The translations under genes and the position numbers were made by a program. Source: an uncultured Clostridiaceae bacterium (GTDB lineage Bacteria > Bacillota > Clostridia > TANB77 > CAG-465). From it: a stretch of 64,000 bases of DNA. Positions 1 through 64,000 of the stretch are shown one piece after another; position 1 is the first letter of the stretch; each line of letters starts with the position of its first letter. Where the stretch lies: positions 4,138-68,137 of the forward strand of contig CANCXL010000003.1 in NCBI GenBank assembly GCA_947381905.1. Reading direction: 5' to 3'. The notes below the pieces were generated by a model. It was not told the DNA's origin. It saw only the letters and a program-made list of their open reading frames with translations, and searched no databases.

Positions 1-255
1 TACGATTTCGCTACAAAATTCTTTAATGTAGCACTTCCACGTGTAAGAGATTTTAAAGGTGTTAACCCTAACTCTTTCGATGGAAAAGGAAACTATAACA
101 TGGGAGTAAAAGAACAAATTATTTTCCCTGAAATAGAATATGATAAAATTGATAAAGTAAGAGGAATGGACATCGTATTTGTAACAACTGCAAAAACAGA
201 TGAAGAAGCTTATGAATTACTTAAATTATTAGGCTTACCATTCGCTGAAAAGTAG
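1..255 (+). CDS. rplE: 50S ribosomal protein L5, C-terminal fragment (5' end lies outside the window)
   Basis: Frame 1 is open from base 1 to TAG at 253-255. The translation (..[55 protein letters not shown]..) is L5-like. It sits directly upstream of rpsN-rpsH-rplF, as in the spc operon. Confidence 0.9.
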
Positions 256-267
256 GGAGGACTTGAG

Positions 268-453
268 ATGGCAAAGAAATCTATGATAGCTAAACAACAA
301 AGAGAACCAAAGTTTAGCACAAGATATTATAACAGATGTAAAATATGTGGAAGACCACACTCTTACATGAGAAAATATGGAATATGCCGTTTATGCTTTA
401 GAAAATTAGCATATCAAGGAGATATACCAGGTGTTAAAAAAGCAAGCTGGTAG
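268..453 (+). CDS. rpsN: 30S ribosomal protein S14, type Z (zinc-binding, 61 aa)
   Basis: The 61-aa product has CKICGRP...CRLC cysteine pairs and the typical [12 protein letters not shown] start. GGAGG lies upstream. Confidence 0.95.
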
Positions 454-472
454 AAAAGGAGGAAAAAAGGCA

Positions 473-865
473 ATGAATACAACAGATCCAATTGCAGACA
501 TGTTAACTAGAATAAGAAACGCTAATGCTCAAAGACATGCAACAGTTGACGTTCCTTATTCTAAAGAAAAGGAAGCAATAGCAAATATTTTAGTTTCTGA
601 AGGTTTTGTTGAATCATTAGATATTATTGAAGATTCACACAAGACTTTAAGACTTACATTAAAATACCAAAATAATGTAAAAGTATTACAAGGTTTAAAA
701 AGAATTAGTAAACCTGGTTTAAGAATATATGCAAATGTAGAAGATTTACCAAGAGTTTTAAATGGACTAGGTATAGCTATAATCTCTACATCAAAAGGAA
801 TTATGACAGACAAAGCTGCTAGAAAAGAAAACGTTGGTGGTGAAGTTCTAGCATATATTTGGTAA
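473..865 (+). CDS. rpsH: 30S ribosomal protein S8
   Basis: The [17 protein letters not shown] start is a canonical S8 N-terminus. An AAGGAGG Shine-Dalgarno (SD) sequence sits before ATG 473. The track ORF start at 431 overlaps rpsN and is rejected. Confidence 0.95.
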
Positions 866-896
866 TTGAATTTATAATAAAAGGAGGGTATACCAA

Positions 897-1433
897 ATGT
901 CAAGAATAGGTAAAAATCCTATCACAATACCAGCTGGTGTTGAAGTTAAAATTGAAGGAAACACAGTTACAGTTAAAGGACCTAAAGGAACATTAACACA
1001 AGAATTCTTACCTTGCGTTACAATTGCTCAAGAAGGTGCTGAAATTAAAGTTACAGTAGATAACGAAAACAATGGAAATATCCATGGATTAACTAGAACT
1101 TTAATTAACAACATGGTAATTGGTGTTACTCAAGGATTTGAAAAAACACTAGAAGTAAACGGTATAGGATACAGAGCACAAAAACAAGGTAATAAATTAG
1201 TATTAACTCTAGGTTATTCTCATCCTGTTGAAGTTGAGGAAATAGAAGGAATAACTATAGATGTACCAAATCCTAATACAATAGTAGTAAAAGGAATTGA
1301 CAAACAAGTTGTTGGTCAAGTTGCTGCTAATATTAGAGAAAAGAGAGAACCAGAACCATATAAAGGTAAAGGTATTAAATATGCTGGCGAGAGAATAATC
1401 AGAAAAGAAGGAAAAGCTGGCGGTAAAAAATAA
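897..1433 (+). CDS. rplF: 50S ribosomal protein L6
   Basis: [17 protein letters not shown]... is an L6 signature, and the operon position fits. Confidence 0.95.
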
Positions 1434-1461
1434 TCTTAGAAGTTAAGGAGGGAGTCTTAAA

Positions 1462-1821
1462 ATGATTAATAAGACAAATAGAAAAGAGACAAGAACTATT
1501 AGACAAAAAAGAGTTAGAACTAAAGTTCAAGGTACTTCTATGAGACCAAGACTTTGCGTTTATAAAAGTCTAACAAATATATACGCACAATTAATCGACG
1601 ATGAAAAACAAGCTACTATTTGTACTGCTTCTACTTTAGATAAAGAAGTTAAAACTAAAGCATCTAATGTTGAAGCTGCAACAGAAGTTGGAAAATTAAT
1701 CGCTGAACGTGCTAAAAAAGCAAAAATTAACACTGTTGTCTTTGATAGAAATGGTTATTTATACCATGGAAAAGTTAAAGCATTAGCAGATGCAGCAAGA
1801 GAAGCTGGATTAGAATTCTAA
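1462..1821 (+). CDS. rplR: 50S ribosomal protein L18
   Basis: Contains [18 protein letters not shown] and a [22 protein letters not shown] tail. Confidence 0.95.
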
Positions 1822-1838
1822 TGAAAGGAGAAACTATA

Positions 1839-2330
1839 ATGGCAGAAACTAAAACTGAATTAAAAGAAAAAGTTGTTAATGTAAGCAGAGTAGCTAAAGT
1901 TGTTAAAGGTGGTAGAACTTTTAGATTTAGCGTATTAGTAGTTGTTGGTGACGAAAATGGTCACATCGGTGTTGGTACAGGTAAATCAGCAGAAGTTCCA
2001 GAAGCTATTAAAAAAGCAACTGACGATGCTAAGAAAAACTTAGTTGAAGTATCTTTAGTAAATGGTACTTTACCTCATGAGTACACTACAAACTTTGGTT
2101 CATCTAAAGTTATATTAAAACCAGCAGTTGAAGGTACAGGTATCATTGCAGGTGGTGCAGTAAGACCTGTTCTAGAACTAGCAGGTGTTAAAAACGTAAC
2201 AGCTAAAACTCTTGGTTCTCGTAATAGCAGAAACGTAGTATATGCTACAGTTAAAGCATTAAAAGCTATGAGAACACCAGAAGAAGTTGCTAAACTTAGA
2301 GGAAAAACAGTAGAAGAAATACTAAAATAA
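1839..2330 (+). CDS. rpsE: 30S ribosomal protein S5
   Basis: Contains [29 protein letters not shown] 1839 follows an AAAGGAG SD sequence. The track start at 1821 overlaps the rplR stop. Confidence 0.93.
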
Positions 2331-2375
2331 TGATATAATGATTACTAGTAATTTATAAGAGAGGAGGAAGCTTGA

Positions 2376-2816
2376 ATGAAGATACACGAATTAGCTCCAG
2401 CATACGGTGCTACAACTACCTCTAAAAGAGTAGGAAGAGGTATTGGAAGTGGTCTTGGAAAAACAGCTGGAAAAGGACATAAAGGTCAAAAAGCTAGAAC
2501 AGGCGGTAGCATTAGAAGAGGATTTGAAGGTGGACAAACACCTTTATATAGAAGAATACCTAAAAGAGGATTTAAAAATCATTTTGCTAAAGAATATGCC
2601 GTAGTAAATCTTAGTGATTTAGAAGTGTTCGATAATGGAACAACTGTTAATGCAGAATTATTAATGGCTGAAGGAATTATTAAGAAAGAATTAGACGGAG
2701 TAAAAGTTTTAGGTAACGGAACACTAACAAAAAAACTTACAGTTGTAGCTACTAAATTTTCAAAAACTGCTGAAGAAAAAATACAAGCTGCAGGTGGAAA
2801 GACTGAGGTGATGTAA
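2376..2816 (+). CDS. rplO: 50S ribosomal protein L15
   Basis: Contains [25 protein letters not shown]. Only 45 nt separate it from rpsE, so no rpmD is present. Confidence 0.95.
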
Positions 2817-2817
2817 T

Positions 2818-4131
2818 ATGTTACAAAGCATAAAAAACATTTTCTCAGTAAAAGATATTAGAAAAAAATTACTTTTTACAGTTTTAATATTATTATTATT
2901 TAGAATTGGTACATTTATAACTATACCAGGTTTAAATAAAATATTAATTAATGAACAATTAGGTGCAAATTCAAATGGTCTTTCTGCAATGGTTAACCTA
3001 ATTTCAGGTGGAGCATTTAGTAGATTATCTATTTTTGCTATGACTATTGGACCATACATTACAGCATCTATCGTCTTAAACCTATTACAATTTGTAATAC
3101 CAAGTCTTGAAAGACTTGCAAAAGAAGGCGAAAATGGAAGAAAGAAGCTAAATAAGTATACTAAATATTTAACAATTGCATTTGCTATTATTGAAGGTTT
3201 AGGATTATACTTTACTTATAGAGCTTATCTTTTACCAGAATTAACATTTGGAGCTGGTAAAGTTGTAGGATTACTACTATTTATCATTTCACTTATGGCT
3301 GGTACATCTTTACTAACATGGTTAGGAGATAAAATAACAGAACATGGAATCGGTAATGGTATATCAATGATCGTTTTCTTTGGTATCGTTGCAGGATTAC
3401 CATCAACAATCAAATCTTTTGCAAATATTGGAGGTGCCGGATTTACAGGTATTTTAGTGTTTGCAGCATTAATTGTTGGATTACTTGTAATAATTGCTGG
3501 TGTTGTATTTGTTCAAAAAGCTGAACGTAGAATACCTGTAAATTATGCAAAAAGAGTTGTTGGAAGAAAAATGTATGGTGGTCAAAGTACACACATTCCA
3601 ATTAAACTAGCTATGGCTGGTGTTATGCCACTTATATTTGCAATGTCATTTATGTCATTCCCAGGTATAATTATTGGTCTTGTAACAGACGTAAATACAT
3701 TAACTGGTTTCTGGAAAGGTGTATACACACTATTTACAGCTTCAGCAAGTTCTCCATGGGGATATCTAGTAGGATATGCAGTAATTTATATGGCTTTAAT
3801 CATATTATTTACTTTTGTATATACTATGTTTATTATAAATCCAGTAGAGATTGCAAACAACTTAAAGAAAAATGGTGGATTTATTCCAGGTATTAGAGCT
3901 GGTAAAAATACATCAGATTATATTAATAATGTATTAATTAAAATAACTGCTGCAGGTTCTTTATTCTTAGCAGCAATAGCAATATTACCAATTATTCTAC
4001 AAGCATTTACAAGTCAATCAATATCATTTAGTGGTAACTCAATACTTATCTTAGTAAGTGTTGGACTTGAAATACTAAATACAGTAGAAACACAAATGGT
4101 AAGTAGAAATTATTCTGGATTCTTAGGATAA
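2818..4131 (+). CDS. secY: Preprotein translocase subunit SecY
   Basis: A 437-aa polytopic protein with secY-like motifs (FAMTIGPYITASI, GISMIVF). It sits directly after rplO. Confidence 0.95.
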   Translation: MLQSIKNIFSVKDIRKKLLFTVLILLLFRIGTFITIPGLNKILINEQLGANSNGLSAMVNLISGGAFSRLSIFAMTIGPYITASIVLNLLQFVIPSLERLAKEGENGRKKLNKYTKYLTIAFAIIEGLGLYFTYRAYLLPELTFGAGKVVGLLLFIISLMAGTSLLTWLGDKITEHGIGNGISMIVFFGIVAGLPSTIKSFANIGGAGFTGILVFAALIVGLLVIIAGVVFVQKAERRIPVNYAKRVVGRKMYGGQSTHIPIKLAMAGVMPLIFAMSFMSFPGIIIGLVTDVNTLTGFWKGVYTLFTASASSPWGYLVGYAVIYMALIILFTFVYTMFIINPVEIANNLKKNGGFIPGIRAGKNTSDYINNVLIKITAAGSLFLAAIAILPIILQAFTSQSISFSGNSILILVSVGLEILNTVETQMVSRNYSGFLG

Positions 4132-4190
4132 TTATATCTTAAAAAGGGTGGTACTTTTGTATCATTCTTTTTTTGTCTTAAAAAATCCAC

Positions 4191-4219
4191 TTGCATTTTA
4201 CATAACTTTAAGTTATAAT
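4191..4219 (+). promoter_or_regulatory. sigmaA-type promoter for the helicase gene (TTGCAT-17 nt-TATAAT)
   Basis: TTGCAT at 4191-4196, a 17-nt spacer, and TATAAT at 4214-4219. It lies about 30 nt upstream of ATG 4250. Confidence 0.55.
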
Positions 4220-4249
4220 GAAAAAGCGTTTTATATGAAGGAGGGTGTT

Positions 4250-6388
4250 ATGGAAGAGCTAGAATACGAAAAGCAAAAATTAAAAAAAGTTGAAGATGAA
4301 TTAAAAGTTGTAAAAGAAGGAGAAGAAAAGATCCTTAAGGAACTACCAAAAAAATATGGAAATAATCCAGTATTACTTTCAAATTTAATGTCATCAACAG
4401 CAACTAAAATCGCAAATATTCAAAGAATCAAAGAAAAGCCATATTTTGCGAGAATAGATTTTAAAGAAAACGGTAAATCTATAAAAGATAAACTCTATAT
4501 TGGTAAAATTGGTATTATAGATTTAGATGGTAAAATTATTGTTACGGATTGGAGAGCTCCAGTATCTACACTATATTATGATAGTAATTTAGGCAATGTA
4601 GAATACAATGCACCTGATGGTAAAATAAGGGGAAATATGTCATTAAAAAGGCAGATTATAATTGAAAAAGAAGATGTAAAAAGTATTTATGATGTAGATT
4701 CTGTATCTGATGATGAGCTTTTAAAACCATATCTTGGAGCAAGTGCAGATAGTAGACTAAAAAATATAGTCGCATCTATACAAGGCGAACAAAATAATAT
4801 AATTAGAAAAAGTATTGAGAAAAATTTAATTGTACAAGGTGTTGCAGGATCAGGAAAAACAACAGTAGCATTACATAGAATTGCATATTTAATGTATAAT
4901 AATTCAGATAAATATAAGGCAAACCAGTTTATGGTAATAGGTCCAAATAAATTCTTTATAAATTATATCTCTAATGTATTACCAGATTTAGATGCAAGTA
5001 ATGCTGTGCAATTAACATTTGAAGAACTTGCTACAGAGTATACAAAAGAAAAACTATCATTTGAGGATTCTACAAAAAAGATTGCAGATATAACTGATGG
5101 AAAGTTAAATATTATATATTCAAAGTTTAAATCTAGTATAGAATACAAAAAATTATTAGATAAATATCTAAATAATATTGAAAATCGCTTAATTTCAAAT
5201 GATGGACTAGTAATAAACAATATTAAAGTATTAGAAAAAGACTTTATTATGAAGATATATAATGAGACTATTGGTGAGTCCATTGCACAAAGACTAGAAC
5301 TAACAGCTAAAATTACTGCAAATAGGATAAAAAATGATGATGAGATATATAATAAAATAAAGACTCAAATGTTTGAAATAGAGAAAAGTCAATCAGATAT
5401 TGAAAGTAAGAGAAAAATTGCTAAAAAAGAAATTGAAATGTTAAAAGAATTAACAAATTTTGGGTTTGAAAAACAGCTTAAGAAATTTTTAGATATATCT
5501 TCTGTCAAAGCAATAAATATCTACAAAGATTTTGTGAATAATGTGGATAAGTTATATAGTAAAGATAAAATAAATATTAAAGAATTTCAAAAATATACTA
5601 TAGAATCATTAAATAAAAAGATAATTGAAAATGAAGATATAGCGCCAATAATGTATATTAAGCTAATATTATTTGGAAATGATGAGTTTAAAAATATAAA
5701 ATGTGTAGTAATAGATGAAGCACAAGACTTTGGCTTATTTAGCTTTATAGTATTAAGAAAAATACTATCTAATGCTGTTTTTTCTATATTTGGAGATATG
5801 GCACAAGGAATCTATTCGTATAGGGCAATAGATAATTGGGATGAGATAGACAACAAAGTATTTGAAGGATCTGAATACTTAAAATTAAGTAAATCATATA
5901 GAACATCTATTGAAATAATGAATGAAGCAAATAAAATATCTGAAGCTATTGGCTTTGGAAGAGCAAATCCAGTAATTAGAAATTCTGGACCAATAGTTAA
6001 GACTAAGATTAATAAAAAAGATAAGATTAAATATATTTCAAATAGGGTAAAAGAATACTTAAAACAAGGATATAAGTCTATTGCTATTATATATAAAAAT
6101 CAAGATAAGATGATAGAATTAAATAAACATTTTAAAGAACAAGGAATAGCCTCAGAAATAATATATAAGGATCAGAAAAATTATAACGGAGGAGTATGTA
6201 TATTAACTTCGTATTTATCTAAAGGTTTAGAATTTGATGTTGTAATTATTGCAGATTGTGATGAAGAAAGGTATAATCATGAAGACATACTAGATATGAA
6301 ATTGTTATATGTCTCTATGACAAGAGCTCTTCATAAATTGGAGCTTATTTATGAAAATAATATATGTAAATATTTAAAAGAAGAATAG
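4250..6388 (+). CDS. helD: HelD-type (helicase IV / UvrD-like) ATPase, probable RNA-polymerase-associated helicase
   Basis: An N-terminal coiled coil is followed by YFARIDF..LYIGKIGI..VTDWRAPVSTLYYD and Walker A GVAGSGKTTVALHRIAYL. Also present are VIDEAQDF and a C-terminal LSKGLEFDVVII..LYVSMTRA. ATG 4250 follows AGGAGGG. The track start at 4148 lies in promoter sequence. Confidence 0.75.
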   Translation: MEELEYEKQKLKKVEDELKVVKEGEEKILKELPKKYGNNPVLLSNLMSSTATKIANIQRIKEKPYFARIDFKENGKSIKDKLYIGKIGIIDLDGKIIVTDWRAPVSTLYYDSNLGNVEYNAPDGKIRGNMSLKRQIIIEKEDVKSIYDVDSVSDDELLKPYLGASADSRLKNIVASIQGEQNNIIRKSIEKNLIVQGVAGSGKTTVALHRIAYLMYNNSDKYKANQFMVIGPNKFFINYISNVLPDLDASNAVQLTFEELATEYTKEKLSFEDSTKKIADITDGKLNIIYSKFKSSIEYKKLLDKYLNNIENRLISNDGLVINNIKVLEKDFIMKIYNETIGESIAQRLELTAKITANRIKNDDEIYNKIKTQMFEIEKSQSDIESKRKIAKKEIEMLKELTNFGFEKQLKKFLDISSVKAINIYKDFVNNVDKLYSKDKINIKEFQKYTIESLNKKIIENEDIAPIMYIKLILFGNDEFKNIKCVVIDEAQDFGLFSFIVLRKILSNAVFSIFGDMAQGIYSYRAIDNWDEIDNKVFEGSEYLKLSKSYRTSIEIMNEANKISEAIGFGRANPVIRNSGPIVKTKINKKDKIKYISNRVKEYLKQGYKSIAIIYKNQDKMIELNKHFKEQGIASEIIYKDQKNYNGGVCILTSYLSKGLEFDVVIIADCDEERYNHEDILDMKLLYVSMTRALHKLELIYENNICKYLKEE

Positions 6389-6442
6389 ACAAATTTTGTA
6401 TTTTTTGATATTATATAGGTGTATAAGTCATGGGAGGTAAAT

Positions 6443-6784
6443 ATGAATAAGAAGAGACTTGCAATATTTGTACTTATACTAATTGTAATAATAGCTGTAG
6501 TTTGTACAATAATATTAAATGGAAATAAAAAAGAAGATAATAAGGGGCAAAAAGAAAATATTAAAACATATACAGAAGCAGAGTGGAAAGAATTTGCTAC
6601 TAACTATTATGAAAGTGTAGCTTCAAAAACTCCTTCAGATGTAAAAATAATTACTGATGGAGTAGATTTTGTTGTAGCAGAAATATATGAAGATGGTGTG
6701 TTAGAATATATTGAAAGATATACTATAGATTATAAAACAGGTAGTGGATATAATCTAAAAGGAGAACCAATACAACTAGAATAA
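6443..6784 (+). CDS. Small N-terminally anchored hypothetical protein
   Basis: ATG 6443 follows GGGAGG. MNKKRLAIFVLILIVIIAVV is a signal-anchor. I recognise no family. Confidence 0.5.
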   Translation: MNKKRLAIFVLILIVIIAVVCTIILNGNKKEDNKGQKENIKTYTEAEWKEFATNYYESVASKTPSDVKIITDGVDFVVAEIYEDGVLEYIERYTIDYKTGSGYNLKGEPIQLE

Positions 6785-6818
6785 AAATAGCAAGTAAAAT
6801 TAATTACTTGCTATTTTT
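6783..6818. terminator. Bidirectional intrinsic terminator between convergent genes
   Basis: A perfect 11-bp stem, ATAGCAAGTAA / TTACTTGCTAT, flanked by an A-run and a T-run. Confidence 0.7.
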
Positions 6819-7303
6819 ATATGTTTTCTTAAGTCGTTTAAAGCTGTGTTTAAATCTTTTTCGAGTATAGTACCTTTTGCTAAATCTAGAAAATATTTTT
6901 CAGTTTCTAGTATATATCTTTCTTGAAAGAAACTATCTGCATATATTGATTCTTGCAAATTATGAATTCTATCTGCAATTTTTACTATTCTTGCTATCTC
7001 ATTTTTCTTTATATTTGAAATATATTCTTTCATAATATAATTATTTTGCTTTGTTAGTAGTAAAACACTATCAGCAATATCTTTTCTAGTTAATCTTAAG
7101 ATTTCATTATAAGTTGTATTTGTATCTTCTAGCAGATCATGAAATAGTGCAACAAATAAATATTCATTATTATATCCTTTTTCTTTTAACAAATTATATA
7201 CTGCTAGTGGATGAGTATAATATGGAATACCTTGCTTTCTTTTTTGTCCTTCATGTTTTTTCTTCATAAAATCTATTGCTTCATTTAAATTCAAAAAAAT
7301 CAC
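6800..7303 (-). CDS. HD-domain protein resembling the RelA/SpoT hydrolase-only family (small alarmone hydrolase-like)
   Basis: Contains GIPYYTHPLAV...ALFHDLLEDT and IKIADRIHNL, as in (p)ppGpp hydrolase domains. At 167 aa it has no synthetase part. Confidence 0.6.
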   Translation of the reverse strand: MIFLNLNEAIDFMKKKHEGQKRKQGIPYYTHPLAVYNLLKEKGYNNEYLFVALFHDLLEDTNTTYNEILRLTRKDIADSVLLLTKQNNYIMKEYISNIKKNEIARIVKIADRIHNLQESIYADSFFQERYILETEKYFLDLAKGTILEKDLNTALNDLRKHIKIASN

Positions 7304-7342
7304 CTCTTATATATAATAAATTATATCATAATAACTTAAAAT

Positions 7343-7375
7343 ATAAAAATAAGACAGATACTTTTGTATCTGTCT
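7343..7375 (-). terminator. Intrinsic terminator of the SASP gene
   Basis: A 10-bp stem, AGACAGATAC/GTATCTGTCT, followed by a U-run on the minus strand. Confidence 0.7.
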
Positions 7376-7404
7376 TTGTTACAAATCAATTTTTTTACAT
7401 TTAA

Positions 7405-7620
7405 TTATTGGTTAGGTTGTTGAGATTGCATTTGGTTAGCAGCGTTAGCTACAAGTCTTTTAACCATTTCTCCACCTACAGAACCAGCTTGTTTAGAAGT
7501 TAAATCTCCATTATAACCTTGTTTTAAGTTAACTCCGATTTCGTTAGCTACTTCATATTTGAATTTATCTAAAGCAGCTTTAGCTTGTTTGTTAGTCATT
7601 TTGCTGTTTGAGTTTGACAT
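7405..7620 (-). CDS. Small acid-soluble spore protein, alpha/beta type
   Basis: A 71-aa protein with KYEVANEIGV and SVGGEMVKRLV, the two conserved SASP motifs. Confidence 0.9.
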   Translation of the reverse strand: MSNSNSKMTNKQAKAALDKFKYEVANEIGVNLKQGYNGDLTSKQAGSVGGEMVKRLVANAANQMQSQQPNQ

Positions 7621-7820
7621 TTGAATTCACCTCCAATTTTTTTATGTTAAAGTGTAATTAATTATTAACGCTTCTTTTGAAGTGTAAGTAATTATCAACA
7701 CTTTACACTATTAATTTGTGACAAATAAAAATTTTAATACTGGTAATTTTTGGAAAAATTAAAAAAGAACAAAAAATAATTACATCGACATTAATCGACG
7801 TATAAAAAGCTCATAATAGC

Positions 7821-7849
7821 TTGATTTTACTCATAAATAATTGTATAAT
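7821..7849 (+). promoter_or_regulatory. sigmaA-like promoter upstream of spo0A (TTGATT-17 nt-TATAAT)
   Basis: Hexamers at 7821-7826 and 7844-7849. Two ATCGAC repeats (near-0A boxes) lie at 7784-7800. Confidence 0.45.
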
Positions 7850-7875
7850 AATGGTGCTTTATAGGATAGACTGGA

Positions 7876-8673
7876 ATGGAGCAAAACATGGAAAATAATA
7901 AATTGAAAATAATGGTAGTTGATGACAATAAAGAATTCGTAAAACTTTTAAATATGTATATCAATTCACAAAAAGATATGGTTGCATTAGAACCACTTTA
8001 CGATGGAACTAATGTAATAGATGCTATAAAACAGTCTAAACCTGATGTTATGTTACTAGATGTAGTAATGCCTGAAAAAGATGGACTTTCTGTTCTTGAA
8101 GATCTAAATGATGAAGTTGGACTTGAAAAACCTATCACTATAATAATGTCTGCAATTGGTCAAGAGAAAATTACTCAAAAAGCAATATCACTTGGAGCAA
8201 CATATTATGTTGTAAAACCTTTTGATATGATAACATTAGTAGATAGAATTAGAGATCTATTAAAAGAAGAGGAAGAAGTAAAAAGTGAGTATATGGTAGC
8301 TTATGGAAATAAAAATCTTCCACTAGAAGTAAGAGTAACTCAAATGATTCATGATGTTGGAGTACCAGCACATATAAAGGGATACCAATATATTAGAGAA
8401 GCAATTATGCTTGCAGTTGAAAATGAGGATATTTTAAATTCCGTAACAAAAGCATTATATCCATCTCTATCTCAAAAATTTAACACAACACCTTCTAGAG
8501 TAGAAAGAGCAATAAGACATGCTATAGAAGTTGCTTGGAATAGAGGACAAATAGAAATGCATGAAAAGATATTTGGATACACTGTAAACTCTAATAAAGG
8601 TAAACCTACAAATTCAGAATTTATTGCAATGATAGCTGATAGAATTAGACTATCTGAAAAAGTAGCAGTATAA
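7876..8673 (+). CDS. spo0A: Stage 0 sporulation master regulator Spo0A
   Basis: A receiver domain (VVDDN..LLDVVMPEKDG) plus a Spo0A-specific C-terminal domain (HIKGYQYIREAI, TPSRVERAIRHAIEVAWNRG). The start could be ATG 7888 instead. Confidence 0.95.
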   Translation: MEQNMENNKLKIMVVDDNKEFVKLLNMYINSQKDMVALEPLYDGTNVIDAIKQSKPDVMLLDVVMPEKDGLSVLEDLNDEVGLEKPITIIMSAIGQEKITQKAISLGATYYVVKPFDMITLVDRIRDLLKEEEEVKSEYMVAYGNKNLPLEVRVTQMIHDVGVPAHIKGYQYIREAIMLAVENEDILNSVTKALYPSLSQKFNTTPSRVERAIRHAIEVAWNRGQIEMHEKIFGYTVNSNKGKPTNSEFIAMIADRIRLSEKVAV

Positions 8674-8681
8674 CATAAAAA

Positions 8682-8713
8682 AGAGATATAGTATTTATGC
8701 TATATCTCTTTTG
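8682..8713 (+). terminator. Intrinsic terminator after spo0A
   Basis: Stem AGAGATATAG / CTATATCTCT followed by TTTTG. Confidence 0.7.
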
Positions 8714-8797
8714 CTATGTAAAAAACATTAAAATGTATTATATTATTAGAACCCATTAAACAAAGTAATTTCAAGGTCTCAAAAACATTATGTTTAC

Positions 8798-8826
8798 TTG
8801 ACATTTTGCCTTAAAAATAGTAAAAT
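8798..8826 (+). promoter_or_regulatory. sigmaA-type promoter (TTGACA-17 nt-TAAAAT)
   Basis: Hexamers at 8798-8803 and 8821-8826, upstream of gdpP. Confidence 0.55.
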
Positions 8827-8862
8827 ATAGGAAAATTGTAAGAAAAGAGGAAATATATTTTT

Positions 8863-10830
8863 ATGAGTAAAGATAAAGAAAAAAAATCCGGATTTTTTAA
8901 ATCTTTTTCATCAAGAATAGTAATAATAGCCTTGTTAATAATTTGTGCTGCAGTAGTATCAATAATAATACCTATGTCACTATACATAGATATACTTGCG
9001 ATATTTATATTGTGTATGATTGCAATTATCATGTGCATTAAAGAATTAAGGGATAAGAAATTTAGATTAAACGAATTGTCTAAAAATGTAGATATGATAT
9101 TTAAAGATTCTTTAGATTTAATTGAAATTCCTATGGCACTAGTTGGTTTACAAGGAAATATTATATGGAAAAATAATTCAGCTGAGCATTTGTTGCCTGA
9201 CGAGTATATTGAAAAGTCTGCTTTAAAATTAGAATCTTTAAAAAAGAAAAATCCAAATTCTAGTTTGCTTGAAGAAGTAGGAAATGGAGATGTTTATAGC
9301 GTATTTTGTAATCATATAAAATTTGATGATTTTGATTGCCTTCTTACTTCATTTATAGATAAAACATATGAAAGCACTCTTGTTGAAACATTAAATGAGT
9401 CAAAAGTTGCTATTGGAATGTTATTTATAGATAATTATGAAGAGACATTACAAGGTTTAGATGATATGAAAAAAGCTGAAGTAACATCGTTAATTACTAA
9501 AGAAATTGGAAGTTGGGCAAGTGAAAATAAAGGTGTTCTAGCAAAACTAGATAAAGACAAATATGCTGTGTTTATCGAAAAAAAATATGTTAAAGCTATG
9601 GAAGAAAATTCTTTTAAAATACTTGAGAGAGTAAGGAATATAACTAAGCTTACAAAGTTACCAATAACAGTGTCTATAGGTATATCATATGGTGAAGAGA
9701 CTTTAGAAGAAAGATATAATGCTGGGCGTTCAGCGCTAGATATAGCTTTAGGACGTGGCGGTGATCAGGCAGTAGTAAAAAAAGATAAAAAATATGATTT
9801 CTTTGGTGGCTCAAACATAGGAATTGAAAAAACAAGTAAGGTTAAGGCAAGAACTATGGCTCAAGCTATGAGAGAACTTGTTGAAAAAAGCGAAAAAGTA
9901 TATGTTATGGGACACAGAAATTCAGATTTAGATTGTATAGGAGCTGCCATAGGTATTGTAAAAATTGCACAATATCTTGGTAAACCAGTAAATGTCATAA
10001 TGGATGCTAAATGTAATGCAAGTTCTGAAGGATTAATTAAGAAAATTAAAGAAGACGAATTATATGAAGATGTATTTAAAACATATGCAGATATAAGAAA
10101 TGATGATTTTACTAATTCATTACTAGTTGTTGTGGATACGCACAAAAAATCATATTTAGTTGAACCAGATCTTTTAGATAAATTTGAAAACGTTGCATTA
10201 ATTGATCATCATAGAAGAGGACCAGAGTTTATAGACAATTCGGTTCTTACATATCACGAAATCTATGCATCATCTGCAACAGAACTTGTTGTAGAAATAT
10301 TAATGTATTTAGATGGGTTAGAACTTTCATCAAATGAGGCAGAATGTATGTATGCAGGTCTTGTGGTTGATACTAAAAACTTTATGTTTAAAACTGGAGT
10401 TAGAACTTTTGAGGTTGCTGCATATCTTAAAAAATTTGGTATAGATGTTGCAGAAATAAAATTATTATTTCAAAATGATTTTGAAACATATGTAGCAAAA
10501 GTTGAAATAGTTAAAAATGCAGAATTTTATAAAGATAAGATTGCAATTTCTATGTCTGAAGCAACTCATACAGATATGCCAATTATTGTAGCACAAGCTG
10601 CAGATGAACTTTTATCTATCTCTGGAATACAGGCATCTTTTGTACTTTGTAAAGTAGAAGGTATTGTAATGATATCTGGTAGATCAATGGGAGATATAAA
10701 TGTTCAAACAATACTTGAAAAAATTGGCGGTGGCGGACACTTAACATTTGCTGGCGCACAAATTGCAGGAGTTAGTCTAGAACAAGCAAAAGAAAAATTA
10801 ATTGAGAGTATTGATGAATATTATAAATAA
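8863..10830 (+). CDS. gdpP: Cyclic-di-AMP phosphodiesterase GdpP (two TM helices, PAS, degenerate GGDEF, DHH/DHHA1)
   Basis: Two N-terminal TM helices, DHH motifs (MGHRNSDLDCIGAA, VVVDTH, IDHHRR) and a DHHA1 GGGGH motif. It sits upstream of rplI-dnaB, as does B. subtilis yybT. Confidence 0.85.
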   Translation: MSKDKEKKSGFFKSFSSRIVIIALLIICAAVVSIIIPMSLYIDILAIFILCMIAIIMCIKELRDKKFRLNELSKNVDMIFKDSLDLIEIPMALVGLQGNIIWKNNSAEHLLPDEYIEKSALKLESLKKKNPNSSLLEEVGNGDVYSVFCNHIKFDDFDCLLTSFIDKTYESTLVETLNESKVAIGMLFIDNYEETLQGLDDMKKAEVTSLITKEIGSWASENKGVLAKLDKDKYAVFIEKKYVKAMEENSFKILERVRNITKLTKLPITVSIGISYGEETLEERYNAGRSALDIALGRGGDQAVVKKDKKYDFFGGSNIGIEKTSKVKARTMAQAMRELVEKSEKVYVMGHRNSDLDCIGAAIGIVKIAQYLGKPVNVIMDAKCNASSEGLIKKIKEDELYEDVFKTYADIRNDDFTNSLLVVVDTHKKSYLVEPDLLDKFENVALIDHHRRGPEFIDNSVLTYHEIYASSATELVVEILMYLDGLELSSNEAECMYAGLVVDTKNFMFKTGVRTFEVAAYLKKFGIDVAEIKLLFQNDFETYVAKVEIVKNAEFYKDKIAISMSEATHTDMPIIVAQAADELLSISGIQASFVLCKVEGIVMISGRSMGDINVQTILEKIGGGGHLTFAGAQIAGVSLEQAKEKLIESIDEYYK

Positions 10831-10857
10831 AATATTAATAATTAAGGAGGTAGAAAA

Positions 10858-11304
10858 ATGAAAGTAGTATTAAATCAGGACATAAAAGGAGTTGGAAAAA
10901 AACTCCAAGTAATAGACGTAAGTGAAGGGTATGCTAGAAATTTTTTATTACCTAAAAAGCTTGCAGTTGTTGCAGATAATAAAAATATGAATCTCGTACA
11001 AGGAAAGATTGATTCTCAAAAATTTAAAAAGCAAACAGAACTTGAAGCAGCAAATGCAAATAAGAAAATAATTGAAAATGGCAGTATTGAGTTTAAAAAT
11101 AAAGTCGGTGGAGATAATAGACTTTATGGAAGCGTAACAGAAAAAGATATTGCAGATAAAATTAAAGAAAAATTTAATATAGAAGTTAATAAAAAGAAGA
11201 TAACTGTAAGTGAACCTATAAAAACTTTAGGAACATATACAGCAAATATAAAATTATACGAAGGAGTAGTAGCAAAGCTAAAAGTAACAGTAACAGGAAT
11301 GTAG
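10858..11304 (+). CDS. rplI: 50S ribosomal protein L9
   Basis: Contains MKVVLNQDIKGVGKK...GYARNFLLPKKLA. Confidence 0.93.
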   Translation: MKVVLNQDIKGVGKKLQVIDVSEGYARNFLLPKKLAVVADNKNMNLVQGKIDSQKFKKQTELEAANANKKIIENGSIEFKNKVGGDNRLYGSVTEKDIADKIKEKFNIEVNKKKITVSEPIKTLGTYTANIKLYEGVVAKLKVTVTGM

Positions 11305-11313
11305 GTGTAGTAA

Positions 11314-12669
11314 ATGGAAAACGAAGTAGTAAATAAGGTACAACCAAATGACACACTGGCAGAGCAAGCCGTTTTAGGCTCAATGCTAGTTTCAAAAGAT
11401 GCAGTTCAAGCAGCAGTAGAAGTTTTAAAACCAGAAGATTTTTATAGAGAAGATAATAAAGAAATATATGCAGCAATGCTTGATATCTACAATGTTGGTA
11501 GAGAAATAGACATGATAACCGTATCAGAACAACTTAAATTAAGAGGGACACTAGAAAGAGTTGGTGGAACTCAAAATCTTGCTACTTTAATAGATAACGT
11601 ACCTACTACATCAAACATTGAAAGATATGTTGAAATTGTTGAACAAAAATCTACATCCAGAAGTTTAATAAAAGTTACAAACGATATTATGAAAGTGTCA
11701 TATGCACAAACAGAAGACCTTGATGCAATTATAGAACAAGCTGAAAAAGGCATATTTGATCTTGCTCAAAATAGGAATAGTAAATCATATGCTGGAATGA
11801 AGGAAATACTTGTTACAACTCTAGATAACATTGAAAAAATGTATGAAAATAAAGAAAAGTTATCAGGAATTGAGTCTGGTTTTTATGATTTAGATGATAA
11901 AATATCAGGTCTTAACGATTCAGATTTAATTATTGTTGCAGCGCGTCCTGCTATGGGAAAATCTGCTTTTGTATTAAATATAGCCTCATATGTAGCAATG
12001 CATGATCATATACCTGTAATGATATTTAACCTAGAAATGTCAAAAGAGCAACTTGTTAAAAGAATGCTTAGTAGTGAGAGTGGCATTGATAGTATGAAGC
12101 TTAATAATGCAGATCTTGAACAAGAGGATTGGATAAAAATGGCTGATGCAAGCAATAGATTAGCTGATGCTCCTATATATATTGATGACTCATCAGTACT
12201 AAGTCCATCAGAAATAAGAGCAAAATGTAGAAAAGCTAAAATAGAAAAAAATATTGGCTTAATTATAATTGACTATTTACAACTTATGGAATCTAAATCT
12301 TCAAATGGTTCAAGACAACAAGAAGTATCTGAAATATCAAGAGGGTTAAAAATACTTGCTAAAGAATTAAATGTTCCAGTAATTGCACTTTCACAGTTAA
12401 GTCGTTCTACAGAGTCAAGAGCAGACCACAGACCTATGCTTAGTGATTTGCGTGAATCTGGATCTATTGAGCAAGATGCAGATATTGTTATGTTTTTACA
12501 CAGAGATGATTACTATGATAAAGAAAGTGAAAAAAAAGGAATTGCTGAGGTTATTATAGCAAAAAATAGACATGGAGAAACAGGAACTATTGAACTTGGC
12601 TGGTTAGGTCAATATACTAGATTTGCAAATATTGACCATAGAAAAGGAATGGAACAATATGAAGGATAA
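11314..12669 (+). CDS. dnaB: Replicative DNA helicase DnaB (DnaC in B. subtilis nomenclature)
   Basis: Contains AEQAVLGSML, Walker A ARPAMGKSAF, IIDYLQLM and SQLSR..E. Confidence 0.95.
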   Translation: MENEVVNKVQPNDTLAEQAVLGSMLVSKDAVQAAVEVLKPEDFYREDNKEIYAAMLDIYNVGREIDMITVSEQLKLRGTLERVGGTQNLATLIDNVPTTSNIERYVEIVEQKSTSRSLIKVTNDIMKVSYAQTEDLDAIIEQAEKGIFDLAQNRNSKSYAGMKEILVTTLDNIEKMYENKEKLSGIESGFYDLDDKISGLNDSDLIIVAARPAMGKSAFVLNIASYVAMHDHIPVMIFNLEMSKEQLVKRMLSSESGIDSMKLNNADLEQEDWIKMADASNRLADAPIYIDDSSVLSPSEIRAKCRKAKIEKNIGLIIIDYLQLMESKSSNGSRQQEVSEISRGLKILAKELNVPVIALSQLSRSTESRADHRPMLSDLRESGSIEQDADIVMFLHRDDYYDKESEKKGIAEVIIAKNRHGETGTIELGWLGQYTRFANIDHRKGMEQYEG

Positions 12670-13642
12670 TATTTTAGATATTGTAAAGAATAATATAGTA
12701 GAAAATAATCTTATAAAAGAAAATGATAAAATAATTGTTGCAGTATCAGGTGGACCAGATTCTATGTGTCTACTTGATTCTTTGTTTAGATTAAAAGACG
12801 AACTTAAGATTCATTTGGTTGTTGCACATGTAAATCATGGCATAAGAAAAGAATCAGATGATGAAAAAATATATGTGGAAAATTATTGCAATAAAAGAAA
12901 TATTCCTTTTTACTATTTAAAAGGGAATATACCAGAACTTTCTAAAGAAAAAAAGATGTCTGAAGAGGCATGTGGTAGAGAAGTAAGATATAATTTTTTT
13001 GAAAAAGTAAGAAGAGAAGAACAAGCTGTATCTATTGCAGTAGCACATAATTTAAATGATAATATAGAGACAATACTACTTAATCTAATTAGAGGTTCTG
13101 GACTAAAGGGATTAACAGGTATGGATTTTAGATATAACAATATTATTAGACCACTTCTTACTATTGAAAAAAAAGATATTTTATTATATAATAATGAACT
13201 AGAGTTAAATCCTTGTATAGACAAAACTAACGAAGAAGAAATATATTTAAGAAATAAAATTAGATTAAGCTTGATTCCATATTTAAAGGAATTAAATCCA
13301 AATTTTAATACAAATATTAGCAGAATGAGAAATATCTTAAAAGAGGATAATGAGTTTATAGAAGAATATACAAATAATATTTTTAAAAATATTATAGTAG
13401 AAGAGGAAGACTCTAAAATTACTTTCAATTATTCATATATAATGAATGAACATGATAGTATAAAGAAAAGGCTGGTTAGAAAAATTATAGAGAAGAAAAT
13501 ATCTAATTTAGACGGAATAGAAAGCATACATGTATTAGATATTATAAAATTGTTAAATAATAATATAAAAGGGAAAAAATATATAATAGGCAATAAGTTT
13601 ACTATAGAAATAGTAAAAAAGAATATTGCTGTTATATATTAA
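12659..13642 (+). CDS. tilS: tRNA(Ile)-lysidine synthase
   Basis: Has the PP-loop [13 protein letters not shown] 12659 overlaps the dnaB stop by 11 nt. Confidence 0.85.
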
Positions 13643-13658
13643 TCTGAAGGGAGAAAAA

Positions 13659-15473
13659 ATGAACAAGAAAAGTGCTTTAAGAACATTAATTGTATATGCA
13701 TTGCTTATTGCATTAGCTATTTATGCTATTGAACTACTTGGCTCAAATCAAACAAAACAAATGTCTTATACAGAACTTATGAAAGACATTGATGAACAAA
13801 TTGTACAAAGTATAGAACTTAGCACAGATAGGTTAACAGCAAGTGTAAAATTAAAAGATGAAGAAAATTTAATAAGAATAGTAGATATACCATCAGCTAC
13901 AACCTTTATTGAAGTAGTTCAAGATAGAGTTGGAGCAGGAGAATTTGAGTTAACTGTTGCAAAAGAAACATTTATGGAGGCTATTGCACCATATATTCCA
14001 AATGTATTACTTTTAGTTGGAACATTGTTTATTTTAATGTTTGTATTAAGAAAGACAAATGATAGCAATAGTAAAGCTATGGATTTCGGAAAAAGTAGAG
14101 CTCAAAAAATTGATAAAAATTCGCCAAAGAAAGTAACTTTTGATAATGTTGCAGGACTTGAAGAAGAAAAAGAAGAACTAAAAGAAGAAGTTGAATTCTT
14201 AAAAAATCCTAAAAAGTATATTGATATGGGAGCAAGAATACCTAAAGGTATATTACTTGTAGGTGGACCAGGTACTGGTAAAACATTACTTGCAAAAGCA
14301 GTAGCAGGTGAAGCAAACGTTCCATTTTTTAGTATAAGTGGATCAGATTTTGTTGAAATGTTTGTAGGTGTTGGTGCATCAAGAGTTAGAGATATGTTTA
14401 AAGAGGCAAAAGCTAATTCACCATGTATTATATTTATAGATGAAATTGATGCTGTTGGACGTCATAGAGGTGCAGGACTTGGTGGCGGACATGATGAAAG
14501 AGAGCAGACATTAAACCAATTACTTGTTGAGATGGATGGATTTGCAACTCATGAGAGTATAATAGTTATGGCTGCAACAAACAGACCAGATATACTTGAT
14601 CCAGCACTTTTAAGACCTGGAAGATTTGATAGGCAAGTTGTTGTTGGAAATCCAGACGTAAAAGCAAGAGAAGAAATACTTCAATTACATGCTAAGAATA
14701 AACCATTTGTTCCTGGAATAGATTTTAAAGTTATAGCAAAAAATACAGCAGGATTTAGTGGAGCTGATCTTGAAAATATGATTAATGAATCTGCTCTTCT
14801 TGCTGCAAGAAAAGATAAAAAGACTATAGATTTAAACGATGTTGAGGAAGCTATGGTTAAAGTAATGATGGGACCTGAAAAGAAGAGCAAAGTTATTACA
14901 GAAAAAGAAAAGAAGCTTACAGCATATCATGAAGCAGGTCATGCAGTAGTTGCAAGATGCTTACCAAATCATGATGATATTCATGAGATATCCATAATCC
15001 CAAGAGGTATGGCAGGAGGTTATACAATGTATAAACCTACTGATGATAAAAGTTATGCGTCAAAAAATGAGATGAAAGAGCATATTGTATCACTTCTTGG
15101 TGGAAGAGTTGCAGAAGCGTTAATATTAGATGATATAAGTACAGGTGCTTCTAATGATATAGAAAGAGCAACTAAAATTGCAAGAGAAATGGTTACTAAA
15201 TATGGAATGTCTGAAAAACTTGGACCAATATGTTTTGGAGCATCGCAAGAAGAAGTATTCTTAGGAAAAGAGATGGCAAATCATAATAGAGATTATAGTG
15301 AAAATACAGCATCTCAAATCGATAATGAAATAAAAGATATTGTTATGAATGCTTATACAACTGCTGAGAGAATATTAAAAGAAAACGTTGAAAAACTACA
15401 TAAAGTTGCTAAAAAATTACTAGAAAATGAAAAAATATCAGGAGATGAATTTGAAGCAATCTTTAAAGAATAA
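13659..15473 (+). CDS. ftsH: ATP-dependent zinc metalloprotease FtsH
   Basis: Contains [22 protein letters not shown] and the HEAGHAVV zinc motif. ATG 13659 follows GGGAG. Confidence 0.95.
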
Positions 15474-15482
15474 AAAAATATT

Positions 15483-15512
15483 AGTTACCGATTAAAAATC
15501 GGTAACTTTTTT
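15483..15512 (+). terminator. Intrinsic terminator after ftsH
   Basis: Stem AGTTACCGAT / ATCGGTAACT followed by TTTTT. Confidence 0.8.
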
Positions 15513-15523
15513 ACATAAAAACA

Positions 15524-15552
15524 TTGATTAACACTTTATTTTATGTTATAAT
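15524..15552 (+). promoter_or_regulatory. sigmaA-type promoter of rpsB-tsf (TTGATT-17 nt-TATAAT)
   Basis: Hexamers at 15524-15529 and 15547-15552. This leaves a leader of about 125 nt before rpsB. Confidence 0.5.
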
Positions 15553-15680
15553 AATAGCGCTGTATGTTTAATCTAGTGAACATACAAATACACACACAAT
15601 AGGAGTTTTGCTCTTCTTCCAATAATGGACGTGCAAAATGTTGATAATTGTGGAGGATAGAAAGAAGGAGGAATTTTAAA

Positions 15681-16541
15681 ATGGCAATTATACCAATGAA
15701 ATCATTACTAGAAGCTGGTGTACACTTTGGTCACCAAACAAAAAGATGGGATCCTAGAATGGCTCCATATATATTCACAGCAAGAAATGGAATATACATC
15801 TTAGATTTACAAAAAACATTAAAGAAATTACAAGAAGCTTACAACGAAACTAAAAAAGTTGTAGCTGAAGGTGGAGTAGTTCTTTTCGTAGGAACTAAAA
15901 AACAAATTCAAGAGACTATTAAAACTGAAGCTGAAAGATGTGGAATGTACTACATTAACAGCAGATGGTTAGGTGGTACTTTAACAAACTTTGCTACTAT
16001 TAAAACAAGAATAGCAAGACTTAATGAATTAGAAAAAATGGAAGCAGATGGAACATTTGAAGTTTTACCTAAAAAAGAAGTTACTAAATTAAGAAAAGAA
16101 ATGGAAATATTAAATACTAACCTTGGTGGTATTAAAAATATGGAAAAACTTCCATCATTAATTTTCTTAGCTGACTCTAAAAAAGAATATATTTGTACAA
16201 GAGAAGCTAGAAGACTTAATATCCCAACAATTGGTTTAATAGATTCTAACTGTAACCCAAATGATGTAGATTTTGTAATTCCAGGTAATGATGATGCTGT
16301 AAGATCAGTAAGCTTAATCGCTGGTAAAATAGCTGATGCTGTTGTAGAAGTTAAAGAAGGAAACTTAGCTACAGTTGACGACGAAGATTTTGAAACAATG
16401 CAAGAATTAGTTGAAAAAGAAGGCGTTGACAAAATAGAAAGAAAACCAAAACAAAACAACAGAAGAAACTATACAAAAAGAGATAACAGAAAAGAAGAAG
16501 TTGCTGAAGTTAAAGAAGAAACAACTACAGAACAAGAATAG
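15681..16541 (+). CDS. rpsB: 30S ribosomal protein S2
   Basis: Contains [28 protein letters not shown] 15681 follows AAGGAGG. Confidence 0.95.
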
Positions 16542-16571
16542 TATTAATATATAAATAGGGGGTGCTTTATT

Positions 16572-17219
16572 ATGGCAATTACAGCCGAGCAAGTTAAAGA
16601 ATTAAGAGATAGAACAGGTGCAGGTATAATGGACTGCAAAAAAATCCTTACAGAAGCTGAAGGAAATATAGAAAAAGCAATAGAGCTTTTAAAACAAAAA
16701 GGAATGGCTAAAGCTGCTAAAAAAGCAGGAAGAATTGCTGCAGAAGGTTTAGTAGAAGCATATATTCACAATGGTAAATATGGTGCTTTAGTAGAAGTAA
16801 ACTCTGAAACAGACTTCGTTGCTAACAACCCAGAATTTAAGAGTTTTGTTAAAGATATTGCTATGCATGTTGCTGCTGCTGCTCCTCAATATGTAAAACG
16901 TGAGGATGTACCTGCTGCAATCGTTGAAGCAGAAAAAGAAGCACAAAAACAAAAAGCTGTTGCTGAAGGAAAACCAGAAGCAATTGCTGAAAAAATTGTT
17001 GAAGGAAGAATGGATAAATTCTATTCAGAAATTTGTCTTTTAGATCAAGCATTTGTAAAAGATCCAGATAAAACAGTTGGACAACTTTTAACTGAATTAA
17101 TTGCAAAAATCGGTGAAAACATTGTTATTAGAAGATTCGTTAGATTCGAAAGAGGAGAAGGAATCGAGAAAAAAGAAGAGAACTTTGCTGAAGAAGTAAT
17201 GAAACAAGTTAATGGTTAG
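16572..17219 (+). CDS. tsf: Elongation factor Ts (short form, 215 aa)
   Basis: Contains [22 protein letters not shown] and ETDFVA. Confidence 0.93.
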
Positions 17220-17232
17220 TCATTAAAATTAA

Positions 17233-17263
17233 ATACTCGTAATATATTACGGGTATTTTTTTT
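17233..17263 (+). terminator. Intrinsic terminator after tsf
   Basis: Stem ATACTCGTAAT / ATTACGGGTAT (one mismatch) followed by a T8 run. Confidence 0.65.
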
Positions 17264-17268
17264 AAGAA

Positions 17269-17298
17269 TTGACAAATTTTAACTTTAAATGATATAAT
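17269..17298 (+). promoter_or_regulatory. sigmaA-type promoter of pyrH (TTGACA-18 nt-TATAAT, with a TGn extension)
   Basis: Hexamers at 17269-17274 and 17293-17298. Confidence 0.5.
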
Positions 17299-17321
17299 TT
17301 TTTTAATTTGGAGGAAGTAAT

Positions 17322-18023
17322 ATGTATAAGAGAATATTAGTTAAATTAAGTGGAGAAGCAATTGGGCAAGATGATGGAAGAGGAATTGAAAGTAGTAAAC
17401 TTGAAAGAGTAGCAAATCAATTAGTAAACTTAAATAAAGATGGTGTTGAAATTGCTGTAGTAATAGGAGCAGGAAACTTTTGGAGAGGAAAATATGGCGG
17501 AACATATATAAAAAGAACAACATCAGATTATATGGGAATGCTTGCAACTACACTAAACGCTTTAGCATTACAAGAGATGCTCGAGTCTAAAGGAATTGAA
17601 ACAAGAGTACAAACAGCAATTGAGATGAAACAGGTTGCTGAACCATATATTAGAAGAAAGGCAGTAAGACACTTAGAAAAAGGAAGAGTTGTTATTTTTG
17701 CTTGTGGTACAGGTAGTCCATACTTTACAACAGATTCGGCAGCAGCATTAAGGGCAGTAGAAATGGATTCAGAAGTTATATTGCTTGCTAAAAATGTTGA
17801 TGGTGTTTATAATAAAGATCCAAAAAAATATGATGATGCAGTAAAATATGAAGAAGTATCATATATGCAATCAATTAATGAAAAATTAGGTGTAATGGAT
17901 ACTACTGCAATTACACTTTGTATGGAAAATAAAATTCCAATTCTTGTATTTGCATTAAATGAAGAAAATTCAATAATAAAAGCTGTAAATGGTGATAGAA
18001 TAGGAACTATTATAAAAGAGTAG
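17322..18023 (+). CDS. pyrH: UMP kinase
   Basis: Contains [19 protein letters not shown] and [17 protein letters not shown]. Confidence 0.93.
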
Positions 18024-18039
18024 TTATTGGAGGGGTTAT

Positions 18040-18726
18040 ATGGAAGATAGAGGTGAAGTTTTATACGAACTAAGTCCTAAATTTGATTTTTTGTATGAAC
18101 TTACTATGCCAACAGGTAAGAAGATGAAGTCTGCTATAGTTGGTGCTATTATTGCTGCTATAATTAATATTGTTTTATTAGTTTTTAGAAATGATATTAT
18201 ATCAATGAATAATACTACGTATTCTTTAATGTATAAAGCGTGTGCTACTATATGCCTTATTATAATGATATTTATGATTTTAATGGCAATAGCAAGAGTT
18301 ATATTGCAATCATTAGAGTATAAGGGAATAAAATATAGATTCTATAAAGATTGTTTAGTGTTTGAAAACAGTTTTTTAAATCAGACAAGAAAAACAATAG
18401 AATATTCTAATATAAAAGAAATAGAGATAAGAAAAACAATTATGGATAGAATATTAAATTATGGAGTAATTATTATTTATACTAATGCTGACAAAGGATT
18501 TGGCAGTGCTACAATTTTATATGCAATAAAGAACACAGAAGAACACTATAACAATATAGAAAGCATAGTTCATAATGGTAAAATTATATCAAGTCCTATC
18601 AAATCAGAGGACTCAAATAAAAACCTTAAAGAAGAAATAAATTTACAAAATGCAATGAATAGAAACGAAATTTATACAGAATCAAATGCACAAAGTGATA
18701 ATAATCCATTAGAAAAAAGAGATTAA
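18040..18726 (+). CDS. Membrane protein with a bacterial PH (YdbS/YdbT-like) domain
   Basis: Two TM helices followed by the pattern IKYRFYKDCLVFENSF..TIEYSNIKEIEIRKTIMDRILNYGVIIIYT, typical of bPH_2 domains. Confidence 0.55.
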   Translation: MEDRGEVLYELSPKFDFLYELTMPTGKKMKSAIVGAIIAAIINIVLLVFRNDIISMNNTTYSLMYKACATICLIIMIFMILMAIARVILQSLEYKGIKYRFYKDCLVFENSFLNQTRKTIEYSNIKEIEIRKTIMDRILNYGVIIIYTNADKGFGSATILYAIKNTEEHYNNIESIVHNGKIISSPIKSEDSNKNLKEEINLQNAMNRNEIYTESNAQSDNNPLEKRD

Positions 18727-18845
18727 TGTAATAAGAGGGAAATACAAGCCCTCTTATTATTTTTCTATATGTCAAAAGTTGTAATATATTATTGACTATG
18801 AATGGCAAAAATAGTATAATTACAATTGTTATAGGAGGGATTTAA

Positions 18846-20159
18846 TTGAAGAAAGACAATATTATTAAAATAGTAATTTCAATTATTGTTATGCTTCTTC
18901 TAGGATATCTTGCTATATTTGGACTAACAATAGGTGAAAAAACTATTATTAAAGGTGCAAAAAGCATAAAAACTGGGTTAGATATTAGCGGTGGTGTTAC
19001 TATAGTATATCAAGCCGAAGCAGAAGAAGGACAAGAAATTACTGTAGATGATTTAGAAAAATCAAAAGCAGTTATAACAAAAAGATTAGAAGCTAAGAAT
19101 ATCTATGATTATATTATTAGAGTTGATTCTAACACAAATCAGATTAATGTTGAAATACCAACAGACACTAGTGATACATCAGTAGATCCCCTAGCAGCAG
19201 TTGAAGGACTTGACAGAACAGCAGTAATTCAATTTAGAGATTCAGATGGAAATGTATTACTACAAGGTAGTGATATAAAATCTGCAAAATATAGTGAGGA
19301 TGCTGTAGATAGTACTGGAATTGGTAAACCACATGTTGTTTTAACTTTTAGCGAAGAAGGACAGGTAAAATTTGCAGAGGCAACAGAAAAACTTGTAGGA
19401 AAACCAATGCCAATTTATCTAGATGAGGATTGTATTACAGAACCTGTAGTAAATTCAAAAATAGATTCGTCAACAGCAATAATAACAGTTGGAAGCGGAA
19501 AACGTGCTGAAATGGAAGCAATAGCTAGAGAATACGCTATGCTTATTGATTCAGGAAGTTTACCATTTAATCTAAATGTTATAAACAAAGAATACATTGG
19601 ACCATATGTTGGTCAACAAGCATTAGATATAAGTGTTAAAGCAGGTGTAGTTGCTCTTATTGCAATTGCTTTAATTATGATATTAATATATAGATTACCA
19701 GGTGTTGTATCTACAATATCATTAGTAATATATATATCTATATTACTACTTATAATTTCAAATACTGGAATTTCATTAACTCTATCAGGTATAGCAGGTT
19801 TAATACTATCTATTGGTATGGCAGTTGATGGAAATGTTATTATATTTGAAAGATTAAAAGAAGAGCTATATCAGAAAGTAGCATATAAGAAAGCTTTTGA
19901 AAAAGCATATAAAAATGCAACAAGTACAATTGTTGATGGAAATATTACTACATTAATAGTTGCATTAGTTCTATACTTACTTGGATCAGGAATGATTAAA
20001 GGATTTGGATTAGTACTTGCACTTGGTGTTGTATTTACACTTGTATCATCACTACTTGTTTCAAGATTTATTTTAAAACAATTTATGCCAATGGCAAATA
20101 AGACTACTTTCTTATTTGGAATAAAAAAGGAGGTAGAAAAAAATGACACTAAAGCTTAA
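18846..20159 (+). CDS. secD: Protein translocase subunit SecD (TTG start)
   Basis: TTG follows AGGAGGG. It has a periplasmic-type domain plus a C-terminal 6-TM region (GIAGLILSIGMAVDGNVIIFERLKEE). Confidence 0.9.
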   Translation: MKKDNIIKIVISIIVMLLLGYLAIFGLTIGEKTIIKGAKSIKTGLDISGGVTIVYQAEAEEGQEITVDDLEKSKAVITKRLEAKNIYDYIIRVDSNTNQINVEIPTDTSDTSVDPLAAVEGLDRTAVIQFRDSDGNVLLQGSDIKSAKYSEDAVDSTGIGKPHVVLTFSEEGQVKFAEATEKLVGKPMPIYLDEDCITEPVVNSKIDSSTAIITVGSGKRAEMEAIAREYAMLIDSGSLPFNLNVINKEYIGPYVGQQALDISVKAGVVALIAIALIMILIYRLPGVVSTISLVIYISILLLIISNTGISLTLSGIAGLILSIGMAVDGNVIIFERLKEELYQKVAYKKAFEKAYKNATSTIVDGNITTLIVALVLYLLGSGMIKGFGLVLALGVVFTLVSSLLVSRFILKQFMPMANKTTFLFGIKKEVEKNDTKA

Positions 20160-21054
20160 TTATTTAAAACATAAAAATATTATTTTAGCTATCTCTGTAT
20201 TAGTAGTAATTGCAGGACTTGTGTATGGATTTGTTACAAGATTTACTTTAGATATAGACTTTAAAGGTGGTACAAGAATTTCTACAGAACTTAAAGAAGA
20301 TTATAGCGTATCAGATATAGAAGATATAGTTAAAGGTGTATGTGGTCAAATATCACAAGTACAAGCAACAAGCGCAGGAGAAAATTCTGTTACTATTACT
20401 ACACAAACTATTTCTGAGGGAGAATCTAATAAAGTAGTAGAAGCTCTAAAAACTAAATATACTAACATGACTGAGCCAACAATTAGAAATGTTCAAGCAT
20501 CTTATGGTAAAGAATTATTAAATACAGCTATTATTGCAGTAGTAGTATCTATCGTTCTATTACTTGTATATATAGCAATAAGATTTAAAACTTTAGGATA
20601 TACAGCAGCATTATCTGCAATATTAGGACTACTTTTTGACGTATGTTTCTTATTTGCAGTATATGGTGTATTTAAGTTTCCAATAAATTCTACATTTGTA
20701 GCGGTTATATTAACAATAATTGGATACTCAATTAATGATACAATAATTATCTATGATAGAATAAGAGAAAATAAAAGACTAGTTACTAAGTCTAGTGATG
20801 ATAAAGATGTTATAAATGAGAGTATTTCTCAAACAATGAAAAGAACAATTATTACATCAATTACAACGCTTACAGCTATAGGAATTGTATTAATATTTGC
20901 ATTAGTAAAAGATCAAGAAACATTAAAACAATTCTCTATACCACTATCTATAGGTATTGCTGAGGGAACATTCTCATCAATATTTATAGCTACAAATTTA
21001 TGGTATTCTTTAGATAAGTTATTTAAAAAAGGTAAAAATGCTAAAAAAGCATAG
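20143..21054 (+). CDS. secF: Protein translocase subunit SecF
   Basis: Contains LDIDFKGGT and GYSINDTIIIYDRIREN. It overlaps secD by 17 nt. Confidence 0.9.
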   Translation: MTLKLNYLKHKNIILAISVLVVIAGLVYGFVTRFTLDIDFKGGTRISTELKEDYSVSDIEDIVKGVCGQISQVQATSAGENSVTITTQTISEGESNKVVEALKTKYTNMTEPTIRNVQASYGKELLNTAIIAVVVSIVLLLVYIAIRFKTLGYTAALSAILGLLFDVCFLFAVYGVFKFPINSTFVAVILTIIGYSINDTIIIYDRIRENKRLVTKSSDDKDVINESISQTMKRTIITSITTLTAIGIVLIFALVKDQETLKQFSIPLSIGIAEGTFSSIFIATNLWYSLDKLFKKGKNAKKA

Positions 21055-21059
21055 AATAA

Positions 21060-21087
21060 AGAGTCTCGCTTATGCGAGACTTTTTTC
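21060..21087 (+). terminator. Intrinsic terminator after secF
   Basis: Stem AGTCTCGC / GCGAGACT followed by TTTTT. Confidence 0.75.
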
Positions 21088-21132
21088 TTGTTTATTTTCT
21101 TTATATATGATATATTTTCAATGTGATGTTTT

Positions 21133-21444
21133 ATGAAAGAAAAAGTGTTAGAAAAAAAGATAAAAAAGTCGACAATGAATAAAGACTTTGAAAAAAGCAA
21201 AAATATTTTAATAGGAGAATATATAAAGCAATTTAATAAGATGTTTAAATATAAAAAGCAGAAGATAAATAAAGCGTGGTATTTTTATGATTATTTAATT
21301 AATATAGAAAAAGTGTATGGAAAATACTATGAAAAAGATATTAACGACATTCTTAATGTAATGTATTCTAATAAGTATAGTATAAAAGAGCAAATATCAT
21401 GGCTATTAGATAATTCTTATGTATTTGAAGATTATAAGTTATAG
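21133..21444 (+). CDS. Hypothetical protein (103 aa, Lys/Tyr-rich)
   Basis: An ORF on the coding strand. I recognise no family. Confidence 0.4.
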   Translation: MKEKVLEKKIKKSTMNKDFEKSKNILIGEYIKQFNKMFKYKKQKINKAWYFYDYLINIEKVYGKYYEKDINDILNVMYSNKYSIKEQISWLLDNSYVFEDYKL

Positions 21445-21454
21445 GGGGAGTATT

Positions 21455-22111
21455 ATGAATATTGTAAGTTTAGTGTTTACAATTTTAGCATTTATATGTT
21501 CTTTTATACCAATATTGGGTATACCATTTACTATATTTTTTATTGTAATATCATCTATTTTGCTCATTGTGGCTTTCAGAAAAAAGAATATAAGTAAAGA
21601 GCAAAAAGAGGTAAGTATTATATCATCTGTGATACTTGTAATATCATTAATAATTTGTATTGTAGTTAATTTTTTATCTATAAATAAGGCGACAACAATA
21701 ATAAATAGTATTATTAATAAGGAATTAGATTATAATTCGTATTATAAACAAAAATTTAATAATTATAAATCTTATTCTAAAGGAGATAATATTAATATAG
21801 ATGAAAAGTTATTAATCGAGGTGTTAGATTACACAAACGATGCAAACGAATACTACATTAATTTAGATATTAAATCGGTAGAAGATAATGTATATTATAG
21901 TTCATATGATTTTATATTATATGACGAGAAAAATGATAGAATATATTATCCTAAATATTATATAGATGACTCAAACTTTTTATCTGGGGCATTAAATAAT
22001 GGTGAAAATAGAACTTCAACATTAAAATATAGTATTGGTGAAAGTGAGTTAACTACTAAATTATATCTTATATATGTAGATGATGAAAATGGTGTGAAAA
22101 TTGCACTCTAA
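21455..22111 (+). CDS. Hypothetical membrane protein (three N-terminal TM helices plus an extracytoplasmic domain)
   Basis: ATG 21455 follows GGGGGAG. The N-terminus is hydrophobic: MNIVSLVFTILAFICSFIPILGIPFTIFFIV. Confidence 0.5.
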   Translation: MNIVSLVFTILAFICSFIPILGIPFTIFFIVISSILLIVAFRKKNISKEQKEVSIISSVILVISLIICIVVNFLSINKATTIINSIINKELDYNSYYKQKFNNYKSYSKGDNINIDEKLLIEVLDYTNDANEYYINLDIKSVEDNVYYSSYDFILYDEKNDRIYYPKYYIDDSNFLSGALNNGENRTSTLKYSIGESELTTKLYLIYVDDENGVKIAL

Positions 22112-22199
22112 TACTTGTGTATGAGTTAAAATTATTGACAAAAAAAGTAAAATAGTGTACTATTATACTTGAATTATTCGATAGGAAAAGAGGGTAAAT

Positions 22200-23801
22200 A
22201 TGGAACAAAGATCAAGTGCTAAAAAAGCAACAAAATCAAATAAGTTTAGCGAGTTATTAAGAAGACCATTATTTAAATTAATACTATTAATTGTGTTAAT
22301 TATTGGAGTAGTATTAATTTTAAATGGAGCATTTAAAGGAGATAAAAAAGAGAAAGATACTTTAGTAGGATATCAAAAATTAGTTGATTCTACAGATAAT
22401 AAATATACATATGTAGACTTAGATGGAAAAGTAAAAACATATGAAGGATATCAATCAATGGATGATTTCTATTATGATAACACAGCTGTTTCAAGAACAA
22501 CAGAAGAAGGCGCAATTGAAATGGCTATTATCAATAAGAATAAAAAAGAAGTTGTAAAATTTGGTACATATACATCAATTATACAAGTAATTGGTGGAAA
22601 GTATTATAAAGTCGAAAAAGATGGAAAATATGGTGTTGTAGACTATAATGGAAAAACATTAATTAAACCTGAATATGAGTACATTTCAATAACAACAGTA
22701 CAAGAAGCTAAAGAACTTGTTTTTGAATGCCAAAAAGAAAATAAATATTATTTCTTTAATGAACAAGGAAAACAATTTTTAGAGACAGATGTTGCTCTTC
22801 ATAGTATTTCATATGCAAATAGACTAAATGATGAATATGACACTATTGTCTATATAACTTTAGATAATCAAAGAAGATATTTTAATTTAAGTACAGGAGA
22901 AGAAATATTTAAAGATATGGGAGATTTAAATATTTCATATAATATTTTAAAATCTGATGGAAAAATAGCTTTTTATGATAAGAATTTAAAACTTAAATCT
23001 GAACTAGATACAACTGGAGATTATGCATCTGATGCAAGAGTATATTTTAGAAAATATATTGTTGTTGAGCAAAAAAATGTAACATCAGGTACAAGAGAAT
23101 ATAAATATACAGTTTATGATTCTAACTTTAAAAAAGTATTAGAGGAGAAAAATAAAATTAATCCAGTACAAGATGTAGATGGTAATGTATATTTTATAGT
23201 TAATGAAGATGATTCTGTAAAAATAATAAATGAAAAGAAAAAAGAAGTAAAAGTAGAAGGATATTCTTTCAAAGATAATAATATTTCTAATTTACAATAT
23301 ATAGTATTAAATCCACTAGAAGATAGTTCATCTAATGAGATATTTACTTTTAAAGGTAAAAAAGTTAAAGATGGAGTAAGTGAATATTCACAAAAAGGAT
23401 TTGGACTTTGTGTATCTAAATATGCAGAAAATGGTAATATAGAAAAAAGATTAATTCTTGGAAACAATACTGAAATTGAACTTGCACAAGAAGATGAAAT
23501 ATATGCTACAGATACATATGTTACTATTGAAAATAATAAAGAGGGATATGTTTCTCTTGCAAATAAAGAAGGAAAATTAATTATAGAAAAAGCAAAAGGA
23601 ACAAAAACTTTTTATAACGATAAATATATTGGTGTAAAAGACGGAGATAATGTACAAGTGTATAGCGTAGAAACAGGAAAACAAACATATACATACTCTA
23701 TGGCAAACTATGTAAATATAGATGAAACAGTAAATGTAGTTGAATTAAAGAATGGATATTATTTCCTTGATGGAAAGACAGTTCTTGAAAAACAACAATA
23801 A
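22200..23801 (+). CDS. WG-repeat (KWG-type) membrane-anchored protein
   Basis: An N-terminal anchor plus repeated patterns such as DGKYGVVDYNGKTLIKPEYEYI. Confidence 0.55.
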   Translation: MEQRSSAKKATKSNKFSELLRRPLFKLILLIVLIIGVVLILNGAFKGDKKEKDTLVGYQKLVDSTDNKYTYVDLDGKVKTYEGYQSMDDFYYDNTAVSRTTEEGAIEMAIINKNKKEVVKFGTYTSIIQVIGGKYYKVEKDGKYGVVDYNGKTLIKPEYEYISITTVQEAKELVFECQKENKYYFFNEQGKQFLETDVALHSISYANRLNDEYDTIVYITLDNQRRYFNLSTGEEIFKDMGDLNISYNILKSDGKIAFYDKNLKLKSELDTTGDYASDARVYFRKYIVVEQKNVTSGTREYKYTVYDSNFKKVLEEKNKINPVQDVDGNVYFIVNEDDSVKIINEKKKEVKVEGYSFKDNNISNLQYIVLNPLEDSSSNEIFTFKGKKVKDGVSEYSQKGFGLCVSKYAENGNIEKRLILGNNTEIELAQEDEIYATDTYVTIENNKEGYVSLANKEGKLIIEKAKGTKTFYNDKYIGVKDGDNVQVYSVETGKQTYTYSMANYVNIDETVNVVELKNGYYFLDGKTVLEKQQ

Positions 23802-23809
23802 AATAATAT

Positions 23810-23831
23810 AGGATAGCAATATTGCTATCCT
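23810..23831. terminator. Palindromic bidirectional terminator
   Basis: A perfect 22-nt palindrome, AGGATAGCAAT/ATTGCTATCCT, between convergent genes. Confidence 0.6.
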
Positions 23832-23836
23832 ATTCT

Positions 23837-24264
23837 TTATCTTTTGGGCCCTTCTGGGCGATATTTTTTATATAAATCATAAACTTTTGTGAATGTCCCT
23901 TCGTTTTTTTCATAAAAAATAGTATTGTTTATTATTAAATAGTTACCCATTGTATGAAAGTACATTTCTTCGTTATTTTTTGTATTTACTACGCAAAATG
24001 TATATGAAGTGCCAATTAGTGAGGGGTGAAAAGGTTTGAGTTTATAATTTTTTCTTGAAAAAATATTTATTAGATAGTTTTTATCCTCCTCTTCTAGTTT
24101 AAACATTTTGCATATTGGCCACCTTTATTATAATCCATGCCATATATTTCAATATTATCTTTATTAAATGCCAAAAATATAAATCCTTTATTAAAGTTAA
24201 TAACTATAATTGTGAGCAATAGCAAGGATAATGATATTAATAATAATTTTACTTTCATTTTCAT
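23837..24264 (-). pseudogene. Small signal-anchored protein gene apparently split by a 1-nt frameshift
   Basis: A 56-aa ORF (24264..24094, MKMKVKLLLISLSLLLLTIIV...) overlaps the 89-aa ORF 24106..23837 by 13 nt. One extra A in the A4 run (plus-strand T4 at 24106-24109) would fuse them in frame. Confidence 0.4.
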
Positions 24265-24454
24265 ATATAATCACCTAAAAATATAATAACATATTTTATT
24301 TTAATATACTAGAAAAAAAGTTGATTTTTTAAATAAAAACTAAAATAAAAAAAGGCTTTTCGTTTACATAATTGACTTTGTGCGATAAAAGTGTTATAAT
24401 TATTAGCGAAATTAAGACTTTAACTAAAATTATAATTAAAAGGAGGTTTTGTGT

Positions 24455-24935
24455 ATGATTAAAATACCACACGTTTCAGATTTTTATTTTGGAGATGAAT
24501 CAATACTTAATATGTCTACAATTTTATGTACTATTGGACAAGTAGAGTTTGTTCGGTAAATATGAAAGTAGTTATATTATAAGAAGAATTCATCATTTTG
24601 GAAATAAGGTATGGCTTGGAAGAAAAGAAAGGATAAAAGCTATATATTATGAAGAAGTGGATGGAAAAGATGGATTAATAAGTATAATGACATCAAATGG
24701 TCAATTTATCGTGCCAAGACAAAAGTTTTATCAAAGCAATGCGAGAATCACATTGTGTAAAAAGCGCATATACAATATTTCACAAAATGAAAATACTAAA
24801 GAATTAGTAATAGTAGGTGGTAAACCTAAATTAATAGACTACTGTATAAAGGATATCAAATCAGTATCAGACTTTGGAAAGGGAATAAAAGGTTCAATAC
24901 TAACAAAGCGTGGAGAGGAATTATTGGTTATATAA
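24455..24935 (+). pseudogene. Hypothetical gene apparently split by a 1-nt frameshift
   Basis: A strong SD sequence (AAAGGAGG) and ATG 24455 open a 34-aa ORF that stops at 24557-24559. The 128-aa ORF starts at TTG 24549 with no SD sequence. Loss of one T in TTT 24548-24550 would fuse them. Confidence 0.4.
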
Positions 24936-24967
24936 AAAAGTGGAGAAAATATTTTCTCCACTTTTTA
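24934..24967. terminator. Bidirectional intrinsic terminator
   Basis: Palindrome AGTGGAGAAAAT/ATTTTCTCCACT flanked by an A-run and a T-run. Confidence 0.7.
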
Positions 24968-25642
24968 TTATATTGAAAATCTGTCATTAATTGGACATAT
25001 TATATCATTTTCAAGAGTAACTTCTTTTGATCTTTTATCTAATGATACAATTTTATTTTTATTTATTATAAAAGAGCGATGACATCTAACAAAACTACTT
25101 GGCAAAGTATCTTCCATTTTATCTAATGTTTTAGTACATGAAATTTTTCCTCTAGTAGTGGTAAGAATTGTTCTATTAATACTCTTTTCCATATATATTA
25201 TTTCATTTGCTTTAACGCTTTGCCATTTACTAATATTAACAAATAAGTTATTTGTACTACTAAATTCATCCTTTATTCTTTCTACTAAATCATGAACCGT
25301 ATCTTTATTTAATGGTTTTACTAAATAATCAAAAATTTTAGTTACAAGAGCAAGATATAGAAATCTTTGATGAGCAGAAAGAAAAACAAGATAGAAGTCC
25401 TTATTATATTTTCGTAATTTTTTAGCAAAATCTATACCATTCATTCCACCATTTTTAAACTCTACATCCAGAAATAGAAAGTCTATATCATTAGCTCTAA
25501 TCATTTTTTCTATTTCTTCTTGATTATCTGTTACTATAACTATTTCTGCATCAACTTTTTGCTCTATTAGTTGAGATTCTAACATTTTTCTAACTGTTAT
25601 TGTTGATTCTATATCATCATCGCAAATACCAATTTTTAGCAT
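24968..25642 (-). CDS. LytR/AlgR-family response regulator (receiver plus LytTR DNA-binding domain)
   Basis: MLKIGICDDD starts the receiver. The C-terminal VRCHRSFIINKNKI is a LytTR signature. ATG 25642 follows GGAGGAG. The longer track ORF is rejected. Confidence 0.85.
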   Translation of the reverse strand: MLKIGICDDDIESTITVRKMLESQLIEQKVDAEIVIVTDNQEEIEKMIRANDIDFLFLDVEFKNGGMNGIDFAKKLRKYNKDFYLVFLSAHQRFLYLALVTKIFDYLVKPLNKDTVHDLVERIKDEFSSTNNLFVNISKWQSVKANEIIYMEKSINRTILTTTRGKISCTKTLDKMEDTLPSSFVRCHRSFIINKNKIVSLDKRSKEVTLENDIICPINDRFSI

Positions 25643-25793
25643 TGTTAACTCCTCCAAAAACAATGGTAATATACTACCATAATTTAAGCAGTAAGTCAAT
25701 AAAATAATAATAAAAAACACTTTAAATAACATAATAATAAGAATGATTTGCGCAAAGTAATAAAAAAGTCTAAAAATAATATAATTATTCTAG

Positions 25794-26132
25794 GTGATTG
25801 TATTGTCTAAACTACGTAAAAATGGTAAGAAGCTTTTCAAGAAAATAAATTTTAAAAAGAAGGTATCAGAGGTAAGAAATAGATTTATCGAGACTTTGGA
25901 TTTGCCTCAAGAGTTATCTGGACAGTGCGTAAGAATAACAATGATACAAAATATGCAAATATTAATAGAGGGAAAAAACAATATAATAGATTATTATGAT
26001 AATTATATAAAATTACAAGCACAAAGTATGTATTTACAAATAGATGGTACTAATTTAAAAATTGCGGAGATAACAGATCAAGAAGCATTAATTACAGGTA
26101 ACATTTCTAATGTTGGATTTATAAATAGGTAG
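25794..26132 (+). CDS. yqfC: Sporulation protein YqfC
   Basis: Contains LDLPQEL..VRITMIQNMQILIEGKNNIIDYYDNYIKLQ..ITGNISNVGF and sits directly upstream of yqfD. Confidence 0.75.
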   Translation: MIVLSKLRKNGKKLFKKINFKKKVSEVRNRFIETLDLPQELSGQCVRITMIQNMQILIEGKNNIIDYYDNYIKLQAQSMYLQIDGTNLKIAEITDQEALITGNISNVGFINR

Positions 26133-26138
26133 GTAACA

Positions 26139-27320
26139 ATGGATTTAGAAGAAGGTATAAAAAGAATAAATGGAACAATTCTTGTTGAAATACAAGGCTT
26201 TTTTACAGAAAGATATATTAATCTATGTAGAATTAATAATGTTAAAATATGGAACATACAGAATATAAGTGGTGGAATAATTAGATTTAATATAGCTATA
26301 AAAGATTTTAAGAAGTTAAAAAGTATTACCAAAAAAACAAAATGTAAGGTAAAAATATTAGGTAAGAAGGGTATATATTTTAAGTGTTTTAAATATAGAA
26401 AGAGAAGAATTGTTATATTATTACTAGCATCTTTCATATTTTTATGTTTCTTATCTAATTCATTTATATGGAAAGTGCATGTAACTGGAAATGAATATCT
26501 AAAAGAATCGGATATTATAGAAAGTTTAAAAGAATCTGGAGTATATGTTGGTAGAAGCAAAATAGGTTTGAAAACTAAAAAAGTAATAAATAATTTAAGG
26601 GTATTACAACCAGATATTTCATGGGTAGGCATAGATATTGAGGGAACTAATGTAATTGTTAATGTTGTTGAAAAAACAAAACTAAAAGAAAATATTAATA
26701 TAAATGGTATAGGAGATATAGTATCAAATAAATGTGGTATTATTCAAAAGATTACTGTTGAAAATGGTACAGCTATACCAAGTGTTGGAGACTATATTGA
26801 GGAAGGAAGAATTTTAATTGAGGGGAAAATTTATAGTAATACATTAGAAACAAAAGATGTATGTGCAAAAGGTATAGTTACTATAAAGAGTGATTATGAA
26901 TTTAAAAAACAATATAGTTATAAGGTGCAAGAAAAGGAATATACTGGAAAAACTAAATATAGCATAGGATTTACTTTAAATGATAAAGAAAATTACATAA
27001 ACTATTTGGATAAATCTTTAACTTATGATATAATAAAAAAAGATAGTAAAATAGAACTATTTGGAAATACTATTTCTTTTGACTTATATAAATTTAACTT
27101 ATATAATAACACAGAAAAACTAATTACAAAAGAAGACATACTTCAAATTGCTCAAGATGAGTCTAATATATATATTCAAAACGAGATTCTTCCAGGTTGC
27201 AGAAATGGATATATAGAGTATATAGATGTTGTTGTTGAAGATGAAAATGAAGAAGGTCTTACTGTAAAAATTATATATCATATTATAGAAGAAATAGGAC
27301 AATTTAAGGAAAGGATATAA
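26139..27320 (+). CDS. yqfD: Sporulation protein YqfD
   Basis: A 393-aa protein with GTILVEIQGFFTERYINLCRINNVKIWNI, a central TM helix, and the conserved position after yqfC. Confidence 0.8.
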   Translation: MDLEEGIKRINGTILVEIQGFFTERYINLCRINNVKIWNIQNISGGIIRFNIAIKDFKKLKSITKKTKCKVKILGKKGIYFKCFKYRKRRIVILLLASFIFLCFLSNSFIWKVHVTGNEYLKESDIIESLKESGVYVGRSKIGLKTKKVINNLRVLQPDISWVGIDIEGTNVIVNVVEKTKLKENININGIGDIVSNKCGIIQKITVENGTAIPSVGDYIEEGRILIEGKIYSNTLETKDVCAKGIVTIKSDYEFKKQYSYKVQEKEYTGKTKYSIGFTLNDKENYINYLDKSLTYDIIKKDSKIELFGNTISFDLYKFNLYNNTEKLITKEDILQIAQDESNIYIQNEILPGCRNGYIEYIDVVVEDENEEGLTVKIIYHIIEEIGQFKERI

Positions 27321-27321
27321 A

Positions 27322-27834
27322 ATGAACAAGATATTAATAGATTTAGATGAAAATCTAGTAAAGTACATTAAAGAAAAGTGTGATAGAGATATTACTGATG
27401 ATATAAGAGTTATAGTTCAAACTGCATTAGAGGAGAAAAATATAATAGATGAAGAAATATCAATTTCAATTAGTGCAGTAGATAAAGAAGAAATTCATCA
27501 AATTAATAAAGAATATAGAAATGTTGATAGACCAACTGATGTGTTGTCTTTTCCTATATTTTCTAGAGAAGAAATTGACGAATTTTCGTCTCTTGATGAA
27601 AGCAAGAAAGTAAGAGCAATTGAACTAGGAGATATTATAATATGCATTGATGTTTTACAAGAGCATGCAATTGAATACGAAACAGGGATTCTTAGGGAAA
27701 TGTTATATATGATAACTCATGGCGTATGTCATTTATTAGGATATGATCATGAAATCCCAGAAGAGAAAATACAAATGAGAGCTCTAGAAGAAAAAATATT
27801 AAATAAAATAGGAGTTGGTGAGATAAATGGATAA
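27322..27834 (+). CDS. ybeY: rRNA maturation endoribonuclease YbeY
   Basis: Has the zinc motif HGVCHLLGYDHE. Confidence 0.9.
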   Translation: MNKILIDLDENLVKYIKEKCDRDITDDIRVIVQTALEEKNIIDEEISISISAVDKEEIHQINKEYRNVDRPTDVLSFPIFSREEIDEFSSLDESKKVRAIELGDIIICIDVLQEHAIEYETGILREMLYMITHGVCHLLGYDHEIPEEKIQMRALEEKILNKIGVGEING

Positions 27835-28633
27835 TAATAAAGATAACCAACAAAATCAAAGTATAGACCAAAAAGAAGAAAATTTACAAAAACTAAAAAA
27901 TGTAAAGAATAAAAACTTTGTATCAGCAATGAGACATTCCATTGATGGAATAATTAAAGCATTTCGTACAGAGAGAAATTTGAGGATAGACTATTGCATT
28001 GCTGTATGTGTTATGCTTGCAGGTCTTGTTCTTGGACTAAATAAAACTGAGTTTGTTTGCCTTTGTCTTACAATAGGATTTGTTATTTTTTCTGAAATGA
28101 TGAACTCTGTTGCAGAATATATAGTGGACTTAGTAACAGATAAATATGATGATAGGGCAAAAGCAGCCAAAGATATTGCTGCAGGTGGAGTACTAATATC
28201 TTCTACAATTGCAGTTATTGTTGCATATTTTCTATTTATAGATAAATTAAAAGATGCAACATATAATTTCTTTAATGCTATAACAATGTCTAGTACTAAC
28301 ATTTTCTTTACAGCTATATTTATGCTTGTCGTTTTAGTTGTAATACTAAAAGGATTATTTGGTAGAGGTGAAGAATATGCACATTCTGGACCAAGTCTTA
28401 GAATAGCTTTAGCTTTTGGACTTACAACATATGCTATTATAATTACACAAAACATTCTAGTTGGTGTGGTTTGTGGAATATTAAGTTTAATGATATTTGG
28501 AATGAAAGTAGTTCATAGTAAGGCAAGAGTTATTAATATGATATTTAGTGCTTTACTTGGTATACTAATTGTTATGTTTGTATATCAATTAGTACTTCAT
28601 GGACCAAGTATACTTAAATTATTTAATATATAG
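27827..28633 (+). CDS. dgkA: DgkA-family lipid kinase (diacylglycerol/undecaprenol kinase) with an extra C-terminal multi-TM extension of about 120 aa
   Basis: The DgkA core (FRTERNLRI, SEMMNSVAEYIVDLV, AKDIAAGGVLISS) occupies about residues 30-150. Residues 150-268 add about four TM helices. Confidence 0.75.
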   Translation: MDNNKDNQQNQSIDQKEENLQKLKNVKNKNFVSAMRHSIDGIIKAFRTERNLRIDYCIAVCVMLAGLVLGLNKTEFVCLCLTIGFVIFSEMMNSVAEYIVDLVTDKYDDRAKAAKDIAAGGVLISSTIAVIVAYFLFIDKLKDATYNFFNAITMSSTNIFFTAIFMLVVLVVILKGLFGRGEEYAHSGPSLRIALAFGLTTYAIIITQNILVGVVCGILSLMIFGMKVVHSKARVINMIFSALLGILIVMFVYQLVLHGPSILKLFNI

Positions 28634-28647
28634 GAGATGATATACAA

Positions 28648-29061
28648 ATGACACAAGAAGATTTAATTAACATAGCTAAAAATGCATCTAAAAATGCATA
28701 TGTACCTGCAACTGGATATTGCGTAGGAGCAGCATTACTTGCTAAAAGTGGTACTGTGTATATAGGAACAAATGTAGAAGACGAAAAAATTCCTAATTTA
28801 TCTATATGTGCTGAAAGAAATGTCATTCAAACAGCATTAGCTCACGGAGAAAGGGAATTTCAGGCAATAGCTGTCGTAGGAAAATATAAGGAATCAGATT
28901 CTTTTGATGATACTTTAACACCATGTGGAATATGTTTACAATATATAATTGATATGTGTAAAGATATTGATATCGTTTGTTACGTCAATGGTGTGCAAGT
29001 ATGTAGAAAAATTGAATATTTCTTAAATACTCCTTTTGATTTATCTGAAAAAGAGAAATAA
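28648..29061 (+). CDS. cdd: Cytidine deaminase
   Basis: Has the CAERNVI and PCGICLQ zinc-binding motifs. Confidence 0.9.
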   Translation: MTQEDLINIAKNASKNAYVPATGYCVGAALLAKSGTVYIGTNVEDEKIPNLSICAERNVIQTALAHGEREFQAIAVVGKYKESDSFDDTLTPCGICLQYIIDMCKDIDIVCYVNGVQVCRKIEYFLNTPFDLSEKEK

Positions 29062-29100
29062 AATATAATATATGAGCATATAATTGTTTTAGGTGATAAT

Positions 29101-29736
29101 ATGAACCATAAACAATTACTTGCTCTTTTTTTATGCTTTGTAATAATACTTTCATCTAAAATAGTTATAGGGCAAAAACAAGATATAGTAGAAGTAAAAA
29201 ATGTAAATAGCAATACAGATAAATATACAATAGAGAGTATTTCTCAAAAAAATGATGGATATAGTATAGATGTGTATTACCCAGTTACTAAATGTAAAGA
29301 GGCAAATGATGAGATAAATAATAAAATAAATGAGTATATAAATCAATGTAAAACAAATAAGAAATCGCTAATTATATCTTTTGAAGAGTATGAATATAAG
29401 GATTATGAAAGCTATAAATTTATTATAAATATGGAAAGAGATAAAACCCATAAAAGTGAAGATATTTATACTATTACTTTTAATGATAAAGGAATATTAG
29501 ACTTAAATAAATATATAGAAATAAATAGTGATGTTATAAAAGAAAGAATAAAAAGTGATTCTAAATATAAGGAATATATAAATGATGAAAAATTAGATAG
29601 TTATCTTTCAAAAGATAACATTTTGAGTAATTTTATACTTACTGAAAACTCGATTGTACTTTACTTTGGTGCAAATACAGTGTTACCAAATGTTGCAGGA
29701 GTCGTACAAATTGAGATACCTTATGAAATAATTTAA
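29101..29736 (+). CDS. Secreted or anchored protein with a DUF4163/DUF3298-like pattern (RsiV C-terminal-like)
   Basis: An N-terminal signal, YSIDVYYPV..ANDEINNKINEYI, and a C-terminal IVLYFGANTVLPNVAGVVQIEIPYE. Confidence 0.5.
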   Translation: MNHKQLLALFLCFVIILSSKIVIGQKQDIVEVKNVNSNTDKYTIESISQKNDGYSIDVYYPVTKCKEANDEINNKINEYINQCKTNKKSLIISFEEYEYKDYESYKFIINMERDKTHKSEDIYTITFNDKGILDLNKYIEINSDVIKERIKSDSKYKEYINDEKLDSYLSKDNILSNFILTENSIVLYFGANTVLPNVAGVVQIEIPYEII

Positions 29737-29794
29737 TAAATTCTTGATTAATTCTTAAAATTATGTTATTGTATCTGTAGGAGGGGATTTATAT

Positions 29795-30259
29795 ATGGGA
29801 ACTTCAAGTTTATATTCATCATCAAGTCTTAATTCTTCTTTAAACTCACTAAATAAAACCGCTAGTGCGTTAGAAGGCTTAGGAATTTGGTCAATAATTG
29901 CTCTTGTTCTTGCATTATGTGGAGCATTAGTAATGTATTTTTGGTTCTTAAATAAAAAGAACGATGGAAAATTTAAAGGATTTGTAGCATGGCTTTACGA
30001 CATGTTCTCTTTCAAGAAAATGATTGTTGAAGCTTTATTAAAAATTACATATCTTTTTGTTACTCTATTCTTAACATTATTTGCTCTTGGATTATTATTT
30101 GTTAATCCATTAACAGCTATAATGATGTTAGTTGTAGGAAATCTAGGTGTTAGAATTGCTTACGAATTTTCTCTAATGATGGTTATGATTTGTAGAAATA
30201 CATCAGACATCAACAGCAAATTAAATAAAAAAGATGCTCAAGAGAAAACAGAAGAATAG
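29795..30259 (+). CDS. Small multi-TM membrane protein (DUF4282-like pattern)
   Basis: Contains FVAWLYDMFSFKKMIVEALLKITYLFV and has a strong SD sequence (AGGAGGGG). Confidence 0.45.
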   Translation: MGTSSLYSSSSLNSSLNSLNKTASALEGLGIWSIIALVLALCGALVMYFWFLNKKNDGKFKGFVAWLYDMFSFKKMIVEALLKITYLFVTLFLTLFALGLLFVNPLTAIMMLVVGNLGVRIAYEFSLMMVMICRNTSDINSKLNKKDAQEKTEE

Positions 30260-30276
30260 TTTATACTAAAAATTAG

Positions 30277-30311
30277 ATAGTGAAAAGTGTTAAAACTTTT
30301 CACTATTTTTT
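30277..30311 (+). terminator. Intrinsic terminator (first of a tandem pair)
   Basis: A 12-bp stem, ATAGTGAAAAGT/ACTTTTCACTAT, followed by T6. Confidence 0.8.
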
Positions 30312-30327
30312 GTTGATTTTAAGCCAT

Positions 30328-30364
30328 AGTAAACAAACTCAACGATTAGTTTGTTTACTTTTTT
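30328..30364 (+). terminator. Intrinsic terminator (second of a tandem pair)
   Basis: A 12-bp stem, AGTAAACAAACT/AGTTTGTTTACT, followed by T6. Confidence 0.75.
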
Positions 30365-30449
30365 AATTTAAATAATATAAAATTAAAATGTAAATATAAA
30401 TATTTATAATTTAAAATACAATAGATAAATTGTATAGAAGGGAATTGTT

Positions 30450-31130
30450 ATGGAAAAAAGTATTATTTTGAAAAATGGAATAAAAGAATTTAGCCTAAAA
30501 GATGAAAAAATAATAGCACTAGATAATGTAGATTTAGAAATAAAAACAGGAAAACTATATGTAATTATGGGACATTCTGGGTCTGGTAAAAGTACTCTTA
30601 TTCAAATTCTTGGTCTACTAGATGACTTAACAGATGGATTATTATATGTAAATGGACAAGAAGTATCAGATTATTCTGAAAATGATAAAGCGGATATTAG
30701 AAAAAATGAAATAGGATTTGTATTTCAATCTTTTTATTTAAATCCTAAACTTACAGCAATAGAAAATGTTATGCTACCAATGTATATAAATAATTCTATT
30801 GATAGCAAAGACAGGAGAAAGAATGCATTAAAGCTTTTGACTAGATTTGGCCTTGAAAATAGGATAAATCATTATCCGAAGGAATTATCTGGAGGAGAGC
30901 AACAAAGAATTGCAATAGCAAGAGCACTTGCAAATAATCCAAGTTTTATTCTTGCAGATGAACCAACAGGAAATCTTGATGTTAAAAATGAAGAAATTGT
31001 GTATAATACATTAAGAAATTTAGCAGATAGCGGAAAAGCGATTGTTGTTGTAAGTCACAATGAAAACATAAAAAAATATGCTGATGAAATTTTAATAATG
31101 GAATATGGAAAGTTGAGGAAAGAAATATGA
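30450..31130 (+). CDS. ABC transporter ATP-binding protein (MacB/LolD/FtsE-like)
   Basis: Contains GHSGSGKSTL, LSGGEQQRIAIARAL and ILADEPTGNLD. Confidence 0.9.
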   Translation: MEKSIILKNGIKEFSLKDEKIIALDNVDLEIKTGKLYVIMGHSGSGKSTLIQILGLLDDLTDGLLYVNGQEVSDYSENDKADIRKNEIGFVFQSFYLNPKLTAIENVMLPMYINNSIDSKDRRKNALKLLTRFGLENRINHYPKELSGGEQQRIAIARALANNPSFILADEPTGNLDVKNEEIVYNTLRNLADSGKAIVVVSHNENIKKYADEILIMEYGKLRKEI

Positions 31131-32377
31131 GATTGTTAGATTATATATTTTTAGCAAAGAAAAACTTATCAAGAAGAAAAAAATCAGTAATTGTAAACTC
31201 AATTTTAATATTTATTTCAACAGTAATATTTGTTTTAGGCTTAAGTTTTACTAAATGCTTTATGAATAGTATAAATAGAGCTATTTTAAAAAATCCATCA
31301 TATAGAACAATAGTGCTTACAGGAGTAAAAGAAGAGGAACAAGATAGTGTAATAAAAAAAATAGAGGAAGATAAAAATATTGCAAAAGTACTTAAAAATA
31401 AAGAGTATGTTACATCTGCAAATTTAAAAACTATTGATAATATTAATATAGGTGAATATGTTTCTTTAAATGGAGCAAATGAGAATATTACACCACAAGT
31501 TATTGCTGGAAGAAATATTAGAGATATTGATGTAAGTGTATGTATAATACCTAAAAAAGTATTTTTTTATTCTGGAAAAGAAGATTTTAATAAAGATGAC
31601 TATATAGATGGAGAGTCACTAATCGGTAAAAAAATATCATTAGAATATTATTCTAGAGATGATAGTAAAGGTTCTAGTGAAATTAATAAAACATTTCTAC
31701 TTGAACTTGAGATAATAGGAGTATATAATGCAGAAGAATATATAATGGATGGAAATGATTTATTTGTACCTTTTTCAATTATTAGTAAAATTGAAAATGA
31801 TCGAGAGGAAAATTGGATAAAGGATCCTAATACGATTTATGCTGGCTCTAATATGATTTATGCTATTGTTAATAATGCATTAAATTTAGACGAATCGTTT
31901 GAAAAAATATCGTCTCTTGGATATAGAAGTATAATAAGAAGTACAACTAACACTGCAATTATAATAGTAATTAATACTGTTGTGGGAATAATTGTTGGAG
32001 TTTTCTTACTTATAGTATTAATAAATATTACATCTTCTACTCTAAAATCAATTGATGAGAGAAAATATGAAATTGGTATGCTAAAGGCAATAGGATATAA
32101 AAATAGAAATATACAAAAATTATTTCTAATTGAAAATGTTATAATAGGAGCTAGAGCATATTTAATTGGACTAATTATTGCAATTATTAGTATGTATATT
32201 ATGCAAATTAATATATTTGAGAAAAATTACGACTTTTATCTTTTGAATATAAGAATAGATTTAGCAATATGTATTATGGCAGGTGCAACTATGATAATAG
32301 TGCCAATACTTGCAACATTATTTAGTAGTAAAACTATTTACAAAAAAACAGCAATATCATTGAGCAAAGAAAGATAG
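31127..32377 (+). CDS. ABC transporter permease, FtsX/MacB-type
   Basis: An N-terminal TM helix, a large extracytoplasmic domain and a C-terminal FtsX-like 3-TM region (EIGMLKAIGYKNRNI). It overlaps the ATPase gene by 4 nt. Confidence 0.8.
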   Translation: MRLLDYIFLAKKNLSRRKKSVIVNSILIFISTVIFVLGLSFTKCFMNSINRAILKNPSYRTIVLTGVKEEEQDSVIKKIEEDKNIAKVLKNKEYVTSANLKTIDNINIGEYVSLNGANENITPQVIAGRNIRDIDVSVCIIPKKVFFYSGKEDFNKDDYIDGESLIGKKISLEYYSRDDSKGSSEINKTFLLELEIIGVYNAEEYIMDGNDLFVPFSIISKIENDREENWIKDPNTIYAGSNMIYAIVNNALNLDESFEKISSLGYRSIIRSTTNTAIIIVINTVVGIIVGVFLLIVLINITSSTLKSIDERKYEIGMLKAIGYKNRNIQKLFLIENVIIGARAYLIGLIIAIISMYIMQINIFEKNYDFYLLNIRIDLAICIMAGATMIIVPILATLFSSKTIYKKTAISLSKER

Positions 32378-32385
32378 GTGATATT

Positions 32386-33516
32386 ATGGATTTTACTAAA
32401 ATTGCTTTTAAAGGGTTCTTTAAAAATAAAAGATTAAAACTTTATATTATTTCTATAGCACTTACTTTTGGAATGATTATTTCTGTTATATATAGTATGT
32501 ATTTGTTAAATAATGTATTAGATGAGAAAATAAATAATAATATAGTAAATAGAGTAATAGCAATTGGTAGAAATGATGGATTTTCAAATATAGATTTAAA
32601 GAATATAATGACGCTAGATAATGTTAAAGTTGCATATAATAGACTAAGTAACGTGCAAGTTAAATTAGATAATGACAATAATATATTACTTTCATATGTA
32701 ACTATAGATGAAATACCTAAAGTAACTTATGGTACAACATTTGAAATGATAGATGAATTGCAAATTATTTTACCTTCTAAAACATATGACAATAAAGGAA
32801 AGCTTAAGGATAATAAAAATTATGTAGGAAAAAGTATAAGCATTATATATGAAGATTTAAATTTGGAAGCAAAGGTTATAGGAATATATGAGTCTAAATA
32901 TGGTGGAGGATCTGCATATATAAATGAGTATTTTAAGAATGAATTAATAAATTATAACGAAAAAATCATGTATAATGGTTCATCATATGTGGTTATAGAT
33001 GAATATAAAAATGTGGATAATGTTATTAAAACTATTGAAGAAAAGTATAATTGCAGTGCATATATTCCAGATACAAGTGGAAAAAGAGATGTACAATTAT
33101 ATAAAATAGCAACTATTATTGAGGTATCAATACTTATTTTGACTGTTATATTTATTTATATAGTAATTAGTATAATTGTAGGAAATATAATATCAGATGA
33201 AAAAACAGATATTGCAATATTAAAGGCAATAGGATATAAAGTAAAAGATATATATACAATAATTAAATACAGAATACTTTCAATAATGGCAATATCATTT
33301 ATAATTTCTTGTATAATTGCAATGATTTTAAATAGATTAATAGCATTTATTATAGATTATAAATTAGATATAAAATTGCAATCAAAATTTAGTGTATTTA
33401 TAGTAACATTAGTATTCTTTATTATATGTGTATATATAATATCAATAGTTTCTATAAAACTTAATAATAGAAAAATAAAAAAGATAAATGCTATTGAGCT
33501 ATTAAAAGAAAGTTAA
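32386..33516 (+). CDS. ABC transporter permease, FtsX/MacB-type (second subunit)
   Basis: Same architecture as the preceding permease, with DIAILKAIGYKVKDI. Confidence 0.8.
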   Translation: MDFTKIAFKGFFKNKRLKLYIISIALTFGMIISVIYSMYLLNNVLDEKINNNIVNRVIAIGRNDGFSNIDLKNIMTLDNVKVAYNRLSNVQVKLDNDNNILLSYVTIDEIPKVTYGTTFEMIDELQIILPSKTYDNKGKLKDNKNYVGKSISIIYEDLNLEAKVIGIYESKYGGGSAYINEYFKNELINYNEKIMYNGSSYVVIDEYKNVDNVIKTIEEKYNCSAYIPDTSGKRDVQLYKIATIIEVSILILTVIFIYIVISIIVGNIISDEKTDIAILKAIGYKVKDIYTIIKYRILSIMAISFIISCIIAMILNRLIAFIIDYKLDIKLQSKFSVFIVTLVFFIICVYIISIVSIKLNNRKIKKINAIELLKES

Positions 33517-33560
33517 ATAAAAAGTAGTTGAATTTAAAAAATAAATTCAACTACTTTTAT

Positions 33561-33986
33561 CTATATTTTGGAATTATTAATAAGGTCCTTAATAGAATTG
33601 AATATTTCATTATAATTTTTATCAATAATGTTATATGCATCACCATTTATTGTTATAAGAGCAGGGCTATAACTTACAGAGACCATGTGATTATTTTGAT
33701 CGCTTAATATAAAATAATATGGAGCTCCTATATAAGAATTAAGATCTCTTTTAACTTTAGTATCACATAATATTTTAAAAATCTTAATTGAAGTTTCACT
33801 ATCTAATCTTGTGAGTTCTTCAGTTTGAATATTTTCTATAGATACAGTTATATTATCAATATTTTTATATAACTTATTTATTTCTATAACATATTTTAAA
33901 TCAAATCCTAAGAAAAATCTCCATAAAATTATAATTGCAATAATAGGTATTATTATAATGCTTAATATACACATTTTCTTTTTCAT
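33561..33986 (-). CDS. Small signal-anchored hypothetical protein
   Basis: ATG 33986 follows GAGGTG. The N-terminus MKKKMCILSIIIIPIIAIIILW is an anchor. Confidence 0.5.
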   Translation of the reverse strand: MKKKMCILSIIIIPIIAIIILWRFFLGFDLKYVIEINKLYKNIDNITVSIENIQTEELTRLDSETSIKIFKILCDTKVKRDLNSYIGAPYYFILSDQNNHMVSVSYSPALITINGDAYNIIDKNYNEIFNSIKDLINNSKI

Positions 33987-34120
33987 ATAATGCACCTCAT
34001 AAGTATAATTATATTATATTTATAAATTATAATCAATTTTCTATTTAGTATCTATATATTTTATACTTTTTAATTTATATTAGATATAAATTCATACATT
34101 AACTAATACAATGTAATGAG

Positions 34121-35338
34121 GTGAATTACGTGAAAAAAATGTCAAAGATTATCTTTTTACTTGTAGTTATAAGTTTAATTAATTCTAACTTTGTTATAGG
34201 GGCGAATTTTCTATATGATGTAAAAAATAAAAAAATGGAAAGTAGTATTGCAACGGTTGCAGGTCCTTCATTTACATTTGAGTCTCATGCACAAGTGTTA
34301 ATGGAACCTACTACTGGACAAATACTTTATGCAAATAATGAAGAGGAAAAAATGTTGCCAGCATCAGTAACCAAAATTATGACATTGCTTTTAATCATGG
34401 AACAGATAGATAATGGAATATTAGACTATACGGATACAGTCACATGTAGTAAAAAAGCATCAGAAATGGGAGGCTCGCAGATTTGGTTTGAAGAGGGAGA
34501 ACAGCTTACAATAGATGATGCACTAAAAGCAATTTGTGTAGTTTCTGCAAATGATGTAACAGTAGCTATGGCAGAGTTAATTGGCGGAAATGAAGAAAAT
34601 TTTGTTATTATAATGAATTCTAAAGCAAGAGAGCTTGGCATGACTAACACTCATTATATGAATTCACATGGAATAGATGAGGAAGGACATTATACATGTG
34701 CAAAAGATTTAGCAATACTTGCTCGTGAACTTATCACAAAGCATCCTAACATCTTAAAGTATACATCTATTTATATGGATAGTTTAAGAGATGGAAAGTC
34801 AGAACTTGTTAATACAAACAAATTGGTTAGATTTTATGATGGAGCAACTGGTCTTAAAACAGGATATACATCAAATGCAAAATATAATTTGGTGGCAACA
34901 GCTACTAGAGGAAATACAACGTTTATATCAGTTGTGTTAAAAGCTCCGTCTACAGATGTAAGGATGGCAGAAACTAAAACATTATTAGATTATGGATTTG
35001 CAAGTTATGAAACAAAGAAAATATGCTCATCTAATACGATTTTAGATGAAAAAGAATTAAACAAAAACATAAATGAAAAATTAAATACAAGGCTAGCAGA
35101 AGATATATATGCTTTGGTTGATAAAGGAAAAAATATAGATACAGAACAAAACATAGTGTATAGAGATGACTTAAATGCTCCGATAAATAAAGACGAAGTA
35201 ATAGGCTATGTTGAGATAAAGAGTAAAGAGACAGGTGACATTATTGGTAAGACAAATATTGTTGCAGATAATGAAATATTAAAGTCTTCATTTAGTGATT
35301 ATTTAAAATACATTTTTAAAAAGTTTCTTCTAATATAG
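34121..35338 (+). CDS. D-alanyl-D-alanine carboxypeptidase (PBP5/DacF-like, peptidase S11)
   Basis: Has SVTKIMT (SxxK), SANDV (SxN) and KTGYT (KTG) plus a C-terminal PBP5_C-like region. The start could be 34130 or 34139. Confidence 0.85.
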   Translation: MNYVKKMSKIIFLLVVISLINSNFVIGANFLYDVKNKKMESSIATVAGPSFTFESHAQVLMEPTTGQILYANNEEEKMLPASVTKIMTLLLIMEQIDNGILDYTDTVTCSKKASEMGGSQIWFEEGEQLTIDDALKAICVVSANDVTVAMAELIGGNEENFVIIMNSKARELGMTNTHYMNSHGIDEEGHYTCAKDLAILARELITKHPNILKYTSIYMDSLRDGKSELVNTNKLVRFYDGATGLKTGYTSNAKYNLVATATRGNTTFISVVLKAPSTDVRMAETKTLLDYGFASYETKKICSSNTILDEKELNKNINEKLNTRLAEDIYALVDKGKNIDTEQNIVYRDDLNAPINKDEVIGYVEIKSKETGDIIGKTNIVADNEILKSSFSDYLKYIFKKFLLI

Positions 35339-35351
35339 AGGAAACTTTTTT
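35319..35351 (+). terminator. Intrinsic terminator overlapping the carboxypeptidase stop codon
   Basis: Stem AAAAGTTTCTTC / GAGGAAACTTTT (one mismatch) followed by a T-run. Confidence 0.6.
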
Positions 35352-35360
35352 CATTGCTAT

Positions 35361-35367
35361 TTCGACA
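35361..35367 (-). promoter_or_regulatory. Perfect Spo0A-box heptamer (TGTCGAA on the minus strand) upstream of the filament operon promoter
   Basis: TTCGACA lies at 35361-35367, 55 nt upstream of the -35 hexamer. The heptamer is short and a chance occurrence is plausible. Confidence 0.25.
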
Positions 35368-35421
35368 CTATTACATTTTTATTTCAATTCAAAATGTGCT
35401 CTTTTTTTTAATTTTTCGCGG

Positions 35422-35450
35422 TTGCATTTTTTTGCATTTAGATATATACT
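35422..35450 (+). promoter_or_regulatory. sigmaA-type promoter of the 35.5-52 kb operon (TTGCAT-17 nt-TATACT)
   Basis: Hexamers at 35422-35427 and 35445-35450, about 60 nt upstream of ATG 35511. Confidence 0.5.
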
Positions 35451-35510
35451 TTAAAGAGAAAACTAACCAATAAAATAGGTGTTTTTATGGTTTATGGAGG
35501 TTGATAACAA

Positions 35511-36542
35511 ATGATAGGAATGAGTCAAATTAAAAAGAAGACAATACAAGGTATAGTTATTGGTGCAAGTGTTGGTATTGCAGTAGCTATAGGTGTAAGC
35601 GTATTTGCTTTCTTTACAATAAAATCATATAAGGACGGAACAAATAAAAATTATATTAAGAACTATACTACACCTGTAACTGTTCTTAAAAGAGCTATAG
35701 TTCAAGGAGAAGTAATTACTTCAGATATGATTGAGACAACTAATGTAAATAATGCTACAGTACCTACAGGAGTAGTAAATGCTGGTGCAGTAGTTGGATT
35801 AACTGCTAAATATAATATTGCGGCTAAGGTGCCTATTACAAGTGATATGGTAAGTCAAGAGGTAGTAGCTGCTGATGTAAGAGATGTAGAAATAAATACA
35901 GTTCTTATGCCAAGTGACCTAGTAGAGGGAGATACTATAGATATTAGAATAATGTTCCCAAATGCGACAGACTATATTGTTCTTGCACAAAAAACAGTAG
36001 ATAAAATAAATAACACAACATTTTGGTGTAAATTATCTGAAGATGAAATACAGCTACTAAATAGTGCTGTTGTAGATTCATTTGTAAATAGTGGATCTAA
36101 ATTATATGCATTAAGATATACAGATAGTGATGCGCAAGTAAAATCATCAGATGATATTGTAAGTGAAACAAAAGGATATATTGAAACTCTAATTGAAAAA
36201 GATTGGGATAATATGGTAGAAATGGATTCTACAGAAGCTGCTGCTAAAATATATGATTTTATAGTTAAATATAAAAACTTTGCAAATGCATCAACAAAAA
36301 CAACACAAAACTATCAACCAAATACTTTTGTAATTGATGCAATGAAATCTAACAAATACTTGTTAACTAACGCAACACAAGAGCTTGCAAGACTTAATGC
36401 AGAATCAAGATCTACAATAGAAAATGGAATAAAAAATTATAGATCTCAAAATAGCAATAGTTATGAAAATATTGTTACAGGAGCACAACAATCTATTATT
36501 ACTCAACAAGTAGAAAGAGAAAATTTATTAGAAGGAAAATAA
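35511..36542 (+). CDS. CpaB/RcpC-like pilus assembly protein (N-terminal TM helix plus SAF-type domain)
   Basis: A TM helix (IVIGASVGIAVAIGVSVFAFF) is followed by VTVLKRAIVQGEVITSDMIE...VVGLTAKYNIAAKVPITSDMV, the pattern of SAF/CpaB beta-clip domains. It is the first gene of the operon. Confidence 0.6.
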   Translation: MIGMSQIKKKTIQGIVIGASVGIAVAIGVSVFAFFTIKSYKDGTNKNYIKNYTTPVTVLKRAIVQGEVITSDMIETTNVNNATVPTGVVNAGAVVGLTAKYNIAAKVPITSDMVSQEVVAADVRDVEINTVLMPSDLVEGDTIDIRIMFPNATDYIVLAQKTVDKINNTTFWCKLSEDEIQLLNSAVVDSFVNSGSKLYALRYTDSDAQVKSSDDIVSETKGYIETLIEKDWDNMVEMDSTEAAAKIYDFIVKYKNFANASTKTTQNYQPNTFVIDAMKSNKYLLTNATQELARLNAESRSTIENGIKNYRSQNSNSYENIVTGAQQSIITQQVERENLLEGK

Positions 36543-36568
36543 TAATTGAGTAATAGGAGGAATGTTAA

Positions 36569-37276
36569 ATGCAAGTAATAGGAATGTATGGATATGTAGA
36601 TAAATATGATTTTGTTATTGCAACTGCAAGAACACTAAATATAATGAGCAAATCGGTTCTTGTAATAGATGCAACATCAGATCAAAAATATAGATATATT
36701 ATTCCATCAATAGATAAGAGTGAAAAGTATGTAAATCAATATGGCGAAATAGATTTTGCTATTGGCTTTGAATCATATACTTCACTAGACGAATATTTAA
36801 AAGAAAAAAATATAGATATAAATTTATATAGTTATGTCTTAATAGATATAGAAAATGCGGATATGTATAGAAAATTTAAAGATGCACCAGTAAGTAAAGC
36901 ATATATGTATATAGATACAAATGTCTTATCTGTTGCTAAAAATGAAGAATTAGTTCGTGCAATGAGAGATGATAATCCTGAAAAAGAATTAGTTTTTTCT
37001 AAAATATTATATAGAGCATATTTATCTCGTGCTGCGACAACATATCTTGAAGATAAAATTGCAAATTATGCTGTAAAATGGACAGACGAAGTATATGATA
37101 TAAGTACAGACGAGCAAGACATGATGGTAAATATTGATTCTCAATTTAGTGGACTTATAGATATTAGAAAACACACTAAAACATACATAATGTATATGTG
37201 TGAATACATATCTAAACTTTTAGGAGATGAAGATCCTAAAACTATATTAAAAGAGATTAAAAGGAGGAAGAATTAA
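36569..37276 (+). CDS. ParA/MinD-fold-like protein lacking a Walker A box (candidate degenerate TadZ/CpaE paralogue)
   Basis: The beta1-loop-helix-beta2 layout is VIGMYGYVDKYDFVIATARTLNIMSKSVLVIDAT, with GYVDKYD where GxxGxGK[ST] is expected. A Walker-B-like YVLIDIEN is present. Confidence 0.4.
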   Translation: MQVIGMYGYVDKYDFVIATARTLNIMSKSVLVIDATSDQKYRYIIPSIDKSEKYVNQYGEIDFAIGFESYTSLDEYLKEKNIDINLYSYVLIDIENADMYRKFKDAPVSKAYMYIDTNVLSVAKNEELVRAMRDDNPEKELVFSKILYRAYLSRAATTYLEDKIANYAVKWTDEVYDISTDEQDMMVNIDSQFSGLIDIRKHTKTYIMYMCEYISKLLGDEDPKTILKEIKRRKN

Positions 37277-38088
37277 TGGCAAAAATTGTATTTTGGAGTC
37301 CTGAAGAAGGTGTATCTGGATGTACACATACTGCTATTGCTGTAAGTTCTCTTATGGGAATAACTCATAAAACATCTTCGCTTTTAATTGATGCAAATTC
37401 TAATGCAAGAAAAATAGCATCTTCTTTTACATATTATGATGATTTAGTAAATGCAAATAGTTTTAATGATAGTAATATGGGAATGAATGCAATAATGCGT
37501 CTTATAAAAAGTAATAAGCTTTCACCAGATATTATTCAAAACTATTCTAAACCAGTTTTAAAAGGAAGATTAGATATTTTATATAGTGCAATTGCAAATA
37601 CAACTACTGAAGCAAGGGAAAATTTACTAAGTATGCCTTTAATTGCAAAAAATGCAGATGAGCTATATGATTTAGTTTTTATAGATTTACCTAAAACAAC
37701 AAGTGATGATATAGCTTTAAAGGTTATGGAACAGGCAGACGTAATAATTTGTGTAATTCCACAAGAAATAGAAAAGTTAACAAAGACTTTAAAGAAAATT
37801 AATTCAATAGATGAATTAAAGAATAAAACAAAAATATATGTTTTAGGAGATTATGAATCAGGTTCTAAGTATAATATCTTTAATGTAAAACTTAAATTTA
37901 AAATACCAGAACCATGTTACGTACTTCCACATAACTATGTTTTTGCAGATGCTTGTAATGATGGAAATGTACTAGATTTTCTATACAAGAATATAAATGC
38001 TCCGGCAAAGGACTATAATGGAGACTTTATGCTAAGAGCGACAGAGATTGTTGAGGAGCTTGTAAAAACACTAAAAATAAAAGAGTAA
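37276..38088 (+). CDS. TadZ/CpaE-like ParA/MinD-fold protein with a deviant Walker A lacking lysine
   Basis: Contains KIVFWSPEEGVSGCTHTAIAVSSLMGITHKTSSLLIDAN and a Walker-B-like DLVFIDLP. Its start overlaps the previous stop (TAATG). Confidence 0.5.
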   Translation: MAKIVFWSPEEGVSGCTHTAIAVSSLMGITHKTSSLLIDANSNARKIASSFTYYDDLVNANSFNDSNMGMNAIMRLIKSNKLSPDIIQNYSKPVLKGRLDILYSAIANTTTEARENLLSMPLIAKNADELYDLVFIDLPKTTSDDIALKVMEQADVIICVIPQEIEKLTKTLKKINSIDELKNKTKIYVLGDYESGSKYNIFNVKLKFKIPEPCYVLPHNYVFADACNDGNVLDFLYKNINAPAKDYNGDFMLRATEIVEELVKTLKIKE

Positions 38089-38101
38089 GAGGGGTGATAT
38101 A

Positions 38102-39997
38102 ATGTCAGTTGCATTTGTATTTAATATTTTATTAATACTACTTTTACTAGCATTTATTGCAGCTTTCTTCTATTATAAGGTAAAAAAATCTGGTGTAGAT
38201 CAGATGGTAGAGGATAGCTTATCAAGAGAAAAGATTACATATAGTCTTTCTACAATGCAAGAATATGTTAAAAAGCAATTTGATGAAATAACAAGAATGA
38301 ACTTATATGATTTGGCATTATCTGAAGAAGAATTTGAAAGAAGAAAAAATGTTAAATACGAACTTAAAAGAGCATTAAAAGGTGCTGGATATGCAGATTC
38401 TAACGATAAAAAATATGTTAAATCGTTAATGTTTGATTTATTAAAAAATGATTATAAAGTTAATAACTTTAACATTAATCATGCAATACCTTTTAATAAC
38501 TTTAATGAATTAAAAGCACAAGATAAATTTGAAATATTAATGCACATATATAAGAAGACATACAAAGCAGAAGCTTTAACTAAAATAATAACTAAATATG
38601 CATTAGATTATCCTAAATACGAGTTTGATGCAACAGTACCTTCTTATGTTATAACAGCAAGGGAGATAGATGATATATTTACAAATGAGGTATCTCCTGA
38701 AACTTTATCATTTGAAGACAAGCTTGAAATTGTTGTTCAAAGAATATACCAAGAATATAAAGGATATAGTGTTGTTGATGATATAAGAGATATGAATATT
38801 GATGGTGTATCTGGTGGTGTATCTGGTATTCCACCATCATTTCTTGATCAATTAAGTGACATGGATGATTATTTATCTCAAATGAATGATTATAAAATAC
38901 CAATGTCATATGATTCAGTATGGATATTCTATAAAGGTAAAGCTACATATTTATCATTTTTATCATTTGGTAGTGAAGCTGAACTTAAAAGGGTATGTCA
39001 AAACATATATAAATATAACAATCCAGGACAATTATCTGAGTCTGTAGGTTATAAAATAAATGAAATGAAAGACGGTTCCAGAGTTGTTGTTTTAAGACCA
39101 AACTTCTCTGAATCTTGGGCATTCTTTGTAAGAAAGTTTGCACCACCTACACTTATTTCTCCAGAACAATTACTTGTTCATGAGAATAAAGATAATGTTG
39201 TTGAATTATTAAAATATTTAATAAGAGGAGCAAGGGTAACAGCAATTACCGGTGAGCAGGGTTGTGGTAAAACTACACTTTTGATGGCTATAATGAAATT
39301 TTTATATCCTACAATTACAATTCGTGTACAAGAAACTGCATTTGAATTACACTTAAGAAAAATTTATCCTTATCATAATATATTATCTTTAAGAGAAACA
39401 GATACTATAACTGGACAAGAAGGTCTAGATGTACAAAAGAAAACAGATGGTGGAGTTAACATCTTAGGAGAGGTTGCAACAGACCCAGTCGCTGCATGGA
39501 TGATTCAAATGGCACAGGTTGCATCAAAATTTACTTTGTTTACTCACCATGCTAAAACATTTCCAAACCTAATTACATCACTTAGAAACTCACTTTTAAA
39601 AATTGGAATGTTTAATTCAGAAAATGTTGCTGAGGTACAAGTTGTACAAGTTATAAATTTTGATATACATTTAAAAAGAGCTGTTGATGGTTCAAGATAT
39701 ATAGAGAGAATAACAGAATGTATTCCACTTGAACAAACATATAGCTATAATAATGATTATAGAAAAGTAAAAGATGTTAATCAAAAATTAGATAAATTTA
39801 TGGATAATGCTGTTGAGTATTTCCAACATATGACACAATCACAAAATTATACATATAGAAATATTGTAGAATTTGTTGATGGAAGATATGTATTTAAAAA
39901 TCCAATAAGTGAAGATAACATTAGAGCTATGAGAGATAATATGTCTGCAGAAGACATAAAGGCTTTTGATGATTTCTTAGATATAGCTTGGAGGTGA
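38102..39997 (+). CDS. CpaF/TadA-family (T2SSE/VirB11-like) secretion ATPase with an N-terminal transmembrane anchor
   Basis: Walker A ITGEQGCGKTTLLMAIM, an Asp-box-like ITIRVQETAFELHL, Walker B plus His-box GVNILGEVATDPVAAWMIQMAQVASKFTLFTHHAKT. Residues 4-26 (AFVFNILLILLLLAFIAAFFYY) are strongly hydrophobic. Confidence 0.8.
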   Translation: MSVAFVFNILLILLLLAFIAAFFYYKVKKSGVDQMVEDSLSREKITYSLSTMQEYVKKQFDEITRMNLYDLALSEEEFERRKNVKYELKRALKGAGYADSNDKKYVKSLMFDLLKNDYKVNNFNINHAIPFNNFNELKAQDKFEILMHIYKKTYKAEALTKIITKYALDYPKYEFDATVPSYVITAREIDDIFTNEVSPETLSFEDKLEIVVQRIYQEYKGYSVVDDIRDMNIDGVSGGVSGIPPSFLDQLSDMDDYLSQMNDYKIPMSYDSVWIFYKGKATYLSFLSFGSEAELKRVCQNIYKYNNPGQLSESVGYKINEMKDGSRVVVLRPNFSESWAFFVRKFAPPTLISPEQLLVHENKDNVVELLKYLIRGARVTAITGEQGCGKTTLLMAIMKFLYPTITIRVQETAFELHLRKIYPYHNILSLRETDTITGQEGLDVQKKTDGGVNILGEVATDPVAAWMIQMAQVASKFTLFTHHAKTFPNLITSLRNSLLKIGMFNSENVAEVQVVQVINFDIHLKRAVDGSRYIERITECIPLEQTYSYNNDYRKVKDVNQKLDKFMDNAVEYFQHMTQSQNYTYRNIVEFVDGRYVFKNPISEDNIRAMRDNMSAEDIKAFDDFLDIAWR

Positions 39998-40001
39998 TAA
40001 A

Positions 40002-42056
40002 GTGACTAATATAGCAATTGTATTAATTGTTGTTTCTTTAATAGGCCTCGTAGGATTACTAGTTTACTATACTATATTAAAAAGAAAATATAGTAGTAAT
40101 ACAATTCTACAATCAAAAGATACTTTAGTAATAAAAAACAAAGTTAATTTTAAAGATACTTTTGATAAGTTATATCAAGTAATGTATATGACATTTGTTA
40201 AAATGCCAATTATGAAATACTATGCTAAAAAAATAAGATTAAAGTATGAGATGTCAAATGATTATACTGAATATGAGCTTAGAAGAAACACTGGTAAATT
40301 AATGACACTTACTATAATTGTTATGTTTGTTGCTTTAGCAGTATTTGTAAATATAGTAAACGATTTATATATGACTTTAATTATAATGATTGGATTAATT
40401 ATAGTCGTAGAAAAGGTTACAGATATTACAATTACATCGGTATCAAATAAGATATTAAGACAAATGCCAGAAGCATTTACAATATTAAGACATGCATTCC
40501 ATGAACATGGAATGGTAGATGAGGCTTTAGCTGACACAATAGATGAATTAAGTGAAAAAGAGATAGCACCACAATTAAAAAGAATAAGGGAGGCTATAAT
40601 ATCTGACCAACCAGAAGTTGAACTTGAAAGATATTATGATACTGCTCCAAACAGATTCTTAAAATTATTTGCTGGTATATCATATTTAACTTATGAACTT
40701 GGAGACAGAAAAGTTGAAGATACATCAATTTATCTTAAAAACTTAAATAATATTTTAAATGAAATATATCTTGAAATATTAAAACAAGACAAACTAAAAG
40801 CTACTTTTAGAAGCTTAACTATTATAGCAGTAATTCCGCTTATATTTATTAAACCGATAGAATCTTGGGCTACAGGAAACTTTGCTGCACTATCTAATTT
40901 TTATACAAGTAGTATAGGTTTTGCAATGCAATCTATAATAATTGTATCAATATTTATGTCATACTTGCTATTAAGAGTAGTACGTGAAGATGGTGAAGAA
41001 ATAAAATTTGATAGGGTATCAAAAGTTAAGTGGCAAGAAAAATTATATAAAATAAATGTAGTGAGAATGATAGTAGATGCTTTTAAGACTAAAAAGCATA
41101 CATCAAAGTATAAAAGAGAAGTTAACTTAATAAAAGATACAAATTCATATCTTACAATAGAGTGGCTATATGTAAATAAATTTGCTTATGCGTTTGTTGC
41201 TTTTTGCTTAACAATTCTATTAATATTTAATATGAATATTATAACTAAAAACTCAGCTTATACCAAACTTAGTAATGAATTTTTATCACTTGGAAAATTA
41301 AGTGAAGATGATCAAGAGGCTGCAAAAGAAGTTGCAGATTTTGATTTAACTTATATAGAAAAGTATAAAAATAAAAATGTAACTAAAGAAGAGCTTGCAG
41401 AAAATCTAACAGACACAGCTACAGGAACTGTAGATACAGATGCTGTTGATAGAATATATGATAAAATAACAACAATAAATGGTTCATATATAAAATTTTG
41501 GCATGTTTTAATTGCATTACTTATTGCTCTTATTGCATACTATGTTCCAAATATAATGTTAACTATAAAAAACAATATTAGAAAAATGGACAAGGATAAT
41601 GAGATTATGCAGTTCCAATCTATTATATTAATGCTTATGCATATTGATAGAGTAGATGTTCAAACTATACTTGAGTGGTTATGTAGATTCTCATATGCAT
41701 TTAGAGAACCAATTGCAACATGCTTAAATAACTATGAAGCAGGTGCAGAAAGAGCACTAGAAGAACTAAAAGATTCTGTACCAAATAAAGACTTCCAAAG
41801 AATAATTGATCAATTAGAATCAGCTGTAACAAGAATTCCAGTTAAGGCAGCTTTTGACGAGTTAGAGACTGAAAGAGCCTTTTTCTATGAAAAGAGAAAA
41901 GATGCAAATGAAGCTCTAGTAAAAAGAAAAGCAACAATTGGTCAAGTACTTGGATTTACGCCTATGGTGCTTTTAATTGGTGGATATCTAGTAGCTCCAC
42001 TACTTATTGTAAGTATATTACAAATGCTTAATTACTTTAGCCAGATGGCATTCTAG
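40002..42056 (+). CDS. Polytopic platform protein with two T2SSF-like (TadB/TadC, GspF-like) repeats in one polypeptide (GTG start)
   Basis: There are two cytoplasmic helical segments, each followed by TM helices. The first is PEAFTILRHAFHEHGMVDEALADTIDEL..IAPQLKRIREAI. The second is FQSIILMLMHIDRVDVQTILEWLCRFS..FREPIATCLNNYEAG. Confidence 0.6.
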   Translation: MTNIAIVLIVVSLIGLVGLLVYYTILKRKYSSNTILQSKDTLVIKNKVNFKDTFDKLYQVMYMTFVKMPIMKYYAKKIRLKYEMSNDYTEYELRRNTGKLMTLTIIVMFVALAVFVNIVNDLYMTLIIMIGLIIVVEKVTDITITSVSNKILRQMPEAFTILRHAFHEHGMVDEALADTIDELSEKEIAPQLKRIREAIISDQPEVELERYYDTAPNRFLKLFAGISYLTYELGDRKVEDTSIYLKNLNNILNEIYLEILKQDKLKATFRSLTIIAVIPLIFIKPIESWATGNFAALSNFYTSSIGFAMQSIIIVSIFMSYLLLRVVREDGEEIKFDRVSKVKWQEKLYKINVVRMIVDAFKTKKHTSKYKREVNLIKDTNSYLTIEWLYVNKFAYAFVAFCLTILLIFNMNIITKNSAYTKLSNEFLSLGKLSEDDQEAAKEVADFDLTYIEKYKNKNVTKEELAENLTDTATGTVDTDAVDRIYDKITTINGSYIKFWHVLIALLIALIAYYVPNIMLTIKNNIRKMDKDNEIMQFQSIILMLMHIDRVDVQTILEWLCRFSYAFREPIATCLNNYEAGAERALEELKDSVPNKDFQRIIDQLESAVTRIPVKAAFDELETERAFFYEKRKDANEALVKRKATIGQVLGFTPMVLLIGGYLVAPLLIVSILQMLNYFSQMAF

Positions 42057-42110
42057 TTTAAATCATCTTAAGAGATGTTTTAATATAATTGTGTAAAGGA
42101 GGAATAAAAT

Positions 42111-42602
42111 ATGGATAACGCACAAAAAGCTATAATGATTGGTGTTGGACTTTTTGTAACAATACTTATCATAGCAGCTGTAATGCTAATTGTTAACCCA
42201 GCAATTAATTTAATAGACAATGCAGCAGGTAAAATAGGAAACCTTAGTGAAACATTTACAACTATGCTTTATTCAAAATATGATGACAGAACAGTAACTG
42301 GTGCAGAAGTTATTTCATTTGTTCAACAATATGCAGCAGATGAAAATATGATTATTGAGGTAAAACCTAACTCTAGTTCAAATATGTTACAACTTGGAAA
42401 AGCAAGAGGTAATGAGTCTTTAATTATAGATAAAGGACTAAAATATGATGATACTAATAAACAAACTAAAGTTAGTGCATTAACAGATAGCTCAAATCCA
42501 GAAACTTATGTACCATCTTCTGCTAGATACGAAGCAAAATTAATAAAAAGTTCATCAGGAGATACTGTAGTAGGAGTACAATTTGTAAGAACAAACAAAT
42601 AA
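42111..42602 (+). CDS. Pilin-like protein 1 (candidate major filament subunit, 163 aa)
   Basis: MDNAQKA-IMIGVGLFVTILIIAAVMLIV has a short polar leader followed by a hydrophobic helix of about 22 aa. It has the best SD sequence of the set (AAAGGAGG), is the first gene after the platform gene, and is followed by a 12-bp hairpin. Confidence 0.55.
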   Translation: MDNAQKAIMIGVGLFVTILIIAAVMLIVNPAINLIDNAAGKIGNLSETFTTMLYSKYDDRTVTGAEVISFVQQYAADENMIIEVKPNSSSNMLQLGKARGNESLIIDKGLKYDDTNKQTKVSALTDSSNPETYVPSSARYEAKLIKSSSGDTVVGVQFVRTNK

Positions 42603-42616
42603 TATTATATTAATTT

Positions 42617-42648
42617 CAAGGTATATAATTTTCTGGTTATATACCTTG
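42617..42648 (+). terminator. Perfect 12-bp stem-loop after the first pilin-like gene (candidate partial terminator or mRNA stabiliser)
   Basis: CAAGGTATATAA-8 nt-TTATATACCTTG. The downstream U-tract is weak (AATATTATT). Confidence 0.4.
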
Positions 42649-42736
42649 AATATTATTAAACAGTAGATATATTTTAAAGAATATATATAATACATTTTTT
42701 AAAATGTGTCTATATAGAAGGGGGGGAAGAGTAGTA

Positions 42737-43201
42737 ATGGAAGAAAACATTTCAAGAGCAATAATGATTGGAGTAACCACTCTTGTTGGAATTATGACAA
42801 TATCTGCAATTATAGTGTTCTTTAACTCAAGTTTGAGAGTAGTAGAAAACGCAAGTGGCTCAAAAGATTTTTCAACAGTTTATCGAAATGATATAGAATC
42901 TACTCTTCTTATGAGCAATTCTGGTAATTATATAAAAGGAACAAGTGTAATAAATTTAATTAGTTATTATGAACAAGATTTTAATGTAAGCATCAGTATA
43001 GCAAATATTAAGTATATAGATAAATCAGGAAATGTACAGATAATAGATAATATTGTAATTAATACAAATGATGTAAATATTAGAAAAGCAGCATATAATC
43101 TGGCTGTGCGATATATAATGGATAACCAAGACTTTACAATTTCTGTAAAAGATAATGATGAAGATATGGGTTCTAAAGAAATAACAATAAGGGGAATTTA
43201 G
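42737..43201 (+). CDS. Pilin-like protein 2 (154 aa)
   Basis: MEENISRA-IMIGVTTLVGIMTISAIIVFF. It shares an internal motif, IKGTSVINLISYY, with the other three paralogues. ATG 42737 follows GAAGGGGGGG. Confidence 0.5.
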   Translation: MEENISRAIMIGVTTLVGIMTISAIIVFFNSSLRVVENASGSKDFSTVYRNDIESTLLMSNSGNYIKGTSVINLISYYEQDFNVSISIANIKYIDKSGNVQIIDNIVINTNDVNIRKAAYNLAVRYIMDNQDFTISVKDNDEDMGSKEITIRGI

Positions 43202-43203
43202 AT

Positions 43204-44754
43204 ATGGATGGAGCATTACAAAAAATAGTATCTATAATTATTGCTGTAGTTATTTTATTTATTCTACCTATATATATAGCATATGAAAAAAGAGATGATA
43301 TTTCATATGCACTTGCACTAAAAATAACAACAGATTTTGTGGATAATGTTAATTCAAAAGGCTATATAACATCAGAAATGTATACAGATTATATCACTAA
43401 ACTTGCAGTAACTCAAAATAGCTACGATGTATATCTTGAGCATACTGCAAAAAAATATAATCCAGTGATATACTCATATACTGATGACTTAAAAACAATT
43501 AGAGCTAAATTTGATTATAATTTATATAAGGATGAATTTGGGGATGGACAAATAACTGTGTCTGATGGATCTAATGCAGGAACATATAACAACTTAATTC
43601 TTGCATATGATTTATCCGAAAAAAAATATAATGAAGAACAGATTTTAAGTGTTATCAGTTCTACAGATAGAAGTCTTTCAATTAATATGAATTTAGAGGC
43701 ATATAAAAATATGGATTATAGATCACTTCCAGCAATTGTAAGTATATACATGCCAGAAAAATCTGCGGGTGTATATACTATGAATGAGGGAGACGAATTT
43801 AGTGTAATTGTAAAAAATAAAAATACTACAATGGCAAGTGTAATATATAATGTTATTACATTTGGAGCATCTGCTAAAAATAATACAAAAATATATGTAA
43901 ATTATGGTGGTACAGTAAAAGCAGAACAATATCGAACAAAAGAAACAATTGATGAAACACCAGTTCCACCTTCAACAGGTGTAGAGCAAGAAAGTTCTCT
44001 TCTTGCATCCTACAATACAAATGGACTAGTTATGCTTCTTGAAGGAGAATATAACGATGGTTCAGTTCATTCAAATGATACTAATATATGGAAAGACTAT
44101 AGTGCAAATAATCATAATGCATTATTATCTGATTTTGATTTTAAAGATGAGTCAGGGTGGAGACATAACGGACTTCACTTTACAGGAAGAGAATATGCAT
44201 CAATTGCAGATATTGCTACTGGGGACATGACAATAGAGATTGTTGCAAGATTTGATAGTGTGTCAAATCCCGAAACTCCTGAACAATCTGTTTTAAGTAA
44301 TTTAAATGATGGAGGGATGGGACTTGTTCTTAACGAACTAAATTCTACATCGATTACTAAAAGAGGAAAGTTCTCTTTTGAGGTATATACACAAGATGGA
44401 AGTATATCTTCTGTGGTGGCAGATGAGATAGTACAAGCAAATAAGATTTACTCAATATCTGGTTCTGTAGGAAAAATGAATCTTGAATATGATGGTAATA
44501 GATTTGCATATGAAACAAGAGCACAACTTTTATCTGTAAATGGAAAAGTAGATGGTATACCATTTAACAGCACTGTAAAGCTACCTTTATCTGGATCAGA
44601 CTTTATTATTGGAGGAAATCCACTAATAGGTGTTGGAGCTCAAACAAGTTTTAATGGAACTATTTATTGTGTGAGAATATATAATAGAGCATTAACTGAA
44701 GAAGAAATAAAAGAAAATTATAAAGTAGATCAAAAGAAATATGGAATAGAATAG
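43204..44754 (+). CDS. Pseudopilin/TadE-like N-terminus fused to a C-terminal LamG (concanavalin-A-like lectin) domain; candidate adhesin subunit
   Basis: The N-terminus is IVSIIIAVVILFILPIYIAYEKRDD. The C-terminal 240 aa or so match the LamG_3 pattern (W.DYSANNHNALL.., GLHFTG.EYASI, FNGTIYCVRIYNRALTEEEIKENY). Confidence 0.65.
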   Translation: MDGALQKIVSIIIAVVILFILPIYIAYEKRDDISYALALKITTDFVDNVNSKGYITSEMYTDYITKLAVTQNSYDVYLEHTAKKYNPVIYSYTDDLKTIRAKFDYNLYKDEFGDGQITVSDGSNAGTYNNLILAYDLSEKKYNEEQILSVISSTDRSLSINMNLEAYKNMDYRSLPAIVSIYMPEKSAGVYTMNEGDEFSVIVKNKNTTMASVIYNVITFGASAKNNTKIYVNYGGTVKAEQYRTKETIDETPVPPSTGVEQESSLLASYNTNGLVMLLEGEYNDGSVHSNDTNIWKDYSANNHNALLSDFDFKDESGWRHNGLHFTGREYASIADIATGDMTIEIVARFDSVSNPETPEQSVLSNLNDGGMGLVLNELNSTSITKRGKFSFEVYTQDGSISSVVADEIVQANKIYSISGSVGKMNLEYDGNRFAYETRAQLLSVNGKVDGIPFNSTVKLPLSGSDFIIGGNPLIGVGAQTSFNGTIYCVRIYNRALTEEEIKENYKVDQKKYGIE

Positions 44755-44766
44755 GAGGAATTGTAT

Positions 44767-45171
44767 TTGGGAGATTCGTTAAATAGAGCAATTATGATTG
44801 GCGTAGGACTATTTATTACAGTTATTATCATATCTGGAATTATGTTTATATTTTCCCAAATGCAAGAAATATATAAGCATGTAGATGATACAGATACTTC
44901 GATAACATCAAAGTTTGGAAAGTATGCATCTTTTGATAATACAACAATAACTGGTCTTGATATGATTAATTGTGCAAATAAATATTATAAAGATAATGAA
45001 GTTATAGTAATGTATGGAAATATACAGCTAAATACACAAGAAGGAATAAATTATTTAAACAATGAATATGAAAATGGAAATATAAAGTATGAATATTCAT
45101 ATTCTTCTACTATTGATGAGGTAGAAGTAGATGGAATATATAAAACACAAATAAGTTTAACAAGAAAATAA
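44767..45171 (+). CDS. Pilin-like protein 3 (134 aa, TTG start)
   Basis: (M)GDSLNRA-IMIGVGLFITVIIISGIMFIF. TTG 44767 lies 8 nt after AGGAGG. TTG 44761 is too close to the SD sequence. Confidence 0.5.
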   Translation: MGDSLNRAIMIGVGLFITVIIISGIMFIFSQMQEIYKHVDDTDTSITSKFGKYASFDNTTITGLDMINCANKYYKDNEVIVMYGNIQLNTQEGINYLNNEYENGNIKYEYSYSSTIDEVEVDGIYKTQISLTRK

Positions 45172-45193
45172 AAAAGAAAGAGGTGATGATAAT

Positions 45194-45658
45194 ATGGAAA
45201 ATGCAAACGAAGCAATATATTTAGGTGTATATACAATGATATTTGTAATAGCCTTGTCTCTTACTATTTTTCTATTTTCATCACTAATGACATATACAGA
45301 AGATGCATACGAATATATGCATAAAGCTACAACTGATTCTGTTAATATATCTGGAGATGAGAATAGGCATTTAATATTAAATGGTCAAGAAGTTTTATCA
45401 TATTATTATAACTATATAAAAAAAGATAATTATTCAGATAAGAGCTACGATTCAAATACAGTAGTTACAATAAATTTAAATACAAAAAATGAAACGCCGT
45501 TAATGCTTGAAAAAGATAATGTTTCATATAAAGATTTGCTAAATAAAATTGGAATGCAAAATAAATATATTTTAACTGTTGGAAGCAATACAACAGAAAA
45601 TATAACATATATTAATATAATTAAGGCTACAGAAGAGGAGCTACAAGAGAAAATATAA
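45194..45658 (+). CDS. Pilin-like protein 4 (154 aa, most divergent)
   Basis: MENANEA-IYLGVYTMIFVIALSLTIFLF, with the internal motif ILNGQEVLSYYYNY. Confidence 0.45.
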   Translation: MENANEAIYLGVYTMIFVIALSLTIFLFSSLMTYTEDAYEYMHKATTDSVNISGDENRHLILNGQEVLSYYYNYIKKDNYSDKSYDSNTVVTINLNTKNETPLMLEKDNVSYKDLLNKIGMQNKYILTVGSNTTENITYINIIKATEEELQEKI

Positions 45659-45670
45659 AAGGAGGAAAAA

Positions 45671-46687
45671 ATGAAAGATACATTAAGTATGATTGTTGCA
45701 GTTATTTTTATTGTTGTTCTTTTAGTACTTCTTCCTTTATATAACTACTTTGAACGACAAGATGATATGTCATATAATTTGACATTAAAAACCGTTACAA
45801 TGTTTGTAGATGAAGTTGCACAAAACGGATATATTGATCAAAATATGTATGATAAATTTATTGCAAGACTTGCTACTACTGGAAATACTTATGACATTCA
45901 AATTGAGGCTAAAAAGAAGATACTTACTATGGATCCTGAAAACATAGATCCAGATACAGGTGAAGAGACTTATATAGAACAATTTAAGTCATATTATAAT
46001 AAAGATATATTTAATGATGAAACTGGAAAAACAAGTAATATTATTTCAAAAGATAATAGTTTAAAAAACAATGTTTTTTTCTTAGATGTTGGAGATAAAT
46101 TTTTTGTTACAGTAAAAAATACAAATACAACAATGGCATCAGCGCTTCTTGGAGCTTTGGTATCAAGCATAACAAAGGAAAAAGTAAATATAACATATGG
46201 TTCAACTATAAAAAATAATAACTGGGAGAATGCAGATATTAGTCAGTTATTTCAAAGTGATATTTTGGTATCTATTTCATTAGAAAATCCTAACGATCCA
46301 GAAGATAAAAACGGATATCCAGAATATAATTTTGAAAATGCAACTGATAGAAGTATTAGTTTTATAGTAAAAGTTTTAAATGCTGACTCGTCAGAAAATT
46401 TATCACAAAAAATAAAAGATAATATAAGACTTGTAGGAACAAATCCAAATTGTTATCTTAACCCATCATCAATAGAAGGAGATTCAGGTAGTAACAATGA
46501 ATTTAAAATAAAATTTACTTTAGACGATACAAAACAAAGTAGATATTTTTCAGATAATGAATATAATGTTTTTCAATGTTTCTTGCCTGCAAATATAATA
46601 CAAGGAACATTTAGTAAAAATTCGAGTGCTAGTTCACAGAAAGTATTATATAAAATAAATAGTGGAATAGAGGTACCAGAACTATAA
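45671..46687 (+). CDS. Paralogue of the 43204 product without the LamG domain (pseudopilin/TadE-like N-terminus)
   Basis: About 50 percent identity by eye over the first 80 aa or so (LLPLYNYFERQDDMSYNLTLKTVTMFVDEVAQNGYIDQNMYDKFIARLATTGNTYD versus ILPIYIAYEKRDDISYALALKITTDFVDNVNSKGYITSEMYTDYITKLAVTQNSYD). The two also share the block VKN.NTTMAS. Confidence 0.55.
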   Translation: MKDTLSMIVAVIFIVVLLVLLPLYNYFERQDDMSYNLTLKTVTMFVDEVAQNGYIDQNMYDKFIARLATTGNTYDIQIEAKKKILTMDPENIDPDTGEETYIEQFKSYYNKDIFNDETGKTSNIISKDNSLKNNVFFLDVGDKFFVTVKNTNTTMASALLGALVSSITKEKVNITYGSTIKNNNWENADISQLFQSDILVSISLENPNDPEDKNGYPEYNFENATDRSISFIVKVLNADSSENLSQKIKDNIRLVGTNPNCYLNPSSIEGDSGSNNEFKIKFTLDDTKQSRYFSDNEYNVFQCFLPANIIQGTFSKNSSASSQKVLYKINSGIEVPEL

Positions 46688-46699
46688 GGAGGTGAAAGG

Positions 46700-47878
46700 A
46701 TGAAGATAACAGACTTTGCATTAGTGTTTATTGCAATAATAATACCATTTATGCTTGTGTTATATATAAATATAACATTTACAATTAAAGCAGAAGAAAT
46801 GGAATTATATTATCAAACAGTGTTAAATTCTGCTTTAGATGATGCAGCATATGAAATGAAACAAGTTGAAAGCCAAGACAAACAAATAGATTATGGATAT
46901 TCAGATAAATTAAATAAAAAGATAAATGTTAATGCACAAGTAGGGGTGGATTCTTTCTTTGAGACATTATACAATACGTTTGGTGTTAAAGGAAATGAAG
47001 CAGGAGAAAGTTATCTTAATCTTTTTGTACCAGCTGTAGCAGTAATAGAATATGATGGCGTTAGGGTATCTAAAAACGAAACTGTTACAGGAGAGGATGG
47101 CCTAAGCATAACACAAAGAGTGTTGAAACCTAAAAGATACTTTACATATACATATTCAATAGTAAGAAATGGTGGAGAATATAGCTATGTTCAAGGAATA
47201 GCAAGTGATAATGTTTCATCTGTACACACAATTGAATTTACAATGGATAGTTTTGTTACTCATAGAGGATATGATTATGCAAGTAATGAAGAGATTGATG
47301 TAGAATCTTTTTATCTTGAAGATTCTAAAAATAATAAAAATTTAGTTATTGGAGTATATGATACAGAGTCAAAAAATAAATTGATGAATGAAATAATATC
47401 ATCCTTAAAAGATATTAGACCATCAATAATATCAAATGTTGTTGCAAGCGAACTTTCTTATGCGGTAAATGAAAACAACTATTATGCAAGACAATCAGGA
47501 GTTATATATTCATTTAATTTTCCTGCAACCACACAAGATGAATTATATAATATGGTTGATGGTGTAGGTATAGTTGCATTTATGCAAGGAATATCTGTTG
47601 GAAATAAATATTTAAATACTAAAGCTTTTGGAGTAAGTTCACTTGGAAATACAACAAGATATTATTTTACTGCTCCAATCACAGATTCACAAATTCAGAT
47701 GAATCTATATCATAAAGATACTAATTGTCCAGAGTATAGATTGTCTAGGATATCAGACATGTCACCAAGATATGCTACATCTAAACAAGAAGCAGCAACA
47801 AGTGAAACTACAGGAACACAAAGTGGAGTGAAAAAGACATTTAGAGGATTTTATCCATGTCCAATTTGTAATCCATAA
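46700..47878 (+). CDS. N-terminally anchored extracytoplasmic protein with a C-terminal Cys cluster
   Basis: The anchor is FALVFIAIIIPFMLVLYINITF. The C-terminus has NCPEY...FRGFYPCPICNP. Confidence 0.45.
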   Translation: MKITDFALVFIAIIIPFMLVLYINITFTIKAEEMELYYQTVLNSALDDAAYEMKQVESQDKQIDYGYSDKLNKKINVNAQVGVDSFFETLYNTFGVKGNEAGESYLNLFVPAVAVIEYDGVRVSKNETVTGEDGLSITQRVLKPKRYFTYTYSIVRNGGEYSYVQGIASDNVSSVHTIEFTMDSFVTHRGYDYASNEEIDVESFYLEDSKNNKNLVIGVYDTESKNKLMNEIISSLKDIRPSIISNVVASELSYAVNENNYYARQSGVIYSFNFPATTQDELYNMVDGVGIVAFMQGISVGNKYLNTKAFGVSSLGNTTRYYFTAPITDSQIQMNLYHKDTNCPEYRLSRISDMSPRYATSKQEAATSETTGTQSGVKKTFRGFYPCPICNP

Positions 47879-47916
47879 AGTTTTAAGATATAATAAAAAA
47901 GGAGGTGTAATCTAAA

Positions 47917-49239
47917 ATGGGAGAAGGTTTTGTTCCATCTTATCAAGATGAAGAAGAAAGACTTAAAGTAAGAAAAGAGAAAGACAGAAAAGATAGAATA
48001 AAAAGTATAATTATATCAGTTATAGCAAGTATAGTAGCACTTGGTATTATATTTTTAGGTTACACAATATTTAATGTAGATTATAGTAAATACGAAAAGT
48101 ACGAAGAAAAAATGGATATATATGGCTTTTCAAAAGTTTATGACAATCAAAAAGCAAATACTAAAGAAAAAGTTACAAAATCTGAAGCAGTTAAAATGAT
48201 ATTATCTTGTTTATATAATGTATCAAGCATTGATGGAATTGCAATGCCAACAGAAGAGACATATTCTAATGCTATATGGGTTGAATATGCAATAAAACAA
48301 GGAATAGTATCTAGAGAAGAGATAAATGCATCAAATGCAAATGATAAGGTAAAATATCAAGAAGTATTAGTATGGCTATATAATATAAAAGCAAAGGTGT
48401 TAAACATTGAGCCAGATACTACTGCAAACTTTAATATAAAAGATATCAATGCATATAATGCAGATCAAAAATTTGCTATATATGATTTATTAAATTCACA
48501 AGTAATTGTAGAAAATTTCAAAAGAGTTGATGGAAATAGAAGACTATATAAAGGAAAACTTAATGAACTAATAGTAAATTTTGCTGAGGAATATAATACT
48601 ATTACAGTTGGAAATGCTAAAATAAATATTAATGAAGATAAAATACCAGAAAACTCTAATATGTATCCATACACTTTAGCAAGTGTTCAAAAAGATGTAT
48701 ATGAAATCCCATTTAAAAATAATGGAAATGAAGGAGTAATTTATCCTATAGACTATTATAAAGATAATAAAGAATACTATGGACAAATTAAAACTTATGT
48801 AGAAAACTATTATAATACACTTTTAAATATAGATTATAATAGCATAAAAGCAGGAGATTTTAAAAGAAAAATAAAAAAATATGTTTACGACGAAATAGAT
48901 GACAACAAGCTTTCTTCATATATTGAATATGTAAAAAATAATCATATTAAAATGAGTGGAAAAGCAGCAGCACAACTACCATGTGTATATTTTGACGGAG
49001 AAAATTATAGAGTAAGAGTAAAGCTTGAGATAAAAATAGAATCATCTGATACAAAAGATAATTTAATATATCATGATTTAGAATCAGGCAAAACATCGTA
49101 TAATAGTGATTTAATCACTATATGTGTTGATACTATAATGCAAAAGACTGATTCGTCAGAAACTTTATTTATAAAAGAAGGAACTATAAATTCTATTATT
49201 TCAAAAACTAGTAGTAGTATAGTTAGTAAGGAGGATTAA
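47917..49239 (+). CDS. Bitopic membrane protein (charged cytoplasmic N-terminus, one TM helix, and an outside domain of about 390 aa)
   Basis: Contains EEERLKVRKEKDRKDRIKS, then IIISVIASIVALGIIFLGYTIF. A faint SLH-like pattern (VTKSEAVKMILSCL..NAIWVEYAIKQGIVS) is present but unverified. Confidence 0.45.
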   Translation: MGEGFVPSYQDEEERLKVRKEKDRKDRIKSIIISVIASIVALGIIFLGYTIFNVDYSKYEKYEEKMDIYGFSKVYDNQKANTKEKVTKSEAVKMILSCLYNVSSIDGIAMPTEETYSNAIWVEYAIKQGIVSREEINASNANDKVKYQEVLVWLYNIKAKVLNIEPDTTANFNIKDINAYNADQKFAIYDLLNSQVIVENFKRVDGNRRLYKGKLNELIVNFAEEYNTITVGNAKININEDKIPENSNMYPYTLASVQKDVYEIPFKNNGNEGVIYPIDYYKDNKEYYGQIKTYVENYYNTLLNIDYNSIKAGDFKRKIKKYVYDEIDDNKLSSYIEYVKNNHIKMSGKAAAQLPCVYFDGENYRVRVKLEIKIESSDTKDNLIYHDLESGKTSYNSDLITICVDTIMQKTDSSETLFIKEGTINSIISKTSSSIVSKED

Positions 49240-49240
49240 T

Positions 49241-52006
49241 ATGAACAGAAAAGTATTATTAATTCTCATGACTATAATAGTAACAATTTTATTGTCTGGT
49301 AATGTATATGCCTATGATAATGGAAGAGAAGTATTTGTAAGACATATAGATAAAGAATCAGGTCAAATAATTGATGGACTACAGAATTCAAATCAAGAGG
49401 TAGTAGATATAAGTGGTAATAGTTCGCTAGTATCAAATAGCACAGCAGATGATGCAAGTATTTCATATAGTGAATATTATAATTATAATGTATCTGATAC
49501 AATGAAAATTACAAAAACTCTTGTAATGCAAGTGGATGGAAAAAAATATGAATATTTAGGATATAATAAATGTACATCACCAGATTTATATACTGCATAT
49601 GATATACAAGAGCAAAAGAAAGCGTTAGTAAGAGCAGGTACTGCGTCATTAGATCAGCCATATGATAGAAATCAGGCTAATACAACATATCAAACAATAT
49701 CATCAAATAATAATGATGTAACTATAATAGATTTTTATTATTCAAAAAAGGATGCAGATAATATTAAACCACAGCTTTATTGTAATACAAGTGTATGGAC
49801 TGGAAATGAATCCGGAATAAGATCTAATGTAACATATATACCGGCAGGAGAAATGCTTAGACCATATTTTGAAACACCACGTTATTTTGTAAAAGATTTA
49901 TCATATGAAAAAACAATTGAAGGTGGTAAAGTAAAATATAAATTAAATAAGTTTGTGGTATATAGGATAGAAGAAGCATATCTTAAATCGTCAGAAAGTA
50001 AGCATATAGGAGATAGTGGTCAGATAGAGATTACAGGTGAACTTGTTGGGGATGGTCCAGCAAGTGCAATAGAAGGAATAAATAATAAATCTACTATATT
50101 AGTGCAAAATAAGGCACAACTTACAGATGAGTTAAATTATTTAGTAAATAATTTTAACAATAAAGAAAATAATAAATTTCCTGGAAGAAATGAAATAGAT
50201 CAAAGCAACGGAGATGATTCTAGTTCAAAGGATTTTGATGCCGACCTTGTAGTAAAAGCAAGAACATATAATGGATTAAGAAGCGCTAAAGGAAATGTTG
50301 TATATAGAGAATATAACGTTTTAGATGGAAATTATGGTGCAAGTATAGAGTATGAATCTAAAAATGATCACTTTATAAATGTATATACACCAGTTTTCTT
50401 AGAAAAGCCACAAATAACTACATCAAGTAATACATCAATAGATCATACATCTTTAAATTCTTCAACAGTAATTCTTGCAGATGATGCAACTTTTGAAATA
50501 AAGCTTTCTTGTAAAGATGCAGATTTTATGTATTATAATAATATTAGTCCAGAAAGAAAAGCAAGATTTGTAAGTTATTATTATCTTATCTTTGATTTTG
50601 ACGTTATACACAATGGTGTGCAATATGAAAAAGGTACAGTAATACAAATGACAAATCAAGCATTATATAATGCTGATGGTGCAACATACTTTCATGGACA
50701 AGTAGCACCAAATGAGACTTTATCAAGAGATAATTCAGAACATAAGATTATAGTATTTGCATCAGCAGATAACATGAGAGATAATGCGCTATTAAATTAT
50801 GTTGCAGATCAAGAGGTTGCTATTCAAATAAAGAAAGAGAAAGATCCTTCTGAAAGAAAATATCTAGATGATAGTGGTAACAATAAATCTAATTTCTTAA
50901 CAGATATTGAACACTCAAAGAATAATACAGATGCACAGTATACTGGCTGGGCGACTCTATATGGAGATGGATATTATTTTGCTATGGACTCTGTTACTGT
51001 AAGAACTGTATCTAAACTTTATGATTTTAAGATAACAGATTGTACAGATTTAGCATTTAAAAGTGCATTTAGAGATTCTAATACAAATGAACTTCAAGGA
51101 ATAAATTATTATTCTGGAATAAGAAGGTTATTTGTATATACTAATGCAAATAAAGAGGTAACAACATTATTTGATAGAAATAATATAAAAATTCCGGGAA
51201 CGTCAGCAACTACAACATTGCCACTTGGACCATATAAGCACTTATCTTCAACATATATTAGTGCACCAAAGCTTGGCTATAGAATCGCCTTTGACGTTAA
51301 AACAACAGGATATTATGAGCCTACTGGAAATGATTCTTCAAGCAGAAAAATAGGCATAAAACCAACATATTACTATGTATCAAAAGATGGATCTACAATT
51401 GAAAAAGATATAACACTATATTATAAGGATCAATCCGGAAAATATAAAAAATTTGTTGGTAGCGACTATTCGATATATTTTAAACCAAATGATGGATATA
51501 GATATAAGAGCAATAGTTCAACTGCAGATACATCATATTTATCAAGTAAAGAGGAAGAGCTAAAGATTGGAAAAGAAGAGTTCTTTTTAACAGATAATAT
51601 GGTTACACTAGATGATAGTGGATATATACAGTCGTGGTATGGTGAATTTAAACTTCCAAACACAACAGTTGCTGTAAAAAATGGGGATAATGTGGATAAA
51701 CATCTAAAAGATGGATACATAGGAGTAAAATTTGAGATAATATGCTATGATCAAAAACTAGGTCAAAACATATACTATGATTCAGAAAACAAAGCTGCTA
51801 GTCCAAAGACAAATACAACACAATGGGATTATGAAGGATATTTAGGCTTTTCAAACCCAGGACAGAGTGTAAATGAAAATTCAAGTTTAAGAATACAACT
51901 AGAAAAAGGAATATGGTCAATTAGCAATCAATCATTATATGATTTTGTTAAAGGAACTGTATTACTATATGATATTGATGCAAGGGCAGCAGATGATATT
52001 AATTAA
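49241..52006 (+). CDS. Large secreted protein (921 aa) with a Sec signal peptide; possible adhesin
   Basis: The signal peptide is MNRKVLLILMTIIVTILLSGNVYA-YD. The N-terminal region has a MucBP-like strand pattern (EVFVRHIDKESGQII..YEYLGYN..VTIIDFYYSKK). There is no LPXTG sorting signal or C-terminal anchor. Confidence 0.5.
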   Translation: MNRKVLLILMTIIVTILLSGNVYAYDNGREVFVRHIDKESGQIIDGLQNSNQEVVDISGNSSLVSNSTADDASISYSEYYNYNVSDTMKITKTLVMQVDGKKYEYLGYNKCTSPDLYTAYDIQEQKKALVRAGTASLDQPYDRNQANTTYQTISSNNNDVTIIDFYYSKKDADNIKPQLYCNTSVWTGNESGIRSNVTYIPAGEMLRPYFETPRYFVKDLSYEKTIEGGKVKYKLNKFVVYRIEEAYLKSSESKHIGDSGQIEITGELVGDGPASAIEGINNKSTILVQNKAQLTDELNYLVNNFNNKENNKFPGRNEIDQSNGDDSSSKDFDADLVVKARTYNGLRSAKGNVVYREYNVLDGNYGASIEYESKNDHFINVYTPVFLEKPQITTSSNTSIDHTSLNSSTVILADDATFEIKLSCKDADFMYYNNISPERKARFVSYYYLIFDFDVIHNGVQYEKGTVIQMTNQALYNADGATYFHGQVAPNETLSRDNSEHKIIVFASADNMRDNALLNYVADQEVAIQIKKEKDPSERKYLDDSGNNKSNFLTDIEHSKNNTDAQYTGWATLYGDGYYFAMDSVTVRTVSKLYDFKITDCTDLAFKSAFRDSNTNELQGINYYSGIRRLFVYTNANKEVTTLFDRNNIKIPGTSATTTLPLGPYKHLSSTYISAPKLGYRIAFDVKTTGYYEPTGNDSSSRKIGIKPTYYYVSKDGSTIEKDITLYYKDQSGKYKKFVGSDYSIYFKPNDGYRYKSNSSTADTSYLSSKEEELKIGKEEFFLTDNMVTLDDSGYIQSWYGEFKLPNTTVAVKNGDNVDKHLKDGYIGVKFEIICYDQKLGQNIYYDSENKAASPKTNTTQWDYEGYLGFSNPGQSVNENSSLRIQLEKGIWSISNQSLYDFVKGTVLLYDIDARAADDIN

Positions 52007-52015
52007 CATGAAGAA

Positions 52016-52045
52016 GAACAAGTAATAGATACTTGTTCTTTTTTT
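52016..52045 (+). terminator. Intrinsic terminator closing the 35.5-52 kb operon
   Basis: Stem GAACAAGTA / TACTTGTTC followed by T7. Confidence 0.8.
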
Positions 52046-52102
52046 GTCGAATGAGTAATAAATGATAATAATTAGACAAGTCTTGAATAGATATATATTA
52101 GG

Positions 52103-53110
52103 GTGATATTTATCTTGAAACTAAGGCTTGTTTTTTTGTATATAGTTTCAGCTATATTATTGATTGGTATTATTGTACTAGCTGTTACAGATAAGAAAGA
52201 AGAAATTAAAGAGGAGAAAATTGAAGAAGAAAAAATAAATTTTGAATCAGATAGTACAATTAATCTTCTAAGAACTAAAACGGGTCAAATAGAGGCAGTG
52301 GATTTGAATTACTACTTGTTATGTGTTGTCGCATCAGAAATGCCATTTAAATATGAATATGAAGCTCTAAAGGCACAAGTAGTTGTGGCAAGGACATATC
52401 TGTTTAATAAAATGAGCAAAAATGGCGAAGAAAATGCAGATGCTTGTGATAGTTATACTCATTGTCAAGCTTTTAACGATTTAGAAAATTTAAAGGAGAT
52501 ATGGAAAAAAAAAGGATTTACAGATAATGAAATAATAGATGGAGAAAATAAAATTAAAAAGGCAATAGTTGAAAGTAGTGGAGAAGTAATTACATATAAT
52601 AATGAATTAATTGATGCAGTATTTCATGCAAGTAGTCCGATTAAGACGGAAAACGCTAGTGCAATATGGTCAGGTAAAGATATTCCATATTTAAAATCTG
52701 TTGATAATATTGAAGATGAAACTTATGAAAGACGAAACACTACAAATGAAATATCGTATGCTACATTTAAGAATACTTTAATAGATAAAGGATATGTTTT
52801 TGATTTATCTAAAGAGGATTTTGCAAATATTAAAATAAACGAGTATACGGAAAGTGGAAGAGTAAAAAATGTAAGTGTTGGTAGTAATTTAATTAAAGCA
52901 GAAGATCTAAGAACAATGTTTAGTATTAACTCAACGAATTTTACAATAACAAATTATGAAGATAAAATTGCATTTAATGTGTTGGGTTTTGGACATGGTG
53001 TTGGACTGAGCCAAGTGGGAGCTAATGAATATGCAAGACAAGGTAAGAGTTATAAAGAGATAATTCATCATTACTATACAGATGTAGATATAGTAAATAT
53101 TGACAATTAA
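52103..53110 (+). CDS. spoIID: Stage II sporulation protein D (lytic transglycosylase)
   Basis: An N-terminal anchor, with YLLCVVASEMP..EALKAQVVVARTY and GHGVGLSQVGA. Confidence 0.85.
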   Translation: MIFILKLRLVFLYIVSAILLIGIIVLAVTDKKEEIKEEKIEEEKINFESDSTINLLRTKTGQIEAVDLNYYLLCVVASEMPFKYEYEALKAQVVVARTYLFNKMSKNGEENADACDSYTHCQAFNDLENLKEIWKKKGFTDNEIIDGENKIKKAIVESSGEVITYNNELIDAVFHASSPIKTENASAIWSGKDIPYLKSVDNIEDETYERRNTTNEISYATFKNTLIDKGYVFDLSKEDFANIKINEYTESGRVKNVSVGSNLIKAEDLRTMFSINSTNFTITNYEDKIAFNVLGFGHGVGLSQVGANEYARQGKSYKEIIHHYYTDVDIVNIDN

Positions 53111-53130
53111 CAAAAGAAAAGAGGGGGATT

Positions 53131-53949
53131 ATGAAGATAAAGCTAAATAATATTTTAGATAAGCTTCTTGAAAAAATGAACTTAAGAAGAATTGAAAAAG
53201 AAGAAAAAGGTCAAGTTATAAAATTTGAGACTACAATAGAGGAACAAAAGTCAAGAAAGGGCGCCTTAAATGAAAGTGAATTAAAAAAAGAAAAAGTAGA
53301 AGAATTAAATGAAAATAGCAAAGATCAACAGTCTAATATAAAAATAAAAAAGCAAGGTATAAAGATTCTTGCTTCAATGATACTACTATTGCTACTTACT
53401 ATATCGCTTATGCCTAAAAATAATATATCAGTAGAAAAAGATACATCAAAAGATGTAAGTAGTATATCCGTTTCTTCTAATGTTGATGAATCAAAAGATG
53501 AGGTAGTGCTTGCTTCAAAAGCGGTAGAAAAAAAGGTAGAAAAATTAATTTTTTGTGTTCCTATAGAAGGGACAATACAAAAGATGTATTCGTTAGATAA
53601 AGTTATATATTCTAAAACTTTAGGACAGTGGAAAACACATGATGGACTAGACATTGCACCAACAGGTTCAAAAGAAGTAAAGGCAATTGAAAGAGGTGTT
53701 GTAGATGAAATATACGATGACAATTTCTATGGAAAAACAATTGTTATTGAACATATTAGTGGATATAAGAGTAAATATTCAAATTTAGATAATAATGTGT
53801 ATGTAAGTGTTGGAGAAAATGTTGTAAAAGGACAAAAGATAGGAAAAGTTGGTAATACTTCAGTTGGAGAATATTTAGATGATCCACATCTTCATTTTAT
53901 GATTTTATTAAATGATGAAAGTATTAATCCTTCATACTTATACAAATAG
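53131..53949 (+). CDS. Membrane-anchored M23/LytM peptidase, SpoIIQ-like by position
   Basis: A TM helix (ILASMILLLLLTISL), the LytM motifs THDGLDI and PHLHF, and a position between spoIID and spoIIID as in Clostridia. Confidence 0.6.
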   Translation: MKIKLNNILDKLLEKMNLRRIEKEEKGQVIKFETTIEEQKSRKGALNESELKKEKVEELNENSKDQQSNIKIKKQGIKILASMILLLLLTISLMPKNNISVEKDTSKDVSSISVSSNVDESKDEVVLASKAVEKKVEKLIFCVPIEGTIQKMYSLDKVIYSKTLGQWKTHDGLDIAPTGSKEVKAIERGVVDEIYDDNFYGKTIVIEHISGYKSKYSNLDNNVYVSVGENVVKGQKIGKVGNTSVGEYLDDPHLHFMILLNDESINPSYLYK

Positions 53950-53959
53950 GAGGTAATAT

Positions 53960-54208
53960 ATGGATGAAATAGAAAAAAGAGCAAAGATGTTTGCTACTTA
54001 TATTATTGAAACGGGAGCAACAGTAAGAACAACAGCCAAAGTTTTTGATATTTCAAAATCTACTGTACATAAAGATGTCGCTGAAAGACTAGAAAAATTT
54101 AATCCATCGCTTGCAGAACAAGTAAAGAAGGTATTAGAGCAAAATAAATTAGAGAGGCATTTAAGAGGAGGTATGGCTACTAAATTAAAATACAGTAAGA
54201 TAAGTTAA
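53960..54208 (+). CDS. spoIIID: Stage III sporulation transcription regulator SpoIIID
   Basis: An 82-aa protein with YIIETGATVRTTAKVFDISKSTVHKDVAERL (helix-turn-helix). Confidence 0.9.
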   Translation: MDEIEKRAKMFATYIIETGATVRTTAKVFDISKSTVHKDVAERLEKFNPSLAEQVKKVLEQNKLERHLRGGMATKLKYSKIS

Positions 54209-54230
54209 TAAATAACTTTGTAAAATTAGG

Positions 54231-54259
54231 TTGCAAAAGGAGGTTAAATGTAATATAAT
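54231..54259 (+). promoter_or_regulatory. sigmaA-type promoter of mreB (TTGCAA-17 nt-TATAAT)
   Basis: Hexamers at 54231-54236 and 54254-54259. The TTG that the ORF track uses as a start is the -35 element. Confidence 0.5.
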
Positions 54260-54284
54260 TGTAACAGAAAGAGGGGAATGTATA

Positions 54285-55304
54285 GTGATTTTTGGCGGAC
54301 AAGATATTGGAATAGATTTAGGTACTGCAACTATACTTGTATATGTTAAAGGTAAAGGAATTGTTTTAAGAGAACCATCGGTTGTGGCAATAGATAAAAA
54401 TACTAATCAAGTTCTTGCTGTAGGACAAGAAGCAAGAAAGATGCTTGGTAGAACACCAGGTAATATTGTTGCGCTTAGACCTTTAAAAGATGGAGTTATT
54501 TCAGATTATACAATTACAGAGAGAATGTTAAAATATTTTATATCTAAAGTGTGTGGTAAATTTATATTCTCACCAAAAATTATGATATGTGTGCCTTCTA
54601 GAGTTACAGAAGTTGAAAGAAAAGCAGTAATTGATGCTGCAACTCATGCAGGAGCAAGAAAAGTTTATCTAATTGAAGAACCAATAGCTGCAGCTATTGG
54701 CGCAGGAATAGATATAACAAAACCATATGGAAGTATGATAGTAGATATTGGTGGAGGAACATCAGATATTGCAGTTATATCTCTTGGCGGATCAGTAAAA
54801 AGTACATCAATTAAGATGGCAGGAGATAAATTTGATGAGGCTATAATAAAATATATAAAAAGAAACAGAAACGTTATTATAGGTGAAAGAACTGCAGAAG
54901 ATATTAAAATTAATATTGGATGTATGTATCCAAAATCTGTAACAGAGAGAATGATGGTAAAGGGAAGAGACATTACTTCTGGACTTCCTGTTGAAATAGA
55001 AGTTACATCAGATGAAGCATATAGTGCATTATCTGAATGTGCGGAAAAAATACTTGAAGGAGTACATTCTGTTCTTGAAGAGACTCCACCAGAACTTGTT
55101 GCCGACGTTTCTGAAAGGGGAATATATATTACTGGTGGTGGTGGTCTTGTTTGGGGGCTAGACAAGCTTATTGCTGAAAAAACAGGAATACCAGTAATGA
55201 TTGCAGAAGACGCACAAAGTTGTGTTGCAATAGGTACAGGAAAAGCACTAAATCATATTGAATTATTTGAATCTGGTAATGTAATAAAAATTAGAAAATA
55301 TTAA
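54285..55304 (+). CDS. mreB: Rod-shape-determining actin homologue MreB/Mbl (GTG start)
   Basis: Begins (V)IFGGQDIGIDLGTATILVY and contains EEPIAAAIGAG, DIGGGTSDIAV and GGGGLV. GTG 54285 follows AGAGGGG. Confidence 0.9.
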   Translation: MIFGGQDIGIDLGTATILVYVKGKGIVLREPSVVAIDKNTNQVLAVGQEARKMLGRTPGNIVALRPLKDGVISDYTITERMLKYFISKVCGKFIFSPKIMICVPSRVTEVERKAVIDAATHAGARKVYLIEEPIAAAIGAGIDITKPYGSMIVDIGGGTSDIAVISLGGSVKSTSIKMAGDKFDEAIIKYIKRNRNVIIGERTAEDIKINIGCMYPKSVTERMMVKGRDITSGLPVEIEVTSDEAYSALSECAEKILEGVHSVLEETPPELVADVSERGIYITGGGGLVWGLDKLIAEKTGIPVMIAEDAQSCVAIGTGKALNHIELFESGNVIKIRKY

Positions 55305-55308
55305 TAAA

Positions 55309-55341
55309 AGAGAGAATAAGATACTGCTTATTCTCTCTTTT
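55309..55341 (+). terminator. Intrinsic terminator after mreB
   Basis: A 12-bp stem, AGAGAGAATAAG/CTTATTCTCTCT, followed by TTTT. Confidence 0.8.
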
Positions 55342-55344
55342 AAA

Positions 55345-55373
55345 TTGACATAATTATAAAAGGATGGTATAAT
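55345..55373 (+). promoter_or_regulatory. Consensus sigmaA promoter (TTGACA-17 nt-TATAAT with a TGG extension)
   Basis: Hexamers at 55345-55350 and 55368-55373. It is nearly identical to the promoter at 61398-61426. Confidence 0.6.
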
Positions 55374-55430
55374 TATCGAACTTAACAAATAAATTACTTT
55401 AATATTAATATTATAAAGGAGGAGTAGATT

Positions 55431-56244
55431 ATGAATAAGATTAATAATCTAAAAAAAGACATTTTTAAAGAGGAACTTATTAAAATTGAATTTTCACTTG
55501 GAAATGAGCATAAGAACAATATTCTTTTAGCAGAGGAATTAACAGAGATAGCACGGATATGAATATGTTAGATTAGAACCATATGAGCTTAGAAAAACAT
55601 TACTAGATAATAAATCGTTGCAAACAAGTAATGATTACTTAGAAGATACAAAGCAAAAAGGAAAGAAATTAGATGCCTTTAGATGTCAAAATCACGAAAT
55701 AATATTTTCAAACTATTTTGTAATTATTCACACAATAAACAAAAATAAACATTTGGTAGGATTTGAAAAAGCACTAGAGTATATAATTGATTCTATAATT
55801 AAATGTGATTATACAAGAATAATATCATTAAGCTTTGACGTAGCAATGATAGACTATATAAAAAGAATATATGATATAGAAAAACGCTATAAAAATTTAA
55901 AGGTTAATGCTAAAGTTGAGGAAGAATATAACGTTGAGAAGAAATCATATAAATCATATATGCAAAAAGATCCAACAGTAGAACATTATATGTCTTCACA
56001 CATAACTAGCTATTTTAATGAAAGATATCCAAGCTATATTATAGAAGAAAATTTTTCAACAGCTGAATATTATAATGAAAATATTGGAAGAACCAAGATA
56101 AATATTTCTACGTATTTAGTAAATACAGGATACAATATCCTTACTAAAGATTATATTAAAGAGGCTATTGAAAAGCTAAAAAATACACAGTTTGAATTAT
56201 TATTAAGTTTATTTACCGACGAATACAAATCAGAATTATTATAA
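55431..56244 (+). pseudogene. Hypothetical gene apparently interrupted by a 1-nt frameshift
   Basis: A strong SD sequence (AAAGGAGG) and ATG 55431 open a 43-aa ORF ending at 55562. The second frame is open from 55552 and continues into the 208-aa ORF (TTG 55618, no SD sequence). Loss of one G at 55555-55556 would give one protein of about 270 aa. Confidence 0.4.
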
Positions 56245-56247
56245 ACA

Positions 56248-56280
56248 AAGCTACACTTCATTTGAAGTGTAGCTTATATT
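56248..56280 (+). terminator. Intrinsic terminator
   Basis: A 12-bp stem, AAGCTACACTTC/GAAGTGTAGCTT. The T-tract is weak. Confidence 0.55.
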
Positions 56281-56312
56281 ATATGTTATAACATTTTGTA
56301 AAAAGTAGCATC

Positions 56313-56343
56313 AAAAAAGGCAAGAGTGGTATCTTGCCTTTTT
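56313..56343. terminator. Second, bidirectional-looking terminator
   Basis: A6-GGCAAGA-6 nt-TCTTGCC-T5. Confidence 0.55.
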
Positions 56344-56410
56344 GAGTTTTACTATAAAATCATATAAGGTTTTATGCGTTTTAGAAAAAATTTAATTAAA
56401 TGAATTTTCG

Positions 56411-56439
56411 TTTACAAATAGCGAAAAAAATAGTATAAT
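56411..56439 (+). promoter_or_regulatory. sigmaA-type promoter of polC (TTTACA-17 nt-TATAAT)
   Basis: Hexamers at 56411-56416 and 56434-56439. Confidence 0.5.
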
Positions 56440-56465
56440 GAGGAAAGAAAAAAGGAGGAATTATT

Positions 56466-59400
56466 TTGGACAAAATAGTAAAAGAAGTATTTAAAGATTG
56501 TGCAAGCGATAAGAACCTGTTTAATTTAGCATCAATTAAAGAAGTAAAATTTTCAAAAAAATTAAATGCAGCAATAATAGATTCATATAGTCAAGAAAAT
56601 ATTCCTCAATCAGATATAGAAGAATTTGAAAGACTTGCTAAAAATAGGTATGAACTTTCAAGTTTTAAAATTAATTATAGTTATACAGGTGAAAAGAAAG
56701 ATATTGAGCTTCAAAATGTATATGATATTATAAGAAATGTAAATAAAAAATATGAATACACACAAGAACTTCTTGAAAACTGTAAGATAGATATAGATAA
56801 TGATGAGCATATATTAAATATAGAACTCGAAAAACCATATTCTAATTTTTTGTATATTAAGCGCTTAGATGAGTATATGAAAAAGAGTATAGATAATCAA
56901 TTTGGAGAAGGATATAGGGTATTATTTAAAGATTCTAAAGAGGCTAAAATGAGTTATTCTAATGATTCAACTGCAAATATGATAAAATTAGAAGATTTAG
57001 CATCTGCATTTGCAGAAAGTAGTAGTCCTATTGCAAATAATGTGCCAAAGGTTAATGCTCCACAAGAAAAGCCAAAATTTGTACCAAGAACTCCACTTAC
57101 AGAAGAAGAGAAAAAAGAAAGAGAACTTGCAAAAGAACCACAACCTGAAAATGTATTGTTTGGAATTAATATTATTGATCCTACGATTACAAAAGTAGAG
57201 GATATTTTGCCAAGTGGTGATAGAGTATGTATTAGTGGACAAATAATTGGTAAAGAGGAGCGAGAACTTAAAAGTGGTAAAATTCTTCTTACAATTAATG
57301 TAACAGATAAAACAAGTACAATATCTTGTAAAATGTTTTTAGATAAGCAAAAATATGAAGAAATAAATGGAAAGCTAAAAGAGGGAACATATGTAATTCT
57401 TCAAGGTAGAGCTCAGATGGATTCTTATTCTAATGAAACAACAATAATGGTAAACAATATCTGTAAAGGAGAAAAACCACCTGAAAGACAAGATAATGCA
57501 GAAAAGAAAAGAGTAGAACTTCACCTTCACACACAGATGAGTGCAATGGATGCGGTGACTTCTGCAACAGATCTTGTAAAACAAGCAATTAAATGGGGGC
57601 ATCCGGCAGTAGCAATTACTGACCATGGAGTTGTTCAGTCTTTCCCAGAAGCAAATCATGTTATTGTAGATAATTATGCAGGACTTGTAAAAAAAGAGAG
57701 TGGATATCCCACAACTCAAGAGATATTAGATGCAGCTCCTATTAAGGTTATATATGGAGTAGAAGGATATTTAGCAGTAGATGTAGAACCTGTTATTCCG
57801 GAATTTGATACATATTGTGTATTTGACCTTGAAACTACTGGATTTGATCCTGAAAAAGAAGAGATCACTGAGGTAGCTGTATGTAAAGTAAGAAATGGTG
57901 AGATAATAGACGAATATACTACATTTGTAAATCCAGAAAAACCTATTCCATTTAACGTACAAGAGCTAACACATATAACAGATGAGATGGTAGCAGATGC
58001 ACCTAAAATTGATCAAATGATACCAGAATTTTTAGAGTTTACAAAAGGTTGTGTATTAGTTGCACATAATGCACATTTTGATACTAGATTTATTGCAAAT
58101 AAAGCTGAGAAATTAGGACTTGAATTTAAACCATATGTAATAGATACATTAGAAATGGCAAGGGAACTATATAATGCTGTTGAAAACTATAAGCTAGGTA
58201 CAATAGTAGAATATCTAGGAATAGAACTTGAAGGTGCGCATAGGGCAATAAATGATACTCGTGCTACAGCTAAAATGTTTATTAAGATGAGAGAAGCCTG
58301 TGATAAGGAAAAGATAAAAATAAATGATTACATATTTACAAATTATCAAGAAGAATCTAAAAAGATATCACCAAATCATATTATTATTCTTGCTAAAAAC
58401 TATGTGGGACTTAAAAATTTATATAAGTTAGTATCATTTTCTCATGTATGGAATTTTAATAAAAAACCTAAAATTTCTAGATCTATGTTGAAAAGATATA
58501 GAGAAGGACTAATTATTGGTTCTGCGTGTGAACAAGGTGAATTATACCAAGAGATTTTAGATTATACTGTTGGTAGAAATGATGGTTCAAATATAGATGA
58601 AATTGCTAAATTCTATGATTATTTAGAAATACAACCTTTGGGTAATAATGAATTTTATGAAAGAGTTGGAAAGAAAATAAAAAAAGGAAGTAAGAAATCT
58701 AAAGATGAAGAGGCAGAATATATTAAGTTAACACATGAACAAGTAATACAAATAAATAAAGATATTGTTGAATTAGGAGAAAGACTTGGTCTTCCAGTTG
58801 TTGGAACTTGTGATGTACATTTTATGAATCCAGAAGATGAAATATATAGAAGAGTAATACAGGCAGGGCAAGGATTTGATGATGCAGATTTACAAGCTCC
58901 ATTATATTTTAGAACAACCGATGAGATGCTTAAAGAATTTGAATATTTAGGTGAAGAAAAAGCTTATGAAGTTGTTGTTACGAATACTAATTTAGTAAAT
59001 GATTGGATAGATAGAGTGTGTCCTATATCAGATGAAAAATGTCCACCTCATATAGATGGCTGTGAGCAAGATATAAGAAATATAGCATATGATAAAGCGC
59101 ATAAATTATATGGAGAGGATTTACCTTCGATAGTAGAAGAGAGACTTGAAAAAGAATTAAATTCAATAATATCAAATGGATATTCTGTAATGTATATTAT
59201 TGCACAACGTCTTGTATGGGATTCAAATGATCATGGATATATAGTTGGTTCTAGAGGATCTGTTGGTTCATCTCTTGCTGCATATATGACAGGTATTACA
59301 GAAGTTAATTCTCTTAAGGCACATTATAGATGCCCAAATTGTAAATATTCAGATTTTTCAGATAATGGATGTCAAAATGGATTTGATCTTCCAGACAAAA

Positions 59401-60941
59401 ACTGTCCAAACTGTGGAGAGCCTCTTGAAAAAGATGGAATGGACATTCCATTTGAGACATTTTTAGGATTTAAAGGAGATAAAGAACCAGATATAGATTT
59501 AAACTTTTCTGGTGAATATCAGGCAAAAGCTCACAAATATACAGAGGTAATCTTTGGTACTGGTACAACATATAAGGCAGGAACAATAGGTACTGTAGCA
59601 GATAAAACAGCATTTGGATTTGTAAAAAACTATTATGAAGAAAGAGGCATTAGCAAACCTATTGCAGAAATAGATAGAATTGCTAAAGGATGTACAGGAA
59701 TAAAAAGAACATCTGGACAGCACCCAGGTGGAATTATAGTTGTTCCTAAAGGAAGAACTATATATGAATTTTGTCCTGTACAACATCCAGCAGACGATCC
59801 TGGTTCTAATATTGTTACTACTCACTTTGATTATCACTCAATAGATAAAAACTTATTAAAACTTGATATATTAGGCCATGATGATCCTACAGTTATTCGT
59901 ATGCTACAAGATTTAACAGGAATTGATCCTACAAAAATACCACTTGATGATAAAGACACAATGTCAATATTTAGATCTACAGATGCTTTAGGCGTAACAC
60001 CAGAGCAGATAAAATCTGAGGTTGGAACATATGGTGTTCCAGAATATGGAACTAAATTTGTTAGAGGAATGCTTGTAGATACAAAGCCTACTACTTTTGA
60101 TGAGTTAATTAGAATTTCTGGACTTTCTCATGGAACTGATGTGTGGTTAAATAATGCACAAGAGTTAGTTGCAAATGGAACAGTTACTCTTCAAGAGGCT
60201 ATATGTTGCCGTGATGATATAATGAATTATCTTATTGCAAAAGGACTACCACCAGATAAAGCATTTAAAATAATGGAGTCAGTACGTAAAGGTAAAGTTG
60301 CCAAAGGAAAAGAACCAAAATGGAAGGATGAATATGTACCTTTAATGAAAGAAAATAATGTGCCAGATTGGTACATAGATTCTTGCGAGAAGATAAAATA
60401 CATGTTCCCTAAGGCTCATGCTGCAGCGTATGTAACAAATGCATTTAGAATAGCTTGGTTTAAGGTGCACATTCCAAAAGCATATTATTCAGCATTCATG
60501 TCAATTAGAGCTGATGAATTTGATAGTGATTCGATGCTTTATGGTAAAGAAAGAGTACTTGCAAAAATGGAAGAAATTGATAGACAAGGAAATGCAGCAG
60601 CACCTAAAGATAAGAATATGTATCCTATTTTAGAACTTGTGCTTGAGATGAATCAAAGAGGAATTAATTTTTTACCAGTTGATTTGTATAAATCAGATGT
60701 AAATAAGTTTCATGTTGAAAAAGATGGAATAAGACCACCATTTTCTGCTCTTACAGGTTTTGGAGAAGTTGATGCAGGAAAATTAGTTGAGGCAAGAGAA
60801 AAATATAAAACATTCTCTTCGATAGAAGATATGACAATAAAAGCTAAACTTGGAAAAGCTGCAGTTGAGACATTAAGAATTTCAGGTTGTCTTGATGGCA
60901 TGCCAAGGTCAGAACAAATGGATATGTTTGATTTGTTATAA
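56466..60941 (+). CDS. polC: DNA polymerase III PolC-type (alpha subunit with an intrinsic 3'-5' exonuclease)
   Basis: A 1491-aa protein. The PHP region contains VELHLHTQMSAMD, the exonuclease motifs are VFDLETTGF and HNAHFDTRF, and a zinc module has CPNCKY..CPNCG. TTG start follows AAAGGAGG. Confidence 0.95.
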   Translation: MDKIVKEVFKDCASDKNLFNLASIKEVKFSKKLNAAIIDSYSQENIPQSDIEEFERLAKNRYELSSFKINYSYTGEKKDIELQNVYDIIRNVNKKYEYTQELLENCKIDIDNDEHILNIELEKPYSNFLYIKRLDEYMKKSIDNQFGEGYRVLFKDSKEAKMSYSNDSTANMIKLEDLASAFAESSSPIANNVPKVNAPQEKPKFVPRTPLTEEEKKERELAKEPQPENVLFGINIIDPTITKVEDILPSGDRVCISGQIIGKEERELKSGKILLTINVTDKTSTISCKMFLDKQKYEEINGKLKEGTYVILQGRAQMDSYSNETTIMVNNICKGEKPPERQDNAEKKRVELHLHTQMSAMDAVTSATDLVKQAIKWGHPAVAITDHGVVQSFPEANHVIVDNYAGLVKKESGYPTTQEILDAAPIKVIYGVEGYLAVDVEPVIPEFDTYCVFDLETTGFDPEKEEITEVAVCKVRNGEIIDEYTTFVNPEKPIPFNVQELTHITDEMVADAPKIDQMIPEFLEFTKGCVLVAHNAHFDTRFIANKAEKLGLEFKPYVIDTLEMARELYNAVENYKLGTIVEYLGIELEGAHRAINDTRATAKMFIKMREACDKEKIKINDYIFTNYQEESKKISPNHIIILAKNYVGLKNLYKLVSFSHVWNFNKKPKISRSMLKRYREGLIIGSACEQGELYQEILDYTVGRNDGSNIDEIAKFYDYLEIQPLGNNEFYERVGKKIKKGSKKSKDEEAEYIKLTHEQVIQINKDIVELGERLGLPVVGTCDVHFMNPEDEIYRRVIQAGQGFDDADLQAPLYFRTTDEMLKEFEYLGEEKAYEVVVTNTNLVNDWIDRVCPISDEKCPPHIDGCEQDIRNIAYDKAHKLYGEDLPSIVEERLEKELNSIISNGYSVMYIIAQRLVWDSNDHGYIVGSRGSVGSSLAAYMTGITEVNSLKAHYRCPNCKYSDFSDNGCQNGFDLPDKNCPNCGEPLEKDGMDIPFETFLGFKGDKEPDIDLNFSGEYQAKAHKYTEVIFGTGTTYKAGTIGTVADKTAFGFVKNYYEERGISKPIAEIDRIAKGCTGIKRTSGQHPGGIIVVPKGRTIYEFCPVQHPADDPGSNIVTTHFDYHSIDKNLLKLDILGHDDPTVIRMLQDLTGIDPTKIPLDDKDTMSIFRSTDALGVTPEQIKSEVGTYGVPEYGTKFVRGMLVDTKPTTFDELIRISGLSHGTDVWLNNAQELVANGTVTLQEAICCRDDIMNYLIAKGLPPDKAFKIMESVRKGKVAKGKEPKWKDEYVPLMKENNVPDWYIDSCEKIKYMFPKAHAAAYVTNAFRIAWFKVHIPKAYYSAFMSIRADEFDSDSMLYGKERVLAKMEEIDRQGNAAAPKDKNMYPILELVLEMNQRGINFLPVDLYKSDVNKFHVEKDGIRPPFSALTGFGEVDAGKLVEAREKYKTFSSIEDMTIKAKLGKAAVETLRISGCLDGMPRSEQMDMFDLL

Positions 60942-61006
60942 TTTGTCTTTTTACTTGATTATTATTAATATCTCAGTTATAATATAAGTATAAAGGGGTG
61001 ATTACT

Positions 61007-61348
61007 ATGGAATTAGACTTAACAGGACTAAGAATTGATGTAACAGATGCTATAAGAAGTTTTACAGAAAAGAAAATTCAAAAACTTAATAAGTATTTTG
61101 ATGAAGGCACAATTTGTCATGTAACTTTTACAGACAAATCTAAAGGAAAACACCGTGTAGATATTAGAATAGAATATAAATCACACACTTATTTAGCAGA
61201 AGATAATACTGATGATCTATATTCTGGAATTGAATCTTTAGTTAGCAAGATTGAAGGTCAAATCAGAAGAGAAAGAACTAATGATCAAAAGAAAAGAAGA
61301 ACTGGTATTCCAGAAGAAGAAGTTCCTCAAGAAGAAACAGAGGAATAA
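61007..61348 (+). CDS. hpf: Ribosome hibernation factor of the short HPF/RaiA type (113 aa) with an acidic tail
   Basis: Contains MELDLTGLRIDVTDAIRSFTEKKIQKLNKYF and ends ..RRTGIPEEEVPQEETEE. It has its own terminator. Confidence 0.75.
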   Translation: MELDLTGLRIDVTDAIRSFTEKKIQKLNKYFDEGTICHVTFTDKSKGKHRVDIRIEYKSHTYLAEDNTDDLYSGIESLVSKIEGQIRRERTNDQKKRRTGIPEEEVPQEETEE

Positions 61349-61358
61349 AGATATAAGG

Positions 61359-61383
61359 AGAGCTACTTTTGTAGCTCTTTTTC
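61359..61383 (+). terminator. Intrinsic terminator after hpf
   Basis: Stem AGAGCTAC / GTAGCTCT followed by a T-run. Confidence 0.7.
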
Positions 61384-61397
61384 TATGTTTGATAAAG

Positions 61398-61426
61398 TTG
61401 ACATAACCTTAAAAGCATGGTATAAT
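61398..61426 (+). promoter_or_regulatory. Consensus sigmaA promoter (TTGACA-17 nt-TATAAT with a TGG extension)
   Basis: Hexamers at 61398-61403 and 61421-61426. Confidence 0.6.
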
Positions 61427-61507
61427 TATATTGTGGTAGAATTTTTTTATGTGCTGAAATTATAAGCACAAGATACTCAGAAAAAAAAGAATAAAAAGGA
61501 GGAAATT

Positions 61508-62182
61508 ATGAAAATAATTCAAAAGATAGGTATAGTAGCCGTTATGGTATTTTTTATGGGAGGTATAATTTACAATAGCTTTTTTGTAAGCAATAAGCAA
61601 GATGAATCTTATGCTAGTCTAAAGGAAAAATACAATATTAATACTACTACAAAAGTGGATACAGAAGAACCAGTCATTACAGAAGCTAAGGAGCCAGAGC
61701 AAAAAGCAGACATTAAAAAAGATAATGTAGCTTCTGAGTCAAAACAAGAAAATAGAACTAGAGAAAATATTATCTGGGACTATTTAAAATCTGCTGGATA
61801 TACAGATATCCAAACAGCAGCAATTATTGGTAATCTTTATCAAGAATCAGGATTAAATCCTGAAAGGGTAGAGTATAAAACCAAAGAAGGTATTGGTCTT
61901 GTTCAATGGTCTTTTGGAAGAAAGCAAAAACTTATAGATTATGCTTCATCAAAAGGTGTTAATTGGACAGATTTAAATGCTCAATTAGAATTTTTAGTTA
62001 AAGAACTAAAAAGTTCAGAGTTCTACCAACCATACAAAGGTACATTTAATAATCCATACAGCATTAATGAGGCAACTGAGGCCTATTGTTGGGGATTTGA
62101 AAGACCTAATGCTAAACACGCAAACTTACAATACAGAAAAGATATGGCATGGGCTGCATATTATAGAAACGTAGATAGATAA
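61508..62182 (+). CDS. Membrane-anchored peptidoglycan hydrolase with a phage-tail-lysozyme-like domain
   Basis: An N-terminal anchor, then IQTAAIIGNLYQESGLNPERVE..GIGLVQWSFGRK. Confidence 0.55.
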   Translation: MKIIQKIGIVAVMVFFMGGIIYNSFFVSNKQDESYASLKEKYNINTTTKVDTEEPVITEAKEPEQKADIKKDNVASESKQENRTRENIIWDYLKSAGYTDIQTAAIIGNLYQESGLNPERVEYKTKEGIGLVQWSFGRKQKLIDYASSKGVNWTDLNAQLEFLVKELKSSEFYQPYKGTFNNPYSINEATEAYCWGFERPNAKHANLQYRKDMAWAAYYRNVDR

Positions 62183-62218
62183 TTATCTGCGTTTTTAATT
62201 TTGTCAATTTTCATTGTG

Positions 62219-62247
62219 TTTACATAATTAAATAAATGTGATATAAT
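62219..62247 (+). promoter_or_regulatory. sigmaA-type promoter (TTTACA-17 nt-TATAAT with a TGn extension)
   Basis: Hexamers at 62219-62224 and 62242-62247. This leaves a leader of about 120 nt. Confidence 0.5.
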
Positions 62248-62371
62248 TATAATAGAGTAATGTTTTTAAAATACTCATCTTAATAGTGGGTATTAGATTA
62301 CCCCTATTAGTTTTAGTAAACTTATATATAAACTATTACTTAAGAAAAAAGATAAGAAAGGGTTGATGTAA

Positions 62372-63055
62372 ATGAAACGTCAAAATAATACTAGGGGTAA
62401 AAGAAAGAAAAAAGTTAGCGTGGTTAAAAAAATTAAAGCACTTGTTATTATTACATTTATTATAGCTATTGGTGGAGGATTTGCATTAAATAGTAAATTT
62501 GTTACTTCAAGTAACAATGAAACATATTCTAAATTATTAGAAAAATATTCTATTGAAAGTCCTACCAAAACAGATGCTATAGATCCATCTAATAATTCAG
62601 ACAAGAGATTATATTTAAATAAAGAGTTGGATTTAAGAACACCATCAAATGTGACTATTGAAGAAATGGATAAGATGCTTGAAGGAACTGGACTTGCTGG
62701 TCTTGGAAAAGCTTTTGTAGAAGCAGAGCAAAAATATGGTGTAAATGCTATATATCTTATGGGACTTGCAGCAGAAGAAAGTGGATATGGTACATCAGCA
62801 TTTGCAAAGCTTAGAAATAATTTGATGGGATGGTGTGCATATGATAGTGATCCAAATAAGGCTATGTATTTTGAAAGTAAGGAAGCTTGTATATTACATG
62901 TTGCATCAAAGTTAAAAGCAAATTATCTAACTGAAGGGGGAGCATATTTTGAAGGATATACTGTAAAAGCTATAGATGTACATTATGCATCAGATAAATT
63001 ACATGGTGAAAAAATAATAGATTGCGCTAACAATTTATTAAAGAAACTAGGATAA
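62372..63055 (+). CDS. Membrane-anchored N-acetylglucosaminidase-family (LytD/FlgJ-type) peptidoglycan hydrolase
   Basis: Contains KYGVNAIYLMGLAAEESGYGTSAFAKLRNNLMGW. Confidence 0.7.
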   Translation: MKRQNNTRGKRKKKVSVVKKIKALVIITFIIAIGGGFALNSKFVTSSNNETYSKLLEKYSIESPTKTDAIDPSNNSDKRLYLNKELDLRTPSNVTIEEMDKMLEGTGLAGLGKAFVEAEQKYGVNAIYLMGLAAEESGYGTSAFAKLRNNLMGWCAYDSDPNKAMYFESKEACILHVASKLKANYLTEGGAYFEGYTVKAIDVHYASDKLHGEKIIDCANNLLKKLG

Positions 63056-63089
63056 TATATTCCTGGTTTTTTCTTTTTTTATATATGTG

Positions 63090-63118
63090 TTGACATAATA
63101 ATAAAATTGTGTTAAAAT
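63090..63118 (+). promoter_or_regulatory. sigmaA-type promoter (TTGACA-17 nt-TAAAAT)
   Basis: Hexamers at 63090-63095 and 63113-63118. Confidence 0.55.
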
Positions 63119-63186
63119 AGAAACATGACATGAGAGTGTGTATAAGTATTTAATACGAGCTACACAACCTTGTAAAAGGTACACTT

Positions 63187-63246
63187 AAGATATTTTCATA
63201 AAAGGAGTCTCATTTTGAGATCTTTTTATGAGAATATCTTTTTTTA
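63187..63246 (+). terminator. Long leader terminator hairpin between the promoter and the ABC gene (candidate attenuator)
   Basis: 17-nt arms AAGATATTTTCATAAAA / TTTTATGAGAATATCTT (16 of 17 paired) enclose an inner TCTCA/TGAGA stem and are followed by T5. Confidence 0.6.
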
Positions 63247-63303
63247 TACCCAAATAAATATTTGGCAGGTATTCTCTAAAATAATTTAAGGAGGAATAGG
63301 AAA

Positions 63304-64000
63304 ATGCAAATATGTGTAAAAGATTTAAAAAAATCATTTGAAGTTAAAGGCGGAGGGTTACTAAAGAAAAAGTCTAAATTAGAAATTAAAGCAGTTGAAA
63401 ATGTCTCTTTTGAAGTAGAAAAAGGCGAGATAGTAGCATTTATTGGACCTAATGGTGCGGGAAAGAGCACAACTATTAAAATGCTTACAGGTATAATACA
63501 ACCAACATGTGGTAGTATTTCTGTTGCAGGATTTAATCCTTCAGTAGATAGAAAAAAGCTTGCGTATAGTATAGGTTGTATGTTTGGACAAAAATCACAA
63601 CTATATATGCATCTTACTGTTAGAGACTCATATAAGCTATTGTGCAGTATTTATGATATGAATAAACAAGAAGCTGAAGAAAAGATAGAGGAGATATCTA
63701 ACTTATTTAAAATTAATGAATTATTAGATAAAACTGTTAGAAAATTATCTTTAGGACAAAGAATGATTTGTGAGATTGCTGGAAGTATACTTCATGATCC
63801 TGAAATAATATTTTTAGATGAGCCAACTATTGGTTTAGATATTTTTGCTAAAACTAGGATTAGAGAAATAATTAAAAAAATGAATAAGGAAAAAGGCACA
63901 ACTATTTTTCTAACAAGTCATGATTTAGGTGATGTAGAGGCTTTATGCGATAGAATTATAATAATTAATAATGGAACTATAGTAACTGATGAGTCTATAG
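63304..64000 (+). CDS. ABC transporter ATP-binding protein (ABC-2/DrrA-like), 3' end outside the window
   Basis: ATG 63304 follows AAGGAGG. Contains GPNGAGKSTTIKML, LSLGQRM and IIFLDEPTIGLD. The frame is open to the window end. Confidence 0.85.
   Translation, partial: MQICVKDLKKSFEVKGGGLLKKKSKLEIKAVENVSFEVEKGEIVAFIGPNGAGKSTTIKMLTGIIQPTCGSISVAGFNPSVDRKKLAYSIGCMFGQKSQLYMHLTVRDSYKLLCSIYDMNKQEAEEKIEEISNLFKINELLDKTVRKLSLGQRMICEIAGSILHDPEIIFLDEPTIGLDIFAKTRIREIIKKMNKEKGTTIFLTSHDLGDVEALCDRIIIINNGTIVTDESI

Follow-up and report, generated by a model that had tools for sequence, protein, structure and literature searches.

Canonical type IV pilins carry a glycine at position -1 and a glutamate at position +5 that are central to their processing and assembly, and motors of the Tad type are known for pili, not for secretion. 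In monoderm Bacillota, type IV filaments are in common use for DNA uptake, and according to two reports machines of the Tad type can serve transformation (PMC4322843, PMC6370729). The 64-kb window analysed here, the whole stretch of DNA from an uncultured gut Clostridia bacterium to which all coordinates refer, contains a 16.5-kb operon of 14 co-directional ORFs (35511-52006; all features described below are on the forward strand) for which we could find no published description of the family or the architecture. The encoded machine is a real and widespread, uncharacterised relative of Tad/type IV pilus machines. From our point of view it probably belongs to the type IV filament superfamily, as a deeply divergent form adapted to monoderm cells and driven by a Tad (type IVc) motor. 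A preliminary description of the sequence had proposed such a machine, and the ATPase, platform, CpaB-like and pilin evidence set out below supports this proposal.

The secretion ATPase ORF4 (38102-39997) is recognised by its PDB profile match and its motifs. Its family profile retrieves CpaF with E=3.6e-11 across residues 275-547, followed by VirB11 (5e-5) and archaeal GspE (0.015), and the single sequence reaches CpaF at E=5.5e-9. The T2SSE-type ATPase named in the preliminary description is hence found again, with CpaF as the sole strong PDB match, although the Pfam T2SSE score of 18.4 bits lies under the cut-off of 24.9. The motifs GEQGCGKT, QETAFEL and THHAKT are all present as claimed; 18 of 20 family members share GEQG[CS]GKT and THHA, and a Paenibacillus plasmid ATPase carries GSQGSGKT with THHA. 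A membrane helix at about residues 3-25 precedes a family-specific stretch of about 245 aa and the N2 and ATPase domains (275-547), and this anchor, which had also been noticed before, recurs in 19 of the 20 members. ORF4 is a CpaF-like ATPase of the hexameric type whose own N-terminal helix ties it to the membrane, and it does not fall within a well-characterised Firmicute Tad clade.

The inner-membrane platform is ORF5 (40002-42056; 684 aa), with eight predicted membrane helices, a TadB-like half at about 97-330 and a TadC-like half at about 505-670. In hhalign comparisons with TadB and TadC the N-terminal half matches TadB best (E=5.4e-7) and the C-terminal half TadC (E=1.4e-7), while shuffled, reversed and other-segment controls were all negative (>0.01). 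Because the halves match in this order, ORF5 is one polypeptide that joins TadB-like and TadC-like platform halves, which bears out the fusion postulated earlier. The AlphaFold2 model (pLDDT 90.5) is all helical and contains two copies of a membrane helix/helical bundle/membrane helix pattern. Of the two T2SSF-like repeats initially described, the relationship to TadB and TadC thus stands at the profile-profile level, whereas a match to Pfam T2SSF does not, as HMMER detected this domain in none of 86 family members. Searches of ORF5 against the Pfam and NCBIfam models and, by sequence, against the PDB gave no match, and a Foldseek comparison of the model with the PDB returned nothing significant. 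At 50% identity the platform family falls into 948 clusters without a single annotated one; platform and pilins alike escape annotation tools.

The first gene had been described as CpaB/SAF-like, and this assignment can be maintained. ORF1 (35511-36542) has an N-terminal membrane helix and an extracytoplasmic domain that exceeds the Pfam cut-offs for SAF (31 bits, cut-off 21) and ChapFlgA (34 bits, cut-off 23.8). It stays below the cut-off of the TIGR03177 CpaB model and aligns with classical CpaB in hhalign at E=2.8e-6 (probability 88%, 133 columns), as would be expected of a CpaB/RcpC-like SAF protein. Of the two TadZ-like proteins that had been claimed, ORF3 (37276-38088) holds up moderately and ORF2 (36569-37276) barely. 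ORF3 aligns with classical CpaE at E=1.5e-4 (111 columns) and with plasmid-type TadZ-like proteins at E=4.5e-4, its Paenibacillus orthologue is named ParA by PGAP, and the family consensus has no conserved lysine at the P-loop position; it may well represent a TadZ/CpaE-like ParA-fold protein without the Walker A lysines. The small cytoplasmic protein ORF2, kept in all loci examined, retains a conserved G..DK[T/Y] remnant of a P-loop. Its family profile matches MinD (4v02, E=6e-4) in the P-loop region only and its hhalign comparison with CpaE was not significant, so that a degenerate MinD/ParA fold is at best hinted at.

Four small proteins are shown by alignment to be paralogues with a long N-terminal hydrophobic helix, namely ORF6 (42111-42602, leader MDNAQKA), ORF7 (42737-43201, MEENISRA), ORF9 (44767-45171, MGDSLNRA) and ORF10 (45194-45658, MENANEA, acidic at -2). 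The earlier statement that the pilin-like proteins share nothing beyond a hydrophobic helix has to be abandoned, since these four make up a single family whose signature is almost invariant. Two larger proteins, ORF8 and ORF11, are paralogues of each other. The signature, M-[D/E]-N-A-x-K-A followed by about 21 hydrophobic residues, is new. In 334 distinct sequences the leader has seven residues in 85%, the residue at -1 is Ala in all but one (333/334), and Lys or Arg occupies -2 in 91%. Unlike canonical pilins, the ORF6-type proteins possess neither the -1 Gly nor the +5 Glu; the Flp motif is likewise absent, as had been pointed out, and similarity to TadE/TadF pseudopilins was not detected. 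A single clostridial plasmid variant (KG|LFMAV) resembles canonical prepilins in having Gly at -1. A prepilin peptidase gene, whose absence the preliminary description had already noted, occurs neither in the 64-kb window nor within 10 kb at 82 related loci. In its AlphaFold2 model (pLDDT 84), ORF6 is predicted to have the shape of a pilin, with a long helix (residues 2-57, 56 residues) that leads into a small alpha/beta head; Foldseek found no significant match to it in the PDB. The first of the pilin genes encodes ORF6, the probable major pilin, and some relatives carry a tandem duplicate of it.

The larger subunits begin with ORF8 (43204-44754), which is pilin-like in having a hydrophobic helix at its N-terminus and ends in a lectin module of the LamG/concanavalin-like kind (Pfam Laminin_G_3, E=2.6e-10, over the cut-off); a dockerin module takes the place of LamG in the orthologue at one related locus (L017), and ORF8 is probably an adhesin subunit. 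Its paralogue ORF11 (45671-46687) has the same N-terminal domain with another C-terminal part; the two give reciprocal tblastn matches at identical loci and have in common a hydrophobic helix, P and E[KR]xDD[IM]SY. Three large proteins of 392, 440 and 921 aa had been regarded as appended extras, which does not apply to the 392-aa ORF12 (46700-47878), a core gene even on Paenibacillus plasmids. With its N-terminal helix MKIxxxA(L/V)IF, ORF12 is matched by tblastn in the majority of gut lineages as well as on Paenibacillus plasmids, and counterparts can be found by motif on Paenibacillus and C. beijerinckii plasmids. Family searches with ORF12 gave no match and hhalign against TadE/TadF was not significant; it is possibly a minor-pilin or tip component. 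The membrane protein ORF13 (47917-49239), in which the sequence shows a charged N-terminus on the cytoplasmic side, a single membrane helix and an extracellular domain, is the variable part of the cluster that was detected in closer relatives only, and on Bacilli plasmids the protein at the equivalent position has S-layer-homology domains. ORF14 (49241-52006), a large protein secreted by way of a Sec signal peptide, has no match in Pfam; over its last 290 aa it is homologous to the C-terminal end of a DUF5704-containing Paenibacillus plasmid protein (BLASTP, E=1e-13).

The gene set as a whole is shown to be co-inherited across hundreds of species. Its order, for which a survey of related genomes had been suggested, is the same in each of the 80 species-level genome loci kept from more than 590 matches, a recurrence far beyond chance, and also on 35 Bacillota megaplasmids, pBsph and botulinum plasmids included. 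The system is hence frequent among gut commensals as well as on the large toxin plasmids of spore-formers, to which it owes its importance. Surface parts diverge fast while the ATPase is conserved, as pilin identity is just 58-73% at 96-97% ATPase identity. Upstream of the operon lie an ABC/FtsX transporter and a DacB-like S11 D-Ala-D-Ala carboxypeptidase (34121-35338; Pfam Peptidase_S11, E=1.9e-70), and downstream SpoIID, an M23 peptidase, MreB/Mbl and PolC; no integrase, transposase or conjugation genes were found among the flanking genes, in agreement with the sporulation and cell-wall neighbourhood reported before. An S11 homologue is located upstream in 43 of the 80 loci, mostly on the same strand and often directly adjacent, including lineages with just 61% ATPase identity, and a cell-wall hydrolase gene lies inside the plasmid clusters. 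As a conserved neighbour of the operon, the carboxypeptidase may act as a partner in cell-wall remodelling.

In our working model, the ATPase would dock on the platform and lift ORF6 subunits out of the membrane, and these would polymerise, by way of the N-terminal helices, into a filament on the surface. As ParA-fold proteins without catalytic activity, ORF3 and possibly also ORF2 could place the motor or serve as its scaffold, and ORF1 might form an extracytoplasmic collar across the wall. ORF7, ORF9 and ORF10 would act as minor pilins; ORF8, ORF11 and ORF12 as large subunits with exchangeable binding modules that prime or cap the filament; and ORF13 and ORF14 as wall-associated accessory proteins. 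Pilin maturation could depend on an unlinked peptidase cutting after the invariant Ala, or might not occur at all. Since the module is LamG here and dockerin in a relative, the filament probably adheres to glycans, host surfaces or other cells, and judged by this domain content an adhesive surface pilus is the most likely function.

The plasmid copies could also be taken to indicate a mating or cell-contact pilus that joins donor and recipient for DNA transfer, with the chromosomal copies being domesticated or relict. The cluster adjoins replication and partition genes on the 35 large plasmids, and the best NCBIfam match of ORF4, far under the cut-off, is the "TadA family conjugal transfer-associated ATPase". 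Moreover, pBsph-like plasmids proved conjugative by experiment though "non-mobilizable" according to typing software (PMC13239906), and the pBsph "pilus assembly ATPase" was earlier listed with VirB4, VirD4 and VirB6 homologues as a possible transfer factor (PMC4363355). However, a separate type IV secretion gene set of pBsph could explain the transfer alone (PMC4363355), and the locus in the window, located amid housekeeping genes (dacB-like, spoIID, mbl, polC) in a context vertically conserved across many species, has no relaxase, coupling protein, VirB4 or integrase among its flanks, so that we regard this role as unlikely. A filament for DNA uptake, similar to the Tad-like pili of Micrococcus luteus, would be in line with the use of type IV filaments in Bacillota and of Tad-type machines for transformation mentioned above, yet seems very improbable: ComEA, ComEC and DprA are missing among the Pfam-scanned flanking genes (none was noticed in a non-exhaustive scan of the rest of the window), competence pili are not characterised by lectin or dockerin modules or by big surface proteins, and related genomes have separate prepilin genes of the canonical kind, with Gly at -1, which could be those of a Com system.

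One could further imagine a pseudopilus-driven export or wall-crossing device, in which a short filament, confined to the wall, pushes ORF13/ORF14-type or other cargo through the thick peptidoglycan. Type II secretion pseudopili likewise have several pilin paralogues, ORF14 and the plasmid proteins with S-layer-homology domains or DUF5704 are constant companions of the core genes, and peptidoglycan enzymes are associated with the cluster. We nevertheless consider this quite unlikely, as ORF14 carries its own Sec signal peptide, the motor is of a type known for pili, and exchangeable lectin/dockerin modules on pilin-like subunits are easier to reconcile with filament display than with the role of a piston. 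The remaining candidate, a sporulation-linked envelope machine that might, for instance, assemble a structure at the surface of the forespore or the spore, draws on the position of the locus between the dacB-like gene, with its homologues at 43 of 80 loci, and spoIID, the M23 peptidase gene and mbl, on SpoIVB adjoining the cluster in a distant lineage, and on hosts that are nearly all spore-formers. Yet Butyrivibrio, which is not known to form spores, has plasmid copies, the other flanking genes vary among lineages, and the adjacency may be chance because these small genomes are rich in sporulation genes. Since the conserved promoter, TTGATT-17-TATACT, is moreover sigmaA-like and not of a sporulation-sigma type, we give this explanation very little credence.

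The architecture of the operon was confirmed. All 14 same-strand ORFs were recovered at the coordinates first assigned to them, as was the TAATG overlap, which forms the ORF2/ORF3 junction. The gaps, 1-54 nt besides one of 134 nt, could be reproduced once two starts were corrected, that of ORF7 to an ATG at 42737 preceded by a GGGGGGAAGAG ribosome-binding site, as read from the sequence, and that of ORF9 to a TTG at 44767 with AGGAGGA 7 nt ahead. The proposed promoter at 35422-35450 (TTGCAT at 35422-35427, 17-nt spacer, TATACT at 35445-35450) is too weak on its own to pass a consensus scan, yet its TTGATT-17-TATACT form is conserved across 12 lineages, as is a second block at 35370-35389. The terminator scan retrieved the expected intrinsic terminator (52016-52045), in which an 11-bp stem (52016-52040) precedes TTTTTTG, and a 16-bp stem-loop with a T-rich tail (42615-42650) directly 3' of ORF6, which the corrected ORF7 start places inside the 134-nt gap. 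In at least 12 lineages a strong hairpin lies 8-17 nt 3' of the ORF6-type gene, with differing stem sequences. The stem-loop is probably an attenuator or mRNA stabiliser, and as such could raise the ratio of the major pilin to the other products.

The operon at 35511-52006, in which all 14 ORFs (ORF1 to ORF14) lie on the + strand, probably represents a new class within a known kind of machine, the type IV filament, and the system is real and widespread. Its membership of the type IV filament superfamily is very likely, since a CpaF-like ATPase, a TadB-TadC platform, a CpaB-like collar, a putatively TadZ-like protein, helix-headed subunits and a putatively boosting hairpin occur together. The ATPase ORF4 (from 38102), to which the preliminary description had ascribed a T2SSE identity, scores below the cut-off of the Pfam T2SSE model (18.4 versus 24.9 bits) and has no NCBIfam match above cut-offs. 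The assignment nevertheless stands through the PDB, where the single sequence matches Caulobacter crescentus CpaF over residues 274-546 (E=5.5e-9) and a profile of 20 family members matches CpaF across the N2 and ATPase domains (E=3.6e-11), followed by VirB11 (5e-5) and an archaeal GspE (0.015); apart from the latter, this profile found no PilB, PilT, GspE or FlaI at E up to 0.1. Judged by these profile matches, ORF4 is a deep-branching secretion ATPase whose nearest relative among solved structures is CpaF. Its place in the secretion superfamily (PilB/GspE/TadA-type) is given by the CpaF match together with the Walker A, Asp-box and His-box motifs, which are conserved in the family: GEQG[CS]GKT and THHA occur in 18 of the 20 members, and the Paenibacillus plasmid copy carries GSQGSGKT and THHA. 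The proposed membrane anchor was confirmed as well, as 19 of 20 members possess an N-terminal membrane helix. The C. beijerinckii plasmid variant is alone in having neither the helix nor the THHA box, and the copy examined on that plasmid (locus L082) accordingly has no membrane anchor.

For the 684-aa platform ORF5 (from 40002), the T2SSF identity proposed earlier did not hold at the level of family models, as HMMER gave no Pfam T2SSF match in 86 (16 + 70) diverse homologues, and neither an NCBIfam match nor a PDB sequence match, with single sequence or profile, was obtained. A polytopic platform with T2SSF-type domains could be recognised by profile-profile comparison only, using a TadB/TadC profile of 16 classical sequences from eight proteobacterial tad loci. 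In hhalign, the N half (90-335) matched the combined profile with E=5.4e-7 (probability 92%, 227 columns; TadB 5.6e-6, TadC 1.3e-4) and the C half (470-684) with E=1.4e-7 (probability 94%, 164 columns; TadB 8e-4, TadC 1.1e-6). The controls, namely the middle segment, the N-terminal segment, 20 column-shuffled and 2 reversed alignments, were all negative against the combined profile (E=0.08-0.8), the lowest control value against any profile being 0.013 (N-terminal segment versus TadC alone). The signal was clear only after ORF5 had been halved and the Tad profile enlarged; an earlier hhalign comparison with only 4 TadB/TadC sequences had been marginal (E=0.047, then 2e-4), and the direct comparison of the N half with the C half was not significant. 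An AlphaFold2 model built on 106 sequences (pLDDT 90.5, pTM 0.84) is all helical and displays the same pattern twice, at about 96-328 and 494-683: a membrane helix that continues as a long cytoplasmic helix, then four short helices, and finally a long helix that leads into a membrane helix. Foldseek returned no meaningful PDB match for this model or for that of ORF6, probably because full-length platform structures are lacking and long single helices perform poorly in such searches, and this null result is hence not counted against homology. From the half-wise matches, the negative controls and the modelled topology we infer that ORF5 is a TadB-TadC fusion in the gene order tadB-tadC, as had been suggested.

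The identity of the first gene as CpaB/SAF-like proved correct: ORF1 encodes a SAF-domain protein of the CpaB/RcpC type, with Pfam SAF above cut-off and an hhalign match to CpaB (E=2.8e-6), while it scores 24.9 bits against the NCBIfam CpaB equivalog and thus below the cut-off of 71. ORF2 and ORF3 had been described as two TadZ-like proteins without a functional P-loop, of which the latter part stands, as a canonical Walker A motif is absent from both. The TadZ likeness appears moderate for ORF3, which matches CpaE by hhalign (E=1.5e-4) and lacks the P-loop lysine, whereas for ORF2 the match is limited to MinD and to the P-loop region (E=6e-4), of which a conserved G..DK[T/Y] remnant is kept. 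Across all 14 products, only SAF/ChapFlgA (ORF1) and Laminin_G_3 (ORF8) exceed the Pfam and NCBIfam cut-offs.

The pilin-like proteins had been thought to share nothing but a polar leader and a hydrophobic helix, which understates their relatedness. ORF6, ORF7, ORF9 and ORF10 can be aligned with each other and with their small counterparts in every related cluster, and 334 distinct sequences begin with the consensus M-[D/E]-N-A-[Q/S]-K-A, followed by [I/L]-[M/I/L]-[I/M]-[G/A]-[V/G/A] and about 16 more hydrophobic residues. The leader comprises 7 residues in 85%, position -1 is Ala in 333/334, position -2 is basic (Lys or Arg) in 91% and an acidic residue never occurs at +5; since the search pattern demanded an M-[D/E/G] start and Ala/Gly before the helix, these percentages describe the family and not an unbiased sample. 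Neither the G/xxxxEY motif of Flp nor Glu5 is present, in line with the earlier reading. Of the class III signal features, the family has the short leader and a 21-residue hydrophobic stretch that runs, in the model, into a 56-residue helix, and it lacks the -1 Gly and Glu5. The C. beijerinckii plasmid pilin variant carries Gly at -1 (MGENGRKG|LFMAV), which suggests that this position of the family corresponds to the canonical, here putative, cleavage site. The AlphaFold2 model of ORF6 (124 sequences, pLDDT 84) predicts a helix at 2-57 followed by a small alpha/beta head, i.e., the general shape of type IV pilins and unlike Flp.

Three points make ORF6 the probable major subunit: its gene precedes all other pilin genes, some relatives carry tandem duplicates of it, and a conserved hairpin follows it. 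In the window this stem-loop (42615-42650, 16 bp, T-rich tail, terminator scan) lies in the 134-nt gap, and a strong hairpin is found 8-17 nt 3' of the ORF6-type gene in at least 12 lineages, its position being kept while the stem sequence varies (AAGGTATATA..TATATACCTT, AAAGGCATATAAT..GTATGCCTTTT, ATTATCCTACTATAAC..GTTATAGTAGGATAAT). Loci with an equivalent hairpin are the related loci L007, L010, L015, L017, L020, L023, L026, L029, L035 and L054 and the plasmid locus L082. A hairpin 3' of the major pilin gene is a usual route to more major-pilin than downstream transcript, and the one after ORF6 would boost the major subunit in this way. A promoter-like TAGATA-16-TATAAT was also seen 3' of the ORF6 hairpin (42664-42691). 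Two or three tandem copies of the ORF6-type gene are present in the close relatives L001 (14007-15007), L023 (14008-14853) and L022 (13973-15660), which suggests antigenic or functional diversification.

The large pilin-like proteins ORF8 and ORF11 share an N-terminal domain in which a very short polar end is followed by a hydrophobic helix. At its C-terminus ORF8 carries a LamG/concanavalin-like module (Laminin_G_3 above cut-off), and its orthologue at locus L017 (16085-16993) bears a type I dockerin in place of LamG. This points to module swapping, and the ORF8 type looks like a pilin-like scaffold with exchangeable binding modules; the dockerin possibly implies a cohesin-bearing partner. 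ORF12 (392 aa), which had been regarded as one of the extra proteins appended to the operon, turned out to be a core gene that has its own N-terminal helix and is kept in conserved order across loci. Cysteines at its C-terminus (47700-47878; ..NCPEY.. and ..YPCPICNP) could form a metal-binding or disulfide motif in a presumably extracytoplasmic protein. A relation to TadE/TadF was not detectable, as seven TadE/TadF sequences, compared by hhalign with the alignments of ORF8/ORF11, ORF12 and the small pilins, gave E=0.12-0.52 and Pfam TadE matched none of the 14 products. ORF14 has a Sec signal peptide, and its C-terminal 290 residues are homologous (E=1e-13) to the C-terminus of the DUF5704 protein that is the last gene of the Paenibacillus and Lysinibacillus plasmid clusters, where an S-layer-homology protein takes the position of ORF13.

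The window has a G+C content of about 28%. Mechanical ORF calling placed two starts too early, and we assign ORF7 to the ATG at 42737 with the upstream ribosome-binding site GGGGGGAAGAG and ORF9 to the TTG at 44767 with AGGAGGA 7 nt before it. With these corrections the intergenic gaps are 1-54 nt, besides one TAATG overlap and the 134-nt gap, exactly reproducing the arrangement in the preliminary description. The sigmaA-like promoter proposed at 35422-35450 (TTGCAT-17 nt-TATACT) is too weak to pass the threshold of a consensus scan, yet it is kept as TTGATT-17-TATACT with a GGAGGT ribosome-binding site in 12 related lineages; a sporulation-specific promoter was dropped in favour of this conserved sigmaA-type promoter. 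About 30 nt 5' of the -35 element, the block ATTACATTTTTATTTCAATT (35370-35389) is kept in most of the 12 aligned lineages and may represent an operator or UP element. No riboswitch or other known RNA was found upstream of the operon, and no Rfam family reached threshold across the 64 kb. The terminator after ORF14 (52016-52045) is real according to the terminator scan. Upstream the operon is flanked by an ABC/FtsX transporter and an S11 D-Ala-D-Ala carboxypeptidase and downstream by SpoIID, an M23 peptidase, MreB/Mbl and PolC, so that the setting amid sporulation and cell-wall genes was correctly described. The window locus is chromosomal, and a mobile element is ruled out by the flanking genes.

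More than 7,600 ATPase relatives, nearly all from gut metagenomes, were present among the candidates scored in a 90%-clustered protein collection, and a one-genome-per-species scan yielded at least 590 matching genome stretches. The platform family comprises 948 clusters at 50% identity in an exhaustive search, and most of the best 150 of the 948 representatives are about 620-700 aa long and hence full-length fused proteins; one platform homologue is labelled Christensenellales. For the synteny comparison 80 of the at least 590 matches were kept, which stem from uncultured Clostridia of human, rabbit, ruminant, chicken and mouse guts and include Clostridium sp. CAG:1219. With ATPase identities of 60-97%, the order ORF1-ORF5, pilins, ORF8/ORF11-type genes, ORF12 is conserved across these loci, which rules out chance or artefact as the origin of the arrangement, and ORF13 and ORF14 are detectable in closer relatives only. 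Where the ATPases are 96-97% identical, the pilins are 58-73% identical; the surface parts thus evolve much faster than the motor.

The cluster further resides on 35 large plasmids (100-540 kb) of Paenibacillus, Lysinibacillus (including pBsph), Thermobacillus, Cohnella, Sporosarcina, Cytobacillus, Alkalihalophilus, Clostridium botulinum, C. argentinense, C. beijerinckii and Butyrivibrio, among them plasmids with botulinum type E toxin and mosquitocidal Bin toxins, and the platform gene is annotated as 'hypothetical protein' on all 35. A phage origin is ruled out, with no platform homologue in 50,697 phage records. In the plasmid versions an extra longer gene heads the cluster, and a CbiA/ParA domain can be recognised in its clostridial plasmid product. 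A gene for an S11 D-Ala-D-Ala carboxypeptidase (DacB-like; 34121-35338 in the window) precedes the cluster in 43 of the 80 loci, in most cases on its strand and in many immediately next to it, also where the remaining flanks differ; the clostridial plasmid clusters contain a gene for a cell-wall hydrolase instead. This association may reflect a functional link to wall remodelling, and the recurring peptidoglycan enzymes fit a machine that must cross a thick wall.

Among known systems, the operon is most readily compared with Tad/Flp (Aggregatibacter actinomycetemcomitans tad, Caulobacter crescentus cpa). The likeness lies in a CpaF/TadA-type ATPase as the closest solved relative, TadB-like and TadC-like platform halves in tadB-tadC order, a CpaB/RcpC-like SAF protein encoded first, a putatively TadZ-like ParA-fold protein before the ATPase, and a single operon with several pilin-like genes downstream. 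In contrast to Tad/Flp, TadB and TadC form one protein of 684 aa, which is extended at the N-terminus and enlarged by an insert of about 135 aa, and the ATPase is anchored in the membrane by itself and includes a family-specific domain of 245 aa. The pilins are 134-163 aa long with a globular head, whereas Flp is helical with 50-80 aa, and they show neither the Gly nor the EY of the G/xxxxEY motif. No TadV peptidase is nearby, similarity to TadE/TadF/TadG is undetectable, secretin, TadD and RcpB are absent as expected of a monoderm, and all scores against curated Tad models are under the cut-offs. Since Flp pilin, TadV, separate TadB/TadC and TadE/TadF all failed, the window locus was not filed as a Tad locus; in its motor the operon works like Tad and belongs to that kind, in its subunits it does not. 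Divergent clostridial tad-like loci in which no pilins could be recognised, the 'no Flp_2' group of Imam et al. 2011, likewise belong to Clostridia, and their tad-type biosynthetic genes are only distant relatives of those in other tad loci, but they are set apart by description, as recognisable tadC and tadV are reported there (PMC3244431), whereas in the present family all models miss the platform and a peptidase was not found.

By description, archaeal type IV pili (Aap, Ups, Epd) likewise have a platform of one long polypeptide with two homologous halves, and their pilins a short leader, a basic residue at -2, a small one (Ala or Gly) at -1 and no strict Glu5; such a pilin signal resembles PibD-type substrates. 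The differences from archaeal pili are that the ATPase has its nearer match in bacterial CpaF, the only archaeal GspE-type ATPase of the PDB scoring E=0.015, that the hosts are Bacillota and that an archaeal-type peptidase was not found. An archaeal ancestor has been proposed for Tad systems (PMC6668835). With the Streptococcus sanguinis PilB/PilC pili the operon shares grafted binding modules, including a concanavalin/LamG-type lectin (ORF8), and a Gram-positive envelope. Those pili rely on a PilB/PilT/PilC motor and on PilD, which processes pilins that have Gly at -1 and Glu5; nothing of the kind is seen here. In our literature library, which is incomplete, no description of the architecture was found, the nearest being Imam et al. 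2011 and a one-line 'pilus assembly ATPase' of pBsph.

The 64-kb window encodes no A24-type prepilin peptidase and has no multi-pass ORF that would fit one, and phmmer with two TadV sequences, a search of modest sensitivity, found no TadV-like ORF within about 10 kb of the ATPase in 82 loci (about 20 kb each), so that the reported lack of a nearby peptidase gene extends to these loci. MSH pilus loci are also without one (PMC6668835). In some relatives, canonical-looking prepilin genes with Gly at -1 were seen a few kb upstream, namely in L051 (2681, 286 aa; ..NERG|ITLMALV..) and L029 (48-1151, 367 aa; ..KQG|ISLIVLV..). A PilD/ComC-type enzyme is thus probably encoded elsewhere in those genomes, which would probably possess, besides the present system, a conventional type IV or competence pilus served by a peptidase of its own. 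It is possible that the pilins are processed by a shared peptidase, or not at all. The boldest reading, which we consider rather improbable, is a peptidase-free class of type IV filament in which the 7-residue M-D/E-N-A-x-K-A would be the end of the mature pilin, acidic residue 2 would replace the charge pairing of Glu5, and the self-anchored ATPase and fused platform would be co-adaptations. If true, type IV filaments could do without a peptidase step that is deemed universal among them, and all censuses would have overlooked a machine that is common in the human gut and on toxin plasmids.

With regard to function, the lectin and dockerin modules, the large wall-associated proteins, the fast surface evolution, the sigmaA-like promoter and the gut-commensal hosts make a surface pilus for adhesion or cell-cell contact the most likely product, as far as it can be read from the encoded parts. 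The plasmid copies could alternatively form a mating pilus, since pBsph-like plasmids are reported to be conjugative (PMC13239906) and the 2015 genome paper mentions the 'pilus assembly ATPase' of pBsph beside weak VirB4, VirD4 and VirB6 homologues (PMC4363355). However, no VirB4 ATPase, coupling protein or relaxase is present among the genes flanking the window locus or annotated next to the plasmid clusters, and on pBsph they are encoded at another site of the plasmid (PMC4363355). MOB-suite typed all 35 carrier plasmids (H51-H85) as 'non-mobilizable'; either it misses the transfer genes of these plasmids or their transfer apparatus is unconventional.

Apart from an adhesion or contact pilus, a pseudopilus for export, a DNA-uptake filament or a sporulation-linked role can be imagined. 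As to the last, the gene after the cluster in a distant lineage (L043, 19309-20520; 62% ATPase identity) encodes the sporulation protease SpoIVB, so that, with spoIID after the window cluster, sporulation genes adjoin the system in two contexts, an adjacency that may be due to chance.

Type IV filaments are among the most widespread prokaryotic surface machines, and their censuses hinge on recognising ATPase, platform and pilin, which the 2019 superfamily census needs together (PMC6668835). As platform and pilins, two of these three markers, escape Pfam, NCBIfam and PDB searches, the whole family is likely missing from such censuses, despite its scale of 948 platform clusters and at least 590 genome stretches, in very abundant Christensenellales-like gut bacteria and on toxin plasmids. 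It represents a likely colonisation or cell-contact factor of uncultured gut Clostridia and a candidate accessory of megaplasmid spread in spore-formers. It is also a natural experiment on what a filament essentially requires with regard to peptidase, Gly at -1, Glu5, a soluble ATPase and a split or fused platform, and since cultured carriers exist, such as Lysinibacillus sphaericus C3-41 (pBsph), Paenibacillus polymyxa M1, Butyrivibrio proteoclasticus B316 and C. beijerinckii CloBei18h, direct testing is feasible.

Some minor observations concern the plasmids and the remaining window. The clostridial plasmid variant (L085, C. botulinum pINGR16-02E1; L082, C. beijerinckii) has a single small pilin and a cell-wall hydrolase, with genes for a GGDEF protein, which hints at c-di-GMP control, and a signal peptidase I downstream. 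Upstream of the cluster lies a giant gene of about 5.8 kb on the botulinum plasmid, which is longer on the C. beijerinckii plasmid and cut there at the locus edge. The rest of the window resembles core chromosome (2818-4131, 18846-21054, 53960-54208, 56466-60941), with SecY-like and SecD/SecF-like genes and a small ORF between the M23 peptidase gene and mbl, all recognised by inspection, and PolC, recognised by Pfam; the small ORF may encode SpoIIID.

Follow-up and report, generated by a model that had tools for sequence, protein, structure and literature searches.

Four paralogous small genes in the 64,000-nucleotide stretch of DNA analysed here (the window) probably encode the subunits of a filament, one major and three minor, whose Tad-like (type IVc-like) assembly machine is specified by the genes directly upstream (Table 1). 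A putative filament, predicted from genes and models, is the most likely reading of the locus, and we picture its workings as follows: the hydrophobic helix of each subunit would anchor it in the membrane with the N-terminus inside, the ATPase and platform proteins would extract the subunits and use these helices to stack them, and the lectin-domain paralogues, together with the large secreted protein, would confer adhesion. Adhesion or cell-cell contact would be the function.

Table 1. Features of the locus, in order along the window
Feature	Position	Strand	Remarks
CpaB/RcpC-like protein, 343 aa, SAF domain, N-terminal TM helix	35511..36542	+	First gene of the module
TadZ-like protein, 235 aa	36569..37276	+	Called TadZ by structural homology (PMC11680825)
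ParA/CpaE-like protein, 270 aa	37276..38088	+	Weak NCBIfam matches: CpaE_hom_Actino 0.0027, ParA 0.095
CpaF/TadA-like assembly ATPase, 631 aa	38102..39997	+	N-terminal TM helix, ~270-aa N-terminal extension
Platform protein, 684 aa, polytopic	40002..42056	+	About 8 TM helices by hydropathy scan
Major pilin-like subunit, 163 aa	42111..42602	+	N-terminus MDNAQK-AIMIGVGLF...; ATG behind AAGGAGG (strong RBS)
16-bp hairpin	42615..42650	+	Directly 3' of the major subunit gene; found by terminator scan
Minor pilin-like subunit A, 154 aa	42737..43201	+	N-terminus MEENISR-AIMIGVTT...
TM-anchored 516-aa protein	43204..44754	+	C-terminal concanavalin-A/Laminin_G_3 lectin-like domain (Laminin_G_3 2.6e-10)
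Minor pilin-like subunit B, 134 aa	44767..45171	+	TTG start; N-terminus (M)GDSLNR-AIMIGVGLF...
Minor pilin-like subunit C, 154 aa	45194..45658	+	N-terminus MENANE-AIYLGVYT...; leader without basic residue
TM-anchored 338-aa protein	45671..46687	+	Paralogue of the 516-aa protein (phmmer 1.5e-22 to 3e-22)
TM-anchored 392-aa protein	46700..47878	+	Starts M-K-I-T-D5-F-A-L; conserved C-terminal H..C...C..C motif
Bitopic 440-aa protein	47917..49239	+	Basic cytoplasmic N-terminus; conserved TANB77 operon member
Secreted 921-aa protein	49241..52006	+	Last gene of the operon; Sec-type signal peptide; DUF5704-related

Four paralogous genes in a Tad-like setting

The initial annotation had placed the four genes in one family of pilin size, and this is confirmed: at 134-163 aa they are real paralogues whose homology is above chance. 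Pairwise phmmer comparisons (Z=1000) join the major subunit to minor B (5.5e-11) and to minor A (2.6e-7), and minor A to minor B (4e-4); minor C gives no significant pairwise match to the other three, and a profile built from 58 of its orthologues matches them at 4.9e-6, 1.1e-5 and 1.3e-3. Residues A7, I8, G11 and V12 of the N-terminal motif are invariant in the four-way alignment, as are G64 and Y74 of a second, 'T-G' block, the shared internal block that had been proposed. The same four-class pattern (A-I-x-I-G-V, hydrophobic helix, later T-G block) recurs in 256 non-redundant relatives from 78 related loci, which hold 59, 67 and 58 orthologues of minor A, B and C, respectively; the major subunit has 809 homologues and 1106 representative clusters. 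The ATG at 42737 is preferred as the start of minor A over an upstream ATG at 42704, and the TTG start of minor B sits seven bases past an AGGAGG.

We infer that the gene at 42111 encodes the major subunit, from its strong ribosome-binding site and from a hairpin that is kept after major-class genes only. In the window this hairpin has a minimum free energy of -19.5 kcal/mol (z = -4.1); in related loci, the 90 nt 3' of the gene have a median of -20.4 kcal/mol for the major class versus about -12.5 for the minor classes. We read it as a probable attenuator or terminator that would set the major:minor ratio.

The suspected Tad-like setting is borne out by what lies directly upstream (a CpaB-like gene, two ParA-like genes, a CpaF-like ATPase gene and a fused platform gene), and the pilin-like genes come right after those for the ATPase and platform, with gaps of 2-101 bases. 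The CpaB-like protein matches Pfam SAF (3.5e-7), ChapFlgA (3.2e-8) and TIGR03177 pilus_cpaB (1.1e-5, under its cutoff). Among PDB entries the ATPase is nearest to CpaF (5.5e-9), with archaeal GspE at 0.13 and VirB11 at 0.12; it matches T2SSE (9e-4) and TIGR03819 (1.6e-5), and its Walker A sequence, GEQGCGKTT, is visible. Neither the TadZ-like nor the platform protein has a Pfam match, and the latter, which we read as a fused TadC-TadB, has no PDB sequence match either.

TANB77 loci and plasmid-borne modules

Judged from its gene architecture, the window locus is a member of the family that Kim et al. (Nat Commun 2024; PMC11680825) described from an uncultured gut clade as the 'TANB77 pilus gene cluster', with 'pilin-like proteins' 932-938. 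The gene order is that of the window and the protein sizes are near-identical: CpaB (358 aa), TadZ (231), CpaE (280), TadA (640, 1 TMH) and the TadC/TadB halves (693, 8 TMH), all assigned in that paper by structural homology, compare with 343, 235, 270, 631 and 684 aa here, and the single-TM proteins that follow are of 143-621 aa there and 134-516 aa in the window. Both come from gut MAGs of uncultured Clostridia. The 'pilin-like' label was drawn from context, size and topology only, processing not being analysed: the paper mentions no prepilin peptidase, leader motif or missing Gly/Glu, and 'prepilin' and 'peptidase' have no occurrences in it (PMC11680825).

The 516-aa protein, a candidate adhesin or tip subunit, has a conserved N-terminus (M-E-D-N-L-Q-R...P..Y...E-K-K-D-D.S-Y). 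By gene order and size only, the class of the 338-aa protein appears to include 'pilin 938', whose N-terminal quarter is reported to be TadE/PilV-like in structure (PMC11680825). In 63 orthologues of the 392-aa protein, K2, T4, D5, L8, F10, P16, H338, C343, C387 and C390 are at least 90% conserved. The 440-aa protein has 67 orthologues in related loci, no Pfam match and no counterpart detected in plasmid pTHECO01, and the 921-aa protein begins with a signal-peptide-like N-terminus, MNRKVLLILMTIIVTILLSGNVYA.

The 14-gene order from a dacF-like gene to spoIID is identical in gut-metagenome contigs, a similar gene order is found in 75 genomes, and both gene set and order are kept in 78 TANB77-type loci as well as on plasmids of Firmicutes. 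Whereas the cluster has been called exclusive to TANB77 (PMC11680825), the module is not: it is carried on plasmids of Thermobacillus, Paenibacillus, Lysinibacillus, Alkalihalophilus, Butyrivibrio and Clostridium botulinum (pTHECO01, pBpOF4-01, pPPM1a, a pBsph-like L. sphaericus plasmid, pCY186 and C. botulinum pST0210E1). This plasmid distribution is new here, as are the major-subunit call with its hairpin, the unmatched head domain and the copies of the head in phage fibres (see below); the TANB77 pilus cluster and the labelling of its genes as pilin-like were already known (PMC11680825).

Nearly every window gene has an orthologue in the plasmid modules, in the same order. The major pilin family is recognised on plasmids at E values of 1e-10 to 5e-24, and the window ATPase is 37-60% identical to those of the plasmids. 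Compared with pTHECO01, identity is 59.8% for the ATPase ('TadA'), 36% over full length for the platform (a 690-aa protein), 36% for the CpaB-like protein (to a SAF protein), 29% for the major pilin, 26% over full length for the TadZ-like protein (to a 233-aa protein at the same position), 28% for the ParA/CpaE-like protein (to an annotated ParA), 30% and 34% for the 516-aa and 338-aa proteins (both to a 184-aa protein) and 27% for the 392-aa protein (to a 342-aa protein); over 300 aa, the 921-aa protein shares 26% identity with the DUF5704 protein that closes the plasmid modules. Only two small pilin-like genes are present in the plasmid modules, versus four in the window, and all are annotated 'hypothetical protein'; an SLH-domain protein and a GGDEF protein come after most of these modules. 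While the window copy is chromosomal, the pTHECO01 module lies near genes for a relaxase, a coupling protein and a Tcp-like transfer set, that of the L. sphaericus plasmid near those for a relaxase and a coupling protein, and that of pPPM1a near a relaxase gene; pBsph-like plasmids are conjugative. No functional study of the plasmid module was found in the literature.

Subunit architecture and the N-terminal motif

Each subunit consists of a polar, acidic N-terminus of 6-8 residues, a 22-residue helix that is uniformly hydrophobic (mean H 0.8-0.95) and, turning amphipathic, extends to about residue 57, and a small alpha/beta head. The AlphaFold model of the major subunit (pLDDT 84; 90.7 for the head alone) has a helix over residues 3-57 followed by a beta domain. 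Neither model resembles a pilin or any other solved (PDB) or viral (BFVD) structure (best E 0.24-1.9, TM about 0.2-0.3), and the term 'pilin fold' therefore rests solely on overall architecture.

This lack of a structural or HMM match to any pilin would suit proteins that are not filament subunits but form a bitopic, static envelope scaffold, or anchor the large secreted and lectin-domain proteins; so would the missing linked peptidase gene and the charge counts, which are neutral or acidic on both sides of the helix and thus leave membrane topology ambiguous. We nevertheless consider such a scaffold unlikely, bearing in mind that one of the genes has a high-copy expression signature (strong ribosome-binding site, conserved hairpin), that a single major paralogue accompanied by several minor ones is typical of pilins, and that the helix, of some 55 residues, is half hydrophobic and half amphipathic. 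Furthermore, phage and prophage tail-fibre proteins carry a copy of the head domain, with matches that span exactly the soluble part (residues about 28-161, 38-54% identity), as would befit a target that is abundant and exposed at the surface.

The hallmarks of bacterial pilins that had been reported missing (Gly at -1, Glu at +5, the Flp motif G/xxxxEY) are indeed absent from the four proteins, and among the 256 TANB77 sequences the conserved position is Ala in 237, Leu, Ile, Val or Thr in 14 and Gly in none, position +5 is V/I/A/L/T, and +1 to +12 are free of Asp and Glu. The accompanying proposal, that the N-termini are archaeal class III rather than bacterial signal peptides, is not supported, and the initial interpretation as a whole is partly supported. 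The leaders (MDNAQK, MDEDNLSR, (M)DESSNK, MEESANE) are acidic or neutral, not basic; throughout the 58 sequences of the minor C class, position -2 is E/Q/D/T/N/G and never K/R, and the leader has a net charge of -2 to -3. In plasmid homologues a basic residue can follow the conserved position, after Ala in P. polymyxa (MNNASSALKVAAG) and after Gly in Butyrivibrio (MGGSLSEGLRTVFA). When 40 N-terminal fragments were searched, the Flp_Fap, TadE, N_methyl, Class_IIIsignal and Pilin_N HMMs gave no match even at E<=10, and an N-terminal profile found no pilin, Flp or archaellin among solved chains.

A true class III signal peptide, cut after Ala by an unlinked, archaeal-tolerant A24-family peptidase to leave a mature I-M-I-G-V, would also make these proteins pilins and differs from our preferred explanation in processing only. 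We regard it as possible though rather doubtful. In its favour, the Ala is nearly constant, three of the four classes have K/R just before it, a hydrophobic run of at least 20 residues comes next, and the leader is as long as in type IVa prepilins. That in TANB77 Gly never occurs at this position and that Leu, Ile, Val or Thr can replace Ala is more in keeping with a residue for helix packing than with a peptidase site; A-x3-G in A-I-x-I-G-V may be a small-xxx-small packing motif at the start of the helix. Against cleavage stand also the basic-free minor C leaders, the K/R placement in the plasmid homologues, a leader as conserved as the helix, and the other TM-anchored proteins of the operon, its larger pilin-like members included, which have no site comparable to the Ala motif. 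As initially reported, no A24-family gene is present in the window, where all the polytopic ORFs fall into other families (SecY, SecD/F, FtsX, DAGK and the platform protein); nor is there an A24-like ORF within 10 kb of the 78 loci, on five plasmids to a distance of 15 kb, or in the whole of pTHECO01. By itself this is uninformative, because prepilin peptidases, considered universal among type IV filaments, are often encoded elsewhere, and tadV is frequently unlinked (PMC6668835). Since every type IV filament system characterised so far relies on a prepilin peptidase, the prior favours cleavage. On balance we lean slightly towards retention of the short acidic N-terminus over its removal by a classical A24 peptidase cutting after Ala; if so, the acidic residues at positions 2-5 could take over the role of Glu5.

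A recent archaeal origin of the pilins or locus, or an archaeal-type leader retained from an Epd-like Tad ancestor, is very improbable. Archaeal prepilins tolerate Ala at -1 and a missing Glu at +5, and one of the 40 N-terminal fragments matches the Arch_flagellin HMM (E=0.076); however, the leaders are acidic where archaeal ones are basic, the ATPase is nearest to a bacterial enzyme, and the named homologues and recovered genome loci are all from uncultured Clostridia/Bacillota MAGs or 'Clostridium sp.', with the plasmid homologues all Firmicute. Epd and Flp pilins are short and lack a head, so the head domain of the window pilins points to a derived rather than an ancestral state. In support of the archaeal reading, descent of Tad systems as a whole from an archaeal Epd-like system has been inferred (PMC6668835).

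Comparison with known filament systems

The Tad/Flp (type IVc) pili of Caulobacter, Aggregatibacter and Pseudomonas share with the window a CpaF/TadA-type ATPase, a CpaB-like SAF protein, ParA-like TadZ/CpaE proteins, a TadB/TadC-type platform, a major subunit gene and several minor ones that follow the machine genes and, possibly, an unlinked peptidase. The window differs in that it lacks a 40-80-aa Flp-type pilin, its subunits being larger and headed; in that the G/xxxxEY motif and matches to the Flp_Fap and TadE HMMs are missing; in that the platform halves are fused and the ATPase carries its TM helix and N-terminal extension; and in having no secretin, as expected for a monoderm. The N-terminus of Flp pilins reads A-I-E-Y-G-L, and a by-eye alignment with Flp sequences offers a lead: A-I-[MTY]-[ITF]-G-V resembles it, with Glu-Tyr swapped for hydrophobic residues.

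Archaeal type IV pilins and archaellins, cut by FlaK, PibD or EppA, resemble the window proteins in their short leader, small residue (which can be Ala) and long hydrophobic helix without Glu at +5, followed by a globular head; they differ in that the window leaders are acidic, with one class devoid of K/R and Ala never replaced by Gly in TANB77, in that no solved archaeal pilin or archaellin is matched, and in the bacterial CpaF type of the machine.

The thin (type IVb) pilus of IncI plasmid R64 is an accessory mating pilus with variable adhesin-like subunits, and is alike by analogy only, as a plasmid-borne filament module beside a conjugation system. By this analogy we hypothesize that the plasmid module may serve in mating, as an accessory pilus beside a Tcp-type conjugation system; in TANB77 the module is a fixed chromosomal copy. 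R64 differs in being T4b rather than Tad-like, in its Gram-negative hosts, in its canonical prepilins and in having its own peptidase, PilU.

A paralogous family of pilin-sized proteins

The region 42111-45658 contains four small ORFs on the plus strand, with one 516-aa ORF in between; we label their products major, minor A, minor B and minor C (see the table). When the four proteins are aligned, A7, I8, G11, V12, G64 and Y74 are invariant; these columns show that the motif at the N-terminus and the further block around T-G, both described in the initial annotation, are real. Pairwise phmmer searches (Z=1000) link major to minor B (5.5e-11), major to minor A (2.6e-7) and minor A to minor B (4e-4). 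Minor C is related to the others at profile level only: the profile of its orthologues scores 4.9e-6, 1.1e-5 and 1.3e-3 against the other three, with class-to-class comparison scored as HMM versus sequence. On the phmmer scores and the minor C orthologue profile, the proposal that the four are one paralogous, pilin-sized family holds beyond chance.

Coordinates of the operon, its members and nearby genes (window positions; the starts of the four small genes were chosen from the ribosome-binding site, RBS, and homologues)
Feature	Position	Strand	Details
dacF-like D-Ala-D-Ala carboxypeptidase gene	34121-35338		Operon flank
14-gene operon	35511-52006	+	Between dacF-like carboxypeptidase gene and spoIID
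CpaB-like SAF protein	Upstream of pilin-like set		SAF 3.5e-7; TIGR03177 1.1e-5
Two ParA-like proteins	Upstream of pilin-like set		
CpaF-like ATPase	38102-39997		631 aa; N-terminal TM helix; CpaF 5.5e-9
Platform protein	Upstream of pilin-like set		684 aa; about 8 TM helices; no sequence-level match in PDB search
Major subunit gene	42111-42602	+	163 aa; ATG at 42111 behind AAGGAGG
Hairpin	42615-42650		16 bp; z = -4.1
Minor A gene	42737-43201	+	154 aa; ATG at 42737 (upstream ATG at 42704 not preferred)
Large TM-anchored paralogue	43204-44754		516 aa; C-terminal Laminin_G_3 lectin-like domain
Minor B gene	44767-45171	+	134 aa; TTG at 44767, seven bases after AGGAGG
Minor C gene	45194-45658	+	154 aa; start at 45194
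Large TM-anchored paralogue	45671-46687		
TM-anchored protein	46700-47878		392 aa
Bitopic protein	In operon with four small genes		440 aa
Secreted protein	In operon with four small genes		921 aa
spoIID and M23 peptidase gene	52103-53949		Operon flank
Two adjacent genes for small TM-anchored proteins	61508-63055		Downstream of PolC-sized gene; phage-tail-lysozyme PF18013 4.7e-38; glucosaminidase PF01832 4.4e-12

The major subunit has 809 homologues, none with an informative name (the few named ones are from 'Clostridia bacterium' MAGs), and a representative-protein search gave 1106 clusters. Some related genomes carry its gene in two tandem copies (locus L004, 9468-10480; locus L023, 10001-10980; and other loci). 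We also observed family members in which the pilin is fused to extra domains: one 474-aa protein (P0232) has a C-terminal extension that, judged by eye, is like a formylglycine-generating-enzyme/sulfatase-modifying domain, and another of 501 aa (P0244) combines a polytopic N-terminus with two head domains.

In the AlphaFold model of the major subunit (81 sequences; pLDDT 84), a helix spanning residues 3-57 is followed by a small alpha/beta domain; modelled separately, the head (residues 29-163; pLDDT 90.7, pTM 0.83) comprises a helix and an antiparallel sheet. Residues 8-29 are hydrophobic throughout (mean H 0.8-0.95; muH about 0.06), and residues 30-47 are amphipathic (muH 0.17-0.43). The models reproduce the general pilin 'lollipop' shape for which the initial annotation had proposed a test. 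Even so, neither the full-length nor the head-only model had a Foldseek match at E<0.2 in the PDB or BFVD, pilins included, and the weak top matches were to NTF2/SnoaL-like proteins and adenovirus hexon (TM about 0.2-0.3). Family profiles run against PDB sequences did not match any solved pilin or archaellin. As modelled, the head domain has a fold that appears to be absent from the PDB and BFVD libraries searched. The first of the four genes behaves as a major-subunit gene; it has a strong RBS and a hairpin directly downstream. Across related loci, the region 3' of major-class genes has a median folding energy of -20.4 kcal/mol, versus about -12.5 after minor-class genes.

Operon, plasmid and phage settings

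The window is Firmicute chromosome (25-32% G+C) with ribosomal protein genes, secY, spo0A, ftsH, secDF, yqfD, mreB and a PolC-sized gene. Among PDB sequences, CpaF proteins are the sole significant relatives of the ATPase; archaeal GspE reaches 0.13 and VirB11 0.12. Matches of the first operon protein to the CpaB and SAF models are weak. A membrane-anchored assembly ATPase is unusual among type IV filaments: here, the N-terminal TM helix and an extension of roughly 270 aa lie ahead of the CpaF-homologous core (residues 274-546), and the extension is kept in plasmid homologues from about residue 25-47 on. The two large TM-anchored paralogues have a common N-terminal signature, ...P..Y...E-[KR]-x-D-D.S-Y, and highly variable C-terminal parts (223-1244 aa in related loci). 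We view them as candidate variable adhesins; by gene order and size, they appear to be the class of 'pilin 938' from the immunotherapy study. The 392-aa protein starts M-K-I-T-D5-F-A-L and has no leader; T4 and D5 are 98% conserved, with Asn for Asp5 in some plasmid homologues. Its conserved end, H338..C343...C387-P-x-C390, has no Pfam match and resembles an Ada-type zinc-binding module.

In TANB77-type genomes (TANB77 being an uncultured gut clade) the operon is fixed between its two flanks, which are sporulation and cell-wall genes and are the same in several metagenome contigs. A SpoIIIA-like sporulation channel, which the dacF and spoIID flanks might bring to mind, was rejected on the grounds that neither the sizes nor the content of the genes fit and that plasmids carry the module too. 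Further along the window, the two genes at 61508-63055 encode predicted cell-wall hydrolases.

Loci of this type have been published before as encoding a predicted pilus. The TANB77 pilus gene cluster of Kim et al. 2024 comprises CpaB (358 aa), TadZ (231), CpaE (280), TadA/CpaF (640, 1 TMH) and TadC/TadB (693, 8 TMH); after these come seven single-TM proteins of 143-621 aa, termed 'pilin-like' (PMC11680825). The window has the same order and nearly matches it size for size (343/235/270/631 with 1 TM/684 with 8 TM). Our 75 genome loci are all from uncultured gut Clostridia or 'Clostridium sp. CAG' genomes, and human-gut contigs have identical 14-gene synteny. In the published cluster, TadZ, CpaE, TadA and TadC/TadB were assigned by structure, and the small proteins were called pilin-like from context, size and topology only; the leader, the peptidase and the missing Gly and Glu are not treated there (PMC11680825).

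A tblastn search of PLSDB with the ATPase identified 34 plasmids at >=80% coverage; among the matches listed, identity was 37-60%. The hosts include Thermobacillus composti (59.8%), Alkalihalophilus pseudofirmus OF4, Cohnella, Paenibacillus, Cytobacillus, Sporosarcina, Lysinibacillus sphaericus, Clostridium argentinense, Butyrivibrio proteoclasticus and C. botulinum. Module loci L085-L093 lie on pTHECO01, pBpOF4-01, pCY186, a pBsph-like plasmid, pST0210E1 and pPPM1a. In most of six loci the order is SAF, a ~233-aa protein, ParA-like, ATPase and a ~685-aa platform, then proteins of 137-161, 118-138, ~180 and ~330 aa, SLH, DUF5704 and GGDEF; the C. botulinum and Butyrivibrio loci deviate from it in places. 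pTHECO01 carries orthologues of nearly every gene of the window operon (identity 60% for the ATPase, 36% for the platform, 36% for SAF, 29% for the major subunit and 26-34% for the larger proteins), and the TANB77 major-class profile matches plasmid proteins at 1e-10 to 5e-24. The published description of the cluster as 'exclusive to TANB77' is therefore true only at high identity.

Near the module, pTHECO01 encodes both a relaxase and a coupling protein together with a Tcp-type transfer set; the L. sphaericus plasmid encodes a relaxase and a coupling protein, and pPPM1a a relaxase. pBsph has VirD4/VirB4/VirB6-like genes and 'one pilus assembly ATPase' (PMC4363355), and the pBsph-like p1593 is conjugative by experiment (PMC13239906). 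These settings suggest that the plasmid module is an accessory pilus for mating or adhesion, and the GGDEF neighbour in most loci that c-di-GMP may control it; by analogy, the plasmid context suggests a role in adhesion or mating contact like that of the accessory thin pilus of R64.

The representative-protein search also returned proteins in which just the soluble portion of the major subunit is present (about residues 28-161, at 38-54% identity). These head copies, homologous to window 42195-42599, include P0256 (L079, 10001-11491), P0211 (L082-L084, 10001-10588) and P0245; one is fused to collagen-like repeats and another adjoins a collagen-like fibre gene. They sit in phage or prophage modules for tail fibres and lysis, whose G+C is about 26-28%, with PBECR/MuF giant proteins, an Acb2/Tad1-like protein, endolysins and an integrase as neighbours. 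The prophage contig of L084 and the contig with pilus locus L017 are both 69,796 bp long. Viral contigs scanned with the pilin and head-domain alignments gave no matches, nor did tblastn against GenBank phages. The arrangement suggests that phages of these bacteria tip their fibres with the pilin head domain, which may serve pilus-directed receptor binding by mimicry. Copies of the head domain in phage fibres also support its surface exposure, and point to the pilus as a surface structure with which phages interact.

The N-terminal leader and its possible processing

Anchored alignments of 289 family members yielded the class consensus sequences MDNAQK-AIMIGVGLF (major), MDEDNLSR-AITIGVSVF (minor A), (M)DESSNK-AIMI[GA]VGIF (minor B) and MEESANE-AIY[IT]GVYVF (minor C). 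If the conserved Ala is numbered -1 of a putative cut, this position holds Ala in 237 of 256 non-redundant sequences; the others have Leu (7), Ser (5), Val (3), Thr (2) or Ile (2), and none has Gly. Position -2 is K/R in the first three classes, bar 8 of 198 sequences, and is E/Q/D/T/N/G, never K/R, in minor C. Asp and Glu are absent from +1 to +12 in all 256, and +5 is V/I/A/L/T. The reported absence of Gly(-1) and Glu(+5) thus extends from the four proteins to the whole TANB77 set; the Glu-Tyr of the Flp G/xxxxEY pattern is missing from the window family as well, as had also been noted.

The leaders are acidic or neutral in all classes (net charge 0 to -3), and in the major class the leader is as invariant as the helix. 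The leaders of the family cannot be longer; a stop codon often lies directly before Met1. Plasmid homologues relax the N-terminal pattern further: that of P. polymyxa (MNNASSALKVAAG) has Lys after Ala, and that of Butyrivibrio (MGGSLSEGLRTVFA) has Gly then Arg. In the other TM-anchored operon proteins, too, Met is followed by an acidic residue somewhere in positions 2-5, but a [KR]-Ala site is missing (class starts M-E-D-N-L-Q-R-V-F for the 516-aa protein, M-K-D-N-L-S for its 338-aa paralogue and M-K-I-T-D-F-A-L for the 392-aa protein). A Flp- or EppA-like cut three residues earlier, between MDNA and QKA, was dismissed since its -1 and +1 positions are unconserved in the minor classes. For A-x3-G, with which the helix begins, the best reading is a helix-packing motif.

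The initial annotation had favoured an archaeal class III signal peptide. At the level of the motif, Ala at -1 and a missing Glu at +5 are more acceptable in archaeal prepilins, and three of the classes do have K/R-Ala before a hydrophobic stretch without Glu. However, the leaders are acidic or neutral, one class has no basic residue and Gly is never used in TANB77; moreover, no pilin HMM of either domain matches, and the ATPase is of the bacterial CpaF type. Neither Class_IIIsignal (PF04021) nor Pilin_N (PF07790) matched any of 40 N-terminal fragments at E<=10, Arch_flagellin (PF01917) matched 1/40 (E=0.076), and no PDB pilin or archaellin was matched by profile or by fold. Relatives with a name, and all genome loci, are uncultured Clostridia/Bacillota MAGs or 'Clostridium sp.', and the full-length plasmid matches, among those listed, are all Firmicute. 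These results do not support the archaeal-signal reading. Since Epd and Flp pilins are short and lack a head, the headed subunits look derived, not ancestral. An archaeal Epd-like ancestor is inferred for Tad systems in general (PMC6668835), a descent that is deep ancestry common to all Tad loci.

Inspection of ORF families and polytopic ORFs confirmed that the window has no A24 peptidase gene. None was found in the 10 kb on either side of 78 related loci (together 1.5 Mb), in which all polytopic ORFs were clustered and scanned for the GxGD-K motif, nor within 15 kb on five plasmids, nor anywhere on pTHECO01; Pfam searches of the remaining polytopic plasmid ORFs were negative. A tblastn search of plasmids with ComC of B. 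subtilis found 834 A24 records; neither Paenibacillus nor Lysinibacillus appeared among the genera with >2 of them, a rough negative in that short TadV or FlaK types could be missed. This suggests that module-bearing Paenibacillus and Lysinibacillus plasmids mostly have no PilD/ComC-type gene. A chromosomal comC is usual in Bacillales. For that reason, and because tadV is commonly unlinked (PMC6668835), the missing linked A24 gene does not settle the matter of processing.

The strong prior expectation that a prepilin peptidase serves every type IV filament speaks for cleavage after the Ala. Against it stand the residue statistics, a basic residue that changes place, a site not shared by the other operon proteins and the failure to find a linked peptidase; we lean slightly towards no cleavage at the Ala. 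Only tentatively, and judging it rather unlikely as a whole, do we extend this to the hypothesis that the Firmicute-wide Tad-like module is a distinct branch of type IV filaments with leaderless, peptidase-independent pilins. Such subunits would keep a short acidic N-terminus, Met1 then Asp/Glu at 2-5, and these acidic residues would replace the pair of Glu5 and processed N-terminus, which to our knowledge is otherwise universal in type IV pilins, so that no A24 enzyme would be needed. The same hypothesis would have the module act as an accessory mating/adhesion pilus on Gram-positive conjugative plasmids and be fixed in the TANB77 chromosome, and would have it targeted by phages with tail fibres that end in a pilin-head copy.

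A probable Tad-like filament among known systems

The four proteins are probably the major and three minor subunits of a Tad-like filament. Anchored through the hydrophobic N-terminal helix, the subunits would be extracted and polymerised by the membrane-anchored CpaF-like ATPase and the fused platform, and the lectin-domain paralogues and the DUF5704-related secreted protein would be adhesive components. Context and architecture support the pilin reading, which is already published for the TANB77 clade.

We describe a Tad-like lineage, widespread in Firmicutes, whose subunits have none of the sequence hallmarks of known pilins and may not need a prepilin peptidase. Subunits without Gly at -1 and Glu at +5, and with no linked peptidase gene, offer a test of how universal the prepilin-peptidase/Glu5 rule is; that they match no pilin HMM or known fold also matters for the type IV filament field. 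The plasmid copies contradict the published claim of TANB77 exclusivity and, being present in the cultured and tractable Paenibacillus polymyxa M1, Lysinibacillus sphaericus and Alkalihalophilus pseudofirmus OF4, they open the question to experiment, although TANB77 itself is uncultured. The pilin-like proteins of TANB77 have been linked to cancer immunotherapy response (PMC11680825), and their mature start and assembly route matter for any use of them.

Pfam and NCBIfam gave no matches to the four proteins, and the PF26613 flag precomputed for one homologue could not be reproduced. At E<=10, Pfam returned scattered helix noise for the 40 N-terminal fragments (e.g., His1_capsid 5/40 and DUF6672 4/40, all non-significant; no literature was found for DUF6672). 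Bacterial type IV pilins and pseudopilins (N_methyl, PF07963) have a short basic leader with Gly at -1, and the window family has neither; N_methyl matched no full protein at E<=1 and none of the 40 fragments at E<=10. On the other hand, the family agrees with them in its N-terminal helix, which in those pilins is ~50 residues long with a hydrophobic half and then an amphipathic half. Flp/Tad (type IVc) pilins are 40-80 aa when mature, whereas the window family is 134-163 aa with a head domain, and the Flp_Fap (PF04964) and TadE (PF07811) HMMs matched neither the full proteins nor the 40 fragments. Aligned by eye, A-I-x-x-G-V would correspond to the Flp sequence A-I-E-Y-G-L with Glu-Tyr replaced, a lead only. 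In gene context, namely a CpaF/TadA ATPase, a TadB/C platform, TadZ/CpaE and CpaB, the window family agrees with the Flp/Tad systems.

Follow-up and report, generated by a model that had tools for sequence, protein, structure and literature searches.

The window analyzed here, a 64,000-nt stretch of DNA from an uncultured Clostridiaceae bacterium, encompasses a run of genes at positions 35511–52006, all on the forward (+) strand, whose tight spacing and ribosome-binding sites fit a single operon. Judged by architecture and protein sizes, this operon belongs to a cluster for a Tad-like pilus that is already on record from the gut order TANB77 (Kim et al. 2024, Nat Commun, PMC11680825), where the cluster was read as a Tad-like pilus exclusive to TANB77 and present only in uncultured gut Clostridia of the CAG-xxx type. 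Because these organisms are uncultured, no TANB77 filament has ever been seen. The published cluster and the window operon match in architecture and protein sizes, namely, CpaB of ~350 aa with 1 TMH, TadZ of ~231 aa, CpaE of ~280 aa, CpaF/TadA of ~640 aa with 1 TMH, and a fused TadC/TadB of ~690 aa with 8 TMH, the machinery genes being followed in both by a series of single-TMH pilin-like proteins. Gene order is kept in the 76 related species-level genomes that formed our comparison set, across which the machine proteins are fixed in size, whereas two large proteins, Q1 and Q2, and the product of the last gene, T921, are strongly variable. One run that we guessed to be RNA yielded only low-depth fragments, some of them within Q1.

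The operon begins with a CpaB/RcpC-like protein (35511..36542), which corresponds to protein 927 of Kim et al. and combines one TM helix with a SAF domain (PF08666, E 3.5e-7, also PF13144; TIGR03177 pilus_cpaB, E 1.1e-5, under the model's cut-off). The next product (36569..37276; 234–244 aa and conserved in 66 loci) produced no match in Pfam and NCBIfam searches and is called TadZ-like (ParA/MinD class) from its position and the literature only, a 231-aa equivalent having TadZ structural homology (PMC11680825). It is followed by the equivalent of protein 929 (37276..38088), tentatively CpaE/ParA-like, for which the matches to CpaE_hom_Actino (NCBIfam, E 0.0027) and to ParA models were all far under the respective cut-offs and a profile search of the PDB found no match. 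The secretion ATPase (38102..39997), with an N-terminal TM helix and an N-terminal extension of ~270 aa, is of the CpaF/TadA type: residues 274–546 match CpaF (8rkd) at E 5.5e-9 in a phmmer search of the PDB, CpaF was the sole match passing in a profile search (E 9e-7), and both the Walker A motif GEQGCGKT and the His box THHA are found, with PF00437 reaching only E 9e-4. This ATPase is 73–97% identical between species. Next comes a 684-aa polytopic membrane protein (40002..42056) with at least 7 hydrophobic segments, which is presumed to be a fused TadC/TadB platform; Pfam, NCBIfam and PDB sequence searches were all without a match, and the two halves of its equivalent show TadC and TadB structural homology (PMC11680825). 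The A24 prepilin-peptidase signature GxGD-x-K/R was absent from the window and from the 76 loci, each taken with up to 10 kb of flank per side.

Downstream of the CpaB-like SAF protein, the ATPase and the platform-like protein, four small genes are interspersed with those for Q1 and Q2, and the order given in the preliminary description, with pilin-like 2, Q1, pilin-like 3, pilin-like 4 and Q2 in succession, holds, as do the coordinates. The candidate major pilin, pil1 (42111..42602, 163 aa), has a strong ribosome-binding site and is present in 1–3 copies per genome; among 39 orthologs its N-terminus, MDNAQKAIMIGVGLFITIII, is nearly invariant and the remainder highly variable. A terminator-like scan detected a 16-bp hairpin directly 3' of pil1 (42615..42650), resembling a terminator or attenuator, and a promoter-like site lies downstream of this hairpin at 42664–42691. 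The start of pil2 (42737..43201, 154 aa) was set by its ribosome-binding site, which indicates 42737 rather than 42704, and pil3 (44761..45171) and pil4 (45194..45658) separate Q1 from Q2. Profile comparison with hhalign connects pil1 with pil2 (probability 99%, E 6e-18), pil1 with pil3 (99.3%, E 3e-20), pil2 with pil4 (95.5%) and pil1 with pil4 (94%), and on these alignments pil1–pil4 are four small paralogous pilin-like proteins.

Three further genes complete the operon. R392 (46700..47878), the third large protein, starts with MKITDFALIF..., has one N-terminal TM helix and is conserved (71 ORFs across loci); family searches gave no match, and hhalign detected no relation to the Q or pil proteins. 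S440 (47917..49239), a membrane protein of type II with a TM helix at residues 30–48 and a cytoplasmic head rich in Lys, occurs in 1–3 copies per locus and weakly matches the SAG1386/EF1546 surface-protein family (E 6e-4). T921 (49241..52006) is a large, apparently secreted protein with a signal-peptide-like N-terminus, whose orthologs range from ~890 to 2335 aa; none of the 8 members tested matched Pfam.

Q1 (43204–44754, 516 aa) consists of three parts. Its N-module, a conserved stalk (residues 1–247; 43204..43944), carries a hydrophobic segment at residues 8–26 and the invariant residues P22, Y24, E28, D31, D32 and Y35, and was modeled by AlphaFold2 (pLDDT 81, pTM 0.68) as a 51-residue N-terminal helix (residues 2–52) followed by strands up to residue 237 that form a beta-rich head. 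The stalk profile matches 1236 clusters, and in every one of the 150 listed matches the stalk is N-terminal, in proteins of 93–1559 aa. A Pro/Thr/Glu-rich linker, predicted to be disordered (~residues 248–270; 43945..44013; ETIDETPVPPSTGVEQE), follows, with pLDDT below 50 at residues 248–264 and an identity of only 17–35% among orthologs. The remainder (residues 271–516; 44014..44754) is a LamG/ConA-like jelly-roll domain, as had been proposed from the letters alone: PF13385 (Laminin_G_3) matches residues 336–503 with 41.1 bits (E 2.6e-10) against a cut-off of 27.6 bits, and AlphaFold2 predicts a beta-sandwich over residues 275–495. The proposed start near 44014 (residue 271) agrees with the predicted domain, and the match runs to the end of the profile at the terminal FNGTIYCVRIYNRAL motif. 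With a score over the gathering threshold and a predicted two-sheet jelly roll, the Q1 C-terminus fits the ConA-like lectin-glucanase superfamily, and a Foldseek search of the PDB finds the lectin-like jelly-roll domains of T. cruzi trans-sialidase and of the Hc part of botulinum and tetanus toxins (E ~2e-9), at only 12–17% identity to any solved member; a solved sequence relative was sought and not found. The cargo evolves faster than the stalk (mean identity 50% vs 66%).

Q2 (45671–46687, 338 aa) is preceded by a strong ribosome-binding site and comprises an N-module (residues 1–188; 45671..46234), paralogous to the Q1 stalk, and a C-terminal domain of unassigned family (~residues 189–338; 46235..46687). 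This domain of ~150 aa has no match in Pfam or PDB searches, is conserved among the Q2 orthologs of the LamG subclade and is swapped for others in other species; Q2 is thus not a bare stalk. The paralogy of Q1 and Q2 had been described for the first 80 residues or so, with a second aligned block. Both blocks are evident in BLASTP comparison (46% identity over residues 1–83, E 5e-15; 36% over 55 aa in the GDEF/GDKF...KNxNTTMAS region, E 6e-7). The extent proved larger: in a profile–profile comparison of the ortholog alignments (hhalign), Q1 1–246 matches Q2 1–188 with a probability of 100% (E 4e-44), so that the paralogy covers the whole N-module, which is ~58 residues longer in Q1. By these alignments, Q1 and Q2 are true paralogues.

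The history of this pair can be read in the comparison set. A recent tandem duplication, after which one copy gained LamG to produce two alternative tips, as the preliminary description had it, would be suggested by the distance of 0.9 kb between the genes, by the small pilin-like genes that precede each of them and by the 46% N-terminal identity. However, nearly all of the 76 genomes contain both slots and keep their order, with orthologs down to ~33% identical, and therefore the duplication is older than the clade and Q1 and Q2 are not alternatives. Within each slot, orthologs resemble one another more than they resemble those of the opposite slot, BLAST assigns Q1 and Q2 separately, and the N-terminal signatures are slot-specific (MEDxxQ...YIAYEKKDD vs MKDNLS...YNYFERQDD). 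Nor is a C-terminal domain confined to Q1, for Q2 has one of its own and LamG also occurs once in the Q2 slot; altogether, a recent duplication appears highly improbable. Lengths vary from 212 to 1497 aa in the Q1 slot and from 166 to 1281 aa in the Q2 slot. The Q1-slot C-termini include LamG (19/70), dockerin (12/70) and an ALK-type Gly-rich domain (8/70), and those of the Q2 slot Big_13, dockerin, Gly-rich, PKD, Big_3_2 and the single LamG. As far as domain assignments show, C-terminal domains (LamG, dockerin, Gly-rich ALK-type, Ig-like/PKD or none) have been exchanged many times in both slots. Old slots with cargo swapped on both point to a two-slot display platform rather than a recent duplication with one domain gain.

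Kim et al. (PMC11680825) treat the pilin-like proteins of TANB77 as 'conserved' and mention neither the Q1/Q2 paralogy and the size range of the slots, nor LamG, dockerin and Gly-rich cargo, nor the absence of a prepilin motif and peptidase. From order and size only, their 'pilin 938' (621 aa), which they tested, is probably a Q2-slot protein, and their protein 936 (237 aa) probably a bare Q1.

In outline, the Q stalk is pilin-like, its beta-rich head bearing an N-terminal helix of 51 residues, and the Q N-termini had been likened to TadE/TadF pseudopilins. This likeness received no support from Pfam (TadE PF07811 and N_methyl, no match at E<=1), from a profile of the first 62 stalk residues searched against all PDB sequences, which found no pilin, or from Foldseek, where the stalk model had no significant PDB neighbor (best E 0.12); no class III signal peptide was found, that is, neither a Gly/Ala-1 cleavage motif nor Glu5. 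Q1 and Q2 might instead stay unpolymerized in the cytoplasmic membrane as bitopic (N-in, C-out) proteins. They might then help to align or assemble the machine, in the manner of PilN/PilO or GspL/M, or be ordinary surface proteins that are anchored in the membrane and expressed along with the pilus, with C-terminal domains that bind the cell wall or nearby ligands. The succession of one N-terminal TM helix, amphipathic helix and alpha/beta domain is seen in PilN/PilO-type proteins as well; the lack of a prepilin motif, of Glu5, of a detectable peptidase and of any sequence or fold match to a pilin agrees with such a role, and the invariant juxtamembrane P22-x-Y24...E28-K-x-D31-D32 would suit a fixed platform contact. 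Yet assembly parts are normally constant in size, as the ATPase, platform and ParA-like proteins are here, whereas Q1 and Q2 span ~170 to 1500 aa; their cargoes (dockerin, Ig-like/PKD, LamG) are typical outward-facing binding modules; and from the membrane, a 250-aa domain tethered by a 20-residue linker would not reach past a Gram-positive wall. One large 'minor pilin' of the published cluster (938), whose N-terminal quarter is structurally TadE/PilV-like (PMC11680825), also argues against the bitopic arrangement, which we regard as unlikely.

Two known systems resemble a pilus-borne arrangement. In Myxococcus, Tad tips with variable distal domains, the KilL/M/N 'Tips', have been described (PMC12075869); like the Q genes, those for these proteins and for the Tad minor pilins TadE/TadF/TadG lie downstream of the genes for the Tad machinery. 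One of the minor pilins is large, and its variable C-terminal domain is predicted as the far end of the fiber; the variable domains tune pilus contacts, as they would in the Q slots. They differ in having prepilin cleavage sites and PF07811, both lacking in Q1 and Q2, and in that the four separate paralogous tip clusters of Myxococcus are alternatives, whereas Q1 and Q2 co-occur in one operon. In the monoderm Streptococcus sanguinis, the modular type IV pilin PilC carries a ConA-like lectin, binds host glycans and shares a tip complex with a second modular pilin and a small pilin (PMC9934059). Of the additional modules that pilins carry, PF13385 is one of the most frequent (PMC8179133). The modular type IV pilins PilB and PilC of S. 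sanguinis start with a canonical class III signal peptide and are served by a type IVa machine that has PilB/PilT-type ATPases and the peptidase PilD; in contrast, both the leader and Glu5 are missing from Q1 and Q2, which go with a CpaF-type, Tad-like machine and are paralogues of each other with a stalk fold that has no solved relative.

By analogy with PilC, a tip-adhesin role for Q1 is plausible, its tip location and glycan binding being what we infer. A LamG fold does not by itself establish that sugars are bound, and among the closest structures are toxin domains that bind proteins and gangliosides. The domain may instead be a protein binder, with T921, S440 or a host receptor as partner, or a structural spacer, and the pilus may serve another purpose, such as secretion, aggregation or immune stimulation. 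For PF13385/ConA-like folds, proteins are as frequent a ligand as sugars; the best fold matches are Hc-N domains of toxins, which do not themselves act in sugar binding; and in other species the Q1 slot is occupied by dockerin, which mediates protein–protein contacts, or by the ALK-type Gly-rich domain, which binds protein ligands. A protein from the TANB77 cluster also activates dendritic cells via TLR4, but this result comes from E. coli-made protein, whose slot is only assumed. The PilC precedent and the annotation of PF13385-pilins favor carbohydrate binding, and the T921 orthologs from seven loci with dockerin showed neither a cohesin nor any other partner domain; a non-lectin function seems to us possible but rather doubtful.

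Given the paralogy, the LamG borne by a flexible linker, and the CpaF-type ATPase and four small pilin-like genes encoded in the operon, it is reasonable to read Q1 as a pilus-borne adhesin, for which PilC is a direct precedent. We favor, at a probability of roughly 0.6, the reading that Q1 is a bimodular, low-abundance subunit of a CpaF-driven, Tad-like TANB77 pilus, with Q2 its ancient paralogue, the two forming a two-slot cargo platform. The Q1 stalk (~247 aa) has no recognizable leader and begins with a single hydrophobic helix that runs into the predicted 51-residue alpha-1 on the beta-rich head, with a linker of ~20 residues and then ~245 aa of cargo. The CpaF-like membrane-anchored ATPase and the fused TadC/TadB platform would pull N-terminal helices from the membrane and polymerize pil1 as major subunit. 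Q1 and Q2, probably together with R392 and pil2–4, would enter as minor subunits with which the fiber starts or is capped. At its distal end, past the cell wall, each of the two Q stalks would then present a cargo domain of its own, and in this mouse-gut species the lectin-type cargo of Q1 would most likely bind a glycan, or a surface ligand of another kind, carried by mucus, by diet particles or by another microbe. With stalks kept and cargoes exchanged, such a two-slot 'plug-and-display' platform would let each species choose the target of its pilus.

The gene layout proposed in the preliminary description was recovered: two large pilin-like proteins, Q1 (43204-44754, 516 aa) and Q2 (45671-46687, 338 aa), are encoded on the plus strand, with small proteins bearing hydrophobic N-termini located before Q1 and between Q1 and Q2. 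The proposed paralogy was also borne out by pairwise alignment, BLASTP giving 46% identity over residues 1-83 (E 5e-15) and a second block of 55 aa with 36% identity (E 6e-7). When alignments of the respective orthologs were compared, residues 1-246 of Q1 matched residues 1-188 of Q2 with an hhalign probability of 100% (E 4e-44), and therefore the entire N-terminal module, which we call the stalk, is common to both proteins. The C-terminal domain that follows it is referred to here as the cargo. By the same method, the putative subunits of this operon fall into three mutually unrelated classes: the Q proteins, the small pilin-like (pil) proteins, and R392, the protein encoded after Q2. We rejected R392 and the small pilins as distant Q paralogues, given hhalign probabilities of at most 13%.

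The cargo of Q1 had been described as a LamG lectin domain, and a Pfam search confirmed this, placing PF13385 (Laminin_G_3) on residues 336-503 with 41.1 bits against a gathering threshold of 27.6 (E 2.6e-10). An AlphaFold2 model built from 50 homologs (mean pLDDT 80.8) predicts an N-terminal helix (residues 2-52), then a beta-rich head extending to ~237, a disordered linker at 248-264, and a beta-sandwich at 275-495 with pLDDT mostly 83-96. In Foldseek searches, the sandwich matched the BoNT/TeNT Hc-N domain and the lectin domain of the T. cruzi trans-sialidase with probability 1.00 and E ~2e-9. Thus, by score and by predicted fold, the Q1 C-terminus belongs to PF13385 and the ConA-like jelly rolls. 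PF13385 is a non-catalytic family, and no GH16-type ExDxxE motif was seen when the Q1 C-terminus was read by eye, so a glucanase function was rejected. The relative rates of change along the protein are uneven: in the subclade of LamG-bearing orthologs, conservation is highest in the stalk, lower in the LamG domain and lowest in the linker.

The 93 relatives retrieved by a protein search with Q1 all come from gut Clostridia that are uncultured. Roughly half of them carry LamG and are orthologs over the full length (36-99% identity), and the others match only the first ~240 residues, their C-termini consisting of ALK/LTK-type Gly-rich sequence, a type I dockerin (followed in one case by an Ig-like domain), or a region with no Pfam match. 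A scan of one genome per species yielded 76 related loci in gut MAGs, including those of Clostridium sp. CAG:465, CAG:1219 and CAG:921. BLAST-based synteny recovered one shared order in nearly all loci: PBP5, CpaB, ParA, ParA, CpaF, TadBC, pil1 (one to three copies), pil2, Q1, pil3, pil4, Q2, R392, S440, T921. The machine proteins are constant in size across the 76 loci; the lengths of the Q1 orthologs run from 212 to 1497 aa and those of the Q2 orthologs from 166 to 1281 aa. Pfam domains detected in the Q1 slot were LamG (19 of 70 proteins), dockerin (12/70) and Gly-rich (8/70), and the 60 proteins in the Q2 slot carried Big_13, dockerin, Gly-rich, PKD, Big_3_2 and Flg_new domains, with LamG found once. 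In the LamG subclade, Q2 has its own conserved C-terminal domain of 150 aa, with no known relative. Judged from these domain assignments, the variable element is the cargo, and it is exchanged in both slots. When 1.84 billion representatives were searched with a stalk profile, at least 1,236 clusters (50% identity) matched; among the 150 matches listed, with the exception of a few N-truncated fragments, the stalk starts at the first residue of proteins of 93-1559 aa.

Because the same gene order, with both slots, recurs in almost all of the 76 loci, the duplication that gave rise to Q1 and Q2 is, by comparison of these sequences, ancient, and the two genes are found together. The initial observation, a paralogue pair of which one member carries a lectin-type domain, is confirmed, and its interpretation is supported in part; its scenario of a recent duplication followed by a single domain gain in one copy has to be abandoned: both slots are old and stand in near-constant order, and the cargo varies on both.

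Type I dockerins on a Q1 or Q2 stalk were seen in loci L025, L032, L035-L040, L044, L045 and L049. If a pilus subunit bears a dockerin, a partner with a cohesin would have to exist elsewhere; no cohesin was found in the orthologs of T921, the last protein of the operon, from seven dockerin-bearing loci, in which there was no Pfam match whatever. In locus L021 (10001-11540), the LamG-type Q1 ortholog is split by a frameshift into two overlapping open reading frames (224 and 302 aa), which is either a pseudogene or an assembly error.

The Q genes belong to a single, tightly packed plus-strand operon (35511-52006). The window is a low-GC (~28%) stretch of Firmicute chromosome, with PolC, MreB and SpoIID encoded downstream, and its sequence is present in mouse-gut metagenomes. 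The operon opens with a CpaB-like protein of 343 aa (35511) that contains a SAF domain and matches TIGR03177 with E 1e-5, under the cut-off of that model. Two ParA-class proteins of 235 and 270 aa follow (36569 and 37276), with weak matches only, among them a CpaE-like one (E 0.0027). The next gene (38102-39997) encodes a 631-aa ATPase with an N-terminal TM helix, for which CpaF proteins were the only solved relatives: in PDB searches CpaF alone passed, with E 5.5e-9 for the single sequence and 9e-7 for the profile. This protein carries Walker A and the His box and is divergent, matching PF00437 below the cut-off (E 9e-4). It is 73-97% identical across species, with a mean column identity of 84%, far above any other gene of the operon. 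It also has an N-terminal extension of ~270 aa. Judging from these matches, the operon encodes a CpaF/TadA-family ATPase, the kind found in Tad (type IVc) systems. The presumed platform, a 684-aa protein (40002) with at least seven TM segments, has no family match. Predicted open reading frames from 42111 onward are pil1, pil2, Q1, pil3, pil4, Q2, R392, S440 and T921, in that order; seven proteins with one N-terminal TM helix each come after the 684-aa protein. PDB profile searches with pil1, the 684-aa membrane protein, a ParA-like protein and Q2 gave no match.

This architecture is that of a 10-14-gene cluster that is nearly confined to the order TANB77 (Kim et al. 2024, PMC11680825). The published cluster comprises CpaB (358 aa), TadZ (231), CpaE (280), CpaF with one TMH (640) and a fused TadC/TadB (693), followed by seven single-TMH "pilin-like" proteins (PMC11680825), and the corresponding products in the window are of 343, 235, 270, 631 (TM) and 684 aa (at least seven TM). 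Given the same architecture and sizes, the operon is a member of the TANB77 pilus cluster, the machine proteins of which have been reported to resemble Tad components in Foldseek comparisons (PMC11680825). Two products of the operon, S440 and T921, were left out of the 12-gene cluster by Kim et al. (PMC11680825); S440, found in one to three copies, is a type II membrane protein whose cytoplasmic head is rich in Lys, and T921 is a large secreted protein with orthologs of ~890 to 2335 aa, neither with a family assigned. In many relatives, the operon is flanked by a PBP5/DacF-like D-Ala-D-Ala carboxypeptidase on one side and by spoIID and an M23 peptidase (SpoIIQ-like) on the other; the corresponding flanks in the window are 34121-35338 and 52103-55304, with mreB/mbl after spoIID and the M23 gene. 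SpoIID was found in 16 loci and M23 in 13, counts that are partly limited by flank length. The operon thus sits among sporulation and cell-wall genes, which inherited synteny could account for.

The four small pilin-like proteins form one family (hhalign 88-99%). In pil1, the first 28 residues (MDNAQKAIMIGVGLFITIII...) are nearly invariant across species and the remainder is variable; this pattern, together with the copy number of one to three per locus and a hairpin after the gene, is typical of a major pilin. The hairpin (16 bp, 42615-42650) lies directly 3' of pil1, and a promoter-like site (42664-42691) precedes pil2; judged from sequence features, the two could control how much major subunit is made relative to the minor ones. 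In one run guessed to be RNA there are only scattered contigs at a depth of ~3; some of them fall within Q1 (43782-44534), pil1 is not covered, and the run does not support a role of the hairpin in boosting pil1 RNA. Two "skip" joints in the metagenome run X9, 43831-48921 and 45966-48847, have only 21 letters each on one side and are probably artefacts that arise in the assembly graph where short words are shared, rather than deletions.

In its predicted outline the Q stalk is that of a pilin: about 20 hydrophobic N-terminal residues open an alpha-1 helix of ~50 residues that is set on a beta-sheet head. In Q1, the hydrophobic segment spans residues 8-26, and the helix modeled at 2-52 gives way to strands. 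The operon context also speaks for the stalk as a pilin. The known signatures of pilins were sought as well. Q1 starts with MDGALQK and Q2 with MKDTLSM, each followed directly by the hydrophobic helix, and neither N-terminus has a class III leader ending in Gly or Ala. Neither protein matched PF07963 (N_methyl) or PF07811 (TadE) in Pfam at E<=1, and within its first 27 positions the Q family conserves no Glu that could correspond to Glu5, its conserved acidic residues being E/D2-D3 and E28. A profile of Q-family residues 1-62 hit no pilin among all PDB sequences (best E 0.65), and a stalk-only model had no significant Foldseek neighbor in the PDB (best E 0.12, TM at most 0.16), a comparison of predicted structure that leaves a pilin fold of the stalk neither confirmed nor excluded. 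Set against the modular pilins as defined by Raynaud et al. 2021, Q1 has an extra domain and a linker, but it does not have the IPR012902/N_methyl motif. The short N-terminus is common to all seven putative subunits, which begin with 5-8 mostly acidic residues and have no Gly-1 and no Glu5. The Flp-type G/XXXXEY motif was not found in pil1-4 either; these proteins have x-[KR]-A-I-x-[IV]-G-V, in which both Gly-1 and EY are missing. Across the window and the 76 loci, no TadV/CpaA peptidase motif was detected near the operon and no A24 prepilin-peptidase signature (GxGD-x-K/R) in open reading frames of at least 80 aa; a prepilin peptidase gene may lie elsewhere in the genome. The L21-P22-x-Y24-x-x-Y27 residues of the Q stalk presumably occupy the positions of the ALPAYQDY stretch in mature type IVa pilins. 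This register would be compatible with synthesis of the protein in leaderless form, and we treat it as a lead only.

The missing pilin signatures fit the main competing explanation, namely, that Q1 and Q2 never leave the membrane and act as components of the assembly machinery or as surface proteins anchored there. Such a role fits poorly with the extreme size variation of both proteins and with their outward-facing cargo modules. We propose instead that the CpaF-like motor and the platform would polymerize pil1 into a fibre. Its initiation or capping would fall to Q1, Q2 and probably R392, with pil2-4, such that Q1 would be part of the fibre and the fibre end would display two different cargo domains, one on each Q stalk. 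The LamG cargo of Q1 in this species would be a putative binder, probably of a glycan or another surface ligand. A further-reaching reading, which we regard as tentative, with a probability of roughly 0.3, would make Q1 and Q2 representatives of an extensive family of pilin-like stalks, leaderless and unannotated, that show no detectable relation in sequence or head fold to known type IV pilins. A very divergent CpaF machine, which may do without a prepilin peptidase, would assemble them as a two-slot plug-and-display tip on which species exchange the cargo, be it LamG, dockerin, Gly-rich or Ig-like.

That a lectin can be grafted onto a pilin is an established idea, and the operon itself is also known. 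PF13385 ranks among the 15 extra modules most often found on pilins (PMC8179133); PilC of S. sanguinis is a pilin with a ConA-like lectin that binds sialylated glycans and has been modeled, alongside another modular pilin, as part of a tip complex (PMC9934059); and variable distal domains have been described for Myxococcus Tad tips (PMC12075869). What appears to be new is the paralogous stalk pair with exchangeable cargo, the leaderless stalk family, and the consequence for the "conserved pilin" claim made for TANB77. LamG, lectins, cargo variation and prepilin processing are not mentioned in the report on that cluster (PMC11680825). By order and size, its protein 936 (237 aa) resembles a Q1 stalk without cargo, and protein 938 of HRGM_Genome_2725 (621 aa) is probably a Q2-slot protein; the cluster names of ten family members of 597-644 aa were of no help in placing 938. 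The N-terminal quarter of 938 was found to be similar to TadE/PilV by Foldseek, and the recombinant protein activated dendritic cells through TLR4 and improved the response to anti-PD-1 in mice (PMC11680825). If 938 is a Q2-slot member, its conserved part would be only the stalk (the first ~190 residues), and about three quarters of the tested protein would be species-specific cargo.

For the TANB77 hypothesis, the sense of "conserved pilin" is altered: two of the "pilins" in the cluster are paralogous display stalks, the outer domain of which depends on the species, being lectin-type here and dockerin, Gly-rich or Ig-like elsewhere. The combination of a CpaF-type motor with subunits that have no leader, no Glu5 and no nearby peptidase provides a useful test of how far the rules of type IV filaments bend. 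Concrete reagents are at hand in Q1(271-516) and in Q2(189-338), the C-terminal domain of Q2. The analysis also indicates the parts that probably decide the adhesion target of each species.
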